From: an uncultured Chitinophagales bacterium
GTDB lineage: Bacteria; Bacteroidota; Rhodothermia; Balneolales; Natronogracilivirgulaceae
Direction of reading: 5' to 3'
Assembly (NCBI GenBank): GCA_964505385.1
Contig: CAZDIA010000008.1
Coordinates: forward strand, 18,658-82,657
Length of the DNA: 64,000 nucleotides
In this document: piece by piece, positions 1 to 64,000 of the stretch
Position numbering within the stretch: the first letter of the stretch is position 1
How the letters are laid out: every line of letters begins with the position of its first letter
The notes under the pieces: model-generated
What the model was told of the DNA's origin: nothing
The model's input: the letters and a program-made list of their open reading frames with translations, nothing else
The model's database searches: none
Translations under genes and position numbers: made by a program

Positions 1-631
1 CTGCCGATCCATTTGTACACCAAAGTTTTTCACCGGTGATGTAGTAATACTTACCGTCTTCACTTGGTTCAGCATAGGTTTTCATCCTGGCCGGATCGGA
101 ACCAACGGCAGGTTCAGTCAAGGCAAATGCAGAAATGGCACCCTCTGTAAGCATGGGGAAATATTTTTCCTTCTGCTGCTGAGTACCGAAATACTTAAGT
201 GGTTGTGGTACTCCAATACTTTGATGAGCCGACACCCAGGCACTTAACGACCCGCAATGGCTGGTTACCAGCTCTGCAACTTTCGCAAATGCCTGTTGAC
301 TGAATCCTTTACCGCCATATTCTTTGGGAAGCTTCAAGTTAAACAGCCCCATCTTTTTAAGATCGTCGATTATCTTTTTGGGGATTTTACCTTTGCGGTC
401 GATTTCATCAGCGTCATAATTTTTGGACAGGTAGTCTTCCAACTTTTTAAGAAACTCATCAACCTCTTTTTTCTCCTCACCCTTTAAATCTGTAAAAGGC
501 AAAATAGCAGAAGCATCAAAATACCCCATGAAAAGTTGGCCTGTAAATGAGGGCTTCTTCCAATCGGATTCTCGTGATTCTTCCGCAACATTGCGGGATT
601 CATCACCTTGTTGTGTTTTGTGAGTGCTCAT
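1..631 (-). CDS. acyl-CoA dehydrogenase, VLCAD/ACAD9-like (N-terminal part; the rest of the gene lies beyond the window start)
   Basis: Reverse-strand translation from ATG at 631-629 reads MSTHKTQQGDESRNVAEESRESDWKKPSFTGQLFMGYFD...LPKEYGGKGFSQQAFAKVAELV...AHQSIGVPQPLKYFGTQQQKEKYFPMLTEGAISAFALTEPAVGSDPARM...GEKLWCTNGSA. These are typical ACAD N-terminal and middle-domain motifs. The ORF is open to position 1, so it is missing from the ORF track. Confidence 0.85.
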   Translation of the reverse strand, partial: MSTHKTQQGDESRNVAEESRESDWKKPSFTGQLFMGYFDASAILPFTDLKGEEKKEVDEFLKKLEDYLSKNYDADEIDRKGKIPKKIIDDLKKMGLFNLKLPKEYGGKGFSQQAFAKVAELVTSHCGSLSAWVSAHQSIGVPQPLKYFGTQQQKEKYFPMLTEGAISAFALTEPAVGSDPARMKTYAEPSEDGKYYYITGEKLWCTNGSA

Positions 632-656
632 AATGATTTTTCTTTTAGTGTGAATT

Positions 657-1394
657 CTAATATTCCTCTCTGGCCAGGATATTTAAATCCTTATAACCCA
701 AGACATCACGCAAAGCTTTTTCAACAAACTCAATATGCTCATTTACTGCTCTGCGTGCTCCCTCGGCATCCATCGCTTCAATGGCATCGACGATTTGATG
801 TAGCTGCTGCAAAATGACATCTCTGGTATGCGGCAATTGTTGCAGTTTCACTCTGGAAAAAGGCAGCGCAGAGCGGCTTAAATCCCCGATTGAATCCATT
901 ATATGAGTGAAAAGCGTATTGTGCGAGGTACGGGAAAGATTTTTGAAAAATCTTCCGTACGCTTTCTCTACTTCTTCATCCAGGTTTTCATCCCGATAGG
1001 AATTCTCAAGAAAATCAAGGATTTCCTTAAAATCCTTTAGCTCACTTTCGGTTCTGCGTATGGCCGCAAGTTCGGCAGCGCCGGCTTCCACATGCTTACG
1101 AACTTCCAACAATTCCCACAGCTTATTCTGATCAAAAGAGAGCAGGTGGTGCAGGGGTGCTCCTATAGGATCACCGGAAACGGTCCGCACGTAACTGCCA
1201 CTTCTTGGCCGGATTTCTATGATTCCCCGGCTCTGCAATTGACCAAGCGCTTCCCGGATTGTTGAACGGCTGACCCGGAATTTTCGGGCAAGCATCATTT
1301 CAGAAGGAAGCTTATCACCCGGTTTAAACTTCCTGCTTTTGATCATTTCCAAAAGCTTACCAAATATGCGATCTTGTATACTTTGATTTTCCAT
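657..1394 (-). CDS. GntR-family transcriptional regulator, FadR/FCD subfamily
   Basis: N-terminal winged-HTH motif KLPSEMMLARKFRVSRSTIREALGQLQSRGIIEIRPRSGSYV followed by an all-helical FCD-like C-terminal domain. It lies 25 nt upstream of, and co-directional with, the ACAD gene. Confidence 0.9.
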   Translation of the reverse strand: MENQSIQDRIFGKLLEMIKSRKFKPGDKLPSEMMLARKFRVSRSTIREALGQLQSRGIIEIRPRSGSYVRTVSGDPIGAPLHHLLSFDQNKLWELLEVRKHVEAGAAELAAIRRTESELKDFKEILDFLENSYRDENLDEEVEKAYGRFFKNLSRTSHNTLFTHIMDSIGDLSRSALPFSRVKLQQLPHTRDVILQQLHQIVDAIEAMDAEGARRAVNEHIEFVEKALRDVLGYKDLNILAREEY

Positions 1395-1404
1395 ACATTA
1401 CATC

Positions 1405-1415
1405 TGGTCTGACCA
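1405..1415. promoter_or_regulatory. Candidate FadR/GntR operator (palindrome TGGTC-T-GACCA) in the regulator's own leader
   Basis: Perfect 5+1+5 palindrome within ATCTGGTCTGACCAATT, 11-21 nt upstream of the GntR start codon. It sits between that start and a TAnnTTTG-like box (TACGTTTG on the minus strand, 1423-1430). The half-site arrangement CTGGT-N3-ACCA matches the E. coli fadB FadR operator as I recall it. Confidence 0.45.
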
Positions 1416-1743
1416 ATTATACCAAACGTAACGAATATGCATGGAAATTTTGTATCAAACAAGCGCTTACGGGAAAAAGCTACTCAATTAGTCTGATCAG
1501 ATTTTAAGCTAAATTCTCACCCAAACGAAACCAACAGCTCCTTCAATAACTCTCTTATTTTCTTAAATTCTTGACTTCTTAAAATCTTTAACAGGGGATG
1601 CGGAGAAAATAAAATTCTACTGATCAAAAATGGCAGAAATAAAATTTTAGCGCCTGACAGGATATGATTTATTCATGACAGATTAATAAAGTCCCGTTAT
1701 GTAAGACGTACAGAACAAAAATCAGATTTGCTTAACACAGCCG

Positions 1744-1929
1744 TCATCTTGATGGCATTATGAGCCATAAAACCAAATAGATAATAATCGGTGAACCTAC
1801 CCCAAAAACAACGAGTATCAGCCAAATTACTCTAACGATTGTCGGGTCCCATCCAAAAAATTCGGCGATTCCACCGCAAACACCGCCGAGTATTGCATCA
1901 TCTGATCGTGTAAGTCTTCTGCTTGCCAT
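1744..1929 (-). CDS. PspC domain-containing small membrane protein
   Basis: 61 aa; GGVCGGIAEFFGWDPTIVRVIWLILVVFGVGSPIIIYLVLWLIMP is the canonical PspC-domain motif. Confidence 0.8.
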   Translation of the reverse strand: MASRRLTRSDDAILGGVCGGIAEFFGWDPTIVRVIWLILVVFGVGSPIIIYLVLWLIMPSR

Positions 1930-2166
1930 AGTGTGCCTCCAGTTTTGTTTTTTAGTTTTGCTATACGGTTTTAAGGCGATGTTGTTTCAATATTCACTAT
2001 TAACGATAATATTAATTCCTGACGAACCGGGTGGTGTCGGGAACGCAGTACCCGGTAACAACAGAAGTGAAACTTTTATATATTAATTCATTCAGGCATA
2101 TTGAAATTTACTTTACTTTTGATTAAGGTTTATAAAGTAAATACAAATTTTTATCAGGATGTAATT

Positions 2167-3306
2167 ATGAGCCCATTAAAATTACTTTTATTAGCTATTC
2201 TTGCATATACATTGAGTTGGTTTGTGGGTTGTCAATCAGAGCAGAAGAGTGAAGTCCATAATTCGAACCAGATTGAAGAAGCTGAGATTTTTGACACAAC
2301 AGAAATTTTACGAATTGAGGAAAATGAAGACCGTTTATTTTCAGCCCTCAATCATCTTCATGTAACAGATGAAGAGCATTTGCTATTTGTTGATGCCGGA
2401 CAGCAATTTATCTATTATTTTGATATGGAAGGTAATATGCTGCAAAAATTTGGAGGTGAAGGCAGCGGCCCGGGTGAATTTGAACGTATCGGTGAAGTAG
2501 TGTTGAGAAATGATGAATTGCTGGTTTATGATTTAAACCAAATGCGTGCTACAATATTCGCCCGTGATGAACACGTAAACTGGGCATTTAAAGAGGATCA
2601 GAGCGGAATGAACATTTCTTTAGGCCGTTTTAATACCTTGTGGCAAAGATTACATGGCGGTAATGTTTTATACTATGAGCGCACAACAATGGACAGCCCC
2701 CCTGCTTCTGCTGAAATCCTGGAAAGCAATATCCAATACCATATTGCTGATTCTGATTTTAATCAGATACAAAATGAAGTTCTTACCAGGAAATCCTCAG
2801 GTGCAATCATCAGACCATTTGATGGGGGTGGCATTCAGGTTTTTGAATATGAATATGGTCAAAATGAAGTCCTTGAGGTTTGCCCCAAAGGTTATATCTA
2901 CACCGGTCATAATGATGAGCTGACGATTTACCGCATCGATTCCAATCTGGATACGCTCACCGTTTTTAATGCCCCGAGAGATCCTCTACCCTTATCTCAG
3001 AAAACTAAAGACGATTTATCCGGAGGAGATTCTGAAATTAAATCCTTATTGCCGGACTATAAACCTGTTTTTCGGGAACTGTTTATTTCCGACCACAATG
3101 ATGTGTGGGTGGAAATATTTACTTCCGAAGACGAACCCAATTGGATTATTTTTGACGAAAAAGGTCAGTTAAGCGGTCGTTTTTCTCTGGATGAAAAATA
3201 TACGGTACACTCCATCCGAGGAAATCAATTATACACCATTAGTGAAGATGAGGACGGATTGCCTACGGTATCTGTACTTGAAGTTGACCGCAACACTTCG
3301 CTTTAA
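2167..3306 (+). CDS. 6-bladed beta-propeller-type lipoprotein (uncharacterised)
   Basis: The ATG at 2167 gives the lipoprotein signal MSPLKLLLLAILAYTLSWFVGCQ. GEGSGPGEF and repeated strand-rich segments resemble the BF3164-like 6-bladed propeller family. The ORF-track start at 2101 is a TTG codon with no signal peptide and is less likely. Confidence 0.6.
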   Translation: MSPLKLLLLAILAYTLSWFVGCQSEQKSEVHNSNQIEEAEIFDTTEILRIEENEDRLFSALNHLHVTDEEHLLFVDAGQQFIYYFDMEGNMLQKFGGEGSGPGEFERIGEVVLRNDELLVYDLNQMRATIFARDEHVNWAFKEDQSGMNISLGRFNTLWQRLHGGNVLYYERTTMDSPPASAEILESNIQYHIADSDFNQIQNEVLTRKSSGAIIRPFDGGGIQVFEYEYGQNEVLEVCPKGYIYTGHNDELTIYRIDSNLDTLTVFNAPRDPLPLSQKTKDDLSGGDSEIKSLLPDYKPVFRELFISDHNDVWVEIFTSEDEPNWIIFDEKGQLSGRFSLDEKYTVHSIRGNQLYTISEDEDGLPTVSVLEVDRNTSL

Positions 3307-3971
3307 AACCGGAAGCCAAGATTAAGTGAAGCTCCCTGATTCCGGATGCTATCTTCATCATGAATACCGGTATCCAGAAAACCCCAATTGTATCGCAGAT
3401 CGATCGTTAGCGCAAAATTGCGAAAATGCTGAATCCCGCCGATACCGACAGTTGCGCCGAAGTCAAACAGTCCCGGCTCCTCTTCAAACATCTCTTCCAT
3501 CTCCTCCGGCATTTCATCGATATCGAGTTCTCCGTCAATACCGAAGCTTAAAGTGGGACCTAGAAAAACTTGGGGAACAAACTCGGAGTGAAGTTCAAAT
3601 GAATAAATAATGGGATAAAATGTTTCAATGTATTCACTTCTGTAACTGAAATCATACACTTCAGTTTCTCCGTTATTCTCATCCACTATCTCATCATCCA
3701 CGACGAATCCTTTTTGATTATATGTCACCTGCGGCCTGAACACAAATTCCGGGGCAAGATGTCTTTCCAGAGTCATTCCGGCGGAAAAACCTATTAGCGG
3801 ATCAGCGGACAACCCATTGGGCACATGATTGACTGTGGCATTATTTACCCCACCAATAAATCCGGGAATCCATCCACGTTCTCTTTCAGGAAAAGCATCA
3901 GCTTCAACGGCAGTGACCATCATTAAAGTCAATGTTGCTATAAGGGATAACAAATAAGTTCTTATCATCAT
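3303..3971 (-). CDS. outer-membrane beta-barrel (porin-family) protein
   Basis: Signal peptide MMIRTYLLSLIATLTLMMVTAVEADA, alternating amphipathic strands and a C-terminal LNLGFRF (terminal Phe OMP signature). Confidence 0.7.
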   Translation of the reverse strand: MMIRTYLLSLIATLTLMMVTAVEADAFPERERGWIPGFIGGVNNATVNHVPNGLSADPLIGFSAGMTLERHLAPEFVFRPQVTYNQKGFVVDDEIVDENNGETEVYDFSYRSEYIETFYPIIYSFELHSEFVPQVFLGPTLSFGIDGELDIDEMPEEMEEMFEEEPGLFDFGATVGIGGIQHFRNFALTIDLRYNWGFLDTGIHDEDSIRNQGASLNLGFRF

Positions 3972-4211
3972 AAAATCACATTATAATTTGCAATAGCTTA
4001 GCTTTCCCAAAGATTACTCTCCCAGCCCTGTATAAATTGTACGACTGATAAAATTTTTTCAAAAAAATTACTCCGATTATTCTACCGAATTTTTACTTGT
4101 CTGCCAAAATAAGTTTATAGAGTTCAATTCACTAATAAAAAGACCCACAGTCGGTATCAAAGTTTACAACTGATAACTTTCAGAATAATTGATTTTTTTC
4201 TTCCGACAGAG

Positions 4212-4243
4212 TTGACAAATACACCTTACCAGCTTTATATTTG
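4212..4243 (+). promoter_or_regulatory. Putative promoter of tRNA-Asn (TTGACA ... TATATTTG)
   Basis: TTGACA at 4212-4217 and TATATTTG at 4236-4243. The latter matches the Bacteroidota -7 consensus TAnnTTTG. The pair lies about 80 nt upstream of the tRNA. Confidence 0.45.
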
Positions 4244-4321
4244 GATTCTGTGAATGAAGGGAAACCACCTGTTAGGTACCTGTTTCTGATACCTAAACCT
4301 GATCATTCACTTAAAATTTAT

Positions 4322-4393
4322 TCCTCCGTAGCTCAATGGCAGAGCACTCGGCTGTTAACCGAGTGGTTGTTGGTTCGAATCCAACCGGGGGAG
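4322..4393 (+). tRNA. tRNA-Asn (anticodon GTT)
   Basis: Hand-folded cloverleaf. Acceptor TCCTCCG/CGGGGGA; D arm GCTC-AATGGCA-GAGC; anticodon stem CTCGG/CCGAG with loop CTGTTAA; T arm GTTGG-TTCGAAT-CCAAC. CCA is not encoded. Confidence 0.93.
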
Positions 4394-4401
4394 CATAACT
4401 C

Positions 4402-4438
4402 AAAGGGCTGTAAGTATTTATTCTTGCAGCCCTTTTTT
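4402..4438 (+). terminator. Rho-independent terminator after tRNA-Asn
   Basis: AAAGGGCTG / CAGCCCTTT stem followed by a T-run (4433-4438). Confidence 0.75.
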
Positions 4439-4531
4439 ATTTTCCTACAATCACTGATTGAGAGCCATATAAACTAGTGATAAGAATTTGAGACAATCCA
4501 CAATATTGAGCTGAATTGCTTTTTACATACA

Positions 4532-6961
4532 CTAATTGCCCATCTCCGGCAGGATTTCCACTTCGTCTAATTCAAAAGCGTGACCCGCTTCCACTCTGTC
4601 GATATCTTCAGACCAGATATGCAGTCCTTCAAGAACGTCTGCATCCGGATAGGAATCACGGATAGCTCTGGCATCTAGATGGATGGTATGCCATTCACCA
4701 TCATCGATAAGTTGCGGTAATTCAGGATTTTCTTCTGCTCTTGAAGAAGACGGACTTGTGGCCAGCCATGCATCACGATTCCGGTCCGCCGGTGTAAGAA
4801 AAGCATTTACATAGACACCGACCGGAGTCCCCGGTTCAATCCGGTAGCGTATCCGGATTTGCGGATGTTTATCCACAAACCAGTTTTCGGGATAGATCCT
4901 TGCCGGCAAATGATATTCATCCTCTTCAGCATATACACGCAGCCAACCGGTGCCAAGTTCCAGCCCCTCTTGCGGTGTGATTGCCCGGTTATCTCCACCC
5001 GGGTTGCTTTGCGGCGGCGGCATCTCCCGGTCATCCCCGAGCACCAATAAACGTTCCCAACTTACAGGTGGCGGACGGTAAGTCTGCCAGCGCCACCACC
5101 AATCTTTATCATCTATTCCGAAGTCATTACTAATCAGAGGAGCCGTTGTATCCGCCGGTTCTTTTACATCCACTAACCCTACTCCCCGGAAAACTTCACC
5201 TTCCCGGTTTTCTACACGAACCCGCACCGGATAATCGTAAGCCTCATCATACTTGTGAATGATGCCTTTTGCCCCCGTTACAAGTGTTCCGTCACCCAAT
5301 TGCCAGGTGATGGAACGCACATCAGTGATGCCCCGCTTTACCAGCTCCAGTTCAACGCGTTCACCGGTTTCAACTTCAAATGGAGTTGAGCGAATTTCTA
5401 CAGATGGCCTTCCGCCACCGTGCTCATAAACTCCGATATCGGGATTTGCATTACTCCAGGGCAAGCTCACCGGGTCACCCTCCTCCCAACTGATCTGACG
5501 GTCAAGCTCAAGCTCTCCTTCTTCGTAATTGATGGCAACCACTTTAGCCTGCTGTTGATTTTCACCAACATAAATTGAATCTCCGGTTTCTCCCGGAATG
5601 GAAAATCCATCATAAAAATGATATGGATTGTCCACAGTTATGATGTCACTTTCTCCTTCATCCAGCGCGTAGGTTAACGGAGTGCCACTGTCCATAAGAC
5701 CGCTATTTTTATGCAGGCTTAATTGGTAATTTTTCGCATCAGTAAACCCGGGACGTTTATCATGATTATCTTTGAAAACTTCACCAAATCTGTCCGAGAA
5801 ATCTGTTTCCTGAGCACTGTTAACACTGAGCTCTCTTGCACTCCAGTCAATTACACTATTCCAATCAGCTTCAGGACCGAAAAACAGGTTTGAATGAAAA
5901 TTTAAAGCTTGCCCGTTACCTCCGGAAACGCGAAGTTGCGTCCATGAAGCGTGCTGGTCATTTTGGCTATATATATTATTCAGAAAATTCAGATTCTCAG
6001 CATCGGAGCCTCTAACCGCCATACCAAAATGTGCATTATCGTGGAAGACATTATGATATACACTTATGTTGAGAAGGGGTTCACCGCTTATTGCATAAAG
6101 ATGTAGTGGTCCTGAATGGTTGCGGAAAAACTTGTTAAACCGGAATACTCCGCCCTGAACAGCAAATTTTGAAGTCGCGCTGGCTGAACGGGCTCCATTG
6201 TAGGAATTGGCTACAACATTATTTTCGAATAACGCTTTTTCACTTGGAGAGAACGCAAAAGCTCTTCCCCATGCGGCGTGGAACACATTAGCCCTAACCA
6301 CAAGTCTGGAATTTGAATTCGCCGGATGAAATTGCAGCGGAGCATGGCCGGCACGGCTGATGGCATTACCTTCAAAAACCACCTTATCGGAATCTTCGAT
6401 ACGTGCCATATTGAAAGCATTTTTTCGTATAACGGAATCTAAAACCCAAATTTTCCGGCTTTCCGTAATGAGAAAAGGAGTTCCGCCATAACCGTTTTCA
6501 AACAGACAATCTTTTAAAGTGATGTTGGCACTATCCTCCATATACAACCATTGACCTCCACGACTAACCGGATCTACATGGATGCCTTCGATTTTGATAT
6601 GTTCTACCTGATTAAGAATTATTGCGTAGGGTTCCTCGCCTTCCCCTTCAAAAACAACCGTTCGTCGTTCCTCAGCTCTGAAAATTACGGGGTCATCAGA
6701 TGTTCCTGCTGACTGCGGCGCCAATGTTCCCCTGTATCTGCCCGGCAAAAAAAGCACTTCATCACCAGCTTCTGCCATTTCACCGGCGTGTTCGAGTGAA
6801 GCCCAGGGTGCATCTCTGTTGCCCGGATTATCATCGGTTCCATCCGGGCCGACATAATATATTTCACTTCCGGCATAAACATTGCCTTGAAACAAAAGCA
6901 ACACTAACAGCGAAACTGAAAGTAATATCCGGCTTGCGCTATGGGATAGTGCAAATGTCAT
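4532..6961 (-). CDS. secreted right-handed parallel beta-helix protein with PKD domain (putative polysaccharide lyase/hydrolase fold)
   Basis: The start at 6961 gives the signal peptide MTFALSHSASRILLSVSLLVLLLFQGNVYAG (the track start 7018 is also possible). YYVGPDGTDDNPGNRDAPWASLEHAGEMAEAGDEVLFLPGRYRG is a typical pectate-lyase-fold N-terminus, followed by repeated NxxxN beta-helix turns. The PKD-like segment is ITWQLGDGTLVTGAKGIIHKYDEAYDYPVRVRVENREGE. There is no T9SS CTD. Confidence 0.75.
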   Translation of the reverse strand: MTFALSHSASRILLSVSLLVLLLFQGNVYAGSEIYYVGPDGTDDNPGNRDAPWASLEHAGEMAEAGDEVLFLPGRYRGTLAPQSAGTSDDPVIFRAEERRTVVFEGEGEEPYAIILNQVEHIKIEGIHVDPVSRGGQWLYMEDSANITLKDCLFENGYGGTPFLITESRKIWVLDSVIRKNAFNMARIEDSDKVVFEGNAISRAGHAPLQFHPANSNSRLVVRANVFHAAWGRAFAFSPSEKALFENNVVANSYNGARSASATSKFAVQGGVFRFNKFFRNHSGPLHLYAISGEPLLNISVYHNVFHDNAHFGMAVRGSDAENLNFLNNIYSQNDQHASWTQLRVSGGNGQALNFHSNLFFGPEADWNSVIDWSARELSVNSAQETDFSDRFGEVFKDNHDKRPGFTDAKNYQLSLHKNSGLMDSGTPLTYALDEGESDIITVDNPYHFYDGFSIPGETGDSIYVGENQQQAKVVAINYEEGELELDRQISWEEGDPVSLPWSNANPDIGVYEHGGGRPSVEIRSTPFEVETGERVELELVKRGITDVRSITWQLGDGTLVTGAKGIIHKYDEAYDYPVRVRVENREGEVFRGVGLVDVKEPADTTAPLISNDFGIDDKDWWWRWQTYRPPPVSWERLLVLGDDREMPPPQSNPGGDNRAITPQEGLELGTGWLRVYAEEDEYHLPARIYPENWFVDKHPQIRIRYRIEPGTPVGVYVNAFLTPADRNRDAWLATSPSSSRAEENPELPQLIDDGEWHTIHLDARAIRDSYPDADVLEGLHIWSEDIDRVEAGHAFELDEVEILPEMGN

Positions 6962-7169
6962 CCGGCCCGGCTTGTCAAAAATGTCAGTTATAAAGAAATG
7001 GTACAATTTGCTATCCATTTTGATGATGAATTATCAGAATATCAAAAGTTTCTATAAAAAACACTTCAGTCCGAGTTCGATTCCAATCAGTATAATTTTA
7101 GAACATCTGCACATATATCGAGGCTATACCGGCTTATTATGTTGATATGTCTTCGAATCTGATCATTTT

Positions 7170-7391
7170 GGTGAAACTTGCTATTTGTCTAACCACAACG
7201 GGCACAAAGAAGGCACAACGAGCACTACGTTTTATTAAAAATGATTTTTTCGTTGTGTCCGTGGGGTCTCCGTTGTGTTCGTGGTGGTGAAACTTTCTGC
7301 AAGTGCTTAAATTTCCTGATCTACGGTAGGGAGGATAAATGCAATAAATAATATATTAACAATTGCTTACTAAAATCGAGAATAATTTAAA
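7170..7391 (+). repeat. Intergenic repeat family, copy A (canonical orientation)
   Basis: Aligns by eye with 57281-57500 over about 220 nt. This includes identical blocks CACAAAGAAGGCACAACGAGCACTA and GTTTTATTAAAAATGATT. It also aligns with the reverse complement of 54232-54402. It ends at the truA stop codon. Confidence 0.8.
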
Positions 7392-8135
7392 TCAGCCTTC
7401 CGGGTAAATCACTTTTTCCAAAATAAGTCCTTTGGCCGGCGCACCAGCAGCAGGGTTGGGCTGATCACTGTCACCACTCAATAATTGAAGCAATAACTCT
7501 TTCTCCATCCTGCCGCTTGCATAGTGGATGAGAGAGCCGATTATAAAGCGTACCATATGCTTCATAAATCGATCGCCACCAATCCTGACAACCCAAAAGT
7601 GCTCATGAATTTGTTTCAGCTCCGTAAAAGAAATATTACATATACTGGATGAGCGCTCCTCATCAGCAATGCAAAAGAAACGAAAATCATGCTCACCCCT
7701 GAACTCATTAAGCCCCTGTTGAAATAAATCAAAATCTATTCTTTGATATAGATGATAGCTGTAATGCCGGTTGAGAGGATCTTTTCTGTTGGTTATCTGG
7801 TAACGATATTGACGATAACGGGCATCAAAACGAGCATGAAAATCCTGATGCACTTTCCGGGTTTGGGTAATCGCTATATCAGGTGGCAGAAAGCGATTTA
7901 AGCGATGTGTTAAATCTTTTAAATCCGGCTCATCTTCCAGATCAAAATGAAATGGCTGATCTTCCGCGTGAACACCGGTATCGGTGCGGCCGGAACCATA
8001 AATCCTGATTTGTTGCGAAGTAAGTCTGCTCAGCCGGTCTTCAATTACATCCTGAATGGTATTTGCGTGAGGCTGTGTTTGCCAACCTTTATATTGCGAA
8101 CCATCATAAGCCGCATGCATTAATATGCGTGGCAT
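7392..8135 (-). CDS. truA: tRNA pseudouridine(38-40) synthase
   Basis: 247 aa; catalytic motif GSGRTDTGVHA and overall TruA-like sequence (YDGSQYKGWQTQP...). Confidence 0.93.
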   Translation of the reverse strand: MPRILMHAAYDGSQYKGWQTQPHANTIQDVIEDRLSRLTSQQIRIYGSGRTDTGVHAEDQPFHFDLEDEPDLKDLTHRLNRFLPPDIAITQTRKVHQDFHARFDARYRQYRYQITNRKDPLNRHYSYHLYQRIDFDLFQQGLNEFRGEHDFRFFCIADEERSSSICNISFTELKQIHEHFWVVRIGGDRFMKHMVRFIIGSLIHYASGRMEKELLLQLLSGDSDQPNPAAGAPAKGLILEKVIYPEG

Positions 8136-8140
8136 AACAT

Positions 8141-8869
8141 TTAGAAATCGAGACGGAAAGTAGCCTGAACGCTTTTAGTATTTATCTCTGCGGGGCTCAG
8201 ATACATGGATATATTTTCACCACGTTCACGTGCAGCGCTGAAAGCATTTACACCGGCTATCACCCGATTCACTACCATCATCCCCAAAATTGCCGGGGCC
8301 TGTCGTTCAAGATCATCACGGCTGCTGCGCATATCATTATACCGCAGCTTCTTCTCCTCGGATTCCCACTCCCAATAATTTACCTCGGTCTCCTCATAAA
8401 GCTGATCCCAGTTACGGGTTCGCTCCTGAAAATCATTGTACTCGCTCAATGACATATGATCAGAAGCAGCAAGGCGGAAACCACGATCACGATCAGAAAG
8501 ATTAATGCCTGAGTATTGATCACCGAACGTAGCCAGATTTCCTTCGAGCTGGTTGATCCGGTTGTTTACCAACAAGTAGGAAGCAAGCAATGCTACATCC
8601 GCTCCGAGATGCCATTGTCCACGGTTCCAATCGGATGAATCAATAGCGTAATGCCCCCATCCCGGCAGCACAAACGATCGCAGTAAAGCGCCGCCGGGTG
8701 ATACATCGGTGCCGGCTTCTCCGGAAGTGGTAAACTCCTCAGCTGATGAATTCATAGCATCAGATTGATGCGGAATTCCGGCACCTGCAATGAAAAACAA
8801 CAAGCCGGCAATTAAAAATAATGCATTAGGTTTCTTCAAATTCCTGTTCCGGTTTTGATGCAGTTCCAT
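8141..8869 (-). CDS. hypothetical secreted/membrane protein (cysteine-free), overlaps the ccmF 3-prime end
   Basis: Long ORF with N-terminal hydrophobic segment ALFLIAGLLFFIAGAG. Motif LPGWGHY resembles DUF5683-type proteins. It ends in FRLDF. It overlaps ccmF by 44 nt and lies 6 nt upstream of truA. Confidence 0.55.
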   Translation of the reverse strand: MELHQNRNRNLKKPNALFLIAGLLFFIAGAGIPHQSDAMNSSAEEFTTSGEAGTDVSPGGALLRSFVLPGWGHYAIDSSDWNRGQWHLGADVALLASYLLVNNRINQLEGNLATFGDQYSGINLSDRDRGFRLAASDHMSLSEYNDFQERTRNWDQLYEETEVNYWEWESEEKKLRYNDMRSSRDDLERQAPAILGMMVVNRVIAGVNAFSAARERGENISMYLSPAEINTKSVQATFRLDF

Positions 8870-11468
8870 TAGCAGGTGATTGAGGCTTACCGTTTACAAG
8901 ACCATCAGATTCATAGCTTTCTTCTCCCGTCACCTTTTGCCGGGCTTCCCGTTTCTTTTGATCAGACCATCGACGGAAAATCGAAATACTGAAGCCGATC
9001 ATCAGCATAAATGTTCCGAGCCAAACGATCGATATCAAGGGTTTACGTTCTGCAGCAAGCAGAACCCACTCTCCTTCAGGCATACCTGATGCATCTCCCT
9101 CAATACCTTCAAAATTAAGCTCAATTTCCTCGGAGCCGGGATCTACATTAACAAACTCAACATGGGCATCCATATCTTCGATATCCTCAGGTGGCGAGTA
9201 GCCGTATTGCTCTTCCCCATCCTGGACTATAGCAAAAAGCGGAGCAACATCGCGGGTATCCCCGGTTTCATTGTCAATAATGCTTAGATCCGCCTTAACC
9301 CCAACGACGGCGTTTTCTTTTAGATCTTCGGGAGATACATTTATAAAACTATCAAACTTGATGGTGTACCCTCCGTACTCAACTTCAGAACCCGGAGAAA
9401 GATGCACATTCCCTTGATCTTGTTGATCATCTTCCGGCCCAAGGTCGGTGATTGAATCCATACCTTCTTGATCACCTCCCTCCTGCTGTGCCGTCTCTTC
9501 GTTCAACCGTTCGATTTCCCGCTCTGCCAAAGAGGAACCCGCCACATACATGTAGATATCAGAAAACCAACCTGTTCGAACTTCGGGGTCTACCGTCCAG
9601 TCGATATTTCCCGGGGAAGAATTGGAAAGCATAGGATAAGAAACCGGTGTCATATAGAATGTTCCGTCCCCGCCGGTTTGATCTTCAAAGCGGATGGTAT
9701 AGAGCTGTTCGTGCGGCCGGTTTTCTCCGGTTACTTCTGCATCAACAAACGTTACTTTATACCGCTCGTCAATAAGTTTAGGCTCATTCTTTTTGAGTTC
9801 CACAAACTCAATCTGACGATCGACGGTGTAGCCGTCATCATCTGTAATTTGGCCGGCAGCGACGGCCTGATTATAACTCAGGGTTTCGTCATCCACCATC
9901 GGCCGATCGTAAGCAGCTCCTAGAAATCCTATCAATAAAACAGCAAACCCTATATGCGTAAAAGTTCCGCCTATTGTTTTCGGACTTCTGCGAATTAATC
10001 TTATCATCATTTCGCCGTTTCCGAACAGGGCAAAGAAAGCTGCGAAGAGATAAATCATGTAGACCAGATTATCAATATCTGCCCAGATAATTGCGATAAT
10101 GGTCGAAACGGAAGCGAGCAATGTAGGGGTGATCAGCGCAGAAGCCAGCGACTCCGGATCGTGTTTTTTCCACCATAAATGTTGCGCCGCTACTGTCAGC
10201 AGTGCCAGAATTATGGCAAACGGCAATGTCCAGGTGTTATAAAAACTCTGCTCCGGCGGCGTGGGATTATCGACAAGCAGCTGCCCGATAATCGGGGTGC
10301 TGGTTCCAAGCAGAATTACAAAACCGGTCATGAACATCGCCAGGGCTCCGCTAAACATAATAAACTCCCGGCTGATAAACGACGCTTCTTTGCTCGGAGT
10401 AGGCAACTCTTTATAGCGGTAAAAGAACATCCCCAAACCAAGTACTGTTGAAACCACTATAAACATCAGCAGCTGATTATAAAGGCCGAGATCCACAAAG
10501 CTGTGCACCGAAGCGTCTTCAAGCACACCTGATCGCGTCAGGAAAGTTTGGTAGACAATCGTGATGTAAGCAAGGATTGCAAACAGAATTGAGCTTTTCT
10601 GAGCCATTGCGCTTTTGCGCTGAATCAGCATGGTATGGATGCCGGCAGTTCCAAGAATCCACGGGACGAGGGAGGCGTTTTCAACCGGATCCCACGCCCA
10701 ATACCCGCCGAAAGACAAGGTTACATAAGCCCAGTAGCCACCGAGAAATATTGACGTGAGTAGGCAGAGATTGGCACCCAGCGTCCACGGAAGTGCGGGA
10801 TAAATCCACTGATGATATCTTCTCTTCCAAAGCGCGGAAAGGGCAAATGCGAATGGGATAGTCATCATACCAAAACCGAGGAACACGACGGGGGGATGAA
10901 TGATAATCCACGGGCTGCGCAGCAAATCATTCAACCCGCTGCCGTCGGCAGGAACAAAATCCGGGTTGGATTGAAATATCGGGGCATCCGCCATTTCATC
11001 TGCCAGCAATCGGAAGGGTGAAGCACCGATATCCACAATTCCAAAAGGCAGACCCACAACCATCGACAGCAAGAAAACCTGGGAAAGACTGAAAAACGTC
11101 ATAACCGGAGCCCGATAGCTGTCTGGTGTCCACTTAATCACTGCAAGCCCGACAAGAAAAGCTGAAAATATCCACATCAGGAAGCTACCTTCCTGCCCGC
11201 TATAAAATGCTGCAAACAGGTAGATATTCTGCAGATCCAGACTGGTGTAATTATAGATGTAATAGTACTGAAATTGATGGGTAAATATCAGGTACATCAG
11301 TAACAGAGAAGCTACAAAAACCAAAGAACCTTTAAGGACGAACAAGAAATTTGCGTACGTCTCAAGTGTTCTGTTTTCATTACGTGCAGCGAAATAATAC
11401 AGCAGAAGCGCCGCAATCGTGGAAAAAAAAGCTATAACCAGGGCAGCATTGCCAACTATACCAATCAT
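8826..11468 (-). CDS. ccmF: cytochrome c-type biogenesis protein CcmF (heme lyase), long form
   Basis: The W-rich heme-handling motif GGYWAWDPVENASLVPWI corresponds to E. coli CcmF GGWWFWDPVENASFMPWL. It is polytopic, with a long acidic periplasmic C-terminal region plus a terminal TM segment. Confidence 0.9.
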   Translation of the reverse strand: MIGIVGNAALVIAFFSTIAALLLYYFAARNENRTLETYANFLFVLKGSLVFVASLLLMYLIFTHQFQYYYIYNYTSLDLQNIYLFAAFYSGQEGSFLMWIFSAFLVGLAVIKWTPDSYRAPVMTFFSLSQVFLLSMVVGLPFGIVDIGASPFRLLADEMADAPIFQSNPDFVPADGSGLNDLLRSPWIIIHPPVVFLGFGMMTIPFAFALSALWKRRYHQWIYPALPWTLGANLCLLTSIFLGGYWAYVTLSFGGYWAWDPVENASLVPWILGTAGIHTMLIQRKSAMAQKSSILFAILAYITIVYQTFLTRSGVLEDASVHSFVDLGLYNQLLMFIVVSTVLGLGMFFYRYKELPTPSKEASFISREFIMFSGALAMFMTGFVILLGTSTPIIGQLLVDNPTPPEQSFYNTWTLPFAIILALLTVAAQHLWWKKHDPESLASALITPTLLASVSTIIAIIWADIDNLVYMIYLFAAFFALFGNGEMMIRLIRRSPKTIGGTFTHIGFAVLLIGFLGAAYDRPMVDDETLSYNQAVAAGQITDDDGYTVDRQIEFVELKKNEPKLIDERYKVTFVDAEVTGENRPHEQLYTIRFEDQTGGDGTFYMTPVSYPMLSNSSPGNIDWTVDPEVRTGWFSDIYMYVAGSSLAEREIERLNEETAQQEGGDQEGMDSITDLGPEDDQQDQGNVHLSPGSEVEYGGYTIKFDSFINVSPEDLKENAVVGVKADLSIIDNETGDTRDVAPLFAIVQDGEEQYGYSPPEDIEDMDAHVEFVNVDPGSEEIELNFEGIEGDASGMPEGEWVLLAAERKPLISIVWLGTFMLMIGFSISIFRRWSDQKKREARQKVTGEESYESDGLVNGKPQSPANGTASKPEQEFEET

Positions 11469-11477
11469 AAGGGGAGG

Positions 11478-11876
11478 CTATTGATTAACCTGTTCAAATT
11501 CAGCTTCACTCGGATCATTGTATTTAGACGGGCACTTCACAAGCATGTCGTCACTTTCAAACACTTCTCCCCTCATCGAACCGATGACGACAAGTTCGTC
11601 CGCATCTTCAAAATTGTTGGGTTTTGCACCTGCATATTCTACGCGATGGGTTTTACCTGACTCATCCTCCATGTAAAATGAAAAAGTCAGATCTTCACGA
11701 GAGAAATCTGTGGGCTTGTTATCAACCCATTCTCCGATCACGTGGATGTTGTTGCCGTCCATTCCGGATGCCTGCTCGAAATCGACGTAAGAAGTTATAC
11801 TTTCGGACAGGTTATACAGTGCCAGGGATGTAAACAGCACCATAAAAACAATACCTACAATCAGTCGTGGTTTCAT
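11478..11876 (-). CDS. ccmE: cytochrome c maturation heme chaperone CcmE, CxxxY variant
   Basis: 132 aa, single N-terminal TM segment and OB-fold-like body. C-terminal motif VKCPSKY (Cys115...Tyr119) stands where canonical CcmE has HxxxY. Confidence 0.85.
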   Translation of the reverse strand: MKPRLIVGIVFMVLFTSLALYNLSESITSYVDFEQASGMDGNNIHVIGEWVDNKPTDFSREDLTFSFYMEDESGKTHRVEYAGAKPNNFEDADELVVIGSMRGEVFESDDMLVKCPSKYNDPSEAEFEQVNQ

Positions 11877-11882
11877 GTTGGT

Positions 11883-12149
11883 TTACTGTAAATCTTGGTC
11901 ATGGTTTTGTTGCTCGAGTTGGGTTACTTTTCGATCAACCCGAATAAGGAAAAATAACAATGTGAACCAAATTAGTAAACTGGCAGCAAGCACTATAAGT
12001 ATGAGATCATTTGAAGACATAAACTGCATAAACGCACTTGTATGCTCAACTTCCTCCATTCCTTCCCAATCTTCAGGAACATCCTGAGCGATAAAAAGAA
12101 ATAAAACAGTTATCAGCCAGCTTAACATACTAATTAAAATGGGTTTCAA
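11883..12149 (-). CDS. CcmD-like small membrane protein
   Basis: It sits between ccmC and ccmE. The hydrophobic segment followed by LIRVDRKVTQLEQQ resembles CcmD. The start is uncertain (12149 or 12128). Confidence 0.5.
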   Translation of the reverse strand: MKPILISMLSWLITVLFLFIAQDVPEDWEGMEEVEHTSAFMQFMSSNDLILIVLAASLLIWFTLLFFLIRVDRKVTQLEQQNHDQDLQ

Positions 12150-12822
12150 GCTTGTTTTGTAACCGCCGGTATCGATAAAAAATATCCTTAATCCACCAGC
12201 CTAATCCAATAAAACCGATTACCGCAGGATAAAACACCCAACGGAGTTCGGGAGCAGTCAGGTCACTGAAAGCCGGGTTGCCGTCAGCGCCGGGATGCAG
12301 GCTCGGCAGTTGGCGTGGAATAATATATAATAAAAAAGGTATCGTCGTAGCCGCAAATATGTTATATACAGCGGCAATTTTAGCACGTTTTTCGGGGTCG
12401 TCAAATGCACTTCTCAGCACAAAATACGCAACATAGATCATCATTGCGAGAGCTGAGAGATTCATTCTCGGCTCGGCAAACGTCCACCAGGTGCCCCAGG
12501 TGAAACGTGCCCATACCGCTCCTGTCAATAACCCGCAAATACCAAACAGAATTCCAACTGCAGTTACCGTTTCAGCACGGGTATCCATATCGATATTGCC
12601 TGATTTCAGATACCTGATGCTGTAAACCAGTCCTGTGAAAAAGAGTACCGTCATCGTAAACCACATGGGTACATGCAGAAACAGATTACGTGAGGTCTCC
12701 AGAAGGATGGGTATCATCGGTATTTCAATTAAAAAACCGACGGTGATGACGGCAGTGAGCCATACTGCCACTGCATATTTCCAATAACTAATACTGATAT
12801 GTTGTTGCGAAGGGAGTTCCAC
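12130..12822 (-). CDS. ccmC: heme exporter protein CcmC
   Basis: 230 aa, polytopic. The motif WGTWWTFAEPRMN corresponds to the CcmC motif WGxWWxWDxR. Confidence 0.85.
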   Translation of the reverse strand: MELPSQQHISISYWKYAVAVWLTAVITVGFLIEIPMIPILLETSRNLFLHVPMWFTMTVLFFTGLVYSIRYLKSGNIDMDTRAETVTAVGILFGICGLLTGAVWARFTWGTWWTFAEPRMNLSALAMMIYVAYFVLRSAFDDPEKRAKIAAVYNIFAATTIPFLLYIIPRQLPSLHPGADGNPAFSDLTAPELRWVFYPAVIGFIGLGWWIKDIFYRYRRLQNKLETHFN

Positions 12823-12913
12823 TATAAATCAGGATTATGATAATTGAGACATCCGGGAATTTACGTGATGGTTCTAAATGTTGAAATATAAACTCGAAAA
12901 ATAATGATATCGT

Positions 12914-13444
12914 ATGAATAATGAGGAAAAATCTTACACATTAAAACCAAACTGGAAACGCTATTTGCTTCATTATCTGATTTGCATTGCGCTGATTCCG
13001 GTCTTTGGCTTAGGCTTGTTTGCTGCCGCGTACGTGTTTTCGCGTCATTACACATCTTTTTACCACATAACAGACGATAAAATCACAATTGCTATTGCCG
13101 GCAAAGAGCCTGTTTCCCTAAAAATTGATGAGATTGATTCAACACAAACCGAGTACTCCCGGCTTGATTCCAAAACCGGAATCGGCACTTTGATCTTAAC
13201 TAATCAGCAGAACTCTGAACAATACCGACTGGAAGGGTTAGAAAACCCTGAAAAATTGAAAACCCTTCTTGATCTCGCCATTCAGCAAGAACAGGAACAG
13301 AAGGAATTCAGGGAAGATGTAGACCAGTACGCCCCACAACACAGCCCCGGCACCCTCGACCCCATGAATGATTTGGTTGGGCTTTGGCAGCAGGGGCTCA
13401 TCACGGATGAGCAATTTGAAGAGGAGAAGAAAAAATTCGAATAA
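12914..13444 (+). CDS. membrane bPH (YdbT-like) domain protein with C-terminal SHOCT motif
   Basis: Two N-terminal TM helices, then YHITDDKITI... (bacterial PH-like). The C-terminal LVGLWQQGLITDEQFEEEKKKF is SHOCT-like. Confidence 0.65.
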   Translation: MNNEEKSYTLKPNWKRYLLHYLICIALIPVFGLGLFAAAYVFSRHYTSFYHITDDKITIAIAGKEPVSLKIDEIDSTQTEYSRLDSKTGIGTLILTNQQNSEQYRLEGLENPEKLKTLLDLAIQQEQEQKEFREDVDQYAPQHSPGTLDPMNDLVGLWQQGLITDEQFEEEKKKFE

Positions 13445-13472
13445 TCAAGCCTACAACAATTGACTACCCGAC

Positions 13473-14108
13473 TTAGCCTCTCACGAAGGCGTTACTTTCC
13501 TTTTCTATCCCGATTTTAGTTTCCGGACCGTGACCCGGATATATAACCGTCTCATCAGGAAGAGTGTATAGCTTTTGACGGATACTGTTAGCAAGCGTAT
13601 CCATATCCCCTTTATACAGATCGGTTCGGCCGATACTGCCCTGAAAAAGCGTATCCCCGGCGATCAGGAGGTTTTCCTTACTTCGATAAAATGAAAGATG
13701 ACCGGGCGCATGACCCGGCGTAAAAATTACATCGAAGGCGATTCCGGTCTCATCCCAGCTGTTTTGTTCTTCCAAATGGATGGGAGTAAAATCAAATGGT
13801 TCCACTTTCAGTCCGAACATGGCTGCTTGTTCGGGATAATTATCCCAGAAATATTGATCCTCTTTATGCAGATACACCGGCACATTATAGTTTTCAAGTA
13901 CTTTTTTTAATCCTATGATATGATCAACGTGAGCATGAGTAAGTACAATTGCTTTAAGGTCAGCGCCGGCGTTTTTCAGTGTTTGCTCAAACTCGTCATA
14001 TTCGGATTGTTGGAAAAAGCCGGGATCAAATAAGACAGCACTACCTGATTCGACAGCTAGATAGGTGTTTTCATAAAATGGGTTTACCGTAAAAAGATGC
14101 AGTTTCAT
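13473..14108 (-). CDS. MBL-fold metallo-hydrolase (glyoxalase II-like)
   Basis: THAHVDHIIG metal-binding motif, plus TPGHAPGH and GDTLF motifs; 211 aa. Confidence 0.88.
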   Translation of the reverse strand: MKLHLFTVNPFYENTYLAVESGSAVLFDPGFFQQSEYDEFEQTLKNAGADLKAIVLTHAHVDHIIGLKKVLENYNVPVYLHKEDQYFWDNYPEQAAMFGLKVEPFDFTPIHLEEQNSWDETGIAFDVIFTPGHAPGHLSFYRSKENLLIAGDTLFQGSIGRTDLYKGDMDTLANSIRQKLYTLPDETVIYPGHGPETKIGIEKESNAFVRG

Positions 14109-14312
14109 TTTTCCGATTTTATAATTTATTGAAGATTGAACGTTTGGATAATTAAAGAAGCTTAAGGAGATAGAATTATTTCATATATCCGCATATATCA
14201 TAACTTTTTTTGGTGTTCTGATTATAATGACAGAACATCAAACCTCAAACACTTTAACTTGACGTCGTTTTTGAAAGTATCCGCCTGCATCAATCATCAA
14301 TTTTAAACTCAC

Positions 14313-15071
14313 ATGTGCACGATATCTTTTGTTCCTGTAGATCGAAACAAATGGCTGCTTGGCATGAATCGCGATGAACGAAAAAACCGGGCTAAGGCAA
14401 AGCCACCTGAAATACAACAACATGAGGATGGTACTGAATATTTAGCGCCGATTGATACCGAAGCCGGAGGCACCTGGGCAGGAGTTAATGAATACGGGTT
14501 GACTTTGCTGTTAATTAACAATTACCAGGCAATGAATCCGGAACTTGCGCACCGCTCTGATGCGCTGAGCCGTGGATTAATCATACCTCAACTGATGAAT
14601 CACACCTCCGTTGAGCAAATAGTTGAATCGCTAAAACAATTGGAAGCCAACAGGTATAATCCTTTCACACTTTTTATTTTTTCACGGTATCAACAGCGTA
14701 TAAGCTCCTATAGCTGGGATGGGGTAACGGTTAAATTTGAAGATTTGCCGGCAGAGCCATTTGTAAAAATCTCATCCGGATTCGATCCCGATGAAGCTTA
14801 CAAAATCCGGAATAACGAATTCCGGCGCAGGTTATCTGAAACTGATATGAACAACGTTGATGCTGATTGGATCAAATCTCTTCATCAGTCCACCAATCCG
14901 GAGCCGGGCGCACTCTCCATAGCTATGATTCAGGAAAAAGTAATGTCAGTTTCTTCAATCGTACTGGATTTATCTCCGGCGCACTGCTCAATTCACTATG
15001 GCGACGGTTGGCCGGGAGGGAATATAGAATGGTTGAAAAGCGATATCTCATTCAGTAGCATAGAGGTTTAA
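14313..15071 (+). CDS. NRDE-family (TANGO2/DUF833-like) protein
   Basis: N-terminal MCTISFVP...GMNRDERKNR is the signature of the NRDE family. Confidence 0.8.
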   Translation: MCTISFVPVDRNKWLLGMNRDERKNRAKAKPPEIQQHEDGTEYLAPIDTEAGGTWAGVNEYGLTLLLINNYQAMNPELAHRSDALSRGLIIPQLMNHTSVEQIVESLKQLEANRYNPFTLFIFSRYQQRISSYSWDGVTVKFEDLPAEPFVKISSGFDPDEAYKIRNNEFRRRLSETDMNNVDADWIKSLHQSTNPEPGALSIAMIQEKVMSVSSIVLDLSPAHCSIHYGDGWPGGNIEWLKSDISFSSIEV

Positions 15072-15097
15072 ATCACAGGCGCATCAGGAAATCAACA

Positions 15098-15132
15098 TAA
15101 AAAAAGGTTTGTCTGCCTAAGCAAACAAACCT
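15098..15132 (-). terminator. Rho-independent terminator downstream of rpmE (hairpin between convergent genes)
   Basis: AGGTTTGTCTGC / GCAAACAAACCT stem (one mismatch) with loop CTAA. An A-run at 15098-15104 gives a U-run on the minus strand. Confidence 0.65.
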
Positions 15133-15160
15133 TACAAAAGACTGTGACCAACTTATAGGA

Positions 15161-15376
15161 CTACTTTTTCTTGCCGTAGCGACGTTCAAATTGCTCTACA
15201 CGTCCCTTTTTAGAAACCATTTTCTGGCTGCCGATATAAAAGGGATGATTTCTCGAATCAACTTCCGGGCGATAAACTCCGCTCTCGGGCTTCATCGTGC
15301 TGCGTGTTTTGATTTCCGTACCGTCGCTCAACTCAACAGTAATCTCGTTGTATTCGGGATGAATTCCTTTTTTCAT
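15161..15376 (-). CDS. rpmE: 50S ribosomal protein L31 (Cys-less type B)
   Basis: MKKGIHPEY... 71 aa; there is no CxxC zinc motif. Confidence 0.93.
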   Translation of the reverse strand: MKKGIHPEYNEITVELSDGTEIKTRSTMKPESGVYRPEVDSRNHPFYIGSQKMVSKKGRVEQFERRYGKKK

Positions 15377-15410
15377 GGCTTTACGGTAAATTTAATTTAT
15401 CTATAGCTTC

Positions 15411-15441
15411 CAAATATAGGGATTGAACGGTTCATAAGCAA
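15411..15441 (-). promoter_or_regulatory. Putative rpmE promoter (TTG-N20-TATATTTG)
   Basis: The minus strand reads TATATTTG (plus strand CAAATATA, 15411-15418), 35 nt upstream of the ATG, with TTG (15439-15441) 20 nt further upstream. The same octamer appears at the tRNA-Asn and GHL10 promoters. Confidence 0.45.
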
Positions 15442-15457
15442 TGAAATTACCACGGGA

Positions 15458-16954
15458 TTATAACTCATCCTCACCTTCATCATAACGGCCGATGGATCCA
15501 AGCATTGATCCTACCATATCCTTAAATGTGCGTTGTTCGTCCAAATCTTCTTTACTCAATATCGACTGTTGATGCAGTGCTTCAAGCACAAAATCCATTG
15601 CTGAAATAAGCTCATTTTCCGCCGGATCAAGATATTTTTGAGTTACGTTTCTCAACCCGTTTACCGACTCGATTCTTTTTTTATACTCGCTATCACTGAG
15701 ATTATCAGGCAGATCAACTACATTACCATTTGAGAACCAATCCATTACCTCCTTGTAAGGTGCCTCGGTTTCTTCAGTTTTTTGTTGCGGATCAGGAAAA
15801 TATGACTTGAAAACGGTGTTTACGGCTTTGCCAATGAGAAGGCTTGCAACATTATTAGCCCCTTCCTGTTCGCCTTCATACACCAGCTCCATTTTTCCGG
15901 TCAACGCCGGTTTGCTGTGAAACAAATCCGTAATACGCACCGTAGTTTTAGTTTCTTCATTTACGATAGCGCGCCGCTCGGCAGAAGAAATTACCTGCTC
16001 CATGGCTGTTATAGTTAATCTCGTTGAGACACCACTCTTTTGGTCAATGTACTCTGAATCACGCGCTTCAAAAGCAATTTGCTCTATTGCTTCTGCCATA
16101 AACCGAGGTACATGCACTTCAACCTGACCATTTCGGTTAATCCATGCTTCATTGGAAGTGATTTTCAAACCGGTTTCAATATTGTGTGGATAGTGGGTGA
16201 GTATCTGGGAATCGATCCTGTCTTTGAGCGGTGTAATGATATTGCCCCGATTGGTATAATCCTCCGGATTGGCAGAAAATACGATTAGCGCATCAATGGG
16301 CAGGCGAACATTAAAACTACGAATCTGAATATCCCTCTCCTGCATAATATTAAGCAACGCTACCTGTATTCTAGGCTGCAAATCCGGCAACTCATTAATG
16401 GCAAAAATACCGCGATTGGTTTTGGGTATCAGACCAAAATTGATCACCTGTTCATCCGCCAGCGTTAATTTTTTTGTAGCCGCTTTGATCGGATCAATAT
16501 CACCTATAAGGTCGGCGACAGTTGTATCCGGTGTGGCAAGTTTTTCAGCATACCGTTCGGTGCGGTGAATCCATGTTATGGGAGTAAGATCCACTTTATC
16601 TTTAATCAAGTCTTTGGCATACTTACTTTTAGGATGAAACGGATCATCCATTATTTCGGATCCTCTGATTACAGGAACATACTCATCCAGAAAGTCGGTA
16701 AGCTGGCGTAGAATACGTGTTTTTGCCTGTCCCCGAAGACCGAGTAAAATGAAATCGTGCTTGGCGAGAATTGCGTTTTTTAGTTGAGGGATCACGGTTT
16801 TATCATATCCCAAAATCCCCGGAAATGCCTGTTTCCCTTCACCGAGATAGGTGATCATATTTTCACGAATCTCATCTTTTACCGGCCGGGATTTCCAGTT
16901 GCTCTCCCGAAGTTCACCAAGTGTTCGAATGTGTGTTAGTTCTCTTGTTGTCAT
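15458..16954 (-). CDS. AAA+ ATPase, Mg-chelatase ChlI / MoxR-like family
   Basis: Walker A-like GLRGQAKTR and Walker B-like GIFAINELPDL. LLNIMQERDIQIR is typical of the ChlI-like COG1239 group. 498 aa. Confidence 0.8.
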   Translation of the reverse strand: MTTRELTHIRTLGELRESNWKSRPVKDEIRENMITYLGEGKQAFPGILGYDKTVIPQLKNAILAKHDFILLGLRGQAKTRILRQLTDFLDEYVPVIRGSEIMDDPFHPKSKYAKDLIKDKVDLTPITWIHRTERYAEKLATPDTTVADLIGDIDPIKAATKKLTLADEQVINFGLIPKTNRGIFAINELPDLQPRIQVALLNIMQERDIQIRSFNVRLPIDALIVFSANPEDYTNRGNIITPLKDRIDSQILTHYPHNIETGLKITSNEAWINRNGQVEVHVPRFMAEAIEQIAFEARDSEYIDQKSGVSTRLTITAMEQVISSAERRAIVNEETKTTVRITDLFHSKPALTGKMELVYEGEQEGANNVASLLIGKAVNTVFKSYFPDPQQKTEETEAPYKEVMDWFSNGNVVDLPDNLSDSEYKKRIESVNGLRNVTQKYLDPAENELISAMDFVLEALHQQSILSKEDLDEQRTFKDMVGSMLGSIGRYDEGEDEL

Positions 16955-17271
16955 AAGATTTGGCTGAATTAAATTACTTACCCTTCTTAAAAACCAAGAA
17001 TGAATAGATATGGTTTCATGAGAATTTAATAGTGCTTTTCGTACCGATAATGTCCGTCCCTATTCTATTCGCGACAGCGCGTTTTATAGCATTAACTCAA
17101 GCTCCCCTCACCATTTTATATGGTCCACATTCAGTGTTTTAGTTGCAACAGGTGTTACTAAAAGTTTGTTAGATGTTGTGTTGACGGTCTAACGACAACG
17201 ACAAACATCAAACGAGATAGCAGCCAGCCTGTTAACGATTTACACTCAAGAGATATCACCTTAACTTGAAG

Positions 17272-17307
17272 GAAAAAGGGCACCACTTATTGTAAGCGGT
17301 GCCCTTT
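17272..17307 (-). terminator. Rho-independent terminator of the 17335-18708 gene
   Basis: GGGCACC / GGTGCCC stem. The minus strand reads the hairpin followed by TTTTT. Confidence 0.7.
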
Positions 17308-17334
17308 GATAATCTCTTCTATTCGTGATTCATG

Positions 17335-18708
17335 TTATTTAACCAGCGTCATTTGATTGCTAATTATCTCACCGTCAGCTTGCAACCGGTAGATATATAC
17401 ACCAGAGGCCAGATTAGAGCCGTCAAAGCTGACTTGATGCATACCGGCCTCCACCTGACCGTCGACCAGCGTTTTAACCCGCTGGCCAAGGGTGTTGTAC
17501 ACCGAGAGTACAACCTCTGTATCTGCCGGAAGTTCGTAACCAATCGTTGTAACAGGGTTGAACGGGTTCGGATAGTTCTGGCTCAATGCTATCTCATTAG
17601 GCAGTTCTGAATCATACTCATAATCACTACTGGTTACGTTTTCCGGGAAGGCGGTGTTGCCATCCGGATAAGCTGCCATAAGCTCAACGCCCATTACATC
17701 TTCGTCATCGATTCCTGCATAATAACCGTTTGCAAGCAATACGCCTGCTTCACCGCCATCATCTTCAGCGTTGTAGATGAAAACACCAAGAGGATCAGTG
17801 TCATCGGGATCGGAGCCTGTAATGTAGAGTTCGAGAGTGTGAAGATCGGCTGGAACATTGATGTATCCCTGCGCATCTCCAAACTCGAAATCCTGAGCAA
17901 GGGGCTCTTCATCGCCTTTTATCCAAAGATCCACGGCAATAGGAGTATCCGGGACGGCGTGATACAGCAGAAGCGCAACTTCATCTTCTACTCCACTGGT
18001 TTTCTGAGCTTCATGGAAATCGATATCGAACGAAGTAGGTTCACCCTCTTCATCAAATTCACCACGTGCAATGGCAACGTATTCGTCCTGAGCTTCAAAG
18101 GTGAACTCGGTGGAGAGCAGTACTTCCTCCTCTCCTGCAGAAGTTATCGAAATTGAAATCTCTTCACCGTGAGGCACCTCTTCGAAACCGGTTATATCCT
18201 GAAATTCAATCCCGGCGAAATCAGGTTCTTCTTCGGCGGGATCAGCATTGATATACACATCCACGGATGAAGCAAACTCATTGGCAGATGCGTGAATCAG
18301 CTGAAGTTCGGCTATCTCGACCAACTCCGGCTCTTCATCGTGCCACTGCTCACCGTCAAACCAGCCGTCACTGTTTCGCTCAAGGTCGTCGGTTTGCTGT
18401 GCATCCTCGGGATCACCATCGTTGAAAATCACCCTGTTCACCCACTCCGGCAGTTCATAACTCCACCAGACATCACCCTCTTCGGGCTCCTGCATGGGTA
18501 CTCCGGGCCAATCATCAAACAGATTATCGCCTTCATCTTCCCAGGCCCAGATATAGACTTCGTCCCAGTTATGAGGATTTTTGTAATGGACTGTGAAGGT
18601 TTCGTCTTCCTCCTGTACACTTTGAGCATTGAGCACTCCGGCAAAAAGAAATGGAATCACTAATGCTGCGGCAGAAACTATTTTAAAAACTGTATTCATC
18701 TTTATCAT
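17335..18708 (-). CDS. T9SS cargo: CBM25/26-like module + DUF4397-like repeats + type-A C-terminal sorting domain
   Basis: Signal peptide present. FTVHYKNPHNWDEVYIWAWEDEGDNLFDDWPGVPMQ...VIFNDGDPEDAQQTDDL resembles starch-binding CBM25/26 modules. LQLIHASANEFASSVDVYIN is DUF4397-like. The C-terminus NYPNPFNPVTTIGYELPADTEVVLSVYNTLGQRV...ASGVYIYRL...MTLVK is TIGR04183-type. Confidence 0.85.
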   Translation of the reverse strand: MIKMNTVFKIVSAAALVIPFLFAGVLNAQSVQEEDETFTVHYKNPHNWDEVYIWAWEDEGDNLFDDWPGVPMQEPEEGDVWWSYELPEWVNRVIFNDGDPEDAQQTDDLERNSDGWFDGEQWHDEEPELVEIAELQLIHASANEFASSVDVYINADPAEEEPDFAGIEFQDITGFEEVPHGEEISISITSAGEEEVLLSTEFTFEAQDEYVAIARGEFDEEGEPTSFDIDFHEAQKTSGVEDEVALLLYHAVPDTPIAVDLWIKGDEEPLAQDFEFGDAQGYINVPADLHTLELYITGSDPDDTDPLGVFIYNAEDDGGEAGVLLANGYYAGIDDEDVMGVELMAAYPDGNTAFPENVTSSDYEYDSELPNEIALSQNYPNPFNPVTTIGYELPADTEVVLSVYNTLGQRVKTLVDGQVEAGMHQVSFDGSNLASGVYIYRLQADGEIISNQMTLVK

Positions 18709-19164
18709 TCTATTCCTGGTTTATTTGAATATACAAAAGTATTTTCTTGTTTCTGTTCAAATTATTTATATAGTTAAATTTAATATTATACTGTATGGCA
18801 TTCCAGTTAAAAAATCAATCAAATAATTTCTTTGTTATTTTAAATTCAGCTCACTTCTGATTCCATTTCGCAATGAACACCCTTGTTTTTTCCTGACGCC
18901 TCCTATTTCGAAGTACTTTCTGAACTTTCTTTAACTTTTTATAACCTCCTGACATGACCCTTATTTAATGCTTGTAGTTGCTATAGTTTTTATTGTTTTT
19001 AAACCTGCTTATCGTTTGATGGTTGACGTTTTGATCAAGGGCAACATCTAAAAACAAGCATCAAACAAACTATTATCTTCAATTTGAAGTATATACAGTA
19101 GCTGCATCAAGTTTTATACGAAGTTAAGTACTCCCTTCAGCTATCTTTTCTCCCTTTAGGACCT

Positions 19165-19200
19165 AAAAAAGGGCACCGCTGTTGGGCGATGCCCTTTTTT
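19165..19200 (-). terminator. Rho-independent terminator of the 19227-23126 gene
   Basis: AAAAAAGGGCACCGC ... GCGATGCCCTTTTTT hairpin flanked by A- and T-runs. Confidence 0.7.
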
Positions 19201-19226
19201 ACATTTTACGCTATTTCAGGTTTAGA

Positions 19227-22200
19227 TTATTTAACCAGTGTCATCTGGTTGCTAATAACCTTGCTATCGGTTTGCAGACGATAGATATACACACCCGACG
19301 CCAGATTCGAGCCATCGAAACTGACTTCGTGCGTGCCGGCTTCCACGCGACCGTCTATCAGTGTTTCTACCTGCTGACCAAGGGTGTTATACACCGTGAG
19401 TTCAACATGAGTATCCGCAGGCAACTGGTATTGGATCGTTGTCACCGGGTTGAACGGATTCGGATAGTTTTGTTCAAGTCCGACTTCCTGTGGCAAATCA
19501 GTCATTATATCTTCAGCACTGACCGTTTGATCATCCTGGTTACCAAATGTATCATTTATTTCCATGTCTTCGGTAACCGAAATTTCCCGGTTAGGATCGC
19601 CTTCCCATTCGCCAAGGTCCCAAGTGGGGTCGTCTTCTACAAGGAAATACTTGTATTCGTGATCCCCTTCTTCAACCTCAAGTGTAAGAGCATAGATGTC
19701 ATCTTCGTCTTCAATAGGCTCAAACATGAAGTCCGGATTTTCGCCGGGTTCTGTCCATTCATCAGCAAAAGAACCGGAAACATAAACATCATGCACTTCC
19801 GGGTCATAGACTTCATCAGCTATAGCCTCACTCATATCCAAGTTAAATGTAACTTGAGGCAGAGGATCTGGTATCTCCATTGGCTCTTTTTCAAAGTCTA
19901 TACGGGCAGTTCCGTTATTTAATTCGATTATAAAGAAGTCATAACTGTCTGCTTCTTCATCGTAATAATAATCGACTGCTCCAGAGGCATTTGCGTTTTC
20001 AACATCGCCGAGTGACGCAGTAGGTTCAAAAAGCTTTGTATCTGCTAAATTACCTTCCGGTACTTCTGCATATTGAATCCGCGCCTGATCATCGGTATTG
20101 AAATTCGGAATCAAAGTAATGAAGGAGAAACTACCATCTTCTTCTTCATTCACTACTTTAATATTGTTGGAAAACTCCGGCATCATATATTCCGGAACAC
20201 TTCCGGCTACCGAACCATCCGAATTTACAAGTGCAGGCGTCATGCCATTGGCATTGAAGAGCCACTGATCTTCTCCAACCGGATAAGCATTCGGGTTCAT
20301 GCCCACTTCGCCCTCGAGATCTTCCTCTTCCACCTCAATGATTTCAGGGTTCTCGCCATCAAACTCTCCATTGTCCATGGAAAATACATAGATATATGGA
20401 GCCTGACCGGCCGCAGCTATAACCTGTGCTGTTCCATCTTCATAGCTTCCTACAACATTGATTTGATCGCCAACACGATGCTCGTTGTCGCTCTCAAACG
20501 AAATGATATTTTCGGGATCAGCATCAATACCGTCCCAAAGATGCACATGGAAAGGACCTCCGCCCCATGCATCAGGGTCTGCTGTATTGAGCGTCAACCC
20601 GGCCGCGATAATTTTTCCGTCTTCAGTAAAGTCGGCAACGTTTATATCAAATATGCTTTCCTCAAGCCCTTCTACTGAAAGCTCCTGAATAAATGAACCG
20701 TCGTAAGCATCGTGAAGCCGTGCATGATCCCGATTTGCATAAACCATTCTCTGATGTCCCTCAACAATACCAAAACCGCCACCTCGTGGATAGGTATCTT
20801 CTTCAAACCAGTCGGGAAGATTCCCCTCGGCATCTGAAAACTCCCAGTATTCCACAACCGGATCCGGCTCGATGTATTCTTCCACATTTTCCAGGGCAAA
20901 TTCATCCAGATACCAGGTATGATCTTCACCACCTTCAGGTGGATTGTCCGTATCCAGATCAAAAATGACCGTCACCTGATCCCAGTTGATTTCCTGATCC
21001 GCATCACTGAGATCCCATTCCAGTTCGATCCATTCGCCGGATTCGGTGATTTCAGCAATTATATCAGGAGTTTCTTCATCGCCAACCTGTTGTTCCAATT
21101 TCATTATACCTTCAATATCAGATCGGGGAGACCAAACTTGCATTCGAAAAACAGATTCATCGGTAAGATTAATCTGATCTTCCAAATGATAAAAGAAACC
21201 GGCCCAGGCTTGACCATCATCAACTTTTTCGTACTCCAGCACATAATCGGTTTCATTTACTCCTGTTTGATCAGGATTGGTTATGCGTGCCAGTTCAGCT
21301 CCATCAAATGGGAAGAAGGTTGGATCATGCCAATCAACCTCATCGGTATCCATATTGAATGCAAGTGGAAAGTCCTGCAGCAAGGTAGCATCATCCTCCG
21401 GAGGGGCTACGATGTCAATGCGTTCCTCGAGCTCAATATCAATGAAATCTTCAGATGAACGGGCGGTAACCTGTGGATTCTCTTGAAATATTGTTACAAT
21501 ACCACGCAGATTAAACGGCTCCTGTGGAATATTCTTTCCGAAGTAATCGAGGTCATCGGCCAGAGAGTGTGTTGTAAAGGTAGCCGGATCTTCATCACTG
21601 ATCGTCGGGTCGATGATATCATAGTTTTCATTGTTTTCGAAAACACCTTCATCGAGAAACTCGGTTTCCTCAATCTCCACCAGCATAGACTGATGCTCAT
21701 CTGCGGAAAAGTCCTCAAGGGCGATTTCAAATACTGGAAGCTCATTATCAGTGGAGCTTACGCCCGGGTTTTCCTGAGGCACGATCTGGCGGGTGTCAAA
21801 ATGCATTGAAAATTCAAATTCCAGATCTGTAATTCCATCTCCGATTTCAAAATCATCTCCGAGCACTTCTTCATTATTATCGACCAAAATCGCACCTGTT
21901 TCATCGGCAATGTAGTGCTGATTTCGGGTATCCCGGTCAATATAGGTTACGATCGCTTCGCCGGTTAGTGTGGCAACATCACCTTCTTCGGCTTCATCGA
22001 TGATCTCGGCTATGGTCTCGTATTCTGTTACTTCAGGTGGCTCTTCATCGGTTAACTCAGCATGATAAGAAGCTATTCCATTATTAGTAATCAGAAGTGA
22101 ACCTGTGAAGCTTCCATCATCATTAGCAACAAAAGATACACCACCGGTGCCATTAAGATTACCCTCTTCACCCAAGGCATCCATTTCGTGCACGATATAA

Positions 22201-23126
22201 GCATCGTCAGGATCGCCATCCGGAATTCCGAAAATCTTTGCTCCGTAACCAACGAATTCAGGCTGATCTTCTCCACCTTCAGCATAAGTGGTTATAGCAA
22301 GATAGTGGCTGCCATTTTCTTCTCCGAGATAATCAAGTTTTGTAGTCCTCTCAGAAATCAGATCAGTATCAATTTCACCAATATGGTCGCCATCTGTATT
22401 GAAAAGCTCAACCGGTGAACCAGAAGAAGTTACCGCAATATAGTCGGTACCGGGAATTCCAATTGCATTAGGATTTGTTGCTAATGAAAAATCCCCTTCT
22501 ATTTCAGTCGGCTCACTGTCAAAAGGCTCACCCTCGCCTTCTTGTTCAAACACAAATAATCTGAATGTCTCATCATCACTTATGGCATAAATTCTTGCTG
22601 TGCCGTCTTCGTAGCTTCCTGTCACATTGAAATAGCGAGCAAGAGATTTATCCTCGCCTTCTTCAATTTCATGTGTTAATACCTCTTGCGGGGCAGATTC
22701 CTGATCATCCCACAAATGTATTCTAAAAGGATGAAAATGATTTTCACCATAATTGGAAACCAGAAGCTTGCCATCATCAGTTACATTAGCATCACTGATT
22801 ACGAAAGTTCCTGATCCACCATATCCATCCATATCCAGCTCTCCAAGATCCTCTCCATCTTCGGGATCAAGCAAGTGGATACCAAAGTTATCTTCACTAA
22901 AGCCCTGGCCATATGCTTCAACCACAACTTCATCTGATCCGTTAACCCAGTATGCCGTACTTCGATCAACATTTTCCTGGAACCATTCGGGCAGATTATC
23001 ATTTGCTACTGATCTTTCCCATAGGGTCTCAACATTTTGGGCAGCAGCTTTATCAAACTGTAAGCCTGCAAACACGACAAGTAGCAGAGTAGAGGCTAAA
23101 AGTTTACTTAGTACCCTTTTCATCAT
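19227..23126 (-). CDS. giant (1299 aa) hyper-acidic multidomain T9SS cargo protein
   Basis: Signal peptide MMKRVLSKLLASTLLLVVFAGLQFDKAAAQ. It carries two copies of an unnamed propeller-like domain (aa ~30-360 and ~770-1110) and a central OB-like/beta-sandwich region. A CBM20/48-like module is also present (VTFNLDMS...VYVSGSFADEWTEPGENPDFMFEP...YKYFL). It ends in a type-A CTD. Confidence 0.9.
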   Translation of the reverse strand: MMKRVLSKLLASTLLLVVFAGLQFDKAAAQNVETLWERSVANDNLPEWFQENVDRSTAYWVNGSDEVVVEAYGQGFSEDNFGIHLLDPEDGEDLGELDMDGYGGSGTFVISDANVTDDGKLLVSNYGENHFHPFRIHLWDDQESAPQEVLTHEIEEGEDKSLARYFNVTGSYEDGTARIYAISDDETFRLFVFEQEGEGEPFDSEPTEIEGDFSLATNPNAIGIPGTDYIAVTSSGSPVELFNTDGDHIGEIDTDLISERTTKLDYLGEENGSHYLAITTYAEGGEDQPEFVGYGAKIFGIPDGDPDDAYIVHEMDALGEEGNLNGTGGVSFVANDDGSFTGSLLITNNGIASYHAELTDEEPPEVTEYETIAEIIDEAEEGDVATLTGEAIVTYIDRDTRNQHYIADETGAILVDNNEEVLGDDFEIGDGITDLEFEFSMHFDTRQIVPQENPGVSSTDNELPVFEIALEDFSADEHQSMLVEIEETEFLDEGVFENNENYDIIDPTISDEDPATFTTHSLADDLDYFGKNIPQEPFNLRGIVTIFQENPQVTARSSEDFIDIELEERIDIVAPPEDDATLLQDFPLAFNMDTDEVDWHDPTFFPFDGAELARITNPDQTGVNETDYVLEYEKVDDGQAWAGFFYHLEDQINLTDESVFRMQVWSPRSDIEGIMKLEQQVGDEETPDIIAEITESGEWIELEWDLSDADQEINWDQVTVIFDLDTDNPPEGGEDHTWYLDEFALENVEEYIEPDPVVEYWEFSDAEGNLPDWFEEDTYPRGGGFGIVEGHQRMVYANRDHARLHDAYDGSFIQELSVEGLEESIFDINVADFTEDGKIIAAGLTLNTADPDAWGGGPFHVHLWDGIDADPENIISFESDNEHRVGDQINVVGSYEDGTAQVIAAAGQAPYIYVFSMDNGEFDGENPEIIEVEEEDLEGEVGMNPNAYPVGEDQWLFNANGMTPALVNSDGSVAGSVPEYMMPEFSNNIKVVNEEEDGSFSFITLIPNFNTDDQARIQYAEVPEGNLADTKLFEPTASLGDVENANASGAVDYYYDEEADSYDFFIIELNNGTARIDFEKEPMEIPDPLPQVTFNLDMSEAIADEVYDPEVHDVYVSGSFADEWTEPGENPDFMFEPIEDEDDIYALTLEVEEGDHEYKYFLVEDDPTWDLGEWEGDPNREISVTEDMEINDTFGNQDDQTVSAEDIMTDLPQEVGLEQNYPNPFNPVTTIQYQLPADTHVELTVYNTLGQQVETLIDGRVEAGTHEVSFDGSNLASGVYIYRLQTDSKVISNQMTLVK

Positions 23127-23602
23127 ATTTTTATCTCCGTTTAGTGTTTAGTGTAATTTTCACTCCAACAGTTATAAGGTCTTAGCTAACATTATATTAA
23201 ATTTGCATCTCTTAACAAAGTATAACATGTATATTTTGATCAAAAAATCCGGTTCAGTAACCAGCATTCAAGAGGTGTTTAACTCCGTTGCTATAAAGTT
23301 TATGCGACGACTTAAGATGCTGATTGCAAGTAGATTAAGCAGTCATAGATTTTATATCCCAACAAACAGTTAGTTATTAAAACAAATCTATGTAAATATT
23401 GACACACGTCTTAGCAAATGACGAATAATATTAATTTTAATAAGGTTATAAAGTGGGGATGTAAAAAAATGGAATCATTTCCTGGTGAATAATTCGGGTT
23501 AGTGAGACTGATTAGAGCTACAGGAATTTTATTTTAGGCTCACTAACATGATTTAAAATTCTTCTATTAAACCTTAAAACTTTTACGCTGTTATAATTCC
23601 AA

Positions 23603-24514
23603 ATGAAAATCTCAGGCACCTTCCTCGACGAAATCACCCATGATATCCCGGCACAAAACTGGGGCCCTAAAGAGTGGGCAGCCGACTTCGACGCCATGAA
23701 GGCGGCAGGTATCGATACCGTGATTCTGATCAGAGCAGGTTACAAAAAACAGGCGACCTTTAATTCGAAAGTATTACAAAAAAAGGCCGCTGCCCGTCCG
23801 GTTCACCTCGATCTGGTGGATCTGTTTCTCTCCGAAGCCGAACGATGCGGTATGGATTTGCTTTTCGGCACCTACGATTCCGGCGAACATTGGATTGACG
23901 GAGACTACGAACGAGACCTGGCCATCAACAAAGATTTTTGCAGCGAGGTGATTGACCTTTACGGAGACCGAAAAGCTTTTAAAGGCTGGTATTTGTGCCA
24001 CGAGATTGATACCTATAACCCTAAAGTAATGCGGGTGTATGATGAGCTTTCATCCCACCTGAAAAACCTGAAAGACGGTCCGATTTTGATCTCCCCGTAC
24101 ATCAAAGGAGTTAAACAATTCGGTGATCAGGCCATCAGCCTGGAAGATCACGGCAAAGAGTGGGAAAAGGTATTCCGCGAGATTGAAGGTAAGGTAGATA
24201 TCGTGGCCTTTCAGGACGGTCAGGTTTCCATAGAAGAACTCAGTGATTATCTGTGGATAAACCATGAACTGGCTTCCCGGCACGGAATCCAAAGCTGGAG
24301 CAATGTAGAAAGTTTTGACCGGGATATGCCGTTCAAGTTCCCGCCGATCGGCTTTGAAAAACTGCTCTCCAAAATTGAAGCGGCAACTGAAGCCGGCGTC
24401 GATAAACTCATCACGTTTGAGTTTTCGCATTTTATGAGTCCGAATTCATCATACATCTCAGCCAGGCATCTGTATAATCGGTACATGGAATGGTCTCAAA
24501 ATAGTAGCAAATGA
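23603..24514 (+). CDS. DUF4434 family protein (glycoside-hydrolase-like TIM barrel), cytoplasmic
   Basis: MKISGTFLDEITHDIPAQNWGPKEWAADFDAMKAAGIDTVILIRAGY matches the DUF4434 N-terminal pattern. No signal peptide. An ATGA overlap joins it to the next gene. Confidence 0.75.
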   Translation: MKISGTFLDEITHDIPAQNWGPKEWAADFDAMKAAGIDTVILIRAGYKKQATFNSKVLQKKAAARPVHLDLVDLFLSEAERCGMDLLFGTYDSGEHWIDGDYERDLAINKDFCSEVIDLYGDRKAFKGWYLCHEIDTYNPKVMRVYDELSSHLKNLKDGPILISPYIKGVKQFGDQAISLEDHGKEWEKVFREIEGKVDIVAFQDGQVSIEELSDYLWINHELASRHGIQSWSNVESFDRDMPFKFPPIGFEKLLSKIEAATEAGVDKLITFEFSHFMSPNSSYISARHLYNRYMEWSQNSSK

Positions 24515-25686
24515 AGAATAATACCCTCAAACAGCACGCTGAAGAATACCGCCGTCAACTTCTGGATAGTGTCATACCCTTCTGGCAGAACCACTCTCCG
24601 GACCCTGTCCATGGCGGATATTACAACTGCTTACATCGCGATGGGACCGTTTACGACACCCAAAAACACATCTGGCTTCAGGGTAGGCAGGTCTGGATGT
24701 TCAGCAAACTCTACAACAGGGTCGAAGCGAAACCGGAATGGCTTGAATTGGCTCAGTCCGGGTTGGATTTCCTGAGAAAACATGCCGTTCGGCCGGATCG
24801 CAGAGTCTATTTTTGCCTGTCGGAAGATGGCCTCCCCGTTTACATGCAGAGAAAAATATTTTCCGAATGTTTCTATACCATGGCACTGGCGGAATACAGC
24901 CGTGCAACCGGAGAAATTAAGTATTTTGATGAATCTACAGAGCTGTTTCAGGAGATTGAAAAATGGTCAAATGATTTGACCCTGGTTGGTCGTCCCGCAT
25001 ATGAAGGAGCTACTCCTTTACAGCAGCTTGCCATCCCGATGATTCTGCTGAATCTGATTGAAGAAATCGACCCCGGCAATAATTTGGGTTACGACAAGAT
25101 CGTGCGGGAGCTTATTGATCGCATGTTGCTTCACGTTCACCCGGAAAAACAGTTGGTCTATGAGCACGTGCTTAGTGATGGCAGCCTGCATGACTCATCC
25201 GACGGCCGTCTGATCAATCCCGGCCACGCGATAGAAGCCGGATGGTTTTTGCAACACTGGGCTATCAAACTCGGTGATGAGCAACTCAAAAAAACCGCCA
25301 TCAACATGGTGCGATGGAGCCACGATTTCGGTTGGGATGAGGAACACGGCGGCCTCTATTATTTCCTGGATGCCGAAGCTTACTCGCCGACACCGCTGGA
25401 ATGGTTCATGAAGCTTTGGTGGCCGCATTGTGAAGCGCTATATGCCCATCTGCTGAATTACCAGCTTACCGGCAGCGACGAAGATTGGCAGCGCTACCTG
25501 CAAACATACCAATATACCTTCGATCATTTTCCGGATGAAACCTACGGCGAGTGGCTTGGTTATTTAGATCGGCAGGGCAACCCGACTCATCAGTTTAAAG
25601 GCGGCCCCTACAAAGGATGCTTCCACTTACCACGCACGATGTGGCTATGCTGGAAGAAAGCCGAAGAGATTGCCTCATCGAATTAA
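24511..25686 (+). CDS. AGE-family epimerase/isomerase (N-acylglucosamine 2-epimerase / cellobiose 2-epimerase / mannose isomerase family)
   Basis: 391 aa (alpha/alpha)6-barrel-type sequence: FWQNHSPDPVHGGYYNCL..., GHAIEAGWFL, EHGGLYYFLD, WWPHCEALYA. No signal peptide. Confidence 0.88.
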   Translation: MKNNTLKQHAEEYRRQLLDSVIPFWQNHSPDPVHGGYYNCLHRDGTVYDTQKHIWLQGRQVWMFSKLYNRVEAKPEWLELAQSGLDFLRKHAVRPDRRVYFCLSEDGLPVYMQRKIFSECFYTMALAEYSRATGEIKYFDESTELFQEIEKWSNDLTLVGRPAYEGATPLQQLAIPMILLNLIEEIDPGNNLGYDKIVRELIDRMLLHVHPEKQLVYEHVLSDGSLHDSSDGRLINPGHAIEAGWFLQHWAIKLGDEQLKKTAINMVRWSHDFGWDEEHGGLYYFLDAEAYSPTPLEWFMKLWWPHCEALYAHLLNYQLTGSDEDWQRYLQTYQYTFDHFPDETYGEWLGYLDRQGNPTHQFKGGPYKGCFHLPRTMWLCWKKAEEIASSN

Positions 25687-28410
25687 GATCGACTTAATTT
25701 CCGCCGAACCAAAGTGAAGTTCAATTGAACGCTGATCAACTGATAGAGCTTTTCCGCTTGTCATACTTTCAAACCCATCGGTCTCCCACGCTTCTTGAAA
25801 CTCCCAGCCTGGTTTGATGGCAGTTTTGACCGGCGAATTTCCCGGATTATATAGACGCAACACATATCCGCCCGATACCCTTTCGGCATATTTTATCGAT
25901 GAGATAAATATTTCCGTTGATGAAATTTTGATGAGGGAATGCTTACGGGGGAGCTTTCCTTCTCCTTCAACATAGGGCAAGTCCGGCAGCTCTCTTACCC
26001 ACATCGGATGGGCAAACTGACGCGCCGTAACGACTGCTGAGTCAAAATCCGAATCAAATCCAAAAGCGATATGATGCTCTAACGGCCTTAAACACTGAGC
26101 GCCTGGCGTCGGTACCGATGGTCCCGCCTGGCACCGGCGTATCCGTCCGTTTCCGACTGAAAGATAGCCGACCGAGCGGTGAAGCGTTACGGCGGCATAG
26201 CTTCCTTCATCTGACCTGAGCAATTCATATTCGTGATTGCCTCTTTGGGCAACCCAGGTATAATCACCCGATTTTCCGGTGATGAAGAAATCCTGAGCAT
26301 AATGAGTGGGATAGTCCAACTCTCCGGGATACTCCTTGTACCTCTCGGGATGGGACTCCGGCGTTCTGAGTTGCGGCTTTTCCCGGTGTGTCAGATGAAA
26401 AGAACTGTCGGCTGTAGAGGTATAATCCGATCCGGAATCGGCTATGAACATCCGTAAACGACCGTCTTTAAACTTGTTGCGGTAGGAGATCCTGCAAATG
26501 ATCCGGCCCTCTTCCAAGGCAATTTCAGTTTTTATCCGGACTTTCGTCAACTCATCAGAATCTTTGTCAGCAGGAACCAATAAGTCATGATGTGTAATCA
26601 GGGTATCTTTTTTTCCAACGGACTCTACATGTATCAATTCAGCAAACATCGGCTCGAAGTCTTTGGCCGGACCGAATGAGTAGGTATCGCCGAAATCGGG
26701 TTGATATTCAAAGCGGATGGCCTCTGTGAATGCTCTGTTGCGCTTTTTATCAATCAGCTCGATCCTGTTTTTCTGAGCTTCAATGCGATAAACCTCATTT
26801 TCAATAATTTTTACAGAGTTCTTTTGCTGCTCACTTTGTTTCTTCTTTTGCTCATCAAAATTCACCCGGTAGAGATGATAGCCCATTCCATCGACTTCGG
26901 CTTTAAACCTAATCTGATAAAATCGCCCCCAGGTGATTTCGACATAATTATTTCGTACCGCGGGTGCCTGGGTTTCCAGTATTTCTACCGGTATTAGGTT
27001 CCCGCTGCCGTCAACAAGCTGTAAATCGTGAAGCGGTACAGGTTTTCCATGTTCACCATCGGCATACGGAAAGAATACCTCGGTTTCAACATAGCTGCTG
27101 TTTTTGGCCGGATCGGGGTTGTAAACAAAAATATCAGAATACTGGCTCTCTGAATGAGCTTCCGGCTCTTCAAAACCGGATTTCACCATCACCTCAAGTT
27201 TTTCTACCATCAAGGTATCAGCAATTTCACTGACCTGACGATATCTAACCTCGTTATCCTCATGAACGCCATCCACCGAACACCCGCAGATATCATCGTG
27301 TGGATGGTTTTTAAGCAGTTTTTTCCAGGCGTGATCGATAATTTGGCGATCTTCTGTTTTGGATATCCCCTGAGCTGATGCCCAAACCGCAAGAGGTTCG
27401 GCTACGCGTTCAAGCAGGTGTTGGCAATGATGGTTCATCTGTTTCAAAGACACCCTCGTCGAATAAACACTGGACAATATCGGATGATCCGCATTGCCCT
27501 GTAGATCCCCGGTAAAAGTTCCGAGCTTATTCTGATCCACCGATGCTTTGAATGCCTCCGCAAACTCGGCAACAGTTCCTTGCCTGAGCTGTAGGTCTTC
27601 CATCTGTTTATTCAGCTCTTCAATCAGCTCCGGGATTTCCGGCTGTTCGGGCATGTGATCGAAGCCGTTTTCAAACAGATAGACATTTGAGTAATCCTGC
27701 TGCAGGGGCTCCATCAACTCCATGGCCTCTTTCACTCTTTTCAAAGCAAGTTCCGGCTCCGGCTCTTTACCGTCGAACCGGCCGATCTGTGCCGGGTAGC
27801 CCAGACCGCCGGCATTGAAATACCCCTCTCGCTGATAAAGATTTAAAAGCGTATGATGATTTCCGGGATCTTTCCACAAAAAAACCGCACCATAGCTCTT
27901 TTTCTCTTCTTCACCCCAACCTCTCATAAATATGTATGAGTTAATTCCGAAATCACCCAAAATTTGCGGCATTTGCGCAATGTGTCCGAATGGGTCGGGA
28001 ACGTATCCTTCCTTTAATCCGCCTCGAAACTCCCGACATAATCGATTGCCGTACTGAAGATTGCGATACAGCGACTCCCCGCTCACCTGAAATAAATCCG
28101 GCAAAATATACCACGGTCCAATTTCCAGCCTGCCATCCCCGATTAACTTTTTTAGCTGCTCCCGATTCTCCGGTTTAATTTCCAGATAATCCTCCAGAAG
28201 TACAGTCTGCCCGTCGAGAGTAAAAGATCGAAACTCCGTTTTTTGATCCAAGAGATTCATCAACCGGTCAATAAGCCTGATAAGCCGTAGTCGGTACTGC
28301 TCAAAGTTGAGATACCAGGCGCGATCCCAGTGGGTGTGGGATACCAAAATACCGGTTTTTAGCTTTTCGGAATCAAATGAATCATATGAGGCTGAATCTG
28401 GCTTTGTCAT
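25675..28410 (-). CDS. GH38 alpha-mannosidase, MngB (mannosylglycerate hydrolase)-like, cytoplasmic
   Basis: LVSHTHWDRAWY...LDGQTVLLEDYLEIKPENREQLKKLIGDGRLEIGPWY...LKNHPHDDICGCSVDGVHEDN parallels E. coli MngB (HMHWDREWY...LDGQTAILEDYFAVKPENK...LKNHAHDSIGCCCSDKVH). No signal peptide. Confidence 0.92.
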   Translation of the reverse strand: MTKPDSASYDSFDSEKLKTGILVSHTHWDRAWYLNFEQYRLRLIRLIDRLMNLLDQKTEFRSFTLDGQTVLLEDYLEIKPENREQLKKLIGDGRLEIGPWYILPDLFQVSGESLYRNLQYGNRLCREFRGGLKEGYVPDPFGHIAQMPQILGDFGINSYIFMRGWGEEEKKSYGAVFLWKDPGNHHTLLNLYQREGYFNAGGLGYPAQIGRFDGKEPEPELALKRVKEAMELMEPLQQDYSNVYLFENGFDHMPEQPEIPELIEELNKQMEDLQLRQGTVAEFAEAFKASVDQNKLGTFTGDLQGNADHPILSSVYSTRVSLKQMNHHCQHLLERVAEPLAVWASAQGISKTEDRQIIDHAWKKLLKNHPHDDICGCSVDGVHEDNEVRYRQVSEIADTLMVEKLEVMVKSGFEEPEAHSESQYSDIFVYNPDPAKNSSYVETEVFFPYADGEHGKPVPLHDLQLVDGSGNLIPVEILETQAPAVRNNYVEITWGRFYQIRFKAEVDGMGYHLYRVNFDEQKKKQSEQQKNSVKIIENEVYRIEAQKNRIELIDKKRNRAFTEAIRFEYQPDFGDTYSFGPAKDFEPMFAELIHVESVGKKDTLITHHDLLVPADKDSDELTKVRIKTEIALEEGRIICRISYRNKFKDGRLRMFIADSGSDYTSTADSSFHLTHREKPQLRTPESHPERYKEYPGELDYPTHYAQDFFITGKSGDYTWVAQRGNHEYELLRSDEGSYAAVTLHRSVGYLSVGNGRIRRCQAGPSVPTPGAQCLRPLEHHIAFGFDSDFDSAVVTARQFAHPMWVRELPDLPYVEGEGKLPRKHSLIKISSTEIFISSIKYAERVSGGYVLRLYNPGNSPVKTAIKPGWEFQEAWETDGFESMTSGKALSVDQRSIELHFGSAEIKSILIR

Positions 28411-28479
28411 ACTATTTATCTTTACAATAATGGTGTTAGGTCAAAGAATAATTTTTCAATCTGGTAAAATCAGTTCGAT

Positions 28480-28515
28480 TTTGAATGGAATCTAATTTCT
28501 CCTTAATTATATTTG
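28480..28515 (+). promoter_or_regulatory. Putative promoter of the GHL10-GHL10-symporter operon
   Basis: TATATTTG at 28508-28515 lies 37 nt upstream of the ATG at 28552. TTTG at 28480-28483 is upstream of it, with a somewhat long spacer. Confidence 0.4.
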
Positions 28516-28551
28516 AAACTAAATCTAATATCTGTTGGATTAAGAAAATTT

Positions 28552-29754
28552 ATGAAATTGATTCTGATTATTATCACAATTCTATTATGCTATGGCTGCT
28601 CAGAATCAGACTCCGAAACCAAACCGCAAATAAGGGGAGTCTGGCTTACCAATATTGATTCAGATATTATGTTTTCCTACGAAAACACTGCTGAGGCAAT
28701 GCAGTTTCTCTCCGATCGCGGATTTAATGTGGTGTTTCCGGTGGTCTGGAATGCCGGATATACGCTGTATCCGAGCGAGGTGATGGCGGAATACTTCGGC
28801 GAAGATTATCGCCTTCATCCGGATTTTGCCGATGACGACCGTGATCCGCTGCAGGATATCATCACCGAAGCCCATCGGCACGGCATGGAGGTAATGCCCT
28901 GGTTTGAATACGGTTTTGCCGCCTCCCATGATGAAAACGGCGGACATATCATAGAAGCCTACCCTGATTGGGCTGCCAAAGACAGCCTCGGCAATTTGCT
29001 CACCAAAAATGATTTCGAGTGGATGAACGCCATCAAACCGGAGGTTCAGGATTTTATTCTGGAACTGATCGGAGAGGTGATGGAAAACTACGATATCGAC
29101 GGCGTGCAGGGTGATGACCGGTTGCCTGCAATGCCTACCGAAGGCGGTTACAGCGACTATACCGCTTCACTTTACGAAGAAGAATCCGGCAACGAAGTGC
29201 CGCTTGATCCCAGAGAAGATGAGTTTCTGCAATGGAAAGCGGACAAACTCTCAGATTTCGGCGGAAGGCTCTATGAAAAAGTAAAAGCCCATGATGAAGA
29301 TTACATCGTCTCGCTCTCGCCGAGTGTTTATCCCTGGTCCAAAAACCACTATTTGCAGGATTGGCCGGAATGGATCCGCCGCGGTCAGGTAGAACTGGTC
29401 CATCCGCAGGTCTACCGGTACGAAGTCGATCAATACATCGAAACGATGGAAGAAACGATGGACTATTACTCCGAAGCTCTGGAAGAGTTGCATGAACAAG
29501 AGCCCGGAAAACAGGTACTGATGGCACCGGGAGTCCTCATAAAAGTTGGAGACCGCTATAACGGCCCGGATTATGTTAACCGGGCGCTGGATTTCCACAG
29601 AGATATCGGCATCGCCGGAGAGGTCTATTTCTTTTATGAAGGCCTCCACGAAAGCAACGAAAACCTCGGAGATAGCCTCTATTATAATCACTACTACGAA
29701 CCGGCCGAATTGCCTTACCGCGATCAGCCGAGAAGAATCGCTGGGACGGAATAA
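28552..29754 (+). CDS. GHL10 (DUF187, YngK/YddW-like) glycoside-hydrolase-like lipoprotein
   Basis: The ATG at 28552 gives the lipoprotein signal MKLILIIITILLCYGCSE. RGVWLTNIDS..., GFNVVFPVVW, PWFEYGFAA and DGVQGDDRLPAMP are the DUF187/GHL10 pattern. Confidence 0.8.
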   Translation: MKLILIIITILLCYGCSESDSETKPQIRGVWLTNIDSDIMFSYENTAEAMQFLSDRGFNVVFPVVWNAGYTLYPSEVMAEYFGEDYRLHPDFADDDRDPLQDIITEAHRHGMEVMPWFEYGFAASHDENGGHIIEAYPDWAAKDSLGNLLTKNDFEWMNAIKPEVQDFILELIGEVMENYDIDGVQGDDRLPAMPTEGGYSDYTASLYEEESGNEVPLDPREDEFLQWKADKLSDFGGRLYEKVKAHDEDYIVSLSPSVYPWSKNHYLQDWPEWIRRGQVELVHPQVYRYEVDQYIETMEETMDYYSEALEELHEQEPGKQVLMAPGVLIKVGDRYNGPDYVNRALDFHRDIGIAGEVYFFYEGLHESNENLGDSLYYNHYYEPAELPYRDQPRRIAGTE

Positions 29755-29786
29755 AAATTTGAATCTACAAAGACTTTATTAACCGT

Positions 29787-31775
29787 ATGCCTTTTGATAC
29801 CATTTACCACCGACGCAACAAATCATTGCAGCGTTTGAGCAGTATTGTATTTCTTGCGGTTGCTTTGCTGCTTTCATCCGGTTCTGTACAGGCCGGTAAG
29901 ACCAATAATGATGAACCCGACCAAGAGCTTCGCGGCGTTTGGATTACCGAAACCAACAGTCATTTGATGTTCGACCGTAAGCGTCTTGCTTCTGCGATGG
30001 ACTATTTGGCTGATAACGGCTTTAATGTGGTTTTTCCGGTTGTTTGGTTCCAGCAATATACACTTCACCCAAGTGATGTAATGGCCGAATATTTCGGCGA
30101 GGATAAACGCCAATCCCCGGCTTATGCCGGACAAAACCTGGATCCGCTAGAAGATATCATCAGCGAGGCTAAGAGGGTAGGTATTGAAGTAATACCTTGG
30201 TTTGAATACGGCTTTGCCGCTTATAATGAGGTTTTCGCCAACCGGGATTTCATCATCGAAACCTATCCGGAGTGGGCTTCTAAAAACAGGGAGGGAGAAA
30301 TTGCCCAGGATGGCAGTGGCTTTTCCTGGATGAACGGTTTCAAGCCGGAGGTCCAGGATTTTATGCTGGAGTTGATCGAAGAAGTCATTGAAAATTACGA
30401 TATCGACGGGATTCAGGGGGATGACCGGCTACCCGCCATGCCGATTGAAGCAGGCTACAGTGATTATACGGCTGACCGTTACCGTGATGAGCATGATGGC
30501 GAAGACCCGCCCTCCAATGAAAACAGCAACGCTTTTGTCCAGTGGCGCGCCGATATCCTTTCCGATTTCGGCGGCGATTTATATGAGATGGTCAAAGATC
30601 ACGATGAAAACCTGATCGTGTCGCTTTCTCCGAGTGTGTACAACTTTTCAAAAAACAATTTTCTGCAGGATTGGCCCGAATGGCTGGAGCGAGAACAGGT
30701 GGATATCATTCATCCTCAGGTTTATCGAAGAGATTTGAGTGCCTACACGAGCACTCTCGACCAACAGCTCAATCAGTTTGATGAAGATAATCAGCATAAA
30801 TTTACCCCCGGCGTACTTTCCGGTCTGAGAAGTGATGATGTAGTAACCCCTGATACATTAGCACTCAAAGTTGAAGCTAATCGTGAGCGAGGGGTAGCAG
30901 GAGAAGTATTTTTCTTTTATGAAACCATCCATGAAATGAATAATAATGCAGCAGATACTCTCCGTGAAAAAGTCTATCAAAATGAAGCATGGCTGCCTCA
31001 CCGGGATGGTGAATTATGGAGGGATGAGGGCACTGTAGCTAAGCATACAGACGATCAAACGGAGATAGAAGGCGACTGGGAAACCACAGATGAATACGAC
31101 GGGTATCGCAACGATCCGCTGCGCGTTGACGGAGGATCGGAGGCTTCCATCACCTGGAATGTCGATGTTCCCTATAACGCCTGGTTTGATGTCTATGCGC
31201 ACATCCCCTACCTCTCCCGCGGTACTGATGCAACCACGGCGGCGCCTTTCCGGGTTTCCGATTCAGATGGAGAAATAACAGAGGTTGATATCGACCAGAC
31301 TACCCGTGCAAGCCGGGCCTGGGTTCGGTTGGGAGAAGTATTTCTGGAAGAAGGTTCACACTCTGTGGTCAGCCTGGATGCTTCCGAAACAGATAGTACC
31401 AGCCCAATTTATGCGGATGCAGTCATGGTTGCCATCAATCGCAAATTGTCGCCGGAGGTCAATGTCATTACCCATTCACCGGATGATCCGGTTGCCGCTG
31501 AGAGGCCGGAAAGAGTTGAGCTGAAGCAAAATTACCCCAACCCGTTTAATCCGGTAACAGCAATCGAATTTGCCATCCCTGAACCGATGCCCGTCGAAGT
31601 TACCATATATGATATTATGGGACGTAAAGTGCAAACTCTTGTAGATCAATCACAAATGGAGGCCGGCTCTCATCAGCTCGAGTTTGATGCAACCGGTTTG
31701 GCGAGCGGAAAATATATTTACCGGCTTTACACGCCGGAAGGAACCAACTCTCAGATTATGACTCTGGTCAAGTAG
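29787..31775 (+). CDS. GHL10 (DUF187) glycoside-hydrolase-like protein with extra beta-sandwich region and T9SS CTD
   Basis: Paralog of the preceding gene, collinear over about 370 aa (RGVWITETNS..., GFNVVFPVVW, PWFEYGFAA, DGIQGDDRLPAMP). It has about 170 additional aa, then NYPNPFNPVTAIEFAIPEPMPVEVTIYDIMGRKV...ASGKYIYRL...MTLVK. Confidence 0.85.
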   Translation: MPFDTIYHRRNKSLQRLSSIVFLAVALLLSSGSVQAGKTNNDEPDQELRGVWITETNSHLMFDRKRLASAMDYLADNGFNVVFPVVWFQQYTLHPSDVMAEYFGEDKRQSPAYAGQNLDPLEDIISEAKRVGIEVIPWFEYGFAAYNEVFANRDFIIETYPEWASKNREGEIAQDGSGFSWMNGFKPEVQDFMLELIEEVIENYDIDGIQGDDRLPAMPIEAGYSDYTADRYRDEHDGEDPPSNENSNAFVQWRADILSDFGGDLYEMVKDHDENLIVSLSPSVYNFSKNNFLQDWPEWLEREQVDIIHPQVYRRDLSAYTSTLDQQLNQFDEDNQHKFTPGVLSGLRSDDVVTPDTLALKVEANRERGVAGEVFFFYETIHEMNNNAADTLREKVYQNEAWLPHRDGELWRDEGTVAKHTDDQTEIEGDWETTDEYDGYRNDPLRVDGGSEASITWNVDVPYNAWFDVYAHIPYLSRGTDATTAAPFRVSDSDGEITEVDIDQTTRASRAWVRLGEVFLEEGSHSVVSLDASETDSTSPIYADAVMVAINRKLSPEVNVITHSPDDPVAAERPERVELKQNYPNPFNPVTAIEFAIPEPMPVEVTIYDIMGRKVQTLVDQSQMEAGSHQLEFDATGLASGKYIYRLYTPEGTNSQIMTLVK

Positions 31776-31815
31776 AAAATCGACAACTACTCATAATGTA
31801 AAGCATCTGTAGCCC

Positions 31816-33651
31816 TTGGTTTTAATTGATTACATCATCATTGCCGTTTATATGATCATTCTGGTCAGTGTCGGGATTTACGGCAAACGGCAAGCAGAGA
31901 AAGGCATCGACAGCTTTTTCCTCGGGAACCGGAAAATTTCCTGGTGGATGCTCGGCTCTTCCGGTATGGCCTCAAATCTGGATGTGGCCGGTACATTGAT
32001 TATTGTCGCTTTTATCTACGCTATCGGTATTCAGGGGATTTTTATTGAAATCCGCGGCGGTGTGGTGCTGATCATGGCTTTCCTGATGATCTTCATGGGA
32101 AAGTGGAACCGCAGGGCAGGAGTTATGACGATTGCCGAATGGATGAAACTCCGGTTTGGTGACGGTAAGCAGGGAAACGCAGCTCGAATCTTAAGTGCCA
32201 CAGCTAATTTAGTTTTTGCCATAGCTATTGTGTCCTATTTTGCACAGGGCGGCGGGATTTTTCTCGGCAGCATCCTCGGTATTTCCCCGGAACTTGCCGC
32301 CATCCTGATGATCGGACTCGCATCAATCTACACCATAACCAGTGGTCTTTTCGGAGTCGTCTATACCGACGTTTTCCAGGGATTTCTGATCTTTTTCACC
32401 ATCATTTATGTCTGCATTCTCGCTTTTGTTCAGTTTGATTTACCCGAAGAGTTTATGGTATCGGTTCCCGCCGACGGCGGATTTAAAATGGTTCCCACTA
32501 CGCTTTCTGATTGGAGCACTTTCTGGCCTACACTCACTATGGACCTTCCGGGGGATTATGCCCAGTACAATTTGTTCGGGCTGGCCGTACTTTTTTACCT
32601 CTTTAAAACTTCCATTGAGGGCAGCGGCGGAACCGGCGGTTATTTGATCCAGCGCTACTTTGCCGCTAAGAACGACCGCGAAGCCGGTCTGCTCAGCCTT
32701 TTCTGGATTTTTCTGCTTTCCTTCCGGTGGCCGTTTGTGGTAGCCATTGCCATTATAGGGATATCTATGGGCCTGGGTGGGGACGTCATCGAAAATCCGG
32801 AAGAAGTACTTCCGATTGTGATTATGAATGAGCTGCCAATTGGCATTACCGGTCTGCTCGTTGCCGGCCTCATAGCCGCAGCAATGTCCACCTTCGACTC
32901 TATCGTTAACGCCGGTGCGGCTTATTGGGTAAAAGATATTTACCAGCGATATCTCAACCCAGAAGCGAATGGCCGCCAATTGCTGTTACACAGCCGCGGC
33001 TCTTCACTGCTTATTATCATTATCGGGGTTCTGCTGACTTATACTTATGATGACCTTAACGAAGTGTGGGGTTGGATCACCATGAGTCTTGGTTCCGGAC
33101 TGATTGTCCCTCAGCTAATCCGCTGGTATTGGTGGCGCTTCAACGGCTACGGATTCGCTTTTGGCACCTTTGCCGGAATGGTTATGGCCGTACTTCAACG
33201 CATTATCATGCCCGAATCTCCGGAATATGTCAACTTTTTGCTTATCAGCAGCGTCACGTTCATCGTATGCATCATGACCACTTTTATGACCGAGCAAACT
33301 GGTTTCAGCGATCTTAAAAAGTTTTATGCCAACACACGGCCGTTCGGTTTCTGGGGACCGGTTCGCAGTATTTTCTCACCTGAGCAGATGGAAGAGATCA
33401 ACAAGGAAAACCGCCGTGATATCATCTCTATTTTTATCGCGGTACCCTGGCAGCTGACGTTATTCATCACACCGATGGTATTCATGACCAAACAGTGGGA
33501 TTACTTTTTCATCATGCTTGCAATACTGATCGGCCTGTCGGTAGCACTGTACTTTACATGGTTCCGGCACTTGTCCGATATCGACCGCGAAGAGCCGGTT
33601 CCGGCAAATGATCCGGATGTTGAAATAATCGGCGGACGTGAGAAATCTTGA
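31816..33651 (+). CDS. sodium:solute symporter (SSF) family transporter
   Basis: 611 aa, about 13-14 TM segments. The N-terminus LIDYIIIAVYMIILVSVGIYGKRQ and internal motifs are typical of SSS transporters. A TTG start is inferred. Confidence 0.88.
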   Translation: MVLIDYIIIAVYMIILVSVGIYGKRQAEKGIDSFFLGNRKISWWMLGSSGMASNLDVAGTLIIVAFIYAIGIQGIFIEIRGGVVLIMAFLMIFMGKWNRRAGVMTIAEWMKLRFGDGKQGNAARILSATANLVFAIAIVSYFAQGGGIFLGSILGISPELAAILMIGLASIYTITSGLFGVVYTDVFQGFLIFFTIIYVCILAFVQFDLPEEFMVSVPADGGFKMVPTTLSDWSTFWPTLTMDLPGDYAQYNLFGLAVLFYLFKTSIEGSGGTGGYLIQRYFAAKNDREAGLLSLFWIFLLSFRWPFVVAIAIIGISMGLGGDVIENPEEVLPIVIMNELPIGITGLLVAGLIAAAMSTFDSIVNAGAAYWVKDIYQRYLNPEANGRQLLLHSRGSSLLIIIIGVLLTYTYDDLNEVWGWITMSLGSGLIVPQLIRWYWWRFNGYGFAFGTFAGMVMAVLQRIIMPESPEYVNFLLISSVTFIVCIMTTFMTEQTGFSDLKKFYANTRPFGFWGPVRSIFSPEQMEEINKENRRDIISIFIAVPWQLTLFITPMVFMTKQWDYFFIMLAILIGLSVALYFTWFRHLSDIDREEPVPANDPDVEIIGGREKS

Positions 33652-33686
33652 TTAGCTTTTTTCTTAGCGCCTGATTTGCAGGGGTT

Positions 33687-33720
33687 CAGTGTGTCAGGGC
33701 TACAGTGTGTCAGTGTGTCA
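33687..33720 (+). repeat. Short tandem repeat, 3 x CAGTGTGTCA
   Basis: CAGTGTGTCA occurs at 33687-33696, 33703-33712 and 33711-33720, in the symporter 3-prime flank. Confidence 0.7.
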
Positions 33721-33876
33721 AATTCAGTTAACAGTAATCAGTGATCGTGATGCGACGTCGGCTTTGGAATAAATTCCATTATTGAAGTCGATGGCACGAC
33801 GGCTTTCAATCCTGTTTGAAGTTTGATGTTCTATGTCCAAATGTCTATCTCACTTTGTCACTCTGTTACGGCGCTT

Positions 33877-33906
33877 GTCCCGACAAAGTCGGGATTACTT
33901 TTTTAC
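33877..33906 (+). terminator. Rho-independent terminator (plus strand)
   Basis: TCCCGAC-AAA-GTCGGGA hairpin followed by TTACTTTTTTACTT. Confidence 0.6.
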
Positions 33907-33909
33907 TTC

Positions 33910-33950
33910 AAAAAAAAGCCCTGCCGAAGCTACTCAACTCCAGCAGGGCT
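33910..33950 (-). terminator. Rho-independent terminator of the 33973-35304 gene
   Basis: AGCCCTGC / GCAGGGCT stem. The minus strand reads the hairpin followed by TTTTTTTT. Confidence 0.7.
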
Positions 33951-33972
33951 TTAGTTTGGAAGAATAAAAATC

Positions 33973-35304
33973 TTACTTCACAAAACTCATAGTTCGCGAC
34001 ACATTAACTTCACCGGCTCGCAGACGATAAATATAGGTTCCGCTTGCAAGTCCTGATGCATCGAAGGTCACTGAATGACGGCCGGAGCTTTGTTCTTCAT
34101 CCACAAGCGTTTTAACATGCTGCCCGGCAGCATTATAAACTTCCAGAAGTACTTCTTGAGCTTGCGGAATTTCATATTCTATGCTGGTTGAGGGGTTAAA
34201 AGGATTAGGATAATTTTGGTCGAGTTCATATCCCTCAGGCAGTTCCGTAATGATGCTGCCTCCAACTGATGTTACAACTTCATCTACACTGTAACTTTTC
34301 AGCGGATTTCGGGCTGATAACACAATTAACCGCCTCCGTTCGGTATCCAGCGCTGTAAATCCGTTCAACTGTACATTTTCGCGGATATCTTCATCCTCTT
34401 CACTCTCAAAAGTGCTGGCTACATAGCGAATGTCCTCATAATCCGTTACATCAGCCACATGAAACTTTGCCGTAGGAAACTTCGGCCCTGCAGCCAGCAA
34501 AGTAGTTTCGTCGGACATGACACCGGTTGAAACATTCATTGTTTGAGCGGGGAGAATCTCGGCAACAGTACCCAATTCACCTGTTTCGAGACTCATTTTT
34601 CTAACATCGGCATCGGCACCATTTACCCAGACACTATCTTCTCCGACAATTTCCGCAATGCCTCCGCGTGCATGGTTTGCATCTTCAACATCAAATATTT
34701 CAGCTTCTCCAAACATGCCTTCATCGGCATCGAAATGGGCAACGGCAACATTTTCATTTCCGAAAGCCCCGGTCACAAAGCTGAGGTCATTCCCTGTGCC
34801 TGAAATTCCGAAGGAATCTCCATAACGGGCATCCAGATCTTCTTCAAAGACAACTTCAGGCTCACTTCCGGAATCTTCCCAACGGTAAACTTTGTAGGTG
34901 CCTCCACCGTCAATGAGGTTGATGGCAAAAATCTGGCCGTCACGGGTAACATCGACGTCAGCTAAATCAAAGTCACCTCCATCTACGATACCATCATCTT
35001 CGCCCCGGCTCAGATAGCCTTCCAGTTCTCCGTTTTCGGGATTTACCACAGCTATTTGCTGCTGACCATCTATTCGCGTATGTACATACAATTCATCCGC
35101 CTCAGGATTGTAAGCTCCACCGCGATGCCAATAGACAGCAGTGCCATCTTCATCATCATCCCAGAGCCATTCAACATCAGCAGGATCAACATTCCATTCC
35201 GGCGTTTCGAGAAAGACAAACTCATCAGCGGCTTTTACTGTCCCAGCCACTGCAAAACACAGAACCAAAAGTGTTATCATTACATTAGGTATCAATTTTT
35301 GCAT
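33973..35304 (-). CDS. acidic T9SS cargo protein with unnamed propeller-like domain (paralog family), encoded directly downstream of susD
   Basis: The start at 35304 gives the signal peptide MQKLIPNVMITLLVLCFAVAGTVKA (the track start 35400 would overlap susD). The domain shares motifs with 19227-23126 and 43740-45047 (VTRDGQIFAINL, YKVYRWEDSGSEP, RYGDSFGISG). The CTD reads NYPNPFNPSTSIEYEIPQAQEVLLEVYNAAGQHV...ASGTYIYRL. Confidence 0.85.
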   Translation of the reverse strand: MQKLIPNVMITLLVLCFAVAGTVKAADEFVFLETPEWNVDPADVEWLWDDDEDGTAVYWHRGGAYNPEADELYVHTRIDGQQQIAVVNPENGELEGYLSRGEDDGIVDGGDFDLADVDVTRDGQIFAINLIDGGGTYKVYRWEDSGSEPEVVFEEDLDARYGDSFGISGTGNDLSFVTGAFGNENVAVAHFDADEGMFGEAEIFDVEDANHARGGIAEIVGEDSVWVNGADADVRKMSLETGELGTVAEILPAQTMNVSTGVMSDETTLLAAGPKFPTAKFHVADVTDYEDIRYVASTFESEEDEDIRENVQLNGFTALDTERRRLIVLSARNPLKSYSVDEVVTSVGGSIITELPEGYELDQNYPNPFNPSTSIEYEIPQAQEVLLEVYNAAGQHVKTLVDEEQSSGRHSVTFDASGLASGTYIYRLRAGEVNVSRTMSFVK

Positions 35305-35386
35305 AGTATTTGCTTTTTGAGGGTGAATGTGAATTGTTTTCGATTTTTTCGCAATTAAAATACACTGGTTAACTGGGTTCTGATAG

Positions 35387-36889
35387 TTAATTTTTTGCAT
35401 CCCACCATACGTTGTCGAGCATGTTGTTGCCTTGTCGGTCGATCGCTTCCTGAAGATTATCGTTATTCAATCCCTCTTCGGAGTTCGGATAACGCAAACG
35501 TCTCGGCAGCTCACCATCTGTTTCACCGCCGGACGGATCACCAATTTCCTGCAGCTCCGGATACCCGGTTCGTCGAATTTCCGCGTAGGCTTCCATACCC
35601 TGACCAAAAATGGCCAACCATTTCTGAGTGATAATTTGCTCGAGCTGCCCTTCGTCATCCAGGGTGGGGTCGAAGGCGGCCGGCGAGTCATTTATATAGT
35701 CATCAATCTCTTGCTGTTCAATTTCGAATTGATCAATCGAATCATAAAATTCAAGAGATGCACGTATACCGTCTTCGTAGTGTTCAGCAGGGTCTCCAGG
35801 TCCCCATCCCCGAAGAGCTGCTTCAGCCTCCAGAAACTTTACCTCGGCAGTCATCATAATGCGGATGGGCGTTTCGATATCATGAAAATATGAGGTTTCC
35901 CTGGAATATAATCCCGGGGCGTTTTGGGTTTGAGAAAGCTGCGTGTCCGAAAGTCCGTTCTGTAATCCCTGGCGAATCTGTGTGATATCCGATGGCGCCA
36001 GGAACACTTCAAGCCGGGGATCTTCTAAATCCGATAAATTGTCGGAGAGAGTTTGGCTGATTCGGTATTCGTCAAACCGGTAAATCCAATGGTGGTGATT
36101 ATCGTGCACAAAATCTCCGGTTCCACCACCGGGGTCGACTTCAAGTTTTACATTGTGATTATTGTTTTCAAGTATCGGACGGCCGTTCAATACATCACCT
36201 ACGTGTTCTTGAGCAAGACCCGGATCTGCATAAGAGACTCGCATGGCAAGCCTAAGCCTCAGAGAATTTGCAAAACGGCGCCACATATCCACATTTCCGT
36301 TAAATAAAACATCAGCGGATCCCAGCCTGAACTCGGCACCGTCGTCAAGAGCTTCTTCTGCTTCTGTCAGCTCATTTAACATATCTCTGTAAATTTCTTC
36401 CTGCGCATCGTATGCCGGTTGGGTATTCCGTTGCATAGCATCAAAATAAGGAACATCACCCCAATAGTCGGTAACCCGGTGCATGATCCAGACTCTCAAG
36501 ATACGGGCTTTTGAGTGAATGTTGAGCATCTCCTCATCATCCGCAGTTAATTCCAGCGCTTCCTGAATGTTACTGCCGAAGTTGGAGTAGGCAGCATCCC
36601 AGTATGCGGTAAGCCAATCCTGCCGGGTTTCATAGCGGTCCGTACCCCAGCCGGATTCTATATTGGAATAATATTGCGCATAGTGATTGCCATATAAATG
36701 CTTGCCACGCTGGTACACATCAAAGCGAAGAGCACCATAAACCATACCGCGGGTAATGAGCGCTTCAGGCTGGACATCTGTCGGACTGGTAGGATCTGTA
36801 TTGACAGATTCAAAATTATCTGTACAGGCTACAACTCCCACCATTAAAAACAGCGTGAAACTAAGAATGAAAAATGTTTTAAACTTCAT
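35387..36889 (-). CDS. susD: SusD/RagB-family nutrient-binding outer-membrane lipoprotein
   Basis: MKFKTFFILSFTLFLMVGVVACTDNFESVNTDPTSP is a lipoprotein signal with a typical SusD N-terminus. The body is TPR-like helical. The gene follows susC directly. Confidence 0.9.
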   Translation of the reverse strand: MKFKTFFILSFTLFLMVGVVACTDNFESVNTDPTSPTDVQPEALITRGMVYGALRFDVYQRGKHLYGNHYAQYYSNIESGWGTDRYETRQDWLTAYWDAAYSNFGSNIQEALELTADDEEMLNIHSKARILRVWIMHRVTDYWGDVPYFDAMQRNTQPAYDAQEEIYRDMLNELTEAEEALDDGAEFRLGSADVLFNGNVDMWRRFANSLRLRLAMRVSYADPGLAQEHVGDVLNGRPILENNNHNVKLEVDPGGGTGDFVHDNHHHWIYRFDEYRISQTLSDNLSDLEDPRLEVFLAPSDITQIRQGLQNGLSDTQLSQTQNAPGLYSRETSYFHDIETPIRIMMTAEVKFLEAEAALRGWGPGDPAEHYEDGIRASLEFYDSIDQFEIEQQEIDDYINDSPAAFDPTLDDEGQLEQIITQKWLAIFGQGMEAYAEIRRTGYPELQEIGDPSGGETDGELPRRLRYPNSEEGLNNDNLQEAIDRQGNNMLDNVWWDAKN

Positions 36890-36907
36890 ATATGAGACCG
36901 TTAGCAA

Positions 36908-39900
36908 TTAAAAAACTATATTTACGCTGAAACCCAGACTGCGGTTCTCCGGCATGGAAAAAGATTCCAGCCCCTGTGCATTACCGATATTGAAACTTCC
37001 TTGTGCCGGACTAAAACCGGGTGTGTCTTTGTGAAAGTAAAACAGATTGCGTCCGATGAGGGACACTTGTAGGCTTTGAAAGGGAGTTACATCTACCCAA
37101 TTGACCGGGAGATCATAAGTAAATACAATTTCACGCATTCTCAGATAAGTCGCATCATATACAAACTCCTCGGTTATCGGGCTGCCACCGCCTACCCGGC
37201 CCCAATAATCCTGCGGGTTTACGGCTTTTTCGTTTTCCACATATTCGCCGTCATCAATTTCCACAACGCCTTCGGCAACATAGCCTTCACGATCTTCCTC
37301 ATCCAGATCGCGGGTATCATACCATTCCTGGCGCCCCTCAAGTGTAAATTCCGGAAAACCTCGCTGAGCGGCAAATGAATTGGTGAAAGAATAGACATCT
37401 CCGCCGACGGATATATCGACCAGTGTGCTTAATGAGAAATTCCGGTAGGTCACCTCATTGAAAAATCCTCCGGTAAAGTCCGGATTGAAATTCCCGAGTA
37501 CATGGGTTCCATCGTCTCGAACGGGAAGCCCTTCGTCATCTATGATTCGTTCTCCGTCATCATTGCGTTTATAGCGCTCACCGACGATATCACCAAACGG
37601 TTCTCCTACTGACGCCTGAACTGTAGCTCCCTGAATCTGCCCGAGGAAAAAGTTTTGGAGCTCTCCGGTTAGTTCAACTACTTCATTTCGATTGAAACCG
37701 ATATTGAACCTGCTGGTCCACTCCCATCCGGTTTCTGAATCAACCGGGATAAATGTGAGTGAGCCTTCAATACCTTCGTTTCGGATCATACCTGCATTAA
37801 TACGTGCGGCTGAAAAGCCAGAGGTTCTCGAAACCGGAATGGGCAAAATCTGATTCCGGGTATTTTCCCTATAAATTCCCATGTCAAGTTTGACACGTTC
37901 ATTAAAGAATCGCAAATCCAAGCCTGCTTCAACTGATCTTGTAATTTCCGGTTTCAGATCAACCGGAGGTAATTCGGTTGGAAGGTCTGCAAATTGTTGC
38001 CCTTTGTGGCCGGGATTTACGCTGTAGGTGAAATTTGTAACAAAGGGCGGCCCGCCGGAGCCAACCTCCGCCCAGGAAGCCCTGACCTGGCCAAAGGGAA
38101 ACACTTCGGAAATCAGATCGAAAGCTTCGGTAAATACGAATGATCCGCTAACCGAGGGGTAAATAAACGGCAGGTTTTCAACCGGCAACGTGGAATCCCA
38201 GTCAACCCGGCTTGTGAGATCGAGAAATGCATAGTCCCGAAATCCGAACTCAGTGGTTGCAAATACCGATTGAACTTCAGCACGGCTGAGTATACTTATA
38301 TTATTAGCGGATTCGGCATTGGAGATATCATAAAAATCCGGAATAAATATTCCCTCTCCGATGTAGCCGACTGTGCGGTCATTAAATCTGCGATAACTTC
38401 CGCCGATATTGGTTTCAAAATCTAAATCTTCACTCAAAGCCCGGCTATACTGCATCATTGCCCGCACATTGAATTCAACAAAGTTGCGGTCTCTTGTTGT
38501 AAAAGTGGCATCGGTACGATAAGGAGTATATTGCGCCCGCCTGTATTCCCGGATTTCATTAAAATAATCCAAGCCGGTAACAAGGTTAAAATTCAGGTTT
38601 TCGCTTGCATCATAGTTAATGCGGGCAAAACCGTAGAAACGGTCACGTTCATCCTCACTGATATTCAGGTTATGTGCCCAAAAAGGATTCATATTACGGG
38701 TATCCGAACCTTCCTGCGCTGCGGCATCCCATGTGCGGGCAAGGCCTTCACCTGTACGGAAATTCTCCAGGTCGGAAAGCCGCTCACTGGTTGGCATGCG
38801 AATCAGTGCCTGCATCGGGTTGTCGGGGTCTTCTGCAAGTGGGGGGCGATTATCAATCGACTGTGTGACGTAATTTATTCGGGCTTCAACATTAAGATCA
38901 TCAAAAAAGTCACGGCCGGCTCGGAGTGACACAAAATGTCGTTGCAGATCATTATCCGGATAATTGCCTTGGTTCATCGTATTGCTGTACGAAATCCGGT
39001 AGGTGTGATCATCTCCGCCTCCTGAAAGTGCCAGTATATTATTGGCGGTAAACGAGTTTTGAAAATATTCATCAAACCGGTCGGGTTGAGCCTCGTAAGG
39101 CCTGACTTCGCCGGTCCAGTCCAGAGCCATGGTTCCGTCCATAGCCGGTCCCCAGCTGTTAGTTTCCGAGTCCGGAATGATGTAGTGCTCATTTGCTTCA
39201 TCAAACTCAAGAGTACCGTTGGAACCACGCCCGAAATCAGTCTGCATCTCAGGCATTATATAGGGCTGCTCCACAGTAAAGTTAGAGGTGAATTCAACTC
39301 CGATTCCCGGCCGCTCTTGGCCCGATCGCGTCGTAATTTCCAAAACGCCATCGGCAGCACGGCTTCCGTAAAGCGCTGCGGCATTCGGCCCCTGAAGAAC
39401 ACTCATCGATTCAATTTCGGCCATGTTTACCTGATTAAGTCCGGAACCGAAATCTCGTCCGCCCTGAGCTGTTGCACTCATTCCGCCGCTGTTGTCAATC
39501 GGGACGCCGTCAACTACGATCAAAGGTTGACTTGTGCCGGTTAGTGAACGATGCCCCCTGATCACAATCCTCGTGCTGCCGTCGGGACCGGAACCGAGAC
39601 CGTCAATCTGAACATTGGAAACACGACCTTGAAGAGCAGAAACGGCATTCATGCCGCCACTGCGACTGATTTCCTCTCCGCCGAATTCCTGAACGGTGTA
39701 TCCGAGAGATTTTTCTTCCCGCGTCATACCAAAAGCAGTTACCACCAGATCTTCCCCCACGAGAGCTTCCGGTTGCAGAAAAACCTCAAGCTCGGTCTCT
39801 TCATCGACGGTAACTATCTTTTCGCTGAATCCAAGATATCTGAAAATCAGCTCATTATGCCCCTCAGGTACCGTAATTTCAAAATTACCATCAATATCAG

Positions 39901-40078
39901 TACTTGTCCCGAAATCGGTGCCCACAACCATTATATTAACACCGGCAAGCGGTTGGTCGCTTTCAGCATCGAAAACAGTTCCGCTGACATTAAAATCCTG
40001 TGCTGAAATGGTACTGAATACGCCGGCACAAAAAATTATTACTAAAGATAAAAAACGGAATAGTATCGATATTTTCAT
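36908..40078 (-). CDS. susC: SusC/RagA-family TonB-dependent outer-membrane transporter
   Basis: 1056 aa. N-terminal carboxypeptidase-regulatory-like domain (VSGTVFDAESDQPLAGVNIMVVGTDFGTSTDIDGNFEI), then a plug (VLQGPNAAALYGSRAADGVLEITT), then a barrel ending in LGFSVNIVF. Confidence 0.93.
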   Translation of the reverse strand: MKISILFRFLSLVIIFCAGVFSTISAQDFNVSGTVFDAESDQPLAGVNIMVVGTDFGTSTDIDGNFEITVPEGHNELIFRYLGFSEKIVTVDEETELEVFLQPEALVGEDLVVTAFGMTREEKSLGYTVQEFGGEEISRSGGMNAVSALQGRVSNVQIDGLGSGPDGSTRIVIRGHRSLTGTSQPLIVVDGVPIDNSGGMSATAQGGRDFGSGLNQVNMAEIESMSVLQGPNAAALYGSRAADGVLEITTRSGQERPGIGVEFTSNFTVEQPYIMPEMQTDFGRGSNGTLEFDEANEHYIIPDSETNSWGPAMDGTMALDWTGEVRPYEAQPDRFDEYFQNSFTANNILALSGGGDDHTYRISYSNTMNQGNYPDNDLQRHFVSLRAGRDFFDDLNVEARINYVTQSIDNRPPLAEDPDNPMQALIRMPTSERLSDLENFRTGEGLARTWDAAAQEGSDTRNMNPFWAHNLNISEDERDRFYGFARINYDASENLNFNLVTGLDYFNEIREYRRAQYTPYRTDATFTTRDRNFVEFNVRAMMQYSRALSEDLDFETNIGGSYRRFNDRTVGYIGEGIFIPDFYDISNAESANNISILSRAEVQSVFATTEFGFRDYAFLDLTSRVDWDSTLPVENLPFIYPSVSGSFVFTEAFDLISEVFPFGQVRASWAEVGSGGPPFVTNFTYSVNPGHKGQQFADLPTELPPVDLKPEITRSVEAGLDLRFFNERVKLDMGIYRENTRNQILPIPVSRTSGFSAARINAGMIRNEGIEGSLTFIPVDSETGWEWTSRFNIGFNRNEVVELTGELQNFFLGQIQGATVQASVGEPFGDIVGERYKRNDDGERIIDDEGLPVRDDGTHVLGNFNPDFTGGFFNEVTYRNFSLSTLVDISVGGDVYSFTNSFAAQRGFPEFTLEGRQEWYDTRDLDEEDREGYVAEGVVEIDDGEYVENEKAVNPQDYWGRVGGGSPITEEFVYDATYLRMREIVFTYDLPVNWVDVTPFQSLQVSLIGRNLFYFHKDTPGFSPAQGSFNIGNAQGLESFSMPENRSLGFSVNIVF

Positions 40079-40456
40079 TCTCTACAGGTTAAGATTAAAT
40101 ATTTTCCAAAAAAACAGATTGCTAAGTAGAAGTAGTTTTTTTCGATATCCGACTAAATCGGAATCTTTGTCTGATTTTGATTCACTTGAAATCAATTTTA
40201 TTCCCGGATTTTAATGGGATTCTATTCAATTGAAAACTCTCAAAATGCGTCGAATGCTAAGCATTCTGACTTTTTTGGGCAGTTATCATTCCGAACCAAA
40301 GATTCAATACATAAACCACCCTAAATATGCTTTTTATTTTTAAAAAATCAATGTAAAATTGCTGATATATTAACAAATTATAACATTATTGTTTTAACAT
40401 TGACCCAACATTACGGGTAATCCAAGTTGGTACACTTTATCATTATCAAAGAAATT

Positions 40457-42430
40457 ATGCGAGTAATAAGCTTTTCCGCCATTACTTCACTGTCCATTTT
40501 TTTATTCGGATGTGAAGTCGCTGAAAATCAGAATTCTGATACCAAAACAAATCACGAAGATATAACTGCTGATGTCCTTATTGCAGGCGGCGGAACAAGC
40601 GGTATCACTGCCGGTTTGCAGGCTGCAAGAGATGGTGCGGAAACCGTGATTGTAGAGCCTACACCCTGGCTCGGCGGCATGCTCACTTCTGCGGGTGTAA
40701 GTGCCACTGATGGCAATCATCAACTGCCATCGGGTATTTGGGGAGAGTTCCGGCAGCATTTGTATGATCACTACGGCGGACCGGATGAGGTTGAAACCGG
40801 ATGGGTCAGTAATACGCTTTTTGAACCTTCGGTAGGTAATGACATCTGGAACCGTATGGCCGAGGTAGAAGACCTGCTTACCGTTTATCACGGATACTAT
40901 GTTGAAGAGGCCCACACGGCAAATAACCGGGTAACCGGTGCCATGTTTAAGAGCGGCGATGGTGAACGTCTCACAGTGGAAGCTGGTATCTCCATTGATG
41001 CTACCGAATACGGAGATCTTATGGCTTTATCCGGAACCGAATACCACCTCGGTTTTGACTCCCGTGAAGATACCGGTGAGGAACTTGCTCCTCATTATGA
41101 TAACGAGATTGTTCAGGATCTCACCTACACCGCTATTCTGAAGGATTATGGTGAAGGTGAGGATAAAACCATTGAACGGCCAGCAAATTATTACCCTCAA
41201 ATGTTTACCGGTGCGTGCAAAGAAGTTGCTGAGGATCCCGATGAGTTTGACGGAGTGGATTGCGAAGAAATGCTGGACTATGCCCGTTTACCGAACGATA
41301 AATTTCTGATCAACTGGCCTATTCACGGAAATGATTACTACCTGGAAGCCATGGAGCTTGACCACCATGAGCGAAAACTGGCCTATGAGGCTGCAAAGGA
41401 TAAAACGCGGCAGTTTATCTATTTCATCCAGACTGAAATCGGATTTTCACATCTTGGCCTCGCCGATGATGAATATGATACCGATGATCTGTTTCCCCAC
41501 ATGCCTTATCACCGGGAAAGCCGGCGGCTGGAGGGAGTGGTTCAGTTCAATATGATGGACATGAAAGACATGTATCAACGCCCGCTGTATAAAACAGCCA
41601 TTGCTGTTGGTGATTATCCGCTTGACCATCATAGGAGATTAAATCCGGGAACTGAAAAACTCGCCGAAGGTGACATTCCGCCCTACGAGTTTGAAACTGA
41701 TATTTTCCCTTCCATACCATCCTACGCCATTCCCTATGGCGCCATGGTTCCCGCACAAACGGACGGATTACTGGTTGCGGAAAAAAGCCTGTCGGTTACC
41801 AGCATTGCCAACGGGGCTACCCGGTTGCAGCCGGTGGTTATGGGAATTGGACAGGCGGCGGGCGCCGCAGCTGCACTGGCGGCAACATCAGGATATCAGC
41901 CTCGAGATGTGAATCCCAGAGAATTACAGAGTAATCTAATCGAACAGGGCGCATGGATGCTGCCGTTTCTGGATTCTACTCCGGATGACTGGCATTTTGA
42001 ATATCTGCAAAAAACCGGTTTAAGCGGAGTCCTGAAAGGCGAAGGCATTCCTGTCGAATGGGCAAACGAAACCCGGATTTACCCCGACAGCTCGGTTACT
42101 GCAGATGTTATGGATGAAGCCATGCTAACTGTCGGTGAAGAAATTTCAACCTCCGGCAATGAATTCGTAACTAGAGGAGAAGCGGTTGAACTGTTGGCGG
42201 CTTTTATAGAAGATACAGAAACCGATGGAATTGAATTTGAAGATGTTGACCCTGACACCGACCTCTATGGTTATCTGAATAGGTTCGATGGTGCCGGACT
42301 GCTGGAATACTGGGCCGAGTCGGACCGGTTTTATCCTGATGAACCTCTTGCCCGGAAAGAACTTGCTTATCTGATACATGCAATATTCGATCCGTTTGAA
42401 GAAAATCCCGGACTAAACCCGGAAGAATGA
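40457..42430 (+). CDS. FAD-dependent oxidoreductase (PF12831-like) lipoprotein with C-terminal SLH-like repeats
   Basis: The ATG at 40457 gives MRVISFSAITSLSIFLFGCE. The dinucleotide-binding motif is DVLIAGGGTSGITAGLQAARDGAETVIVEPTPWLGGMLTSAGVSATDG. The C-terminal ~130 aa contains two F..D....Y...L...G...G........TRGEAVELL / ARKELAYLI segments. Confidence 0.85.
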   Translation: MRVISFSAITSLSIFLFGCEVAENQNSDTKTNHEDITADVLIAGGGTSGITAGLQAARDGAETVIVEPTPWLGGMLTSAGVSATDGNHQLPSGIWGEFRQHLYDHYGGPDEVETGWVSNTLFEPSVGNDIWNRMAEVEDLLTVYHGYYVEEAHTANNRVTGAMFKSGDGERLTVEAGISIDATEYGDLMALSGTEYHLGFDSREDTGEELAPHYDNEIVQDLTYTAILKDYGEGEDKTIERPANYYPQMFTGACKEVAEDPDEFDGVDCEEMLDYARLPNDKFLINWPIHGNDYYLEAMELDHHERKLAYEAAKDKTRQFIYFIQTEIGFSHLGLADDEYDTDDLFPHMPYHRESRRLEGVVQFNMMDMKDMYQRPLYKTAIAVGDYPLDHHRRLNPGTEKLAEGDIPPYEFETDIFPSIPSYAIPYGAMVPAQTDGLLVAEKSLSVTSIANGATRLQPVVMGIGQAAGAAAALAATSGYQPRDVNPRELQSNLIEQGAWMLPFLDSTPDDWHFEYLQKTGLSGVLKGEGIPVEWANETRIYPDSSVTADVMDEAMLTVGEEISTSGNEFVTRGEAVELLAAFIEDTETDGIEFEDVDPDTDLYGYLNRFDGAGLLEYWAESDRFYPDEPLARKELAYLIHAIFDPFEENPGLNPEE

Positions 42431-42514
42431 CTTTATTCTGTCAATTCTTGCGCCTGATAAAATCATTTGATTATAACACCTTTGTTTTGCCTCATTTTTA
42501 ATCCTCTCAAAGCT

Positions 42515-43732
42515 ATGATGTACTTCTACCGTTTGTTTTTGTTCTCCATAATCTTTTTGTTTCCTGTTTCACTGATTTCCCAGCCGCTTGAGTGGATGGA
42601 AATCACCGATGATTACGAGCTGCCGGAAGGCCTTCGGTTTTTCGGTCACAGCTTTGAGGACTCGAACATTGAAGCGTGGTATCTCGAGCTGGACCTGAAT
42701 GAAAATGGTCTGGCAGTCGAGGCGATTCCTGGTTCCGATTTTCAGTCCATCTCAGATTACGACGATAAAGAGGGTGTTTACGCAGCCGTTAACGGAGGCT
42801 ACTTCGCCGGCGAGGACGTAGTCTCAGCTGTCGTCACTCCGGATGGCGATGTGCCGACCCGCAACATCGCGACACTGAATCGGGACGGCAACACTCATCA
42901 TGTCACCCGAAGTATGTTCAGCCTGGATGATGAAATTAAGCCATCAGTGGACTGGATTTATCATCACGGGCTTAATGTTGATGATATCTACCGGTATGAG
43001 GAACCACTTCCCAACGCTCCGGGTGAACCGTCGGAGTCACCACCGGCAGTGGATGACGGTGAAATCATGGAGGGTCTGGCAACCGGCATCGGCGGCGGGC
43101 CGGTTCTAATCACCGAAGGTGAGGAGAATATCACGCACGATGATGAAGTTTTTTTCGGATCCGGTATTCAGGCTGGTTCAAACAGAGCCCGCACGGCTGT
43201 GGGTTATACCGAGGACAACCGGGTCATAATGATGGTGGTAAGCGAAGCCGGAAGCAGTACCGGTGTTACGTTAAGCCGGCTTGCAGAAGAACTGCTTGAA
43301 CTCGATGTAGTAGCGGCGATGAACCTGGACGGTGGAGGCTCTTCTCAAATGACGCTTGATCAGGAAAATATACTATCGACCGGTAGATCCATTCCGAATG
43401 TGCTGGCGGTTGTATCCAGAGGCCGCGTAACTTCAGCTGCGGTTACCGGAGATGATGAGCTTCCCCGAAGTGTCCGGCTTCATCAGAATCATCCCAACCC
43501 GTTTAATCCGGATACATCCATACCATTCTCAATTGATCATGCAGTACCGGTAACTCTCACCATTTATGATATGACCGGCAGAAAGGTGGCAACTGTGATA
43601 CAAAATGAAACCTATTCTGCCGGCCGGCATTCCGTGCGTTTTGATGCCTCTGAGTTGAGTACCGGAACCTACGTTTACCGATTGTCAACACCGGAGATGA
43701 CACGGTCACGTTTAATGACATTAATCAGGTAG
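42515..43732 (+). CDS. phosphodiester glycosidase (NAGPA / DUF2233-like) with T9SS CTD
   Basis: AAVNGGYF, GIGGGPVLI, ARTAVGYT and AMNLDGGGSS are the phosphodiester-glycosidase family motifs. The C-terminus reads NHPNPFNPDTSIPFSIDHAVPVTLTIYDMTGRKV...STGTYVYRL...MTLIR. Confidence 0.85.
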   Translation: MMYFYRLFLFSIIFLFPVSLISQPLEWMEITDDYELPEGLRFFGHSFEDSNIEAWYLELDLNENGLAVEAIPGSDFQSISDYDDKEGVYAAVNGGYFAGEDVVSAVVTPDGDVPTRNIATLNRDGNTHHVTRSMFSLDDEIKPSVDWIYHHGLNVDDIYRYEEPLPNAPGEPSESPPAVDDGEIMEGLATGIGGGPVLITEGEENITHDDEVFFGSGIQAGSNRARTAVGYTEDNRVIMMVVSEAGSSTGVTLSRLAEELLELDVVAAMNLDGGGSSQMTLDQENILSTGRSIPNVLAVVSRGRVTSAAVTGDDELPRSVRLHQNHPNPFNPDTSIPFSIDHAVPVTLTIYDMTGRKVATVIQNETYSAGRHSVRFDASELSTGTYVYRLSTPEMTRSRLMTLIR

Positions 43733-43739
43733 CTTATAG

Positions 43740-45047
43740 CTATTTGATAAAACTCATCTGTCGCTGCATCACGTGATCACCGGCCTGCAACCGGTACAGA
43801 TAGATACCTGATGAAAGTCCGGAAGCGTCAAATTCGGAAATATGGGTCCCGGCCTGCATTTGTTCCTCATCCAACAGGGTTTTTACGTAGCGACCTTGCG
43901 CTGTAAACACGCTGAGGGTTACAGCAGCAGATTCCCTGAGTGTAAATTCTATCTGCGTGACAGGGTTAAACGGATTGGGATAGTTTTGCCGGAGTTCAAA
44001 GTCACTCGCAACTTCAGCATCTACCGGTGAGGAGGTCGTGGTTTGCTCAAGCGGGAAAGAGGCAATTGCATTGTTTGTCGAGAGCATCACCAGTGTATTA
44101 CGATTATGATCAAATTCGACTGCACCGGTTGCATTGGGGTTTTGATACACACTCAACTGAGATGATGACGAGATGAGCTGCGGATTTTGTAAATCGGTGA
44201 TATCCACCAGATCGATAACCTGGTCCGCATCCCCTGTACCCCGGGGTGCTGTCGCAATGACCTGAAGGGTGTCGAAATCGGCGAAATCGATATTCATACT
44301 TCCGGTAGAGACAACCTCACCCGGAATAGAACTTCCGGTTTCACCGGTTTCCGTACTGATTTTCGTCGGCTCCGTACCCGATCCGTTGACCCATAAGCTG
44401 TCCTCACCGGCAATAGGTGAAATACCTCCGCGTGCAATACCGGCCGGAGCATTCAGAAAATCAGGTTCCGAGAGGCTATGATCATCAGCGTCATACTCCA
44501 GTTTCAGGATATCTTCATTACCGGTACCGGCAAAGTACAGCCAGATGCCATCTCCGGTTTCATCAATACCCAGGGCATCGCCATAGCGGGCTGCATTGAC
44601 ATCTCCCTGGAAAAGGATTTCCATTTCGCTTGCTTCATCTTCCCACATATAGATAATGAAATCTTCTTCGGAGGAGTCAACCACACTATTGGCTGCGAAA
44701 ATGGTACCATCTTCAGTAGCACCAACTTGATTGAGTGCCAGAAACCCGGTTTCAATAACCTCCTCTGTATCCAGGGTTCCTTCCACATTTCCGGTGGATG
44801 AATCCAAGACATAAACAGCCGGCTCCTCGGTATTGCTTGCCACCAAAATATTTCCGGTAGCCGGGTTTAAACTCATACCTCGCGTGGCGTTATCGTCGTT
44901 GTCCAACCAATCCTCATCGATGGGTAGAACTTCCCATTCTGCTGAACCAATCTCCAATTGATAGCTTTCCTGAAGGTTTTGGGTGTTGGCGGTGTAAAAT
45001 CCAATGCAAATTATGAGGCCTAACAGTATCGTCTGTTTCATGAGCAT
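43740..45047 (-). CDS. acidic T9SS cargo protein with unnamed propeller-like domain (paralog family)
   Basis: Signal peptide MLMKQTILLGLIICIGFYTANTQ. Motifs GATEDGTIFAANS, FIIYMWEDEASEME and RYGDALGIDETG are shared with 33973-35304 and 19227-23126. The CTD reads NYPNPFNPVTQIEFTLRESAAVTLSVFTAQGRYV...SSGIYLYRL. Confidence 0.85.
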   Translation of the reverse strand: MLMKQTILLGLIICIGFYTANTQNLQESYQLEIGSAEWEVLPIDEDWLDNDDNATRGMSLNPATGNILVASNTEEPAVYVLDSSTGNVEGTLDTEEVIETGFLALNQVGATEDGTIFAANSVVDSSEEDFIIYMWEDEASEMEILFQGDVNAARYGDALGIDETGDGIWLYFAGTGNEDILKLEYDADDHSLSEPDFLNAPAGIARGGISPIAGEDSLWVNGSGTEPTKISTETGETGSSIPGEVVSTGSMNIDFADFDTLQVIATAPRGTGDADQVIDLVDITDLQNPQLISSSSQLSVYQNPNATGAVEFDHNRNTLVMLSTNNAIASFPLEQTTTSSPVDAEVASDFELRQNYPNPFNPVTQIEFTLRESAAVTLSVFTAQGRYVKTLLDEEQMQAGTHISEFDASGLSSGIYLYRLQAGDHVMQRQMSFIK

Positions 45048-45238
45048 TTTACCTACTTTGTTTTATAAGAATATCAGTTAGGATTGATCTTTTAAAATAT
45101 GGTAAATAATAAACTCAAATGCACCCAACCTGGCCTGATTATGAGTTTCAGTTATCCCCGCAGTTTTATTATCGATCAAAGCATAACCAATGGCAGATTT
45201 CCACGGTTATTTCCTCTAATTACTACTATACATTGTCC

Positions 45239-46513
45239 CTATTCAACTGCGCGCATCAATGCCTGCGCTTTTACCCAGGTCTCTTCCCATTCTTCTTCAG
45301 GCTGCGAATCACTGGTGATTGCACCTCCCACCTGATATTGCAGTAACCCCTCCTGAACGATAGCCGAGCGTATCACTACATTAAAATCAAAATCTTCCTC
45401 CGGGGTGATGTACCCGATCGCTCCGGAATATACTCCCCGCCGGATCAACTCGGTTTCCTCAATTATTTCCATAGCCCTGATTTTCGGAGCGCCGGTCATA
45501 GAGCCCATCGGAAAGCATGCGCGAAGAGCTTCCTCAGGATCGAGTCCGGAATCCATCCGGCCGGTGATAGAGGTAACCATCTGATGAAGCGTTGCAAAAG
45601 ACTGAACTTCAAAGAGTTCTTCCACATTAACGGAACCTGCCTCGCATACCCGGCTGAGATCATTCCGAACCAGATCCACAATCATCAGGTTCTCGGCCCG
45701 GTTTTTTTCATTTTCCAGTTTCGACTGAATCAGCTTCTCATCTTCCTCCGGAGTGTCGCCTCTTTTTACAGTGCCTTTGATCGGTTGAGAACGAACCGTT
45801 CTGCCTCGTTTTTCCAGAAACCTTTCCGGCGAGGCGCAGCACACAGCCGTGCGGCCGGTATCAATATATGCTCCAAAGGGAACAGGTCCGATTTCGCGCA
45901 TTGCCTTATACAGCATAAGCGGATCACCCGCTGCATCTCCCCAAAACGGATAGGTATAATTAACCTCATACACATCCCCCTGCCGGATATATTCCTTTAT
46001 AGTTTTGATGCGATCAGTATAATCCTGTTGATTAATCCCCGGCTCAAGATTGCTCAACTTAAAATCCTGCTCTACATTTTCCGGGTATTGAGGCAGCATT
46101 TCCTCGTTGCCCTCAACCCAGCTTGCCTCTCCGGTATCAACATTAATCCGAATGAAAATGGTCGGTTGCATCCAGAACAAATCAGCCAGGCTCATACGGT
46201 ATGAATTGTCGCTGGATAAATCTTCGATATGATTTTTAAGATCATACCCGAGCCAGCCTCCACTCCATCCTTTGTAACGCCTGCGAAACCATTTAATCGC
46301 ATCCCAGGCATTTCCCTGCCACAAATAGGTAGTGCCATCCATATGCACTGTTTTACACAAGTCTCCGTGGACAGTTAGTATTACAAGCGGCTTTCCGGCC
46401 AGATATATCTCACGGGATGCCGGATGATCACGGGACTGTGAATCCAGCACCATAACCGGGCCGAGCATACGCAGGCGTGTAATAAGATGTAGTGGTAAAT
46501 CAGTTGTCATCAT
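45239..46513 (-). CDS. pabB: aminodeoxychorismate synthase component I (chorismate-binding enzyme)
   Basis: 424 aa. SPERFLEKRG..., PMGSMTGAPKIRAMEIIEETE...RGVYSGAIGY and the overall PabB/TrpE C-terminal domain. The short N-terminus favours PabB over TrpE. Confidence 0.85.
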   Translation of the reverse strand: MMTTDLPLHLITRLRMLGPVMVLDSQSRDHPASREIYLAGKPLVILTVHGDLCKTVHMDGTTYLWQGNAWDAIKWFRRRYKGWSGGWLGYDLKNHIEDLSSDNSYRMSLADLFWMQPTIFIRINVDTGEASWVEGNEEMLPQYPENVEQDFKLSNLEPGINQQDYTDRIKTIKEYIRQGDVYEVNYTYPFWGDAAGDPLMLYKAMREIGPVPFGAYIDTGRTAVCCASPERFLEKRGRTVRSQPIKGTVKRGDTPEEDEKLIQSKLENEKNRAENLMIVDLVRNDLSRVCEAGSVNVEELFEVQSFATLHQMVTSITGRMDSGLDPEEALRACFPMGSMTGAPKIRAMEIIEETELIRRGVYSGAIGYITPEEDFDFNVVIRSAIVQEGLLQYQVGGAITSDSQPEEEWEETWVKAQALMRAVE

Positions 46514-46837
46514 TTGCTTAAAATAGCTTAGCAGCAGCCCTTGCCCAATTTTTAATTGTAAAAGATGAAAAGTTTTTAGAATGCATTCTCCTCAAAGTTA
46601 GTATGAATAAGATATTTTGAGTTGTTTTTCAATGACATACTACAAAAAAGCTCCCATTTTCAATAAGCGAAATTCCAAAGGGTTACCGGGACTGGTTTCG
46701 GTAATTGGAAATTGGTCACTTGAATTTATCCCGACGAAGCGTGCGGGACAAGTTTTGAAATTTGACCAATATAATTTGGAAATTTCAGAATTGCACATTA
46801 TAATAAGCAAAATTATTTTATAATTGCATAATTTATT

Positions 46838-48037
46838 GTGCAAATGGAGCACCTTTTTGAATACTCAGATCAGCAATTACGTAACGTTTCTGTGCGGTTT
46901 CGTCGCTATTTGTACGACCGAATCCACTGGAAAAGCCGTCTGATTGGGATCAAGGGAGCCAGGGGTACTGGCAAAACAACACTGCTTTTACAGTACCTTG
47001 CCCAAAAAGAATTGCAGGCACCGGAAGTGGTTTATTTTTCCCTTGATGATCTTTATTTCACCACTTCTTCTCTTGTGGATGTAGTCTCGTCTGTATATAA
47101 AGAAGGTGCCCAGGTTATCGGCCTTGATGAAGTGCATAAATACCCGGGTTGGGCAAGAGAGGTTAAAATCGCTTATGATCGCTACCCGGATCTTCAGATT
47201 GTTTTCACCGGCTCTTCCATAATCGACATAGCCAGGGAGGAGGGCGACTTAAGCAGACGTATGATACTGTACGAGTTATACGGACTTTCATATCGTGAGT
47301 ACCTTCAATTAGCTCACGAAATGCCGTTTAAACCCATCAATTTAAATGAGATGCTCGGTGGTAGTACACGTATCCGCGACTACTTTCCCAAAGAGTTTCG
47401 ACCGCTAAAATATTTCAAAAACTACTTGCATCATGGCTACTATCCATTCTTTATGGAAGAAACCGAAACTTTCGGGATGCGGCTGAATCAATTAGTACGT
47501 ATGACGGTAGAATACGATTTGGCCGAGTTAAAACATTTTGATATCCGCAATGCCAAAAAACTGCTGCAACTCCTGAGCATCATTGCTTCAAGTGTGCCCT
47601 TCAAGCCCAACATCAGTAAGCTGGCTCAAAAGACCGGTATTCACCGCAACTCACTTGTAAGTTATTTGTATCATCTTGAACAGGCAAGATTAATCAGCCT
47701 TTTGTATCCGGCCGGTCAAAGTACCGCGACATTGCAAAAACCCGAAAAAATCGCACTTCAAAATACCAATCTCTCATGGGCTTTAAGTAATTACCGTCCG
47801 AATACCGGCAATTTGAGGGAAACGTTTGTGCTCAGTCAGCTCTTTGTGGACCATCAGGTTTCTTATCCCCCCGCCGGTGATTTTATGGTGAATCATGACC
47901 TGTTATTGGAAATTGGAGGCAAAGATAAAAGTAAAGACCAAATCCGGGATGTTAAGAATGCCCGGTTGGTGGTAGATGACATTGAATTTCCTACAGCCGG
48001 CCGGATTCCGTTGTGGCTGTTGGGGTTTTTGTATTAA
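46838..48037 (+). CDS. AAA-type ATP-binding protein (AAA_14 + DUF4143-like architecture)
   Basis: Walker A GIKGARGTGKTT and Walker B VIGLDEVHKY. Size, and a C-terminal region with GDFMV...LLEIGGK, resemble COG1373-type ATPases. Confidence 0.8.
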   Translation: MQMEHLFEYSDQQLRNVSVRFRRYLYDRIHWKSRLIGIKGARGTGKTTLLLQYLAQKELQAPEVVYFSLDDLYFTTSSLVDVVSSVYKEGAQVIGLDEVHKYPGWAREVKIAYDRYPDLQIVFTGSSIIDIAREEGDLSRRMILYELYGLSYREYLQLAHEMPFKPINLNEMLGGSTRIRDYFPKEFRPLKYFKNYLHHGYYPFFMEETETFGMRLNQLVRMTVEYDLAELKHFDIRNAKKLLQLLSIIASSVPFKPNISKLAQKTGIHRNSLVSYLYHLEQARLISLLYPAGQSTATLQKPEKIALQNTNLSWALSNYRPNTGNLRETFVLSQLFVDHQVSYPPAGDFMVNHDLLLEIGGKDKSKDQIRDVKNARLVVDDIEFPTAGRIPLWLLGFLY

Positions 48038-48383
48038 CAAACGCAGGCTGTTCGGCATAGCCGCGCTGTCGGCATGGTGGCAACGGAGAAATATATGGGT
48101 AACCGCGGAGGGCGCGAAGTTGTCACTGAGGATGCTGGGAGATATAGGGTGATGGAGTTTAGGAATGATGGAGTAGTGGATTGGATTCCCTGATTTTCCT
48201 TAATTCCTTACCACCTTAATTAGTGCTTGTAAAAAAACTCAAAGTGCCCTAACAAAACGCCAGGATCAAATGTACAGGGTTTACTTGAGCATTTTGGGGA
48301 CGAGCGGAAAGAAGATATTGGCGTTTTCTTAGAGGCACTAATTAAAATCAGACAGAACTAACTTTCCTGGTGAATAATTAAGG

Positions 48384-49253
48384 TTAGACCTGCGAAAATT
48401 GTTGATCCAGAAATCCGCGAAAATCTGTGAGGATATTTTGAAACCGCTGCGGTGCCTTCCGGTAACGAATATCATCAATCTCTGAAACCGGCTGGATTAT
48501 CCTTACCGAATTGGTCAGCCAGACCTCATCAGCTTTTCTAATATGGTCCGCTTCAAAACTTCCTTCTGCGAATCGTAAAGATATCTGCTCATGTTTAATC
48601 CACCTGATAAAACATTCTCTCATGATACCGGGCAGCAAATCACATTTAACGGAAGGAGTATACACGGTATCTCCGATCAGCCAGAACACATTGGCTATGG
48701 TTGTCTCACTCAAAAATCCGTCAACCGTTCTCATGAGAGCTTCATCGGCACCGGCCTGCCGGGCTTCGGCGGCTGCGCGAATATAGTTCGCGGCTGATGA
48801 AAGTTTAAAATCCGGCCACAGGCTGGCCTTTGGAATCCTTCGGGTCGGAACCATAGTCAGCTTTATCGGAATCGGCTCCCACCTCACCGGGGATGCTGTA
48901 ATCTGGAGACGCAGATTCTGCCTGTCAGGCGGTGCAAAACCAGGAGAACCCTCCCGCCAAACCTGAATTCTAACGCGGGATTTCTTGTCATGCAATTTAT
49001 TTGCATCCAACAAATTACGAATCCCCTCAGGCACTCGCTCAACGATTTCCTCTATACCCGTGAAACCAAGATAATTCAGACCACCTTTCAGCCTTTCAAG
49101 ATGCTTTTGAAAACCGTAGGTTTTTCCGGCATCAATAAGCATGGTCTCAAAACAACCATCACCGTACCACAAACCGCGGTCTAAAGGCACCTGAATTTCA
49201 TCAGCAGGGAGAAGCCGGGAATCAATCCACTGATATGGAGCTGAGGCACTCAA
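48384..49253 (-). CDS. pabC: class IV aminotransferase, probable aminodeoxychorismate lyase
   Basis: 289 aa fold-type IV PLP enzyme pattern (GDGCFETM..., FLSETTIANVFW, GIMRE). The pabC call rests on size and proximity to pabB, so a branched-chain or D-amino-acid aminotransferase is not excluded. Confidence 0.7.
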   Translation of the reverse strand: MSASAPYQWIDSRLLPADEIQVPLDRGLWYGDGCFETMLIDAGKTYGFQKHLERLKGGLNYLGFTGIEEIVERVPEGIRNLLDANKLHDKKSRVRIQVWREGSPGFAPPDRQNLRLQITASPVRWEPIPIKLTMVPTRRIPKASLWPDFKLSSAANYIRAAAEARQAGADEALMRTVDGFLSETTIANVFWLIGDTVYTPSVKCDLLPGIMRECFIRWIKHEQISLRFAEGSFEADHIRKADEVWLTNSVRIIQPVSEIDDIRYRKAPQRFQNILTDFRGFLDQQFSQV

Positions 49254-49789
49254 ATTTCTTCTAAATATGAGATAAACTTATCAAAATCATCTATACCCCT
49301 GAATCCTACTACCACATCAACGATTTCCCCGTTACTGTCAAAAAACAGATATGCCGGTATGCCCGGCACCAGGTACTCCTGATACACATCGGTACCTTCT
49401 ACAAAAATAAAATCAAGGCCATATTCTTCCCTGTAAGGGATAATTTCGGCCGGATCGTCTTTTACCAGTGCCGAAATAATTACCAAATCGGGATACTCAC
49501 TTTGCAAATCTGCAAATTGCTCATGGGGGTGTTGTGATCGGCTTGACCATGTAGCCCAAAAATCCACTATAACGGGCTGGCCGGCAAACTCCGCTACCGA
49601 CACGCTGTCCCTATCATTTTCTATGGTCTCAAAAACAATTTCACGGAATTCGTTGCCATCTGCCACCTTTTCTTTGAAATCAGATTGCTGACCAAAAAAA
49701 TAATTAACCGTAAAAAACCCGATAAGAACAATAGCTATTGCACCGGCAACGCCGACAACTACATTAAAATATTTTGGATCTAATCGCAT
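49250..49789 (-). CDS. membrane-anchored TlpA/thioredoxin-fold protein lacking the CxxC active site (SxxS)
   Basis: N-terminal TM anchor. VIVDFWATWSSRSQHP stands where TlpA-like proteins have FWATWCxPC. GIPAYLFFDSNGEIV is the typical cis-Pro region. Confidence 0.75.
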   Translation of the reverse strand: MRLDPKYFNVVVGVAGAIAIVLIGFFTVNYFFGQQSDFKEKVADGNEFREIVFETIENDRDSVSVAEFAGQPVIVDFWATWSSRSQHPHEQFADLQSEYPDLVIISALVKDDPAEIIPYREEYGLDFIFVEGTDVYQEYLVPGIPAYLFFDSNGEIVDVVVGFRGIDDFDKFISYLEEI

Positions 49790-49858
49790 AATCCGTTGTT
49801 ACACAAACTCATTATTGTTTATTCTAAGCTGTTTGGTAAGCCTGTTGATACTCTTTAA

Positions 49859-50050
49859 TTAAAGTTCATTTTCCCTCATTTCCAACGATTCATTAATCTG
49901 TTTCAAGACTACGGCATTTTCATAAACTGCTTCTTTGTCTAATTTGCCCTTGTCCATGAACCAGCTGGTTACTTGCTGCCAACTCCATAGCATTGTTTTG
50001 GTGGTAAAGACAAACACTGTTGCAAGCCGCAAATCATACAAGAAATACAA
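49859..50050 (-). CDS. hypothetical small protein (weak call)
   Basis: Only an ORF between wecE and the Trx-like gene on the same strand. No recognisable motif; alternative internal starts exist. Confidence 0.2.
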   Translation of the reverse strand: MYFLYDLRLATVFVFTTKTMLWSWQQVTSWFMDKGKLDKEAVYENAVVLKQINESLEMRENEL

Positions 50051-50103
50051 TGGATTTTATAGGAAGCTAAGTTAAGAAATCATCACAAATAAACGGTAGC
50101 ATA

Positions 50104-51252
50104 TTATCTTACGATTTCAAAGATCTTTTGAGAAATCCTGGTGATATCTTCTTCGCTCAGATAGAAATGCATCGGCAGCCTTACTAAACAATCGGTAAAT
50201 TTTTCAGCATTCGGAAGTGATCTCCCGTTGTGATGTGCCTGGAAAAACGGCGATTGATGCAGCGCCTGATAATGAAATGTTGACTGAATGCCGGCTTTTT
50301 TCAGCTCGCTTATAAGTGTGCTTCGCTGTTCTAAGTCATTGCAGATCAAGTAATAAATATGTCCATTGTGATCGCAGCCATCCGGCACATTTGGCCGTTC
50401 AATACCATATTCTTCAATACCCTCGAGGTTTGTATGATATTTGTGCCACAACAGCTTTCTTTTGGCCGTTACTTCAGAATGTTTTTCAAGTTGCGGTTTT
50501 AAAAAAGCCGAATTCAATTCGGATGGCAGATAGCTCGAGCCGATGTCCACCCAGTTATATTTATCGATTTCACCCCGTAAAAACGCAGATCGGTTTGTAC
50601 CTTTTTCCCTGATGATCTCAGCCCGCCGGGCATAATCTTCATTTTGTACGACCAATGCTCCGCCTTCCCCGCAATGGATGTTTTTTGTTTCATGAAATGA
50701 AAGAGCTCCAAAATCGCCTATACCACCAAGAAAACGATCATTGTACTTAGCGTCAATGCATTGGGCCGCATCTTCCACAACCCACAAGTGGTTCTTCATG
50801 GCAATCTCCATGATTTTATCCATCTCACATGCCATGGCGGCATAATGGACAACTACTATCGCAGTGGTTTGATCAGTGATAAGGGATTCAATTTCAGCAG
50901 GGTCTACATTCGGATGATCCCGATGGCTGTCTGCGAATACGGGAGTAGCTCCGCGCATAACAAACGCATTGGCTGTAGAAACAAAAGTATATGAAGGAAT
51001 AATGATTTCATCACCGGGACCCGCATTGCAAAGTATCGCTGCCATTTCAAGTGCCTGAGTGCAGGAAGGGGTCATCCAAAAATGAGGGAATCCAAACTGC
51101 TTTTTGCAATACTCATGAACTTGTCCGGTTTGGGGGCCATCACCCGACAACGAACCCTGATCAATAGCTCTGCGGATACTTTCGGTTTCCTTGCCGGAGA
51201 TATAAGGTTGATTGAATTTTATTAAATCCAATTGAAGCTCTGTCTTTCTCAT
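50104..51252 (-). CDS. wecE: dTDP-4-amino-4,6-dideoxygalactose transaminase (DegT/DnrJ/EryC1/StrS family)
   Basis: Collinear with E. coli WecE: TPSCTQALEMAA, IIPSYTFVSTANAF, FHETKNIHCGEGGALV, IREKGTNRSAFLRGEIDKYNWVDIGSSYLPSEL. Confidence 0.9.
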   Translation of the reverse strand: MRKTELQLDLIKFNQPYISGKETESIRRAIDQGSLSGDGPQTGQVHEYCKKQFGFPHFWMTPSCTQALEMAAILCNAGPGDEIIIPSYTFVSTANAFVMRGATPVFADSHRDHPNVDPAEIESLITDQTTAIVVVHYAAMACEMDKIMEIAMKNHLWVVEDAAQCIDAKYNDRFLGGIGDFGALSFHETKNIHCGEGGALVVQNEDYARRAEIIREKGTNRSAFLRGEIDKYNWVDIGSSYLPSELNSAFLKPQLEKHSEVTAKRKLLWHKYHTNLEGIEEYGIERPNVPDGCDHNGHIYYLICNDLEQRSTLISELKKAGIQSTFHYQALHQSPFFQAHHNGRSLPNAEKFTDCLVRLPMHFYLSEEDITRISQKIFEIVR

Positions 51253-51409
51253 TTAATACCAATTGCGCCGGGATGATTTACCCTGCGGATCAATTCTCTA
51301 TGATATTAATAAATCCGGTTAGGAAAAAATCATCTGAATTGTTCAGATTACGTTGCAATTTTACTAATTTCAATGCCACAAATATTAATCCGTAATTCAA
51401 ATTACACTT

Positions 51410-51697
51410 ATGGCTGTATCCCGAAAAGATGTTCTATACATGGCTGATCTTGCCCGGCTCCGGCTCACCGACGAAGAAGCCGAGCAGCTTCAGCAGGATA
51501 TGAATGACATTCTCGAATATATGGATCTTCTGGAGCAGCTCGATACTTCCGAAGTCCCTCCGCTTGAGCACGTTACCGAACTTCATACCCCCCTTCGGGA
51601 AGATAAAGCCAAACAACCCGTAGATCACGAAGAGGCTCTGAAAAATGCTCCGGATGCTGACAGTGACTATTTCAGGGTACCCAGAGTTATTGAATAA
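51410..51697 (+). CDS. gatC: Asp-tRNA(Asn)/Glu-tRNA(Gln) amidotransferase subunit C
   Basis: 95 aa; VLYMADLARLRLTDEEAEQLQQDMNDILEYMDLLEQLDTSEVPP is the GatC signature. Confidence 0.93.
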   Translation: MAVSRKDVLYMADLARLRLTDEEAEQLQQDMNDILEYMDLLEQLDTSEVPPLEHVTELHTPLREDKAKQPVDHEEALKNAPDADSDYFRVPRVIE

Positions 51698-54210
51698 TGG
51701 CGCGCAGAAAAAAAAGACGTTCCGAGCAAAAACCTGCATTGCCCAACGACTTCTGGGCTAATCTTCCAAAATCGAGACAGCATATCGTCTGTCTGCTTTT
51801 CCTGTTTATTCTGCCGGTATTAATGTTCCATGAGACAATTATCGGCGGCTATCAATATTTTGCTCACGATACTTTGCAGTGGCGGGCAGGAGCTGAATCA
51901 GCAATAGAATACCGTGAGTCAGAAAATGAAGAGCCTCTGTGGGTTCCTAATATGTTCGCCGGAATGCCGGCTTACGTAGTCACCTATGCCAAAGCCGTTC
52001 CTCATTTGGATCAGTTAGTATTTAATGCGCTCCGGCCTATTTTTCCCGCCGCCCCCTTCTGGATATTGCTCGGAGGGAGTTACCTGTTTCTTTGGCTGAT
52101 GGGATTCCGGCCCCTTGTGGCCGCTTTGGGGAGCGTGCTTGTCGGTTTCACTACCTATATCCCCATAATCATCGGAGCGGGACATAACACCAAGTTCCTG
52201 ACATACAGCTTTATTCCATGGATGCTTGCCGGTTACTGGATGATATCGCGCACCAACAGGATATGGCTGGCTTTTTTCCTGTTGACGATCGCTACAAATC
52301 TCGTGCTCAGATCAAATCATCCACAGGTACTCTATTTTTTCTTTTTTGTATTACTGATCTGGTGGATTTACGATCTGTCACAAGCCTGGCGAAATGGCGA
52401 ACTGCCTCCATTCGTCAAAAAATCCGTGTTGATCGGCTCTGCCGGATTACTTGCCCTTGTTGCAAATGCTGATGAATACTGGACTACGTTTGAATATACC
52501 CCCTATAGTACCCGTGGTGGCTCGGAAATAACTGAAGAAGCCGACGCGGGCTCCGGCCTTGATCCGGATTACGCTTTTGCCTGGTCTCAGGGACCGGGTG
52601 AGTTGCTCACTTTAATTATTCCGGAATCTTACGGTGGTGCTTCAGGAGAGGGCACTTATTGGGGGCCAAAGTCTTTTACCAGCGGACCACATTATTTCGG
52701 GGCTATCACCCTGCTTTTAATAGTGATTGCCCTGTTTAATGTTCGGGCCAGGCTGATGTATGTTTTCGGTGCCTCTGCACTGTTAACCATTCTGTTTTCG
52801 CTTGGAAAACACCTGGAGTGGTTTAACATGATTTTCTTCAACTACTTTCCTCTGTTCGATCGCTTTCGTGTGCCGGAGATGTGGCTAATGGTTTCAGTAT
52901 TTTGTGCCGCAATTGTAGCGCTTTACGGGTTGAATTGGCTCTATGAGCAATATGAAAACAACAAGCTTGATCTCAGTTCATTCTATGCCCCCGGCGGTAT
53001 TGTTCTGGCCATTGCTCTGATTTTCGCTGTTGGCTCAGGTCAGATTCTGAGTTTTGAAAAAGAAGGTGAGCGTGAACAAATCGCTATGCAAATTGCTCAA
53101 CAGCAACAAATGGATCCCCAGGACCCACAGGTGATGGAGCATGCTGAACGGGTTATTGCTGAACAATTTATACCGGCACGTGAAGAAAAAGCAGCTTCAG
53201 ACAGCCGCCGATTCCTGATTTTTGTACTGATCGGAGGCGGGCTTATTGCAGCCACACTTGCCGGAAAGCTGGCCGTAAGCTATGCCGCGGCCGGTATCCT
53301 GCTGCTTACCGCTGTTGATTTAATTCAGGTCGGAGAGCGCTACGCTGAAAAAGACGATCTGATTTCCGCTGATATTGAGCATACTCAAATTATCGAAGAT
53401 CGCATGACCTCTGCTGATGAGTTTATACGTGATAATGTATCATCTGATGAAGCATGGAGTTACAGGGGTTATCCACTTGCAAGCAATCCGTTTAACAATG
53501 CTGTACCCGCGTCATATCTCTATGAATCATTGGGTGGCTATTCCGGTGCCAAACTTCAGAATTTTCAGGATCTGGTGGATCATGCAATTAATCAAGATCC
53601 GCAACGGGCACCCGTACCCATTTTAAGCATGATGAATGTGCGCTATGTTACAGCGCAACAACAGTTGCAGGATCCCGCATTCGAACTGGTTCATCAACAA
53701 CAGGATGGCATTGTATTCGAAAATACCGAGGTTCTTCCGCGTACCTTTTTCGTAGATGAGATAGAATATGCCGGCTCGCCACGTGAGGCTATGAACGCCA
53801 TAAACCGGGACGGTTTCGATCCCTCTGAGCTCGCAATTCTTCAAACCGATAATGAGATAACTATCGATCCCGAGGCTCAGCCTGCTTCAGAAGTTACACG
53901 ATTGGATAACCGCAATATCGAAGTGGATATTGAATCCGACGGTGACGCTTTTATGGTACTCAGCGAAGTTTATTACCCTGCCGGATGGAATGCCGAGCTC
54001 GACGGGGAACCCATAGATATCGAGCGAACCAACTTCCTGCTGCGTGGCTTTCAAATACCCGAAGGGTCCCATACTCTTACTCTGAGGCTGGAACCCGCGT
54101 CACACATTTGGGGAGGTCGGCTCTCCTGGATCTTCAACATATTTATATTGTTGATTGGCGGTGTAGCCGCCTACCAGGAGTGGAACAGACGTAAGCAGCA
54201 GGAAAATTAA
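51697..54210 (+). CDS. YfhO-family polytopic membrane protein (putative glycosyltransferase)
   Basis: 837 aa. Many TM helices in the N-terminal 550 aa, a large C-terminal extracytoplasmic domain and a terminal TM segment. The start overlaps the gatC stop (TAATG). Confidence 0.8.
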   Translation: MARRKKRRSEQKPALPNDFWANLPKSRQHIVCLLFLFILPVLMFHETIIGGYQYFAHDTLQWRAGAESAIEYRESENEEPLWVPNMFAGMPAYVVTYAKAVPHLDQLVFNALRPIFPAAPFWILLGGSYLFLWLMGFRPLVAALGSVLVGFTTYIPIIIGAGHNTKFLTYSFIPWMLAGYWMISRTNRIWLAFFLLTIATNLVLRSNHPQVLYFFFFVLLIWWIYDLSQAWRNGELPPFVKKSVLIGSAGLLALVANADEYWTTFEYTPYSTRGGSEITEEADAGSGLDPDYAFAWSQGPGELLTLIIPESYGGASGEGTYWGPKSFTSGPHYFGAITLLLIVIALFNVRARLMYVFGASALLTILFSLGKHLEWFNMIFFNYFPLFDRFRVPEMWLMVSVFCAAIVALYGLNWLYEQYENNKLDLSSFYAPGGIVLAIALIFAVGSGQILSFEKEGEREQIAMQIAQQQQMDPQDPQVMEHAERVIAEQFIPAREEKAASDSRRFLIFVLIGGGLIAATLAGKLAVSYAAAGILLLTAVDLIQVGERYAEKDDLISADIEHTQIIEDRMTSADEFIRDNVSSDEAWSYRGYPLASNPFNNAVPASYLYESLGGYSGAKLQNFQDLVDHAINQDPQRAPVPILSMMNVRYVTAQQQLQDPAFELVHQQQDGIVFENTEVLPRTFFVDEIEYAGSPREAMNAINRDGFDPSELAILQTDNEITIDPEAQPASEVTRLDNRNIEVDIESDGDAFMVLSEVYYPAGWNAELDGEPIDIERTNFLLRGFQIPEGSHTLTLRLEPASHIWGGRLSWIFNIFILLIGGVAAYQEWNRRKQQEN

Positions 54211-54231
54211 AATCCAAATCATAGATTGATT

Positions 54232-54402
54232 GGGATGGTATGCGATAGCATTTTGCATCCCATACCGTTTGTCAGGAATTTTTCGCACCTGCAGGAAGTT
54301 TCACCACCACGGTGACACCACGGACACAAAGAAAGAATCATTTTTAATAAAACGTAGTGCTATTTGCGCCTTCTTTGTACCCTTTGCGGTTAGAAAAATT
54401 CG
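54232..54402 (-). repeat. Intergenic repeat family, copy B (inverted orientation)
   Basis: The reverse complement aligns with copies A and C, sharing AGCACTACGTTTTATTAAAAATGATT exactly with A and GGTGGTGAAACTTCCTGCAGGT with C. It lacks 9 nt that A and C have. It lies between convergent yfhO and leuS. Confidence 0.8.
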
Positions 54403-54424
54403 ATTCGAACTCAGGTTATCAATT

Positions 54425-57028
54425 TCACTTGACTACAAGATTTACAATCTTTCCGGGAACAAATATTTCTTTAACCAGTTGCCCCTCATCGATATATTTA
54501 CTTACTGATTGCTGCTTTTTAGCCTCACTCAATACATATTCTTTGTCTTCAGCATTTTCAGCAGGAACTTCAATCTGCCCACGAACCTTGCCGTTTACTT
54601 GTACCGCATAGACTTTTGTATCGGTCTGAAGCCATTTTTCGTCATATTCCGGCCAGCTTTCATAAGCCAGAGTACTGCTCTCACCAAGTTTTTGCCAAAG
54701 CTCTTCTGAAATGTGAGGAGCATAAGGTGACAGTAACAATACAAATGTTTTTAATACGGATACAGGCCGATCTTCCCATTTCAAAGCTTCATTATTAAAA
54801 ACCATAAGCGCAGAAATGGCCGTATTAAAACGCAATCCCTCAATATCTTCAGTAACTTTTTTTATTGTTTGATGCAGCAGGCGCATCTGATCCTTCGAAG
54901 GTTCGACATCCTTAACCTCGGAATTCAAATCCCCGCTTTGTTCATCAATAAACATGTTCCAAACCCTGCGCAGAAACCGGTATACGCCTTCTACACCCTG
55001 CATACTCCAGGGTTTTACCTGCTCCAGGGGTCCCATAAACATCTCATAAAGGCGCAGCGAGTCGGCTCCGTATTTTTGGATGATGTCATCAGGGTTAATA
55101 ACATTACCACGGGATTTCGACATTTTGTGAGATCTGGCTTCCACCGTAACCTCGGTGCCTTTGATCACAAAATCGTTGCCCTTTTTCTCGACCTGCTCTT
55201 CAGTCAGGCTTTCCTTTTCAAATTCGTCCGAATCCGACACTTGTTCAACCGGTACATACTGACCATTCTTTTTAAAAGCGTTGAACTCCATTTCCCCCAG
55301 GATCATCCCCTGATTGACCAATCGTTGAAAAGGCTCATTGGTGCTCACAACACCGATATCATAAAGTACCTTATGCCAGAACCTTGCATATAACAAATGC
55401 AACACCGCATGTTCCGCGCCTCCGACATATAAATCCACCGGCATCCATGTTTTCTCCAACTCCGGATCTACCGGTGCTTTATCATACTGAGGGCTGATAT
55501 ACCGGAGATAGTACCAGCATGACCCGGCCCACTGAGGCATGGTATTGGTTTCGCGTTTAGCAGGTTTGCCTGTTTCAGGATCGGTTGTGTTTACCCACTC
55601 CTCAATATTAGCAAGGGGAGATTCACCGGTTCCGCTTGGTTTGTAAGTGTCCACCTCCGGAAGGAGCACCGGTAACTCTTCTTCAGGCACAGGCTTGGGC
55701 TCTCCATCCACATGAATTATCGGTATGGGTTCACCCCAGTAACGCTGACGTGAAAAAAGCCAGTCGCGAAGTTTATAGGTAATACTGTATTTTCCGAATC
55801 CCTTTTCCTGCAACCAATCGGTTATGCGTTTTTTTGCTTCATCGACCGGCAACCCATTGATAGAAACCTCATCATTGGCAGAGTTGACCACTTCACCTTC
55901 TTCGGTGTCGGTATATGCTCCTTTTTCAATATCTCCGCCCTTGACCACCTCTACGATGGGCAGATTAAAATCCATGGCAAACTCCCAGTCACGTTCATCA
56001 TGCCCCGGCACAGCCATAATAGCGCCGGTACCGTAACCTGTAAGCACATAATCGGCAATCCAAACCGGGATTTGCTTCTTGGTACCCGGGTTATACGCAT
56101 ATCCTCCGGTGAACACTCCCGTCTTACTTTTGCTCAACTCGGTACGATCCAGTTCTGACTTTCGGGCAGCCTGTTCTTTGTAATCTTCTACTTTTTGCCT
56201 GTTTTCATCTGTGGTGATTTTATCCACCAACTCATGTTCCGGAGCAAGTACCATGTAGGTTGCACCAAACAGAGTATCCGGCCGGGTTGTAAATACGTCA
56301 ATATACTCGTCATACCCTTCTACAGGAAAGCTGATCTCAGCGCCTTCCGACTTCCCAATCCAGTTTCGCTGCATATCTTTGATTGACTCCGGCCAATCCA
56401 GATCATCGAGATCCTTTAAAAGTCGTTCAGCATATTCTGTAATTTTTAACATCCACTGCCGCATAGGCTTGCGGATTACCGGATAACCACCGACTTCACT
56501 CTTACCGTCAATAACTTCTTCATTGGCGAGAACGGTACCCAAATCGGGGCACCAATTCACCGGCACATCTGCCTGGTAAGCCAATCCCTGCTTGAATAAC
56601 TGCAAAAAGATCCACTGCGTCCATTTATAATATTCCGGGTCGGTAGTATCCACTTCACGATCCCAGTCGTAGCTGAAGCCGATAGCCTGCAGCTGTCGGC
56701 GAAAATGATCAATATTAGCTTTTGTAGTAGTTCGGGGGTGGGTTCCGGTTTTTACCGCATATTGTTCGGCGGGCAGACCGAACGCGTCCCACCCGATAGG
56801 ATGCAAGACGTTATATCCATTCATCCGCTTGTAGCGTGCAATGATATCGGTAGCGGTGTATCCCTCCGGGTGGCCGACATGCAAACCGCTACTGCTTGGA
56901 TATGGAAACATATCCAGCACATAATATTTTGGCCGGTTAGTGTCTGCCGCATCCGTGTTAAATACTTTATTTTCTATCCAGTGTTTTTGCCACTTTTTTT
57001 CGATTTCAGCCGGTTTATATTCGCTCAT
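54425..57028 (-). CDS. leuS: leucine--tRNA ligase
   Basis: 867 aa. HVGHPEGY (HIGH) and KMSKSRGN (KMSKS) motifs; full-length LeuS-like sequence. Confidence 0.97.
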
Positions 57029-57280
57029 TCCAGTTTTTCGGAACCTTTTTTATAGTTGATTAAATATTGTCATTAAGTCTGCAAAGATAAGGTAAATACA
57101 GCATAGCTGCATTTGCAGATTGATAATTTATATCAGTAGAATAGTGCAGGCAAATTCTGAAATCCAGGCGTTCTTACTGATAACCTTAGTTCGATTTTAA
57201 TCACCAGATTTTTGTAATTATCTGCGCATAAGTATATACTATGATTGCTTATGCCAATATGTCTGCTTTTTTTTTATTTT

Positions 57281-57500
57281 GTTGAAACTTTTTTAAACCA
57301 TAACGGACACAAAGAAGGCACAACGAGCACTATGTTTTATTAAAAATGATTCTTTCTTTTTGTCCGTGGCGTCTCCGTTGTGCTCGTGGTGGTGAAATTT
57401 CCTGCAGGTACGAAAAATTCCCGGCCTACGGTAGGCTACAAGTGCAATAAGTAAAATCTTGACAATTACTTAAATCCAGAATAATTAAAAAATCAATCGA
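57281..57500 (+). repeat. Intergenic repeat family, copy C (canonical orientation)
   Basis: Aligns with 7170-7391 over about 220 nt and with the reverse complement of 54232-54402. It ends about 14 nt from the sprA stop codon. Confidence 0.8.
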
Positions 57501-57513
57501 ACTCAGGTTGATA

Positions 57514-60500
57514 TTAATTTGATCTGATATTGACTACTACGTTAAACCGGAAATCCTGATCCGTTCTGGGGAATACATTACTTGATTCAGGCAACAGCCG
57601 GTTATAGGTATACTCAAAGTTTACAGTAATGGTCTGGGAAAACTGATATCCTATGGAAGGCTGAATATTGATTCGCGTGTCTCCCTGCCGCTCTGGATCA
57701 GGCGGTGTGTGAGCACCGGGGTCTCTGTCAATTTCATCAAGTGGTTCTCCCAGTACGCCCTCAAGATCCTGATTCAGACGGTAGGTAAAGGTCATGTCTT
57801 CGAAATAGCTAAAACTTAATCCGAGATCAATCTGATTTTCGAAACGGCGCAAGAACGGCAGGGTAAACCCGCTTTGACTGAAATTCGCCGAAAGCCTGAT
57901 ACCACGTGATACCTGCTCCCTCACATTGTTGTTTGAGAAGCTAAGGCTAACAGATTCACTGTGCTCATAATCAATGTTGGTTCGTAATCCGCTGGTCCAG
58001 TTAAGGCTAAGACCCACTAACGGAGAGAATCTTCGTTCCAGATTAAGAGAACTGGGATCATAATCCGACCGGAAGGTGTTAACGCTTATATTGCCAATGT
58101 TTCTTGATACTTCTTCTCCGGCATCCTGATGTAATCTCCAACCCATTTGCAGCCGTCCGTTATAGGAATGATTTATGGATGCTGAAGATAAATAATCCTG
58201 AATAAACGGAATATGATTTTCAAGTCCGGACCAGTTAAGATTCCAGTTCGGCATAGGAAAAGCGATATAATCCAAACGCCCGAGTCTGGCTCCGCTGAAC
58301 ATCATGTAGGCATCCCGGAAATCATCATTTAGCCCTCCCGATCGCAATATCGCTTCACCGGGTTCAGGCTGATTGATCTCCCCGTTTTCCAAATCACGAA
58401 AGGCGCGGGAGAGCTGACTTCTGAATAATTCTTCATATCCTGGCCCAAATGCCCATATACTTGAGGATACATTACCGGATTCATCAAATTCAGTAGAAAT
58501 ATCATCAACCGTTACCGTATGATTTTCGGTGATTGTTTCATCCCAGGTAGTACCCCAATCAAGGTCCACGCGAATGTTTTCGAAAGGTTGGATTCCGGAA
58601 CGGACAGAGAGGTCGTCCGTAGTGGTGCGCCGTTCTTCAAAATCAATAATTTGATCCGGATCATCCGGGCGGGCCATCTGTGTGATAGGTATCTCATGCG
58701 TAAATCCCATGCGATAGGCTAAAGGTGGAGAGAATTCGGCATCGGTTTCATCATTAAACATATGATAAATCCTGGTACCTCCGGTGTAGCCGGGCCTTAC
58801 CGAGTTAACCGAAGTGCTGTAACTCACATTGATGTCTCTCAAACTAAACAGACTTAATAAAACCCGACGGCCGATTTGCAGTATAGTTTCGCCCGGTTCT
58901 CTTTCAGGCATTTCAGCTTCCAGCGCTTCAAGCTCTTCCTCGTCATCGGTTTCCTCCATCTCCTCTCTGATGCGATCACGCTCATCCCTTCGCTGTTGAC
59001 GATCGGCCTGAGCTGCATCACTGGCATCCTGCAAGCTTTCATAATACGGAATACGCTCAAACAGATTCTGAGTCCGAATTACCGGATCATGATCAAGAGT
59101 AATGCTGTTACTTATATCAGCGCCGAGTCCGGAGCCTTCCGGCCGGTTCTCCCAGCTGAATGATCCGCGGTAGGACGCATCATATTGAAACCAATCCATG
59201 TAGCGGATGTTATCGATATTCGGGCTCCAATTAGCGCTGTAACTCTCATCATAATCGGAACGCCTCGGAGAAATATCATCATCAAAAAGAATATCCTCGA
59301 AAACTTCAAAGGATGAACGTGTTCGAAAAATATCAATATCTTCAAAGTCCTCAACGGCAATGCTTGCCAGGTCGAGTGATGAACTACTACTGAATTGTGT
59401 GGTAAGGGTTCTTGTAAGGCTGTAATTAAATCCAAAATCGGTAGATAATCGAAATGAGTGTGATTGCTCTACATCGAAGGGGTCTTCGCCTTCAAAATGT
59501 CGTTGCTGTCGTTCGGAATAATCTCTTCTGAGGCTGGCGCCGGCATTAAACGAGCTGGGAAGATATGCAAAACCCACATCCGAAAACATGCCAAAAATCG
59601 GCCATCCTTCAAACATTGAAAACGGGTGGAGCCGGTTGATTTCCGGTATACTTAAATCATAATCTCCGGAAAACTGGTAATTCCAGCTGTCATTAAAGAG
59701 ATGGCGGTCGCTTCGGGCTTCATCGATATTATACCGGTACGACAGGCGAATATTGTCCAGTGTATATTGCAATACAGGTGACTGAGAATTACTCTTAGAG
59801 ATACCCGATAAGCCAATTGAATAGCTGTTTTCAACCGTTCTTATCTGATCAAGCATAGAGTCAATTTCTTCATCCTGCTCATCTTCGGGTAAATCACTCG
59901 CCCTGACGGCATCTTCAAAATCTGAAAACCGGATATCACCTTCCTGCGGCAAATACCGTGGTGTGACGGTTCGCCGTGTTCCGGACAGTGATAGAGGAAT
60001 GTTCCAGCCATAACGTTCCGGCAGGAAGCGATGTAAATTCATATCAGAGGAGAGTCGGTACGAAGTCATATCGCTGGTGCGTCTATCACCCAAGCCGGAG
60101 TCAAGTGCACCAAAACCGTCGGTTTCTTGATTATACCGGGCATTAACCGTGGCAAAGTCCGCCATATCGATCCTTGCGCTTACATTTGCAGCCCATCCAT
60201 CATCATCATCAAAGCCGGATACCCGTAATTCGTTAACCCATAATTCGGCATCAAGAGAAGGAACGCCTCTGCCGGTTTCTTCACCATGCGGATTGCGCAC
60301 TCCTATAGCAACTTCATTTACTCCAACCAGTGAAGGATTCCCTTTTATGGCAATCTCTGCACCGGGTGCAGCATCTTCAAGCAGATCATCCCTCAAATAG
60401 AGTTCACTCTCATCGAAATCATCCAAATCACGGGCTTGCTTTAAGGCATTCAGTGATGAAAGTACAATGTTGACATTATTGGAATCGGGCATCCAAACGC

Positions 60501-63500
60501 GCTCGGCTTCTTCTTGTTCCGTGGCACTGTCAAGACTTTCTCCATCCTCACCTCTAACCCGTTGAAACTGATAATCCGGATCAGTGGGGCTGACCGGCTG
60601 TCGATATTCGTAATAATCATTTTCCAGATCATTACCGAACCGAAGTACTAACTGTACATCTTCCCGATCCTCATAACCTTCGCCGTGCACAAACATTCTT
60701 AAGTTACTGTAATTCAGTAAGTCAAGTGCATCACTGTAGCTGCGGCGAATAAAACGGATATCACCGGATTGTAAATTTTCCACATTTAGTTGGAGCGACT
60801 GCTCATTACCTCTTGTCTGCTCCTGAGAGGTACGATCACGAGGGCGAATCGCACCTATAGGTGAACGATAAGGTATTGGCTGCCGGTTGGCATTCTCTTC
60901 AATATTTATCGTGGTGATTTGAAAATCGGTATCATCAAAATCCAGTTCATTCAAATCCGGCTCGATCTGCCACTGATTACCCACAAGCTCCATACTTGCA
61001 AACCGCATCGTAAACGGTTCGCTATAACCGCTCATCCACATTCTGATGTGGCTTACCCGCTCCAGGTCATCGATATTACCAACCCTTCTTTCGTATTCAT
61101 CAAGCGGTATACGTACAAGATACCATCTGTCAGTAGGAGTCGGGCCATCAACTTTATCAACAATATTGCTCTCACCAATGCTCAGTGAAGTAGAATCGGC
61201 CGGATTAAAGTTTATCTGATATTGAAAGTGTGAATCATCGGTGTTCAGCCGGGCTGAGTTTAGAAGACCTTCGGTATTGGGGCGATTGGTAACAGGGCGT
61301 CTGTCTCCGGCTGACAGCGCGTTGCCTTCATAATATCCATTCATGCGGTGAAATCGTTCGGGCAAAGGTTTGTCAGAAACGGCTGCTTCCTCAAAATATA
61401 CGAAATTGTCGTTGGATGGGTCCTGCTGGATCCGTTCAAGCATCTCAGGGTCATCTTCATAAACCTCTTCCATGCGATCAAGAAAATCAGCAAACAGATT
61501 CTGTTCACTGAACTCTCCATCTCCTGAAGTTGCTCCATCCAAACCCACATTGTCAATATCGATAGTTTCTGTTGTAAACTGACCGGTAAAATCTCTCTGG
61601 CGTACTACGTAAGAGCGGCCTTGCGGGCCAACTTCCACATTATTTCTGTCCATTGCTCGTGCGAGGCCATCCTCAGAGTTAATAATTCCCGATGCCATCA
61701 CATCTTCATTAACAGAGCCGAGATCGATATATATATTGCCGTCGTAGTTTTCAAGGTCCATGCCGGAGCCTTCCCTGCCTTCCGGAAGAACCGGCTGCAC
61801 CCAAAACTCCAGAAATTCGATGTTATCCCTGCGTAAATTATCCTGGCCGCTGGCGAGAGTTGTAGTCATTCCACCCCACATATCTTCGCGGCGATTTTCC
61901 AGTAAATCCCTTAAATCATGGTTATAGTTATATGGCCCCCGCTCGTGCGGATTATAGTAGACATCCAAAGTTTCCAGGCGGTCTTCGCCGCGTTCCACAT
62001 CTCTGTTAGGGAATACGTCGTGTACCGAAACCGGCCGGGTTTCGGGATAGTCAGCAGGGTTCACTCCGGTAAGCCGTTCAGTAGCCCGCGGTACGGTGTA
62101 CCAGGAGAATTGGGCGCGCATGTCAGAGCGTTCACCATGAGCATCCAGCCCGGACTCAGGATTATCAACATCCTGATCATAACCCGGAATCCCGAGCGGC
62201 GCTGCGGCCAGATTCCACCGTCCGGCACGTGAAATATCTATGTTTCTCCTTGATCCTTCAAAGTGGTCAATATATGATATACCTCTTTCTTCATCCGGAA
62301 ACAACTCACCATCATCTATGGCTCTTTGAACAGCAGGCGGCTGCGATACTCCGGGCCGAAGTTGGGCAAACTCACCACTAACAGAAATACGTGACTCTTC
62401 GCGCGTTGAGAGAATCGGCAACCAGTCTAATGCGCGGGTTATCCAGGGAGCTTCAAATTCAGCATCACCGTCAAAACCGATAACTGAACTGCTGATTGGT
62501 TCATCTCCAACCATCAACTTATCTTGATTGGGCCGTTCACTCAAAGCGAAATATATACCTCCCAATTGAATGTTTTCGGATACATCATAATCGGCGCGCA
62601 AACCGGCAAAAGTTGTTTGCTGAATCTGAACAGCCTGCTGATTTTCATAATCGATTTCAATATCCTGGCCGGGCTCCAGATATCGTTCATTGGTGATGAT
62701 GATGTTACCAACCGAGTAATCAACCTCGTAGTCTGTGCCCTCAGTAAGCTCTACTCCGTCGGCACTCACTGATACAGAACCTTCGACAAGCGCATAGCCA
62801 AGATTATAGCTTTCCTGCACTCCACCACGAGTAGTTCCCAGAATTCGATAGTTATTATCCCGGGATCGATTACGTGCATTACTGACCGATTCCTCATATA
62901 ATTCAGGGAAAGCATACCGATCTATCGCTTCTTCTACCTCAGCCGCCGGCAGGTCGCTTTCCTCATATAATTCCTTTATACGCTCGCCGAAAGGCTCCAG
63001 ATAAGGGAATATGATGCGGCCGTTTTGCGCATCCAGAGTACCGGTTCCAAAGTCCAATTCATTGTTAGGGCCCGGTTCTCCTTCACTGTTTACGCGGTCT
63101 AAACCAAGGTCTCTGAGCAATCTGTTTCCCAGGCTTGGCAGGTTTGTCTGATCAGTATTGCCACCGGTATAGTATAAATCTATGTCGATATCATCAGGCC
63201 TGAGATCTGTAGCATTAAGCGAATAGACATTGCGCATCATTAAGTCCCAGGCATCGCTTGAGGTGCTTAAGTTTGATGGTCGCAGTAACTTAAGAAAAAT
63301 ACGATCACTTCCGCCTTCATTTACATCGCCAACATTTATAATTTCGCCATCACTGCGGTGAGCAAATGAAACAGCTACGGCCTGCCGGTCTGATATACTG
63401 CGCTCCAATGAGATATAGCCGCGTGAAGCATCAAAGGTATAATCCTCTCCCTCTTGTAGAGGTTTGAAATAACCCTCCTCAAATTCATCACTTTCCACAC

Positions 63501-64000
63501 CCAGATCGGATGCTGACACACTTGCATCACGATCACGGTAAGCTTCCAGCAACTCCTCATCAAAGCGGTCCTGCGTCTGATTGGGAATTGAATACCTGCC
63601 GTCAGCATCCTCGATGGTTCCGAGGTCGGTCAACGCAATGGCCCTTCGTTGATCATCCTCAGCCTCCTCCGAAATATTCAGCAGGTAGACATCCATCCTG
63701 GTGATATCATATAACCTGGTGCTGATTACCGGATCGCTCATTACCCGTTCAAACTCCTGCCTGGAATAGTAATCCAGGAAGAAGTGGCGATCCTCCTGAT
63801 AATCTGTTGGCCGCACTTCGATTTCCTGCTCAGTTGATCCGTCCGATATGGTTTCGGTCTGGCTATCGCCTTCCTGTTGTGAGATCACCGAAGTTAATGT
63901 CAGGGGACCAAACTGCATTTCCGATTTTATTCCAAACAGTGCCGATCCACCTCTGATAAGAGAATTGCCGGTTTCCATCGACACATTTCCAAGCTGTATC
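57514..64000 (-). CDS. sprA: T9SS translocon SprA (Sov), N-terminus beyond the window end
   Basis: More than 2150 aa, open to the window edge. LFGIKSEMQFGPLTLTSVISQQEG and the very large beta-rich body ending in FRFNVVVNIRSN match SprA-type cell-surface proteins. Confidence 0.9.
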   Translation of the reverse strand, partial: IQLGNVSMETGNSLIRGGSALFGIKSEMQFGPLTLTSVISQQEGDSQTETISDGSTEQEIEVRPTDYQEDRHFFLDYYSRQEFERVMSDPVISTRLYDITRMDVYLLNISEEAEDDQRRAIALTDLGTIEDADGRYSIPNQTQDRFDEELLEAYRDRDASVSASDLGVESDEFEEGYFKPLQEGEDYTFDASRGYISLERSISDRQAVAVSFAHRSDGEIINVGDVNEGGSDRIFLKLLRPSNLSTSSDAWDLMMRNVYSLNATDLRPDDIDIDLYYTGGNTDQTNLPSLGNRLLRDLGLDRVNSEGEPGPNNELDFGTGTLDAQNGRIIFPYLEPFGERIKELYEESDLPAAEVEEAIDRYAFPELYEESVSNARNRSRDNNYRILGTTRGGVQESYNLGYALVEGSVSVSADGVELTEGTDYEVDYSVGNIIITNERYLEPGQDIEIDYENQQAVQIQQTTFAGLRADYDVSENIQLGGIYFALSERPNQDKLMVGDEPISSSVIGFDGDAEFEAPWITRALDWLPILSTREESRISVSGEFAQLRPGVSQPPAVQRAIDDGELFPDEERGISYIDHFEGSRRNIDISRAGRWNLAAAPLGIPGYDQDVDNPESGLDAHGERSDMRAQFSWYTVPRATERLTGVNPADYPETRPVSVHDVFPNRDVERGEDRLETLDVYYNPHERGPYNYNHDLRDLLENRREDMWGGMTTTLASGQDNLRRDNIEFLEFWVQPVLPEGREGSGMDLENYDGNIYIDLGSVNEDVMASGIINSEDGLARAMDRNNVEVGPQGRSYVVRQRDFTGQFTTETIDIDNVGLDGATSGDGEFSEQNLFADFLDRMEEVYEDDPEMLERIQQDPSNDNFVYFEEAAVSDKPLPERFHRMNGYYEGNALSAGDRRPVTNRPNTEGLLNSARLNTDDSHFQYQINFNPADSTSLSIGESNIVDKVDGPTPTDRWYLVRIPLDEYERRVGNIDDLERVSHIRMWMSGYSEPFTMRFASMELVGNQWQIEPDLNELDFDDTDFQITTINIEENANRQPIPYRSPIGAIRPRDRTSQEQTRGNEQSLQLNVENLQSGDIRFIRRSYSDALDLLNYSNLRMFVHGEGYEDREDVQLVLRFGNDLENDYYEYRQPVSPTDPDYQFQRVRGEDGESLDSATEQEEAERVWMPDSNNVNIVLSSLNALKQARDLDDFDESELYLRDDLLEDAAPGAEIAIKGNPSLVGVNEVAIGVRNPHGEETGRGVPSLDAELWVNELRVSGFDDDDGWAANVSARIDMADFATVNARYNQETDGFGALDSGLGDRRTSDMTSYRLSSDMNLHRFLPERYGWNIPLSLSGTRRTVTPRYLPQEGDIRFSDFEDAVRASDLPEDEQDEEIDSMLDQIRTVENSYSIGLSGISKSNSQSPVLQYTLDNIRLSYRYNIDEARSDRHLFNDSWNYQFSGDYDLSIPEINRLHPFSMFEGWPIFGMFSDVGFAYLPSSFNAGASLRRDYSERQQRHFEGEDPFDVEQSHSFRLSTDFGFNYSLTRTLTTQFSSSSSLDLASIAVEDFEDIDIFRTRSSFEVFEDILFDDDISPRRSDYDESYSANWSPNIDNIRYMDWFQYDASYRGSFSWENRPEGSGLGADISNSITLDHDPVIRTQNLFERIPYYESLQDASDAAQADRQQRRDERDRIREEMEETDDEEELEALEAEMPEREPGETILQIGRRVLLSLFSLRDINVSYSTSVNSVRPGYTGGTRIYHMFNDETDAEFSPPLAYRMGFTHEIPITQMARPDDPDQIIDFEERRTTTDDLSVRSGIQPFENIRVDLDWGTTWDETITENHTVTVDDISTEFDESGNVSSSIWAFGPGYEELFRSQLSRAFRDLENGEINQPEPGEAILRSGGLNDDFRDAYMMFSGARLGRLDYIAFPMPNWNLNWSGLENHIPFIQDYLSSASINHSYNGRLQMGWRLHQDAGEEVSRNIGNISVNTFRSDYDPSSLNLERRFSPLVGLSLNWTSGLRTNIDYEHSESVSLSFSNNNVREQVSRGIRLSANFSQSGFTLPFLRRFENQIDLGLSFSYFEDMTFTYRLNQDLEGVLGEPLDEIDRDPGAHTPPDPERQGDTRINIQPSIGYQFSQTITVNFEYTYNRLLPESSNVFPRTDQDFRFNVVVNIRSN

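Follow-up and report, generated by a model that had tools for sequence, protein, structure and literature searches.

Cwp19 was the first GHL10 enzyme to be characterized and lyses the cell walls of M. luteus slowly (PMC5765458), and DigH from E. coli is a hydrolase of denuded peptidoglycan (PMC12288456). The Deinococcus GHL10 protein DogH, in contrast, is reported to release maltose from soluble starch (PMC9967864). Members of the NAGPA family share an invariant DGGGS sugar-phosphate motif (PMC13474241). For a cluster with the composition of the one described here, or for the function of DUF4434 and its B. thetaiotaomicron representative BT_0435, no paper was found in the CC-licensed and bioRxiv full texts searched, in keeping with the suggestion of a preliminary description that the system may be an undescribed one.

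Organization of the island

The window, a stretch of 64,000 nucleotides, holds exactly 14 large genes (g1-g14) at 17335-45047 in the open reading frame listing. Domains were called on all 14 proteins with Pfam and NCBIfam profiles, which confirm the families given in the preliminary description. They also bear out its view that GH38 (g5) is the sole classical CAZy-type catalyst detected by Pfam, the other candidate catalysts being two GHL10 proteins, DUF4434, an NAGPA-like protein and a PF12831 flavoprotein.

17335..18708, minus strand: g1, secreted CBM26 and DUF4397 protein with a T9SS type-A CTD (CBM26 65 bits, DUF4397 59, Por_Secre_tail 36)
19227..23126, minus strand: g2, T9SS cargo of 1299 aa (Por_Secre_tail 41 bits; weak DUF5689/DUF5018 matches)
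23603..24514, plus strand: g3, cytoplasmic DUF4434 TIM-barrel enzyme (Pfam 233 bits)
24511..25686, plus strand: g4, cytoplasmic N-acyl-D-glucosamine 2-epimerase, GlcNAc <-> ManNAc (GlcNAc_2-epim, Pfam 178 bits)
25675..28410, minus strand: g5, cytoplasmic GH38 alpha-mannosidase (Glyco_hydro_38N, Alpha-mann_mid, Glyco_hydro38C2)
28513..29754, plus strand: g6, GHL10 lipoprotein of the DigH/Cwp19 family of glycan hydrolases (GHL10 203 bits; lipobox LLCYGC/SESD)
29787..31775, plus strand: g7, secreted GHL10 and Golvesin_C protein with a T9SS CTD (GHL10 207 bits, Golvesin_C 67, Por_Secre_tail 32)
31816..33651, plus strand: g8, inner-membrane Na+/sugar symporter (SSF 127 bits)
33973..35400, minus strand: g9, T9SS cargo with a DUF5018-C-like domain (Por_Secre_tail 35 bits; hhalign to DUF5018)
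35387..36907, minus strand: g10, SusD-like lipoprotein (SusD-like_2 313 bits, SusD-like 306; lipobox VVAC/TDN)
36908..40078, minus strand: g11, SusC/RagA TonB-dependent transporter (TIGR04056 572 bits, cut-off 368; CarboxypepD_reg and Plug)
40427..42430, plus strand: g12, PF12831 FAD-dependent flavoprotein lipoprotein (PF12831 315 bits; lipobox LFGC/EVAE)
42467..43732, plus strand: g13, NAGPA-like phosphodiester glycosidase with a T9SS CTD (NAGPA 87 bits, Por_Secre_tail 31)
43740..45047, minus strand: g14, g9 paralogue, likewise DUF5018-C-like T9SS cargo (g9 alignment; hhalign to DUF5018)

This 28-kb block, arranged in six to seven transcription units in both orientations, is a genuine nutrient-harvesting, SusC/D-centred catabolic locus of a salt-loving Bacteroidota relative. 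The cellular addresses of its products follow from their signal peptides, lipoboxes and CTDs. Por_Secre_tail/TIGR04183 scores above cut-off in exactly six of the 14 proteins (g1, g2, g7, g9, g13 and g14), as first described, inspection of the N termini places a lipobox on g6, g10 and g12, and a signal peptide is absent from the N termini of g3, g4 and g5. Display through the T9SS had been taken as a departure from the paradigm. It is instead the norm of the lineage, since the PUL proteins of relatives share such CTDs and SprA is encoded within the window.

The absence of a local regulator stands as an observation. No HTH, ECF, anti-sigma, HTCS, LacI, GntR or ROK domain was found in any island protein or in the genes to either side (7392 to 63984), leaving the island and ~17 kb to each side free of regulator genes; tblastn of regulators from related loci gave no match in the window, and Rfam detected no riboswitch. 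It does not define the system, however. GntR-HTH/PBP, LacI or NagC-like ROK regulators lie beside cluster genes in Gracilimonas tropica and two other Balneolaceae/Bacteroidetes loci, as well as in the Flagellimonas, Fulvivirga, Saprospiraceae and Ignavibacteria versions, so its absence here is a local loss.

Cytoplasmic enzymes

The closest solved structure to g3 is BT_0435 (PDB 4H41; E 4e-87, 48% identity). The next fold neighbours of g3, at a TM of about 0.6, are a GH5 mannanase, GH2, Cwp19 and a GH164 beta-mannosidase. In DUF4434, His 133 and Glu 134 after strand 4 and Glu 273 after strand 7 are invariant, and homologues retain 60-71% identity across phyla. With an AF2 model at pLDDT 91, g3 is predicted to be a retaining glycosidase with clan GH-A geometry.

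Genes g3 and g4 overlap by 4 nt and are translationally coupled. The g4 protein scores 412 bits against the NCBIfam AGE model, under its equivalog cut-off of 600, and matches the solved AGE structures 1FP3, 6F04 and 2GZ6 at E 1e-100 to 1e-104. The cellobiose epimerase model gives 73 bits, and assignment as a cellobiose/mannobiose epimerase was rejected on these grounds. Judged by sequence, g4 is a bona fide GlcNAc/ManNAc epimerase. Among solved structures, the GH38 enzyme g5 is nearest to that of the E. faecalis enzyme (3LVT) and to SpGH38 of S. pyogenes (2WYH), and it scores 401 bits against the MngB equivalog, whose cut-off is 1138.

Secreted enzymes and uptake

Both GHL10 proteins belong to the family of E. 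coli DigH, as stated in the preliminary description: DigH scores 453 bits against GHL10 and aligns to g6, which has the family-conserved DG...D.R motif, at E 4e-14. The second, g7, is predicted to be an endo-acting enzyme displayed on the surface, and its architecture recurs in G. tropica, the Balneolaceae chromosome CP030887 and one Sumerlaeota locus. Inside DUF4434 neighbourhoods, Golvesin_C occurs as a fusion with NAGPA (locus L016), GHL10 and Amidase_3 (L006). Library-wide, the 79 nearest relatives of the g7 Golvesin_C domain include 41 fused to GHL10, four each fused to Amidase_2 and a class-A beta-lactamase-like domain, two NAGPA fusions and one fusion to a Peptidase_S13 DD-carboxypeptidase. 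The domain is also found with GH16, GH66 and chondroitinase-B-like domains.

The NAGPA-like g13 aligns to PDB NAGPA 6PKU at E 1e-6 and retains the family-invariant DGGGS motif (aa 288-292, nt 43328-43342). Its homologues adjoin DUF4434 in Balneolaceae, Rhodothermales, Planctomycetes, Paludibacter and Alistipes. For the flavoprotein g12 (AF2 pLDDT 87), which begins at Met 11 (40457) in the database gene call, no PDB relative was found beyond the FAD-binding domain (TM <= 0.31). The transporter g11 lacks an STN signalling domain by Pfam, and the solved structures nearest to the symporter g8 are vSGLT and SGLT1, with SiaT (5NV9) also among its PDB matches.

Surface proteins

The four remaining T9SS proteins look like surface glycan binders. 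One candidate is g1, which has a signal peptide and no catalytic domain. Its CBM26 is the only carbohydrate-binding module found, whereas the CBM20/48-like modules mentioned in the preliminary description are not detected in the island proteins at E<=0.01. At the matching position, the relative L086 encodes a g1-like gene and a g2-like protein bearing CBM26, although in DUF4434-locus neighbourhoods g1 is not conserved outside close relatives.

Another candidate glycan-binding protein, g2, contains two copies of a ~330-aa DUF5018-C-like domain common to g9 and g14. Residues 1-568 and 761-1075 of g2 each align to the N-terminal domain of a 1075-aa L086 protein that also matches g9 and g14, and the profile of the shared domain matches the C-terminal part of DUF5018 (hhalign probability 96.4%, E 1.3e-9). 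The paralogues g9 and g14 are 35% identical over their full length (E 4e-77). The real start of g9 is probably Met 33 (35304), as the signal peptide comes after it, and the gene follows SusD, the place that DUF5018 genes take in the cluster versions of Bacteroidales and Fulvivirga. Synteny with the relative L085 holds up to and including the counterpart of g14 (77% identity), beyond which the flanks differ, so that g14 marks the right border of the island.

Conservation of the cluster

In a census of 80 DUF4434 homologue loci from more than ten phyla, GlcNAc 2-epimerase adjoins DUF4434 in 46, followed by SSF (24), GHL10 (17), the PF12831 flavoprotein (16) and GH38 (15), with SusC/D in 5-10 (SusC 10) and NAGPA-like proteins in about six. 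GH92 occurs in four loci other than those with GH38, namely a Fulvivirga operon, where it is a lipoprotein, and three more. Between the co-sampled relatives L085 and L086, every one of the 14 genes has a counterpart (41-93% identity), and the gene order is kept. The preliminary description had allowed that the genes might be merely adjacent, but the island's own families are the top neighbours of DUF4434 and the neighbourhood is kept across phyla, which excludes chance adjacency.

DUF4434 is thus the marker of a conserved, modular cluster with a cross-phylum core of g3-g8 and g12, with or without g10, g11 and g13, whereas g1, g2, g9 and g14 are lineage-specific surface proteins. The two modules lie about 25 kb or less apart on CP030887, and in Saprospiraceae, Flagellimonas, Ignavibacteria and Fulvivirga they are merged so as to form one operon-like array. 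Silvanigrellaceae and proteobacterial MAGs have a four-gene operon, GH38-DUF4434-AGE-SSF, without outer-membrane or secreted enzymes.

Amino-sugar genes accompany the cluster in related loci: a NagB-PIG-L fusion (four loci), NagC-like ROK (five), an AAC(3)-like N-acetyltransferase (six), a NagZ-type GH3 with a T9SS CTD, and NagX/DUF5009 and NagP-like permeases. An AmpG-family muropeptide permease adjoins NAGPA-DUF4434 in L016 and is present in two Paludibacter loci, and in Ignavibacteria an LdcA-like muramoyl-tetrapeptide carboxypeptidase follows DUF4434.

Possible substrates

We read the island as one catabolic unit whose target is most likely a bacterial cell-wall glycan, a reading that we hold tentatively, at slightly less than an even chance. 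The families, the localization of the products and the conserved, modular make-up of the cluster are shown above. In the scheme that we infer, which covers the substrate, the sequence of steps and what DUF4434, GHL10, the NAGPA-like protein and the flavoprotein do, the T9SS would export and anchor four binders at the surface, g1 through its CBM26 and the DUF5018-like g2, g9 and g14, and would also export two catalysts, g7 and the putative sugar-1-phosphodiester glycosidase g13. Together these would capture and then cleave an amino-sugar-rich polymer. Fragments would enter through SusC/SusD (g11/g10), the lipoproteins g6 and g12 would process them further, and g8 would take up small saccharides. 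In the cytoplasm, g5 would remove alpha-mannose, g3 would split a beta-linked disaccharide, and g4 would turn the freed ManNAc into GlcNAc, which would feed a central amino-sugar catabolism encoded elsewhere. The substrate would comprise peptide-stripped peptidoglycan strands and wall polymers or linkage units joined via GlcNAc-1-phosphate, for example ManNAc-beta1,4-GlcNAc-1-P-MurNAc, with mannose on some polymers.

The amino-sugar theme stems from the genuine AGE and the NagB, NagZ, NagC-like, NagX and NagP-type neighbours. A cell-wall source is suggested by the Golvesin_C fusions to GHL10, NAGPA and Amidase_2/3, by the sporadic AmpG-, LdcA-, NagZ- and NagB-like neighbours, and by the action of DigH and Cwp19 on walls; the DGGGS motif of g13 is consistent with it, as is the ability of Flavobacterium johnsoniae to grow on fragments of peptidoglycan from Bacillus cereus (bioRxiv 10.1101/499715). 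However, peptidoglycan-specific neighbours are rare (Amidase_3 in 2/85 loci, LdcA in 1/85, AmpG in 3/85), none of the three lies within the window, and neither MurQ, AnmK and MurK nor an enzyme of the lysozyme type was detected. A far more constant partner is alpha-mannosidase, and mannose is absent from peptidoglycan. The starch-binding-family CBM26 of g1, the slow action of Cwp19 on walls, the starch activity reported for DogH and the Golvesin_C domains beside GH16, GH66 and chondroitinase-B-like domains also fit poorly. The BT_0435 gene has BT0438 (a host-glycan-induced GH89 alpha-GlcNAc-ase) and the SusC gene BT0439 in its vicinity, a setting that might indicate glycans of the host type.

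A eukaryote-type glycoprotein glycan is an unlikely but serious alternative: N-glycans of the high-mannose type, which may carry phosphodiester caps, or phosphomannan of fungi or protists. GHL10 would then be a novel endo-beta-N-acetylglucosaminidase with the chitobiose core as its target, the NAGPA-like enzyme would uncap sugar-1-P-6-Man, GH38/GH92 would trim alpha-mannose and DUF4434 would be a cytoplasmic Man-beta1,4-GlcNAc beta-mannosidase. The recurrence of both alpha-mannosidase families with the core, the cytoplasmic streptococcal/enterococcal enzymes nearest to g5, the host-glycan-induced genes beside BT_0435 and the sole characterized NAGPA substrate, GlcNAc-1-P-6-Man of N-glycans, all agree with this, and the folds of known function closest to DUF4434 include the GH5 beta-mannanase and GH164 beta-mannosidase, though at a TM of only about 0.6. 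Against it, GH18/GH85 endoglycosidases, GH20, GH2, GH125 and GH130 are absent from the window and from the 25 commonest Pfam families among 132 ORFs within about 4 kb of DUF4434, and sialidase and sialate lyase are lacking. Breakdown of Man-GlcNAc would leave no role for the true ManNAc/GlcNAc epimerase that is so closely tied to DUF4434, and the Golvesin_C fusions to muramoyl-alanine amidases and a DD-carboxypeptidase would be left unexplained.

In view of the minimal GH38-DUF4434-AGE-SSF operon, the island could instead serve salvage of a ManNAc-yielding acidic/nonulosonic sugar or small glycoside, with the outer-membrane genes as add-ons. By analogy with Bacteroides nanLET, SSF would be the transporter, DUF4434 the lyase/hydrolase step and AGE the NanE; Bacteroides sialate catabolism uses AGE-type epimerases, and the SSF family includes the sialate carrier SiaT. 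This is improbable, as the DUF4434 model and invariant residues fit a two-carboxylate glycosidase rather than an aldolase, g8 is nearer to vSGLT/SGLT1 than to SiaT, and GHL10, the flavoprotein and SusC/D co-occur too frequently for add-ons. Marginally less probable is housekeeping of the cell's own envelope, that is, septal glycan clearance and salvage as with DigH, whose substrate is the cell's own septal peptidoglycan (PMC12288456), or, in the same bracket, the chance adjacency excluded above by cross-phylum synteny. Constitutive expression would suit the absent local regulator, and the several transcription units in both orientations are compatible with either, but foraging systems are typified by SusC/SusD, by binders and enzymes that the T9SS displays on the surface and by a Na+ sugar importer, and relatives' clusters contain sugar-responsive LacI, GntR-PBP and ROK repressors. 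Least probable of all is an alpha-glucan (starch/glycogen-like) locus, in which CBM26 proteins bind the polymer and GHL10 enzymes act as amylase-like hydrolases. The strong CBM26 match in g1, the CBM26 on the L086 g2-like protein and DogH, which is reported to act on starch (PMC9967864), speak for it; yet GH13, GH31, GH97 and GH77 are absent, CBM26 proteins are limited to close relatives, and AGE, GH38, NAGPA, the NagB/NagZ/ROK neighbours and the amidase fusions would have no relevance.

The interpretation given in the preliminary description is thus partly supported. Its observation is confirmed and the catabolic SusC/D locus stands, the regulator and T9SS departures do not, and its substrate ideas are partly recast: amino-sugar polymers with phosphodiester-linked GlcNAc gain most, N-glycan or phosphomannan survives because alpha-mannosidases recur, and the case for mannosylglycerate or alpha-glucan is weak. 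The island is best explained as a PUL-type version, elaborated in a Balneolaceae-like bacterium with a T9SS, of a widespread uncharacterized cluster with a core of DUF4434 and GlcNAc 2-epimerase (with or without alpha-mannosidase), GHL10, the PF12831 flavoprotein and the SSF symporter. These core enzymes recur together across more than ten bacterial phyla.

Architecture of the island

The island at window positions 17335-45047 has the architecture of a polysaccharide-utilization locus (PUL), a known kind; what is new is its enzyme set and the conservation of that set across phyla without any characterized member. An ORF listing gives 14 large ORFs in this interval, numbered g1 to g14 from left to right.

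Genes of the island (CTD, T9SS type-A C-terminal sorting domain)
g1: CBM26 and DUF4397 domains with a CTD; secreted
g2: 1299 aa with a CTD; secreted
g3: DUF4434; cytoplasmic by its N-terminus
g4, 24511-25686: GlcNAc 2-epimerase (N-acyl-D-glucosamine 2-epimerase, AGE); cytoplasmic by its N-terminus
g5, 25675-28410: GH38; cytoplasmic by its N-terminus
g6: GHL10; lipoprotein
g7: GHL10 and Golvesin_C with a CTD; secreted
g8: SSF symporter; inner membrane
g9, 33973-35400: domain of no named family with a CTD; secreted
g10: SusD-like; lipoprotein
g11: SusC/RagA; secreted class by its N-terminus
g12, 40427-42430: PF12831 flavoprotein; lipoprotein
g13, 42467-43732: NAGPA-like with a CTD; secreted
g14: domain of no named family with a CTD; secreted

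Pfam and NCBIfam searches returned the domain content that the preliminary description had assigned to these genes, except that no CBM20/48-like module was detected in the island proteins; GH38 was, as proposed there, the sole classical CAZy-type catalyst found by Pfam. The genes form six or seven transcription units with divergent promoters. g3 and g4 overlap by 4 nt, and little space separates the genes within the groups g6-g7-g8, g11-g10-g9 and g12-g13. g4 and g5 are convergent, and because their 3' ends overlap by 12 nt there is no space for terminators between them. The longest-ORF starts of g9, g12 and g13 are probably too far upstream: the signal peptide of g9 comes after Met33, placing its start at about 35304, and in public gene calls on the same contig g12, begun at Met11, has 657 aa, while g13, begun 16 codons further in, has 405 aa.

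The window comes from a metagenome contig of 80.7 kb (ENA ERZ27266009, k141_427983). The closest named relatives of the source organism belong to the Balneolaceae and Rhodothermaceae, and two co-sampled relatives help to delimit the island. L085, a second genome from the same sample, carries g7-g14 in the same order at 71-93% identity and diverges directly past g14, which fixes the right border. A third contig, L086, holds a g1-like gene and a g2-like gene with CBM26, followed by DUF4434, AGE, GH38 and two GHL10 genes, so g1 and g2 are part of the block in close relatives. To the left lie cytochrome-c maturation genes (8826-12822, minus strand: a CcmF-like protein of 880 aa, CcmE and a CcmC-like protein), a metallo-beta-lactamase-fold protein, a TANGO2-family protein and an AAA ATPase, with a tRNA at 4322-4393; to the right lie a chorismate-binding enzyme, an AAA_14 ATPase, aminotransferases, LeuRS and SprA.

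Although L085 is 70-90% identical and from the same sample, the right flank at 45239-49789 (chorismate-binding enzyme, AAA_14/DUF4143 ATPase, aminotransferase) is wholly unlike L085 14995-21971 (DUF885, GDSL-like and Toluene_X genes). Because the two right flanks differ completely, the island appears to be located at a rearrangement breakpoint.

The SusC/D pair, T9SS and regulation

The core of the locus is a SusC/RagA TonB-dependent transporter, g11 (572 bits on TIGR04056 against a cut-off of 368), abutted without a gap by the SusD-like lipoprotein g10 (313 bits on SusD-like_2, with a lipobox). This adjoining pair is accompanied within 28 kb by glycan-degrading enzyme families, namely GH38, two GHL10, DUF4434 and NAGPA-like, which are kept together in other phyla. 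According to Pfam, g11 lacks an STN domain.

The CTD (Por_Secre_tail/TIGR04183) was found in exactly six proteins, the number given in the preliminary description. All six score above the TIGR04183 cut-off of 23 bits and have signal peptides, and T9SS machinery is present in the genome, as expected of T9SS cargo. A very large ORF at 57514-63984 (minus strand, 2156 aa), ending about 16 nt before the window edge, matches SprA_N with 316 bits; SprA is the T9SS translocon, so the export machinery on which the six CTD proteins depend is encoded 12 kb from the island. The six CTD products had been taken as a departure from the Bacteroides paradigm, but outside Bacteroides PUL proteins are commonly displayed by T9SS.

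A linked regulator is usual for a PUL, though not obligatory. The preliminary description called the island regulator-less, and this holds locally: no HTCS, SusR, ECF/anti-sigma or LacI/GntR gene lies in the island or its flanks. The regulators of related loci, used as tblastn queries, have no homologue anywhere in the window, and an Rfam scan of the window detected no riboswitch in place of a protein regulator, its sole match being the tRNA. The absence is not system-wide, however. Because orthologous loci carry a GntR-HTH/PBP, LacI or ROK protein at equivalent positions, the missing regulator is a local loss.

The 13-mer TTAAAARATCAAT, of the form TTAAAA(A/G)ATCAAT, occurs four times in the intergenic DNA of the window against 0.75 expected (18807, 40340, 45083 on the minus strand, and 57485). 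Three copies stand upstream of g1, g12 and g14, and one lies outside the island between sprA and leuS. We rejected TTAAAARATCAAT as a shared operator: the similarity does not extend beyond the 13-mer, the copies vary in their position and orientation with respect to genes, and one is outside the island.

Compared with canonical Sus-type PULs, the island has the same adjacent SusC/RagA and SusD lipoprotein, a DUF5018-like binder (g9) in the SusE/F position, hydrolases that are lipoproteins or secreted, a sugar importer in the inner membrane and enzymes for the final steps in the cytoplasm. It differs in its catalysts, which besides GH38 are GHL10, DUF4434, NAGPA-like and the PF12831 flavoprotein, in lacking HTCS, SusR, ECF/anti-sigma and the SusC STN domain, and in the CTDs on six proteins. 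The chitin locus of Flavobacterium johnsoniae, reportedly composed of SusC/D, the T9SS-secreted ChiA, and GH18 and GH20 enzymes of known activity, is likewise a SusC/D locus outside Bacteroides with a T9SS-dependent key depolymerase, and its substrate is a beta-1,4 amino-sugar polymer; neither GH18 nor GH20 is present in the island.

Surface proteins

The paralogues g9 and g14 share 35% identity from end to end, and the domain of roughly 330 aa that they contain is found twice in g2. Large T9SS proteins that contain SusE/CHRD and are encoded next to the cluster in Rhodothermales and Gracilimonas tropica carry this domain as well. With a profile of the domain, hhalign gave a match to the C-terminal half of DUF5018 (probability 96.4%, E 1.3e-9), and in the Alistipes, Bacteroidales, Mariniphaga, Paludibacter and Fulvivirga versions of the cluster the place after SusD is taken by DUF5018 proteins. 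From this match and this placement we infer that g2, g9, g14 and the CBM26 protein g1 are probably surface glycan-binding proteins. g9 and g14 were also considered as paralogues of the NAGPA-like g13, but share only the CTD with it.

Conservation across phyla

Eighty loci were retrieved from one-genome-per-species contigs via an alignment of DUF4434 proteins, and all of their ORFs were clustered jointly with the island proteins. The six most widespread neighbour clusters around DUF4434 are all island families; the next-ranked is a spurious antisense ORF.

Occurrence of island families in the 80 DUF4434 loci
AGE: 46 loci
SSF: 24 loci
GHL10: 17 loci
PF12831 flavoprotein: 16 loci
GH38: 15 loci
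SusC: 10 loci
NAGPA-like: about 6 loci
SusD: 5 loci

At least three island families occur together in about 37 loci, distributed over Balneolota, Rhodothermota, Bacteroidota (Saprospiraceae, Flavobacteriia, Cytophagia, Bacteroidales), Ignavibacteriota, Planctomycetota, Verrucomicrobiota, Sumerlaeota, the Bdellovibrionota-like Silvanigrellaceae and others. The conservation is modular. One module consists of DUF4434 and AGE with or without GH38 and NAGPA, and the other of GHL10 (twice), SSF and the flavoprotein. They are apart in Gracilimonas tropica, within about 25 kb of each other in the Balneolaceae chromosome CP030887, and fused in Saprospiraceae, Flagellimonas, Ignavibacteria and Fulvivirga, as in the order SSF-DUF4434-AGE-GH92-flavoprotein-LacI-SusC-SusD-DUF5018-DUF5018-GHL10.

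This cross-phylum modular conservation rules out chance adjacency of the island genes, so that the synteny check proposed in the preliminary description came out in favour of a real unit. Judged by gene content, the families appear to form a conserved functional cluster, of which the version in the window is unusually complete and equipped with SusC/D and T9SS. In the full texts searched we found neither a described PUL of the same composition nor a description of the cluster or of any function of DUF4434 or BT_0435, the DUF4434 protein of Bacteroides thetaiotaomicron; literature searches on PF12831, on DUF2233 in PULs and on peptidoglycan PULs likewise gave no description of this cluster.

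Two further observations concern the neighbours of DUF4434. Four cyanobacterial loci, halophilic and other (L003, L017, L028, L043), encode DUF4434 proteins 61-66% identical, with GH38 once and with neither AGE nor GHL10 within the 10-kb flanks; since both are absent there, the role of DUF4434 in cyanobacteria must presumably be other than PUL-type foraging. Separately, an AAC(3)-family N-acetyltransferase gene stands directly upstream of DUF4434 in six Chloroflexota/Bacteroidales loci (L024, L038, L044, L049, L051, L054), a placement which hints that a free amino sugar may be acetylated in the pathway.

Catalytic proteins

g4 matches the AGE structures from pig, Nostoc and Anabaena with E-values of 1e-100 to 1e-104, as against 1e-23 or weaker for cellobiose epimerases. 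By these PDB matches it is probably a genuine N-acyl-glucosamine 2-epimerase, although its score on the NCBIfam AGE equivalog, 412 bits, is below the 600-bit cut-off. In the Bacteroides nanLET system, an AGE-type NanE similarly stands beside a transporter and an upstream cleavage enzyme and converts ManNAc to GlcNAc. The island has no sialate lyase or sialidase, the partner being a glycosidase-like TIM barrel instead, and its transporter is SSF rather than MFS.

That partner, g3, is 48% identical to BT_0435 (PDB 4H41). In the confident AF2 model (pLDDT 91), g3 folds into a (beta/alpha)8 barrel in which the invariant H133-E134 comes after strand 4 (126-131) and the invariant E273 after strand 7 (268-272). 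Besides 4H41, it resembles in fold GH5, GH2 and GH164, which are clan GH-A glycosidases, and Cwp19. The barrel and the carboxylates after strands 4 and 7 are the hallmarks of a clan GH-A retaining glycosidase, the activity predicted for g3. Identity of 60-71% across phyla suggests that the DUF4434 substrate is small and narrowly defined.

The cytoplasmic g5 is closest to enterococcal and streptococcal enzymes. It had been described as MngB-like, but with 401 bits against an equivalog cut-off of 1138 it is a GH38 alpha-mannosidase and no MngB orthologue.

Both g6 (203 bits) and g7 (207 bits) contain full-length GHL10 domains (PF02638, cut-off 27.9) with the conserved D-G...D-x-R block. E. coli YddW/DigH belongs to this family, as the preliminary description stated, and scores 453 bits on the model. 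The only GHL10 enzymes with a characterized activity target peptidoglycan: DigH breaks down its strands once they are free of peptides (PMC12288456), and Cwp19 of C. difficile lyses cell walls (PMC5765458); specificity is contested (PMC9967864). g6 is a lipoprotein, as is DigH, but identity between DigH and the island proteins is just 23-28%. Moreover, DigH and Cwp19 act on the cell's own wall, whereas g6 and g7 lie in a foraging locus with SusC/D, and g7 adds Golvesin_C and a CTD.

g13 scores 87 bits on NAGPA (PF09992, cut-off 25). It shares the catalytic-core domain and the DGGGS sugar-phosphate loop (residues 288-292) with human NAGPA, the mannose-6-phosphate uncovering enzyme, and with bacterial DUF2233 proteins; the loop is invariant in phosphodiester glycosidases (PMC13474241). 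Its match to NAGPA structures is weak, however (E about 1e-6, roughly 100 residues aligned), it is T9SS-displayed, and a Balneolaceae homologue (L016) is fused to Golvesin_C. For the flavoprotein g12, solved structures match only the FAD domain, and a fold search with its model returned only generic FAD-domain matches (TM at most 0.31).

The substrate

The island is very probably a single foraging unit for a glycan containing GlcNAc/ManNAc and mannose. Three lines of evidence jointly point to an amino-sugar glycan and, with less confidence, to the bacterial cell wall. The coupling of AGE to DUF4434 implies a flux of ManNAc/GlcNAc, and related loci contain a NagB-PIG-L fusion, a NagZ-type GH3 with a T9SS CTD, a NagC-like ROK protein, AAC(3)-like N-acetyltransferases, and NagX- and NagP-like proteins. 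Golvesin_C, the module of g7, is found in fusion with NAGPA (L016), with GHL10 (several lineages) and, in a Puniceicoccaceae locus where two GHL10 genes adjoin DUF4434, with an Amidase_3 muramoyl-alanine amidase. A word-indexed homology search with the Golvesin_C segment gave no match, and an exhaustive HMMER search covered 1.8 billion representatives. Among the 79 closest Golvesin_C proteins the partners are GHL10 (41), Amidase_2 (4), beta-lactamase-like (4), NAGPA (2) and DD-carboxypeptidase S13 (1), besides GH16 (4) and GH66- and chondroitinase-like domains (one each). An AmpG-family muropeptide permease occurs in three related loci, once directly beside NAGPA-DUF4434, and an LdcA-like carboxypeptidase is also sporadic. 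A precedent for such feeding exists in a member of the Bacteroidota that grows at the expense of Bacillus peptidoglycan (bioRxiv 10.1101/499715).

Bacterial cell-wall material is, on this evidence, quite possibly the substrate, though the assignment is tentative. Pure peptidoglycan is opposed by the steady presence of alpha-mannosidases: GH38 is found in 15 loci and GH92 in Fulvivirga, where it is a lipoprotein, as well as in three further loci. CBM26, a starch-binding family, and the contested specificity of GHL10 also count against it. Some homologous loci share AmpG-, NagZ-, LdcA-like and NagB genes with peptidoglycan recycling and Tannerella-type muropeptide salvage, but such peptidoglycan-specific genes are rare in related loci and absent from the window, where AmpG-, LdcA-, NagZ-, amidase- and NagB-like queries gave only CTD matches (tblastn); an etherase and an anhydro-MurNAc kinase were not seen, and DUF4434, AGE and GH38 are present instead. 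BT_0435, furthermore, lies three genes from the alpha-N-acetylglucosaminidase BT0438 (GH89) and near the SusC BT0439, which is linked to host glycans. BT0438 cleaved only pNP-alpha-GlcNAc, was treated as an orphan gene, and is induced on keratan sulfate and colonic mucin O-glycans.

The same steady association with alpha-mannosidases (GH38 in 15 loci, GH92 in four of 85 related loci) favours the main rival, a eukaryote-type N-glycan or phosphomannan. It leaves the epimerase and the amidase fusions unexplained, however, and the usual set is absent: GH18, GH20 and GH130 are not among the frequent neighbours of DUF4434, and the window contains none of the enzymes that mark N-glycan PULs (GH18/GH85 or PNGase with GH92/GH125/GH130/GH2/GH20). 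We consider this rival rather unlikely. Catabolism of mannosylglycerate or another compatible solute, prompted by the MngB-like match and by halophile relatives, was rejected, as the equivalog cut-off was missed by a wide margin and SusC/D, secreted hydrolases and T9SS surface proteins are superfluous for the breakdown of a small solute. Thus, of the substrates first proposed, amino-sugar polymers with phosphodiester-linked GlcNAc gained support, N-glycan and phosphomannan are retained as the rival, and mannosylglycerate was dropped.

A linkage unit of wall polymers, ManNAc-beta1,4-GlcNAc-1-P-6-MurNAc, would give the NAGPA-like protein, DUF4434 and AGE each a role. In its boldest form, which we regard as improbable, the cell-wall reading would make the cluster the first dedicated pathway for eating Gram-positive-type cell walls. 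The GHL10 and NAGPA-like proteins displayed by T9SS would release and break up glycan strands free of peptides and wall polymers linked through GlcNAc-1-phosphate, and DUF4434, as the first beta-N-acetylmannosaminidase, would cleave ManNAc-beta1,4-GlcNAc, the universal disaccharide of the linkage, to supply the epimerase coupled to it. The PF12831 flavoprotein would perform a new kind of oxidation in the periplasm, which might, for instance, remove the lactyl ether of MurNAc or act on chains of polyol phosphate.

Implications

In the microbial necromass of oceans, soils, sludge and the gut, peptidoglycan and wall polymers form a large pool rich in nitrogen, to which, as far as we know, no polysaccharide-utilization-type locus has been assigned. 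If the substrate is indeed cell-wall material, the cluster would offer a genetic handle on the recycling of this pool by Bacteroidota, Balneolota, Planctomycetota, Verrucomicrobiota and others. Whatever the substrate, DUF4434 (with its orphan structure 4H41/BT_0435), GHL10, the bacterial NAGPA-like proteins and PF12831 are tied to one pathway, which occurs in cultured, tractable bacteria, so that simple assays could give each of the four families a function.

Follow-up and report, generated by a model that had tools for sequence, protein, structure and literature searches.

A T9SS-sorted, DUF4623-like beta-propeller protein encoded downstream of susCD in a soda-lake Bacteroidota bacterium, a putative surface glycan-capture protein

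We analyzed a 64,000-nt stretch of DNA (hereafter referred to as the window) from an uncultured bacterium of the order Balneolales, which occurred in soda-lake DNA metagenomes only; RNA runs containing the window were searched for and none were found. The locus of interest carries, on one strand, a susC gene, a susD-like gene, a spacer, a gene for a protein with a type IX secretion system (T9SS) C-terminal domain (CTD), hereafter referred to as the cargo, and a strong intrinsic terminator (Table 1). The susC product matched TIGR04056 with 572 bits (E = 2.4e-171; cutoff 368), and the product of the following gene is a SusD-family lipoprotein with the lipobox VVAC/TDNFE (slashes mark cleavage sites), so that the two form a SusC/SusD pair. 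The cargo gene starts at the ATG at 35304, exactly 82 nt from the susD stop codon, and thus takes the place in which SusE/F genes would be expected. A longer reading frame (475 aa, ATG at 35400) overlaps susD, and its N-terminus lacks a signal peptide. Inspection of the spacer revealed neither a terminator-like hairpin nor a TAnnTTTG (Bacteroidota -7) motif, and compared with the locus of a close relative (L001) it is poorly conserved except immediately 5' of the ATG. The terminator is kept in that relative with compensatory changes. The short same-strand spacing and the shared terminator suggest an operon, and the cargo gene is probably co-transcribed with susCD.

Table 1. Genes and features of the locus, with positions in the window
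Feature	Coordinates	Strand	Description
DUF4434	23603-24514	+	no signal peptide, predicted cytoplasmic
AGE-family epimerase	24511-25686	+	no signal peptide, predicted cytoplasmic
GH38 alpha-mannosidase	25675-28410	-	no signal peptide, predicted cytoplasmic
GHL10a (PF02638)	28513-29754	+	predicted lipoprotein; match to PDB Cwp19 (5oq2), 3.6e-9
GHL10b	29787-31775	+	Golvesin_C domain and T9SS CTD
SSF sodium:solute symporter	31816-33651	+	inner membrane; convergent with cargo gene
Intrinsic terminator	33915-33952	-	3' of cargo gene; 17-bp stem with 8 G-C pairs, then T-run
Cargo	33973-35304	-	443 aa; signal peptide, six-bladed DUF4623-like beta-propeller, linker, T9SS type A CTD
susD-cargo spacer	35305-35386	-	82 nt
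susD-like lipoprotein	35387-36892	-	about 500 aa; PF12771, E = 4.6e-93; PF12741, 5.2e-91
susC, SusC/RagA-type TonB-dependent transporter	36908-40078	-	1056 aa; TIGR04056, CarboxypepD_reg_2, Plug
PF12831 FAD-dependent oxidoreductase	40427-42430	+	predicted lipoprotein, LFGC/E; 9.3e-94; divergent from susC
NAGPA-type phosphodiester glycosidase	42467-43732	+	T9SS CTD
Cargo paralogue	43740-45047	-	435 aa; T9SS CTD; 35% identity to cargo over full length, E = 2e-77
SprA translocon gene	57514-63984	-	SprA_N PF14349, 7e-94

The cargo begins with a Sec signal peptide (residues 1-25; MQKLIPNVMITLLVLCFAVAGTVKA/ADEF, read by eye from the sequence), followed by the propeller (about 26-340), a linker and the CTD (365-437), which scored above the curated cutoffs of both TIGR04183 (39.7 bits; cutoff 23) and PF18962 (36.3 bits; cutoff 27). 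No lipobox was found; the sole cysteine has leucine at position -1 and was therefore not taken for one. The window also encodes SprA and at least six other CTD proteins, among them the cargo paralogue, which lies at the module edge, convergent with the NAGPA gene. Judged by its signal peptide, its CTD and the presence of a T9SS in the organism, the cargo is a predicted T9SS type A substrate. An earlier note on this DNA had described the gene order, the occupied SusE/F slot, the Sec signal without a convincing lipobox, the T9SS CTD and a propeller-like body, all of which were confirmed by the coordinates, domain matches, terminator stem and structure model. It had also singled out an acidic body. 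The cargo is indeed acidic (D+E, 19.4%), but every exported protein of the locus is equally so (15-24%), and we rejected acidity as a cargo-specific trait; it fits the soda-lake origin.

The AlphaFold2 model of the cargo (pLDDT 85.8, pTM 0.78) has six blades of four strands each, followed by a linker and a CTD folded as a beta-sandwich, and its top Foldseek match was PDB 4FTD (E = 1.6e-10), a DUF4623 protein. Searched as a single sequence, the cargo had no match in the PDB, and 4FTD was reached only with a profile of the cargo family (hmmsearch, E = 1.1e-12); this profile also aligned with one of canonical DUF4623 (hhalign, 99.2% probability, E = 2.8e-19). The body did not match PF15416 even at E <= 10, and this family was matched by 18 of 52 multi-domain relatives. 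On profile and model comparisons, then, the cargo propeller belongs to the DUF4623 superfamily, though as a divergent member; no paper in our literature search mentioned DUF4623. The second Foldseek match, PorZ (5m11, E = 4.3e-9), combines a beta-propeller with a CTD and raised the question of whether the cargo is an accessory of the T9SS machinery itself. We consider this very improbable. The superposition is poor (TMq only 0.38, rmsd 11 Å), 5m11 has 748 residues against 443 in the cargo, the single propeller of the cargo compares with two in PorZ, and two paralogues in one catabolic locus, within a family of hundreds of multi-copy members, do not suit a machinery component; the shared propeller and CTD explain the match. 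The candidate was rejected on architecture and context.

We further compared the gene neighbourhoods of cargo relatives (loci designated L below). In the other informative loci, about 19 in number, GHL10, NAGPA, the PF12831 flavoprotein and the SSF symporter recurred as partners, and about half of the T9SS-type loci that were informative have genes of the GHL10/NAGPA/PF12831/SSF/DUF4434/AGE set. In L004 and L005/L006, relatives of about 29% identity are flanked by two GHL10 genes with SSF and PF12831, with or without NAGPA, and the same set adjoins a Chitinophagales relative in L017; PF12831 also co-occurs in L001. Relatives in L013, L014, L019 and L020 have NAGPA as a neighbour, alone or accompanied by DUF4434 and AGE, and NAGPA is present in L001 and L004 as well. 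The DUF4434/AGE/GH38 genes are syntenic in L001; both L013 and L014 also have DUF4434, and L014 has AGE in addition. Amino-sugar genes found nearby are NamZ, an MFS transporter and GH3 (L012), GH3 (L010), a NagB/PIG-L fusion (L014) and GH94 (L019/L020). Several lineages, with the labels Bacteroidota, Rhodothermales and Balneolales, were found to have the module; the scan of genome contigs used a 7-sequence subset and is biased to relatives that keep the motifs TxDGQIF and GEDSLWVNG. Through its GHL10 domain, Cwp19 acts as a lytic transglycosylase on peptidoglycan (PMC6016235). Literature searches on DUF4434, PF12831 and DUF2233 returned nothing bearing on the module, and one on peptidoglycan with NamZ, SusD and PUL gave no description of a peptidoglycan PUL.

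The proximity to susCD is far less widespread. A word-indexed search with the cargo body retrieved, besides the cargo, a single relative (79% identity), and the wider family was gathered by exhaustive phmmer search. The susCD-cargo order is kept in that one close relative only (L001/L002), and no SusC or SusD was found near the T9SS-type gene in the other T9SS-type loci examined. Conservation of the arrangement in related genomes, which the earlier note had named as a condition of its proposal, thus extends to this relative only. Moreover, the SusD beside the cargo belongs to PF12771 and that beside canonical DUF4623 to PF07980; since these are different subfamilies, the juxtaposition of cargo and susCD is secondary and lineage-specific. 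An ancestral susCD-DUF4623 unit was rejected on the same grounds, together with the lack of SusCD in most T9SS-type loci. With T9SS-type adjacency in a single lineage, belonging to a SusCD complex is not a trait conserved across the family; in the present organism the cargo may contact SusCD. Such a pattern could also be read as an accident of local rearrangement around a general surface adhesin or surface-layer-type protein uncoupled from uptake. Stand-alone homologues among housekeeping genes (L003, L027), PEP-CTERM versions in unrelated contexts, including Planctomycetes-like genomes in which the module is absent, and giant T9SS proteins that carry the propeller in 2-5 tandem copies and resemble adhesins are all in line with this. 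However, the recurrence of module-set genes, the presence of canonical members within PULs, the SusE domains fused to some relatives and the operon-like spacing and terminator speak against it, and we regard it as unlikely. As stand-alone homologues and module-less PEP-CTERM versions do exist, the propeller is a general surface module whose role may depend on context.

We then considered whether the propeller binds or catalyzes. Several polar residues (R36, R52, N104, R135 and D138) are invariant or almost so across anchor types, and Y115 and W117 are also conserved; R36, R135, D138, Y115 and W117 might just as well make up an active site as a binding site. Further Foldseek neighbours include catalytic six-bladed propellers, namely lactonase Drp35 and the Bacillus beta-propeller phytase 1poo (TMq 0.48-0.50), and the paralogue has a weak match to the SGL family (E = 0.013). 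The propeller might accordingly be an enzyme itself, for example a Ca2+-dependent phosphatase, phosphodiesterase, lyase or lactonase acting after NAGPA has bared a phosphomonoester, and displayed or secreted by the T9SS like GHL10b and NAGPA. Its recurrence beside NAGPA and the sulfatase gene adjoining one canonical DUF4623 member, both of which fit anionic glycans, would suit such a role. Nevertheless, we think an enzymatic function rather improbable, given that the cargo body had no sequence match to catalytic families at E <= 10 and that the likeness to propeller enzymes is generic, with WD40 proteins scoring equally well. Among the 52 multi-domain relatives, none has a catalytic domain fused to the propeller, while SusE is fused in seven and CHRD, Ig, CBM20 and CBM48 are further partners. 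These fusions and the tandem copies look more like the architecture of a binding protein. CBM fusions are typical of enzymes too.

Canonical DUF4623 genes of Bacteroidales likewise lie directly after susD (L024/L025, where GHL10 follows, and L026), and two of their products, P0221 and P0223 (the latter from L026), have a lipobox followed by acidic residues (LAGC/SDDY and LVSC/DEDY), a pattern of surface-exposed Bacteroidota lipoproteins. Because these counterparts combine lipoprotein signals with the post-susD position, the cargo resembles a module of this kind in which a T9SS anchor has replaced the lipid anchor. The earlier suggestion of a surface accessory delivered by the T9SS instead of by lipidation gains from this, from the DUF4623 homology and from the SusE fusions, and is reasonable as a description; the susCD-cargo order itself extends no further than the one close relative. 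We therefore favour, at about even confidence, the reading of the cargo as a non-catalytic, SGBP-like surface capture or accessory protein of a conserved glycan-utilisation module. In this scheme, the cargo would be exported by Sec, cross the outer membrane through the T9SS by means of its type A CTD and most likely remain attached at the cell surface, although type A cargo may instead be set free from the cell. GHL10b and NAGPA as T9SS substrates and the two propeller paralogues would form the surface parts, with GHL10a and the PF12831 flavoprotein as lipoproteins; SusCD at the outer membrane and the SSF symporter at the inner membrane would provide import, and GH38, the AGE-family epimerase and DUF4434 cytoplasmic processing. 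The likely substrate is an amino-sugar-rich, cell-wall-type glycan, namely peptidoglycan strands and/or sugar-1-phosphate diester polymers. The cytoplasmic GH38 mannosidase is at odds with a purely peptidoglycan substrate. We suggest that an amino-sugar or cell-wall glycan module gained SusCD in this soda-lake lineage, which would have brought the propeller gene into the SusE/F position.

Models of PUL surface complexes (utilisomes) rest on lipoproteins. If our reading is true, the replacement of a lipid by a T9SS CTD or PEP-CTERM would make glycan-capture modules independent of any single anchoring system. It would also offer a first functional context for DUF4623, whose structure has been solved and which the literature searched does not mention, and the recurrent link to GHL10, NAGPA, NamZ and NagZ-type genes points to the recycling of bacterial cell-wall glycans in soda-lake communities, a testable process of environmental relevance. 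More speculatively, and with little confidence, DUF4623-like propellers in general might be the substrate-recognition subunits of an undescribed GHL10/NAGPA/PF12831/SSF module that scavenges bacterial cell-wall glycans (necromass), held on interchangeable anchors (lipid, T9SS CTD, PEP-CTERM) and joined by SusCD only in some lineages.

Among known systems, the SusE/SusF SGBPs of Bacteroides PULs and utilisomes share with the cargo the same-strand slot after susD, a surface location (predicted for the cargo), the absence of a catalytic domain and, in some relatives, the SusE domain. They differ in having tandem Ig or CBM-like domains rather than a propeller, and the cargo has neither a lipid anchor nor a SusE (PF14292) domain, with a SusCD association that is not conserved across its family. 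T9SS cargo encoded within a PUL is exemplified by F. johnsoniae ChiA. The PEP-CTERM DUF4623 proteins (for example those of Bythopirellula goksoeyrii; P0161, P0195) have the same propeller and likewise pair a signal peptide with a sorting signal at the C-terminus, but their sorting is of the exosortase/PEP-CTERM type and no GHL10, NAGPA or SusCD lies beside their genes in the loci read. The mannan PUL of B. salyersiae encodes at least 10 CTD proteins (bioRxiv 10.1101/2022.07.15.500217), with a Sec signal and CTD in a SusCD locus as in the cargo. The earlier note knew of no characterisation of the organisation described here; T9SS substrates of PULs in general are already documented. Those characterised are glycoside hydrolases, and none of these PUL-encoded CTD proteins is described as a DUF4623-type propeller in the literature read. 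Canonical DUF4623 (PF15416; PDB 4FTD, BACEGG_03550, Bacteroides eggerthii) has a lipobox and an N-terminal extra domain of ~130 residues, both of which the cargo lacks; its propeller begins right behind the signal peptide, and the protein carries a T9SS type A CTD instead. The two nevertheless have homologous propellers with common R...GG...YxW...RxGD motifs, a gene directly after susD and a linked GHL10 gene (L024/L025), and the susC-susD-propeller order described here would parallel the susC-susD-DUF4623(lipoprotein)-GHL10 order of Bacteroidales through an independent origin.

[quoted passage not shown] Its body matched no Pfam family even at E <= 10 and no PDB sequence, and when 1.84 billion representatives were searched exhaustively with phmmer, 544 relatives of it came up (190 at E <= 1e-10), most of which carry the ~310-residue unit as one of 2-5 tandem copies in proteins of 800-2500 aa. 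Homology to DUF4623 follows from three results: profile A1, built from 27 copies of the cargo-type propeller domain, matched PDB 4FTD (1.1e-12), the one DUF4623 protein whose structure has been solved; profile-profile comparison of the cargo family with canonical Bacteroidales DUF4623 gave 99.2% probability (E = 2.8e-19); and 4FTD was the best Foldseek match of the cargo model (E = 1.6e-10), followed by generic propellers only (PorZ, YVTN propeller, Drp35, phytase and WD40 proteins). The structural check proposed in an earlier note, made from the sequence alone, thus returned a six-bladed propeller: the AlphaFold2 model (54 input sequences; pLDDT 85.8, pTM 0.78) is built of six four-stranded blades, with the N-terminal strands closing the propeller, and continues through a disordered linker (322-329) into a beta-sandwich C-terminal domain (CTD). 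The acidic propeller-like body described there held for fold and composition (19.4% D+E) but not as a trait of the cargo, since all exported proteins of the locus share an acidity that stems from its soda-lake origin.

Features of the window, with supporting evidence and predicted locations
Feature	Coordinates	Strand	Evidence	Predicted location
828-aa protein	4532-7018	-	right-handed beta-helix (pectate-lyase-like fold), PKD domain	
457-aa protein	17335-18708	-	CBM26 (starch-binding), DUF4397, T9SS CTD	
1299-aa T9SS-CTD protein	19227-23126	-	two more distant propeller copies (BLASTP 5e-7)	
DUF4434 protein	23603-24514	+	4e-87 to PDB 4H41	cytoplasmic (no signal peptide)
GHL10b	29787-31775	+	Golvesin_C (PF25275)	T9SS cargo
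Terminator hairpin	33952-33915	-	17-bp stem, T-run	
Cargo, 443 aa	33973-35304	-	ATG at 35304, exactly 82 nt past susD stop	T9SS cargo
SusD-like protein	35387-36892	-	PF12771 4.6e-93; lipobox VVAC/TDNFE	lipoprotein
susC (SusC/RagA transporter, 1056 aa)	36908-40078	-	TIGR04056 572 bits (cutoff 368); CarboxypepD_reg and Plug domains	
PF12831 FAD oxidoreductase	40427-42430	+	LFGC/E	lipoprotein
Cargo paralogue	43740-45047	-	CTD; 35% identity over full length; 8 kb from cargo	T9SS cargo
SprA/Sov (T9SS outer-membrane translocon, 2156-aa ORF)	57514-63984	-	PF14349 7e-94	
GHL10a				lipoprotein
NAGPA (phosphodiester glycosidase)				T9SS cargo
SSF symporter				inner membrane
GH38				cytoplasmic (no signal peptide)
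AGE epimerase				cytoplasmic (no signal peptide)

The susC, susD and cargo ORFs lie head-to-tail on the minus strand within 33973-40078. An alternative 475-aa reading of the cargo from 35400 overlaps susD and has an N-terminus without a signal peptide. The susD-cargo spacer contains neither a hairpin resembling a terminator nor a TAnnTTTG motif, and the terminator behind the cargo is kept in a related contig with compensatory changes. ORF coordinates and hairpin therefore bear out the three-gene layout, 82-nt gap and own terminator reported earlier, and the same is true of the sorting signals, namely a Sec signal (MQKLIPNVMITLLVLCFAVAGTVKA/ADEF), no lipobox, because Leu precedes the single Cys at -1, and a T9SS type A sorting domain at residues 365-437 (TIGR04183 39.7 bits, cutoff 23; PF18962 36.3 bits, cutoff 27). 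CTDs are present in at least six further window proteins, and the SprA gene, whose ORF ends 16 bases short of the window end, is direct evidence of a T9SS in the source organism.

We then compared the anchors of DUF4623 relatives. A search with the 4FTD sequence retrieved canonical DUF4623 proteins of Bacteroidales and Chitinophagaceae, in two of which (P0221 and P0223) acidic residues follow an N-terminal lipobox (LAGC/SDDY and LVSC/DEDY), the surface-export signal pattern of Bacteroidota lipoproteins. Canonical genes lie directly 3' of susC-susD at loci L024/L025 (P0213) and L026 (P0223), where the next genes encode GHL10 and a sulfatase, respectively. Other relatives, e.g., in Bythopirellula, end in a PEP-CTERM signal (PF07589), and a single propeller family thus carries signals for lipidation, T9SS or exosortase sorting. 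Compared with canonical DUF4623, the cargo has lost a ~130-residue N-terminal extra domain and gained the CTD; it looks like the equivalent, anchored through the T9SS, of a family of PUL surface lipoproteins.

Synteny with one metagenome contig, L001, extends over the entire 22-kb locus, and the cargo there is 79% identical. Beyond it, we surveyed neighbours at several metagenome loci and at 17 GTDB loci, the latter from records assigned to Rhodothermales, Balneolales, Cyclonatronaceae, Chitinophagales, Calditrichota, Phycisphaerales and other groups, using phmmer with the window proteins and Pfam on unassigned neighbours, and detected no SusC or SusD genes. Conservation of the susCD-cargo arrangement was thus not upheld beyond L001 at the loci surveyed, and, judged from gene neighbourhoods, the T9SS-type propeller appears not to be a general SusCD partner. 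Moreover, the window SusD (PF12771 type) and the SusD beside canonical DUF4623 are unrelated at subfamily level, so the two susD-propeller juxtapositions arose independently. The proposal of a SusE/F-slot protein delivered by T9SS instead of lipidation accordingly survives in the DUF4623 homology and the canonical lipoproteins 3' of susD, but not in SusCD adjacency outside L001.

In contrast to the susD juxtaposition, the GHL10 link was found with both anchor types. L004, L005/L006 and L017 combine two GHL10 genes with genes for an SSF symporter, a PF12831 oxidoreductase and, in some cases, NAGPA; NAGPA, with or without DUF4434 and AGE epimerase, occurs at L013, L014, L019 and L020, and a GHL10-like gene at L010, L014 and L020. 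At least one gene of the GHL10/NAGPA/PF12831/SSF/DUF4434/AGE set was present at ~9 of ~19 informative loci, some of the nine being related lineages and hence non-independent. Stand-alone relatives sit beside housekeeping genes (L003, L027), and PEP-CTERM versions have unrelated contexts. Several neighbouring features were also recorded. In distant relatives (L004 1-1599, L005 1-1582), a PorV-family gene stands directly upstream of the GHL10/SSF/propeller module, and before that gene comes a ~1090-aa gene without Pfam match, possibly PorU. A GntR/periplasmic-binding-protein regulator follows. L018 (2748-3809) has a weak, below-threshold PorV/UPF0164 match before its propeller genes. At three loci, the gene directly upstream of the DUF4623-like one encodes a 630-685-aa protein whose sole Pfam domain is the CTD (L004 7831-9876, L005 7821-9875, L012 7892-9778); it may be an additional conserved partner.

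One characterised GHL10 domain, that of Cwp19, acts on peptidoglycan as a lytic transglycosylase (PMC6016235). A window GHL10 has a PDB match to Cwp19, and NAGPA has PDB matches to NAGPA-type enzymes, which cleave GlcNAc-1-phosphodiesters. E. coli DigH is a further glycan-strand hydrolase of the GHL10 family. Elsewhere, relatives neighbour NamZ (exo-N-acetylmuramidase), an MFS permease and GH3 (L012), GH3 and a metallophosphoesterase (L010), a NagB/PIG-L fusion (L014) and a GH94 phosphorylase (L019/L020). The theme common to the module would be amino-sugar or cell-wall-type glycans, with peptidoglycan strands and/or sugar-1-phosphate-diester-linked polymers as candidate substrates; the cytoplasmic GH38 mannosidase does not sit easily with it. 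Golvesin_C, on GHL10b and on the NAGPA enzyme of L004 (17920-19614), suggests a shared carbohydrate-binding module that would steer both to one substrate. The PF12831 protein accompanies the module in four or five lineages, and its closest solved structures match the FAD-binding N-terminus only. DUF4434, whose PDB match was deposited as a 'putative alpha-L-fucosidase', accompanies AGE epimerase in the window, L001 and L014 and lies beside NAGPA in L013 and L014. Just upstream of the locus, the 1299-aa protein also has a weak DUF5018 match, a DUF5689 domain and a weak CBM20-like tail; beside it, the 457-aa protein may be a T9SS-anchored alpha-glucan-binding protein. The 828-aa beta-helix protein is far from the locus.

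Among 52 multi-domain relatives, the propeller was fused to CTD (31), SusE (7), CHRD (5), DUF4623 or DUF5018 matches, Ig, CHB_HEX_C_1, Fn3_assoc, CBM20 and CBM48, and never to a catalytic domain; these fusions and the tandem copies point to a module for binding or presentation rather than to an enzyme. An enzymatic propeller is unlikely, even though the fold is similar to that of phytase and lactonase propellers and R36, Y115, W117, R135 and D138, conserved in all anchor types, could form an active site as well as a sugar/anion binding site. We give still less weight to an unrelated adhesin. From its domain and gene context, the cargo could quite plausibly be a capture or accessory protein, devoid of catalytic activity, that works alongside SusCD in the utilisation of amino-sugar or cell-wall glycans.

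T9SS substrates inside PULs include F. johnsoniae ChiA. They are likewise already known from the mannan PUL of B. salyersiae, where CTDs occur on at least ten proteins, including five glycoside hydrolases (bioRxiv 10.1101/2022.07.15.500217). We found no mention of DUF4623 in the literature searched. Relative to these systems, the identity of the cargo family as DUF4623, the anchor swapping among DUF4623-like propellers and their link to the GHL10/NAGPA/PF12831 module appear to be new.

Follow-up and report, generated by a model that had tools for sequence, protein, structure and literature searches.

The intergenic segment at 57281–57500 raises the question of whether a repeat that abuts the stop codons of several genes works there as an RNA or has come to lie there as mobile DNA. 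A first-pass annotation of the window, by which we mean the whole 64-kb stretch of DNA analysed here, had described this segment as a three-copy intergenic repeat of 150–225 nt, found again on the same strand at 7170–7391 and inverted at 54232–54402, and had held that a 3'-UTR RNA element fits it at least as well as a MITE. The window DNA occurs in soda-lake metagenome runs, and the best matches of its LeuRS in GTDB genomes, at 73–74% identity, come from MAGs of Balneolales and from one that is labelled Chitinophagales.

Copies of the repeat

An nhmmer search of the 64-kb window with a profile built from the three copies matched only three places (E=2e-80, 1e-70 and 4e-68), namely 7160–7410 (+), 57270–57520 (+) and 54200–54422 (-), which we call copies A, C and B, respectively. 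By blastn within the window, copy C aligns with 7191–7391 over 201 nt at 82.6% identity (E=2e-45) and with 54378–54263 on the other strand over 125 nt at 82.4% identity (E=1e-23). Both searches score far above chance, and the three-copy repeat is thereby borne out, while the proposed unit size proved too small, as the homology of A and C continues about 110 nt further left, to 7060 and 57178, giving a unit of about 330 nt.

Six distinct copies were examined in total, the three of the window and three on other contigs (L082, L083 and L084). L082 and L083 are the two true copies from a second search with a 22-nt pattern; a further match to this pattern, L081, lies inside a coding region and was discarded as a chance match. 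L084 was located by comparing the translated open frame of the repeat with a protein collection, where a single ORF led to a single new locus. No further copies were found in extensions of the contig beyond the window (10 kb leftwards and 4 kb rightwards), an exact 26-nt repeat pattern gave 0 matches in genome-contig and metagenome-contig collections, the repeat profile found no copy at 80 leuS loci of GTDB genomes including Balneolales, and a distant-mode search of plasmid and phage collections returned no match. Judged by these sequence searches, the repeat family is lineage-restricted.

Architecture of the element

Copy C represents the complete element of 328 nt (57182–57509, +), and the full-length profile matches it at 57178–57514 with E=5e-107. 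The 15-nt motif AACCTNAGTTCGATT is found at both of its ends in the form of terminal inverted repeats (TIRs), whereby TIR-L (AACCTTAGTTCGATT, 57182–57196, +) matches the reverse complement of 57495–57509 in 14 of 15 positions and TIR-R (57495–57509) reads AACCTGAGTTCGATT on the - strand. The triplet GAT directly adjoins the element on either side, at 57179–57181 and, 1 nt from the sprA stop, at 57510–57512 on the + strand, and is read from the sequence as a putative target-site duplication. From left to right, the parts are TIR-L, a left module, GGTGAAACTT, the core, a second GGTGAAACTT, a second hairpin region, an AT-rich tail and TIR-R. The left module (57197–57280, +) is weakly conserved and common to A and L084, as seen in a MAFFT alignment of A, C and L084. 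The palindromic, high-copy core (57296–57406, +) was delimited by contig depth, folds and motif positions, and is followed by the second hairpin region (57401–57435, +), which runs from CCTGCAGG to CCTACGGTAGG, has an intermediate copy number and corresponds to an RNAalifold helix in columns 114–143. The tail (57436–57494, +) is also present in A, L082, L083 and L084, not in B.

In the core of copy C, the AT-rich centre GTTTTATTAAAAATGA, which is found in all three window copies, separates a pair of inverted arms of about 40 nt, so that the first-pass annotation was right in seeing an imperfect palindrome around an AT-rich centre in a multi-copy intergenic repeat. The direct repeat G(G/T)TGAAA(C/T)TT, said to bracket the core in A and C, was recovered in A as GGTGAAACTT at 7170 and 7286, and in C as GTTGAAACTT at 57281–57290 and GGTGAAATTT at 57391–57400. 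The inverted pairs themselves were described in part correctly: ACAAAGAA of the first pair is present in all three copies, its exact complement TTCTTTGT in B only, being interrupted in A and C; ACGAGCAC of the second pair occurs in A and C and its partner GTGCTCGT in C only; and CACGAGCAC, as it had been written, stands on the + strand of no copy.

Copy A (7068–7391, +; full-length profile match 7060–7399, E=2e-106) begins with a degenerate TIR-L, AGTCCGAGTTCGATT, at 7068–7082 and keeps the left module, the two direct repeats, the core, the second hairpin region and the tail; it has no TIR-R, and its tail passes directly into the truA stop codon. Copy B (54232–54417, -) is a short inverted form in which the TIR (54403–54417) is fused straight to the core, with neither left module nor tail and with a 9-nt deletion in the right arm. 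Copies A and L084 align with C along the full length of about 330 nt; L084 has kept both TIRs, and A, B, L082 and L083 have kept one end each. L082 is devoid of the left module and the left half of L083 consists of unrelated sequence. At 60–160 of L083 and at loose contig ends located before 57322 and before 57345, copies are spliced to other hairpin-rich sequence, for example CCTCCCGACTGCGTCGGGATTCAGTCGGGGTG, which hints at a second repeat family interrupting or recombining with the present one in these genomes.

The end motif in its short form GAGTTCGAWT is not enriched as an independent genome-wide signal (12 matches versus 11 expected), and the longer context TGATAACCT is found solely at the instances on element ends. 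Weaker lone matches to the end motif are seen at 28471–28480 and 4120–4129, in two other intergenic spacers, as CAGTTCGATT and GAGTTCAATT; the match at 28471 runs on into TTTTGAAT, which resembles the left end of copy C. Such solitary matches may be remnants of old copies, and the full-length profile detected no element at either of the two sites. A faint likeness of the end motif GAGTTCGATT to the tRNA T-arm GGTTCGAATCC extends over 8–9 nt only and was judged non-significant.

Gene context

Copy A occupies the spacer from the truA stop (7392–7394, -) to 7018, where a gene for a beta-helix/PKD protein (-) starts, copy C the spacer from the sprA stop (57514–57516, -) to the leuS start (57028, -), and copy B the spacer where the stops of a YfhO-like gene (+), named from a weak Pfam hit below cut-off, and leuS (-) face each other. 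The claim that every copy lies close to a stop codon holds: A ends at 7391, directly adjoining the truA stop, C ends at 57509, a few bases from the sprA stop, and B begins about 22 nt past the stop of the YfhO-like gene (54208–54210). The accompanying claim of one common sense relative to the neighbouring gene stands for A and C, which share the + orientation, whereas the - orientation of B carries no information because its neighbouring genes are convergent.

Copies A, B and C account for about 88%, 87% and 70% of their own spacers, respectively, and without them the spacers would measure about 46, 28 and 150 nt, the last value being close to the 153 nt of the empty spacer in the relative L087. 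Stop-codon nearness is therefore largely expected, since the elements fill 70–88% of very short spacers, and in so compact a genome an insertion has to land a few bases from a stop if it is to leave the coding sequence and the following promoter intact. A Bacteroidota-type -7 box (TAnnTTTG), TATCTTTG, lies upstream of leuS at 57082–57089 (-), at a distance of 93 nt from the element. The window and the relatives L087, L089 and L091 all retain the box as TTATCTTTG, in the relatives about 60–75 nt upstream of leuS; the remaining spacer differs.

Occupied and empty sites

The gene order sprA then leuS is the same in the window and in three relatives. The spacer between the two genes measures 485 nt in the window, where it contains the element, versus 153 nt in L087/L088 (LeuRS 93% identical), 105 nt in L091 (83%) and 184 nt in L089/L090 (82%), all of which are without the element; a profile search of these three spacers likewise found nothing. 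L087, L089 and L091 miss exactly the stretch 57182–57509, and among the contigs mapped on 53900–57800 from runs that contain a diverged relative, one contig of about 88% DNA identity joins 57163 to 57516 with 23 nt between. The L087 sequence AATTGATTTCGGGAAAAGTCGCCGGGTATTTCAG aligns with the window sequence AATTAAT-ATC-AGTAAGAACGCCTGGATTTCAG if the element and a single ATC are left out. Read in gene sense, L087 has AAT TGA TTTCGGGAAAAGTCGCCGGGT ATTTCAG and the window AAT TAA T-ATC-(element)-ATC-AGTAAGAACGCCTGG ATTTCAG, ATC corresponding to GAT on the + strand, and the empty site of L087 carries a single triplet, TTC in gene sense, at the position of the duplication.

As two further outgroups are empty, insertion in the lineage of the window is parsimonious, and given such an insertion, the GAT/GAT flanking copy C would be a 3-bp target-site duplication, putative and read from one copy. 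L084, where both TIRs are present, has flanks unlike each other (CAC and ACA). GAT also directly precedes the TIR in B and L082, so that it could be a preferred target or a part of the end.

The loci of the relatives give a single profile match, an ortholog of copy B on the downstream side of leuS in L087/L088 (L087 12607–12701), which has the same unusual layout, about 91% identity to copy B of the window (counted by eye) and the B-specific substitutions GGCGCAAA in common with it. Since the 93% relative has B but lacks C, the family was active before and after the split of these lineages. The site of copy A corresponds to 479 nt in the relative, with no alignment at 80%.

Copy number in metagenomes

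In four metagenome runs, the contig depth over the core (57296–57406), counted at >=80% likeness, amounts to 25x, 37x, 48x and 41x that of the single-copy flanks. The second hairpin region reaches about 3.5–19x, varying by bin and run, the tail about 3x and the left module 1x, and the core is accordingly the abundant part of the element. Many contigs terminate within it, and others join 57404 to 57296 with 8–14 nt between, revealing head-to-tail dimers. To the left of the core the copies diverge, some continuing into the left module and others into unrelated DNA. Either the core has a separate route by which it moves alone, or short forms make up most of the copies.

Nature of the element

With its 328 nt the element stays below about 400 bp and contains no transposase gene, TIRs delimit it in C (14/15) and in L084, three copies lie within 64 kb, with a core of 25–48x depth, and the orthologous sprA-leuS site is occupied in one lineage and empty in others. 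The family is also interspersed, L082, L083 and L084 sitting in other contexts, and the TIR-core fusion of B, the loss of the left module in L082 and of TIR-R in A, the replaced left half of L083 and the head-to-tail joints are variants of the decay type. As the first-pass annotation had stated, no transposase is nearby: Pfam detects none among the 37 window proteins, none was found in the window plus 14 kb of extensions, and about 78 kb of sequence contain no autonomous insertion sequence with matching ends. On these grounds we consider the repeat, with good though not full confidence, to be a new, lineage-specific mosaic MITE family, non-coding and non-autonomous, of an uncultured soda-lake Balneolales bacterium. 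A transposase encoded elsewhere in the genome would recognise the ends and insert the element, and the insertion would duplicate 3 bp of the target, as GAT in copy C. Inserted copies would then decay, shed their ends, recombine to mosaics and occasionally dimerise head-to-tail, surviving mainly within the tens of bases between a stop and the next promoter or between convergent genes. Insertions elsewhere in the compact genome would be harmful, such that each surviving copy abuts a stop codon.

Function as an RNA at gene 3' ends, be it as a stabiliser, a terminator or a 3'-UTR sRNA, or as a secondary role of a MITE, appears improbable to us, although part of the observations agree with it. In five copies the tail or TIR end lies about 1–50 nt from the stop of the gene reading into the element, either strand of the core can fold into a long hairpin, and the three copies located between same-direction genes (A, C and L084) share one orientation, with the tail towards the upstream gene, which a purely neutral MITE does not predict. 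Such a 3/3 agreement would, however, arise by chance in 1 of 4 cases, the share that the elements have of their spacers would by itself place them near stops, and in three relatives sprA and leuS manage without the element. The folds themselves argue against an RNA as well. Single-sequence folds scarcely beat shuffled sequences (z -0.8 to -2.2), and the better fold belongs to the strand that runs antisense to the upstream genes. In an RNAalifold analysis of five distinct copies, which has low power, the covariation term is unfavourable on both strands (+3.4 and +3.6 kcal/mol), and double changes that keep the pairing affect 2 of 44 predicted pairs on the + and 1 of 41 on the - strand. The pseudoknot-like interleaving of the two inverted pairs, which had been proposed for copy C, is correct as far as the complementarity is concerned (92% of cells paired), while the topology is not upheld, the interleaved helices showing 0 compensatory double changes. 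Each arm carries a block of about 12 nt, GTGCCCGTTGTG, twice at a distance of 20 nt, the left arm reading GTGCCCGTT GTGCCTTCTTT GTGCCCGTT GTGGTT as its reverse complement and the right arm GTGTCCGTG GTGTCTCCGTT GTGCTCGTG GTGGTG, and because each arm holds the same block twice, pairing can occur in two registers and takes on the look of a pseudoknot. Rfam 15 gives no match at gathering score over the whole window other than a tRNA-Asn, and at E<=10 yields nothing above chance level for 57000–57600. A scan of copy C and its flanks (56900–57700) for intrinsic terminators detects no hairpin with T-run inside the element, the single site found (57114–57094) lying outside. Ranking an RNA element at least level with a MITE thus fails in the light of the TIRs, the 3-bp direct repeat, the site found empty in three relatives and the lack of covariation and of Rfam matches; TIRs together with a putative target-site duplication, named beforehand as evidence against the RNA reading, are seen at copy C (14/15; GAT/GAT). 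A related and similarly unlikely scenario would have insertion aimed at the first bases past stops (GAT by TAA/TGA), the element thereafter serving as a gene-end module in one orientation, for example as an insulator, a stabiliser or a protein-binding array, in which a nucleoid or transposase-like protein could bind the sub-repeats spaced 9–11 nt apart (GTGNNCGTN), the block GTGCCCGTTGTG coming back at 20-nt intervals.

More weight is due to the idea that the mobile unit is the palindromic core of about 110 nt alone, a REPIN/BIME-like sequence moved as a single-stranded DNA hairpin by a tyrosine transposase of the RAYT or IS200/IS605 type, with the 328-nt TIR-bounded form being a composite or an older carrier invaded by the core; even so, we hold it to be the less probable account. 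It would explain the excess depth of the core over the left module and tail, which speaks against a plain MITE, and it agrees with the widely varying sequence to the left of the core, with the BIME-like variety of module combinations, with the single GGTGAAACTT that head-to-tail units have in common and with arm sub-repeats at helical-turn spacing, which resemble a protein-binding array. Against it, the 328-nt unit with its TIRs and putative 3-bp duplication is present or absent as a whole at the sole site where gain or loss is observable, whereas REPINs duplicate nothing, and a RAYT or IS200-type gene is absent from the window and from the about 78 kb examined. A small self-palindromic REP unit was not found in the core either; its arms of about 40 nt, with moderate G+C and an AT-rich centre, are not of the short G+C-rich REP type, and the depth gap may instead reflect faster decay of the AT-rich outer modules in combination with the 80% threshold. 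That the repeat encodes a small protein in the gene-sense frame ..CRKFHHHEHNGD..SFLIKRSA.. has, by comparison, next to no likelihood. The frame is open in 6/6 distinct copies (A, B, C, L082, L083 and, as P0001, L084), the 9-nt deletion in B preserves it, and P0001, of 45 aa, exists in the protein collection and has one public annotation. Yet the variant positions across the many copies are distributed 14/9/11 by position modulo 3, with no third-position excess, and we rejected the coding hypothesis for this lack of 3-base periodicity. Moreover, the start codon is not conserved, a match exists in only 1 of 5.8 billion clustered proteins, and the frame is open because the strand is C/A-rich and poor in stop triplets.

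Comparison with known repeat families

Among the bacterial MITEs are the Correia elements of Neisseria, MITEAba12 and Nezha. MITEs are defined as small elements whose non-coding core lies between TIRs, which are flanked by a duplication and fold into a long stem-loop (Delihas 2011, PMC3184786). The soda-lake element conforms to this description in size, TIRs, non-coding core and stem-loop fold, and one copy shows a putative duplication. With at most about 400 bp, TIRs and a non-coding core, a putative direct duplication at one copy, interspersed intergenic copies, a stem-loop and presence or absence among relatives, it is like the bacterial MITEs, although it shows no sequence similarity to any element of the collections searched. 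It also departs from typical MITEs in that its inner part is itself a long palindrome far outnumbering the ends, and in that the 3-bp duplication is seen at one copy.

The ERIC/IRU and YPAL-type repeats of enterobacteria are imperfect palindromes of 127–170 bp. Our element resembles them as an imperfect palindrome of about 100–130 nt that lies in transcribed spacers just downstream of genes and has partial and enlarged forms; it differs by having no sequence relation to them, by its occurrence in another phylum and by one clean empty site; ERIC mobility is not known to be tied to TIRs plus a duplication. REP units, in turn, are 20–40 nt long and G+C-rich, and REPINs come without target duplication (PMC3337134; PMC3184786). 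A mosaic of a palindromic unit and other motifs, a position at 3' gene sides and in convergent spacers and tens of copies per genome are shared with REP, BIME and REPIN sequences, whereas arms of about 40 nt with a 20-nt internal periodicity and the TIRs and putative duplication of the complete unit set the element apart. In form and position the element comes closest to ERIC-type palindromes and BIME/REPIN mosaics, without belonging to either group, and it does not found a new class.

Other features of the window

The direct repeats D1, D5 and D6 (17319–17580, 19211–19472, 34176–34218 and 43783–43988) are located at the 3' ends of - strand genes, code there for the C-terminal sorting domains of type IX secretion (Por_Secre_tail) and are thus paralogous coding sequence, not intergenic; this domain is found in seven window proteins. 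The region 23603–40078 looks like a polysaccharide-utilisation locus comprising a TonB-dependent receptor with CarboxypepD_reg (36908–40078), a SusD-like protein (35387–36907), a GH38 alpha-mannosidase, a DUF4434 protein, a GlcNAc 2-epimerase, a sodium:solute symporter and two paralogous GHL10 proteins (28513–29754 and 29787–31775; repeats D2, D3 and D7), and probably targets mannose-rich or N-glycan-like substrates. The tRNA-Asn (GTT) at 4322–4394 (+) is the sole Rfam/ARAGORN match in the window.

An unrelated inverted repeat of 28 nt (48216–48243 and 48318–48345), 82% complementary and with its arms 74 nt apart, occupies the spacer between an AAA_14/DUF4143 gene and an aminotransferase IV gene. 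It may represent a further small element or a terminator region, and a publicly annotated ORF of 52–63 aa (L098, L099) lies nearby. In a strain variant of the same organism (L094 3536–3721, corresponding to about 1400–2100 of the window), the DUF5128 gene and the GntR gene are separated by an extra gene for a 61-aa PspC-domain protein, and the DUF5128 product is shorter (379 versus 401 aa). About 5 kb past the left end of the window, a nucleotidyltransferase/HepT-like pair, a toxin-antitoxin module of the MNT-HEPN type, is encoded at 15714–16327 of L092.

Significance

For the study of soda-lake Balneolales the repeat has practical consequences, as it breaks short-read contigs of their genomes, many Logan contigs ending within it, and is behind at least one spurious "protein" of 45 aa in the public databases. 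Should the reading as a gene-end module be true, it would provide a Balneolales counterpart of BIMEs on a different scaffold. The finding of a MITE family attests to transposition in the recent past of an uncultured lineage, one copy being common to two lineages about 12% apart in the DNA of the leuS region and another not, and the defined end sequence AACCTGAGTTCGATT offers a handle for finding the responsible transposase.
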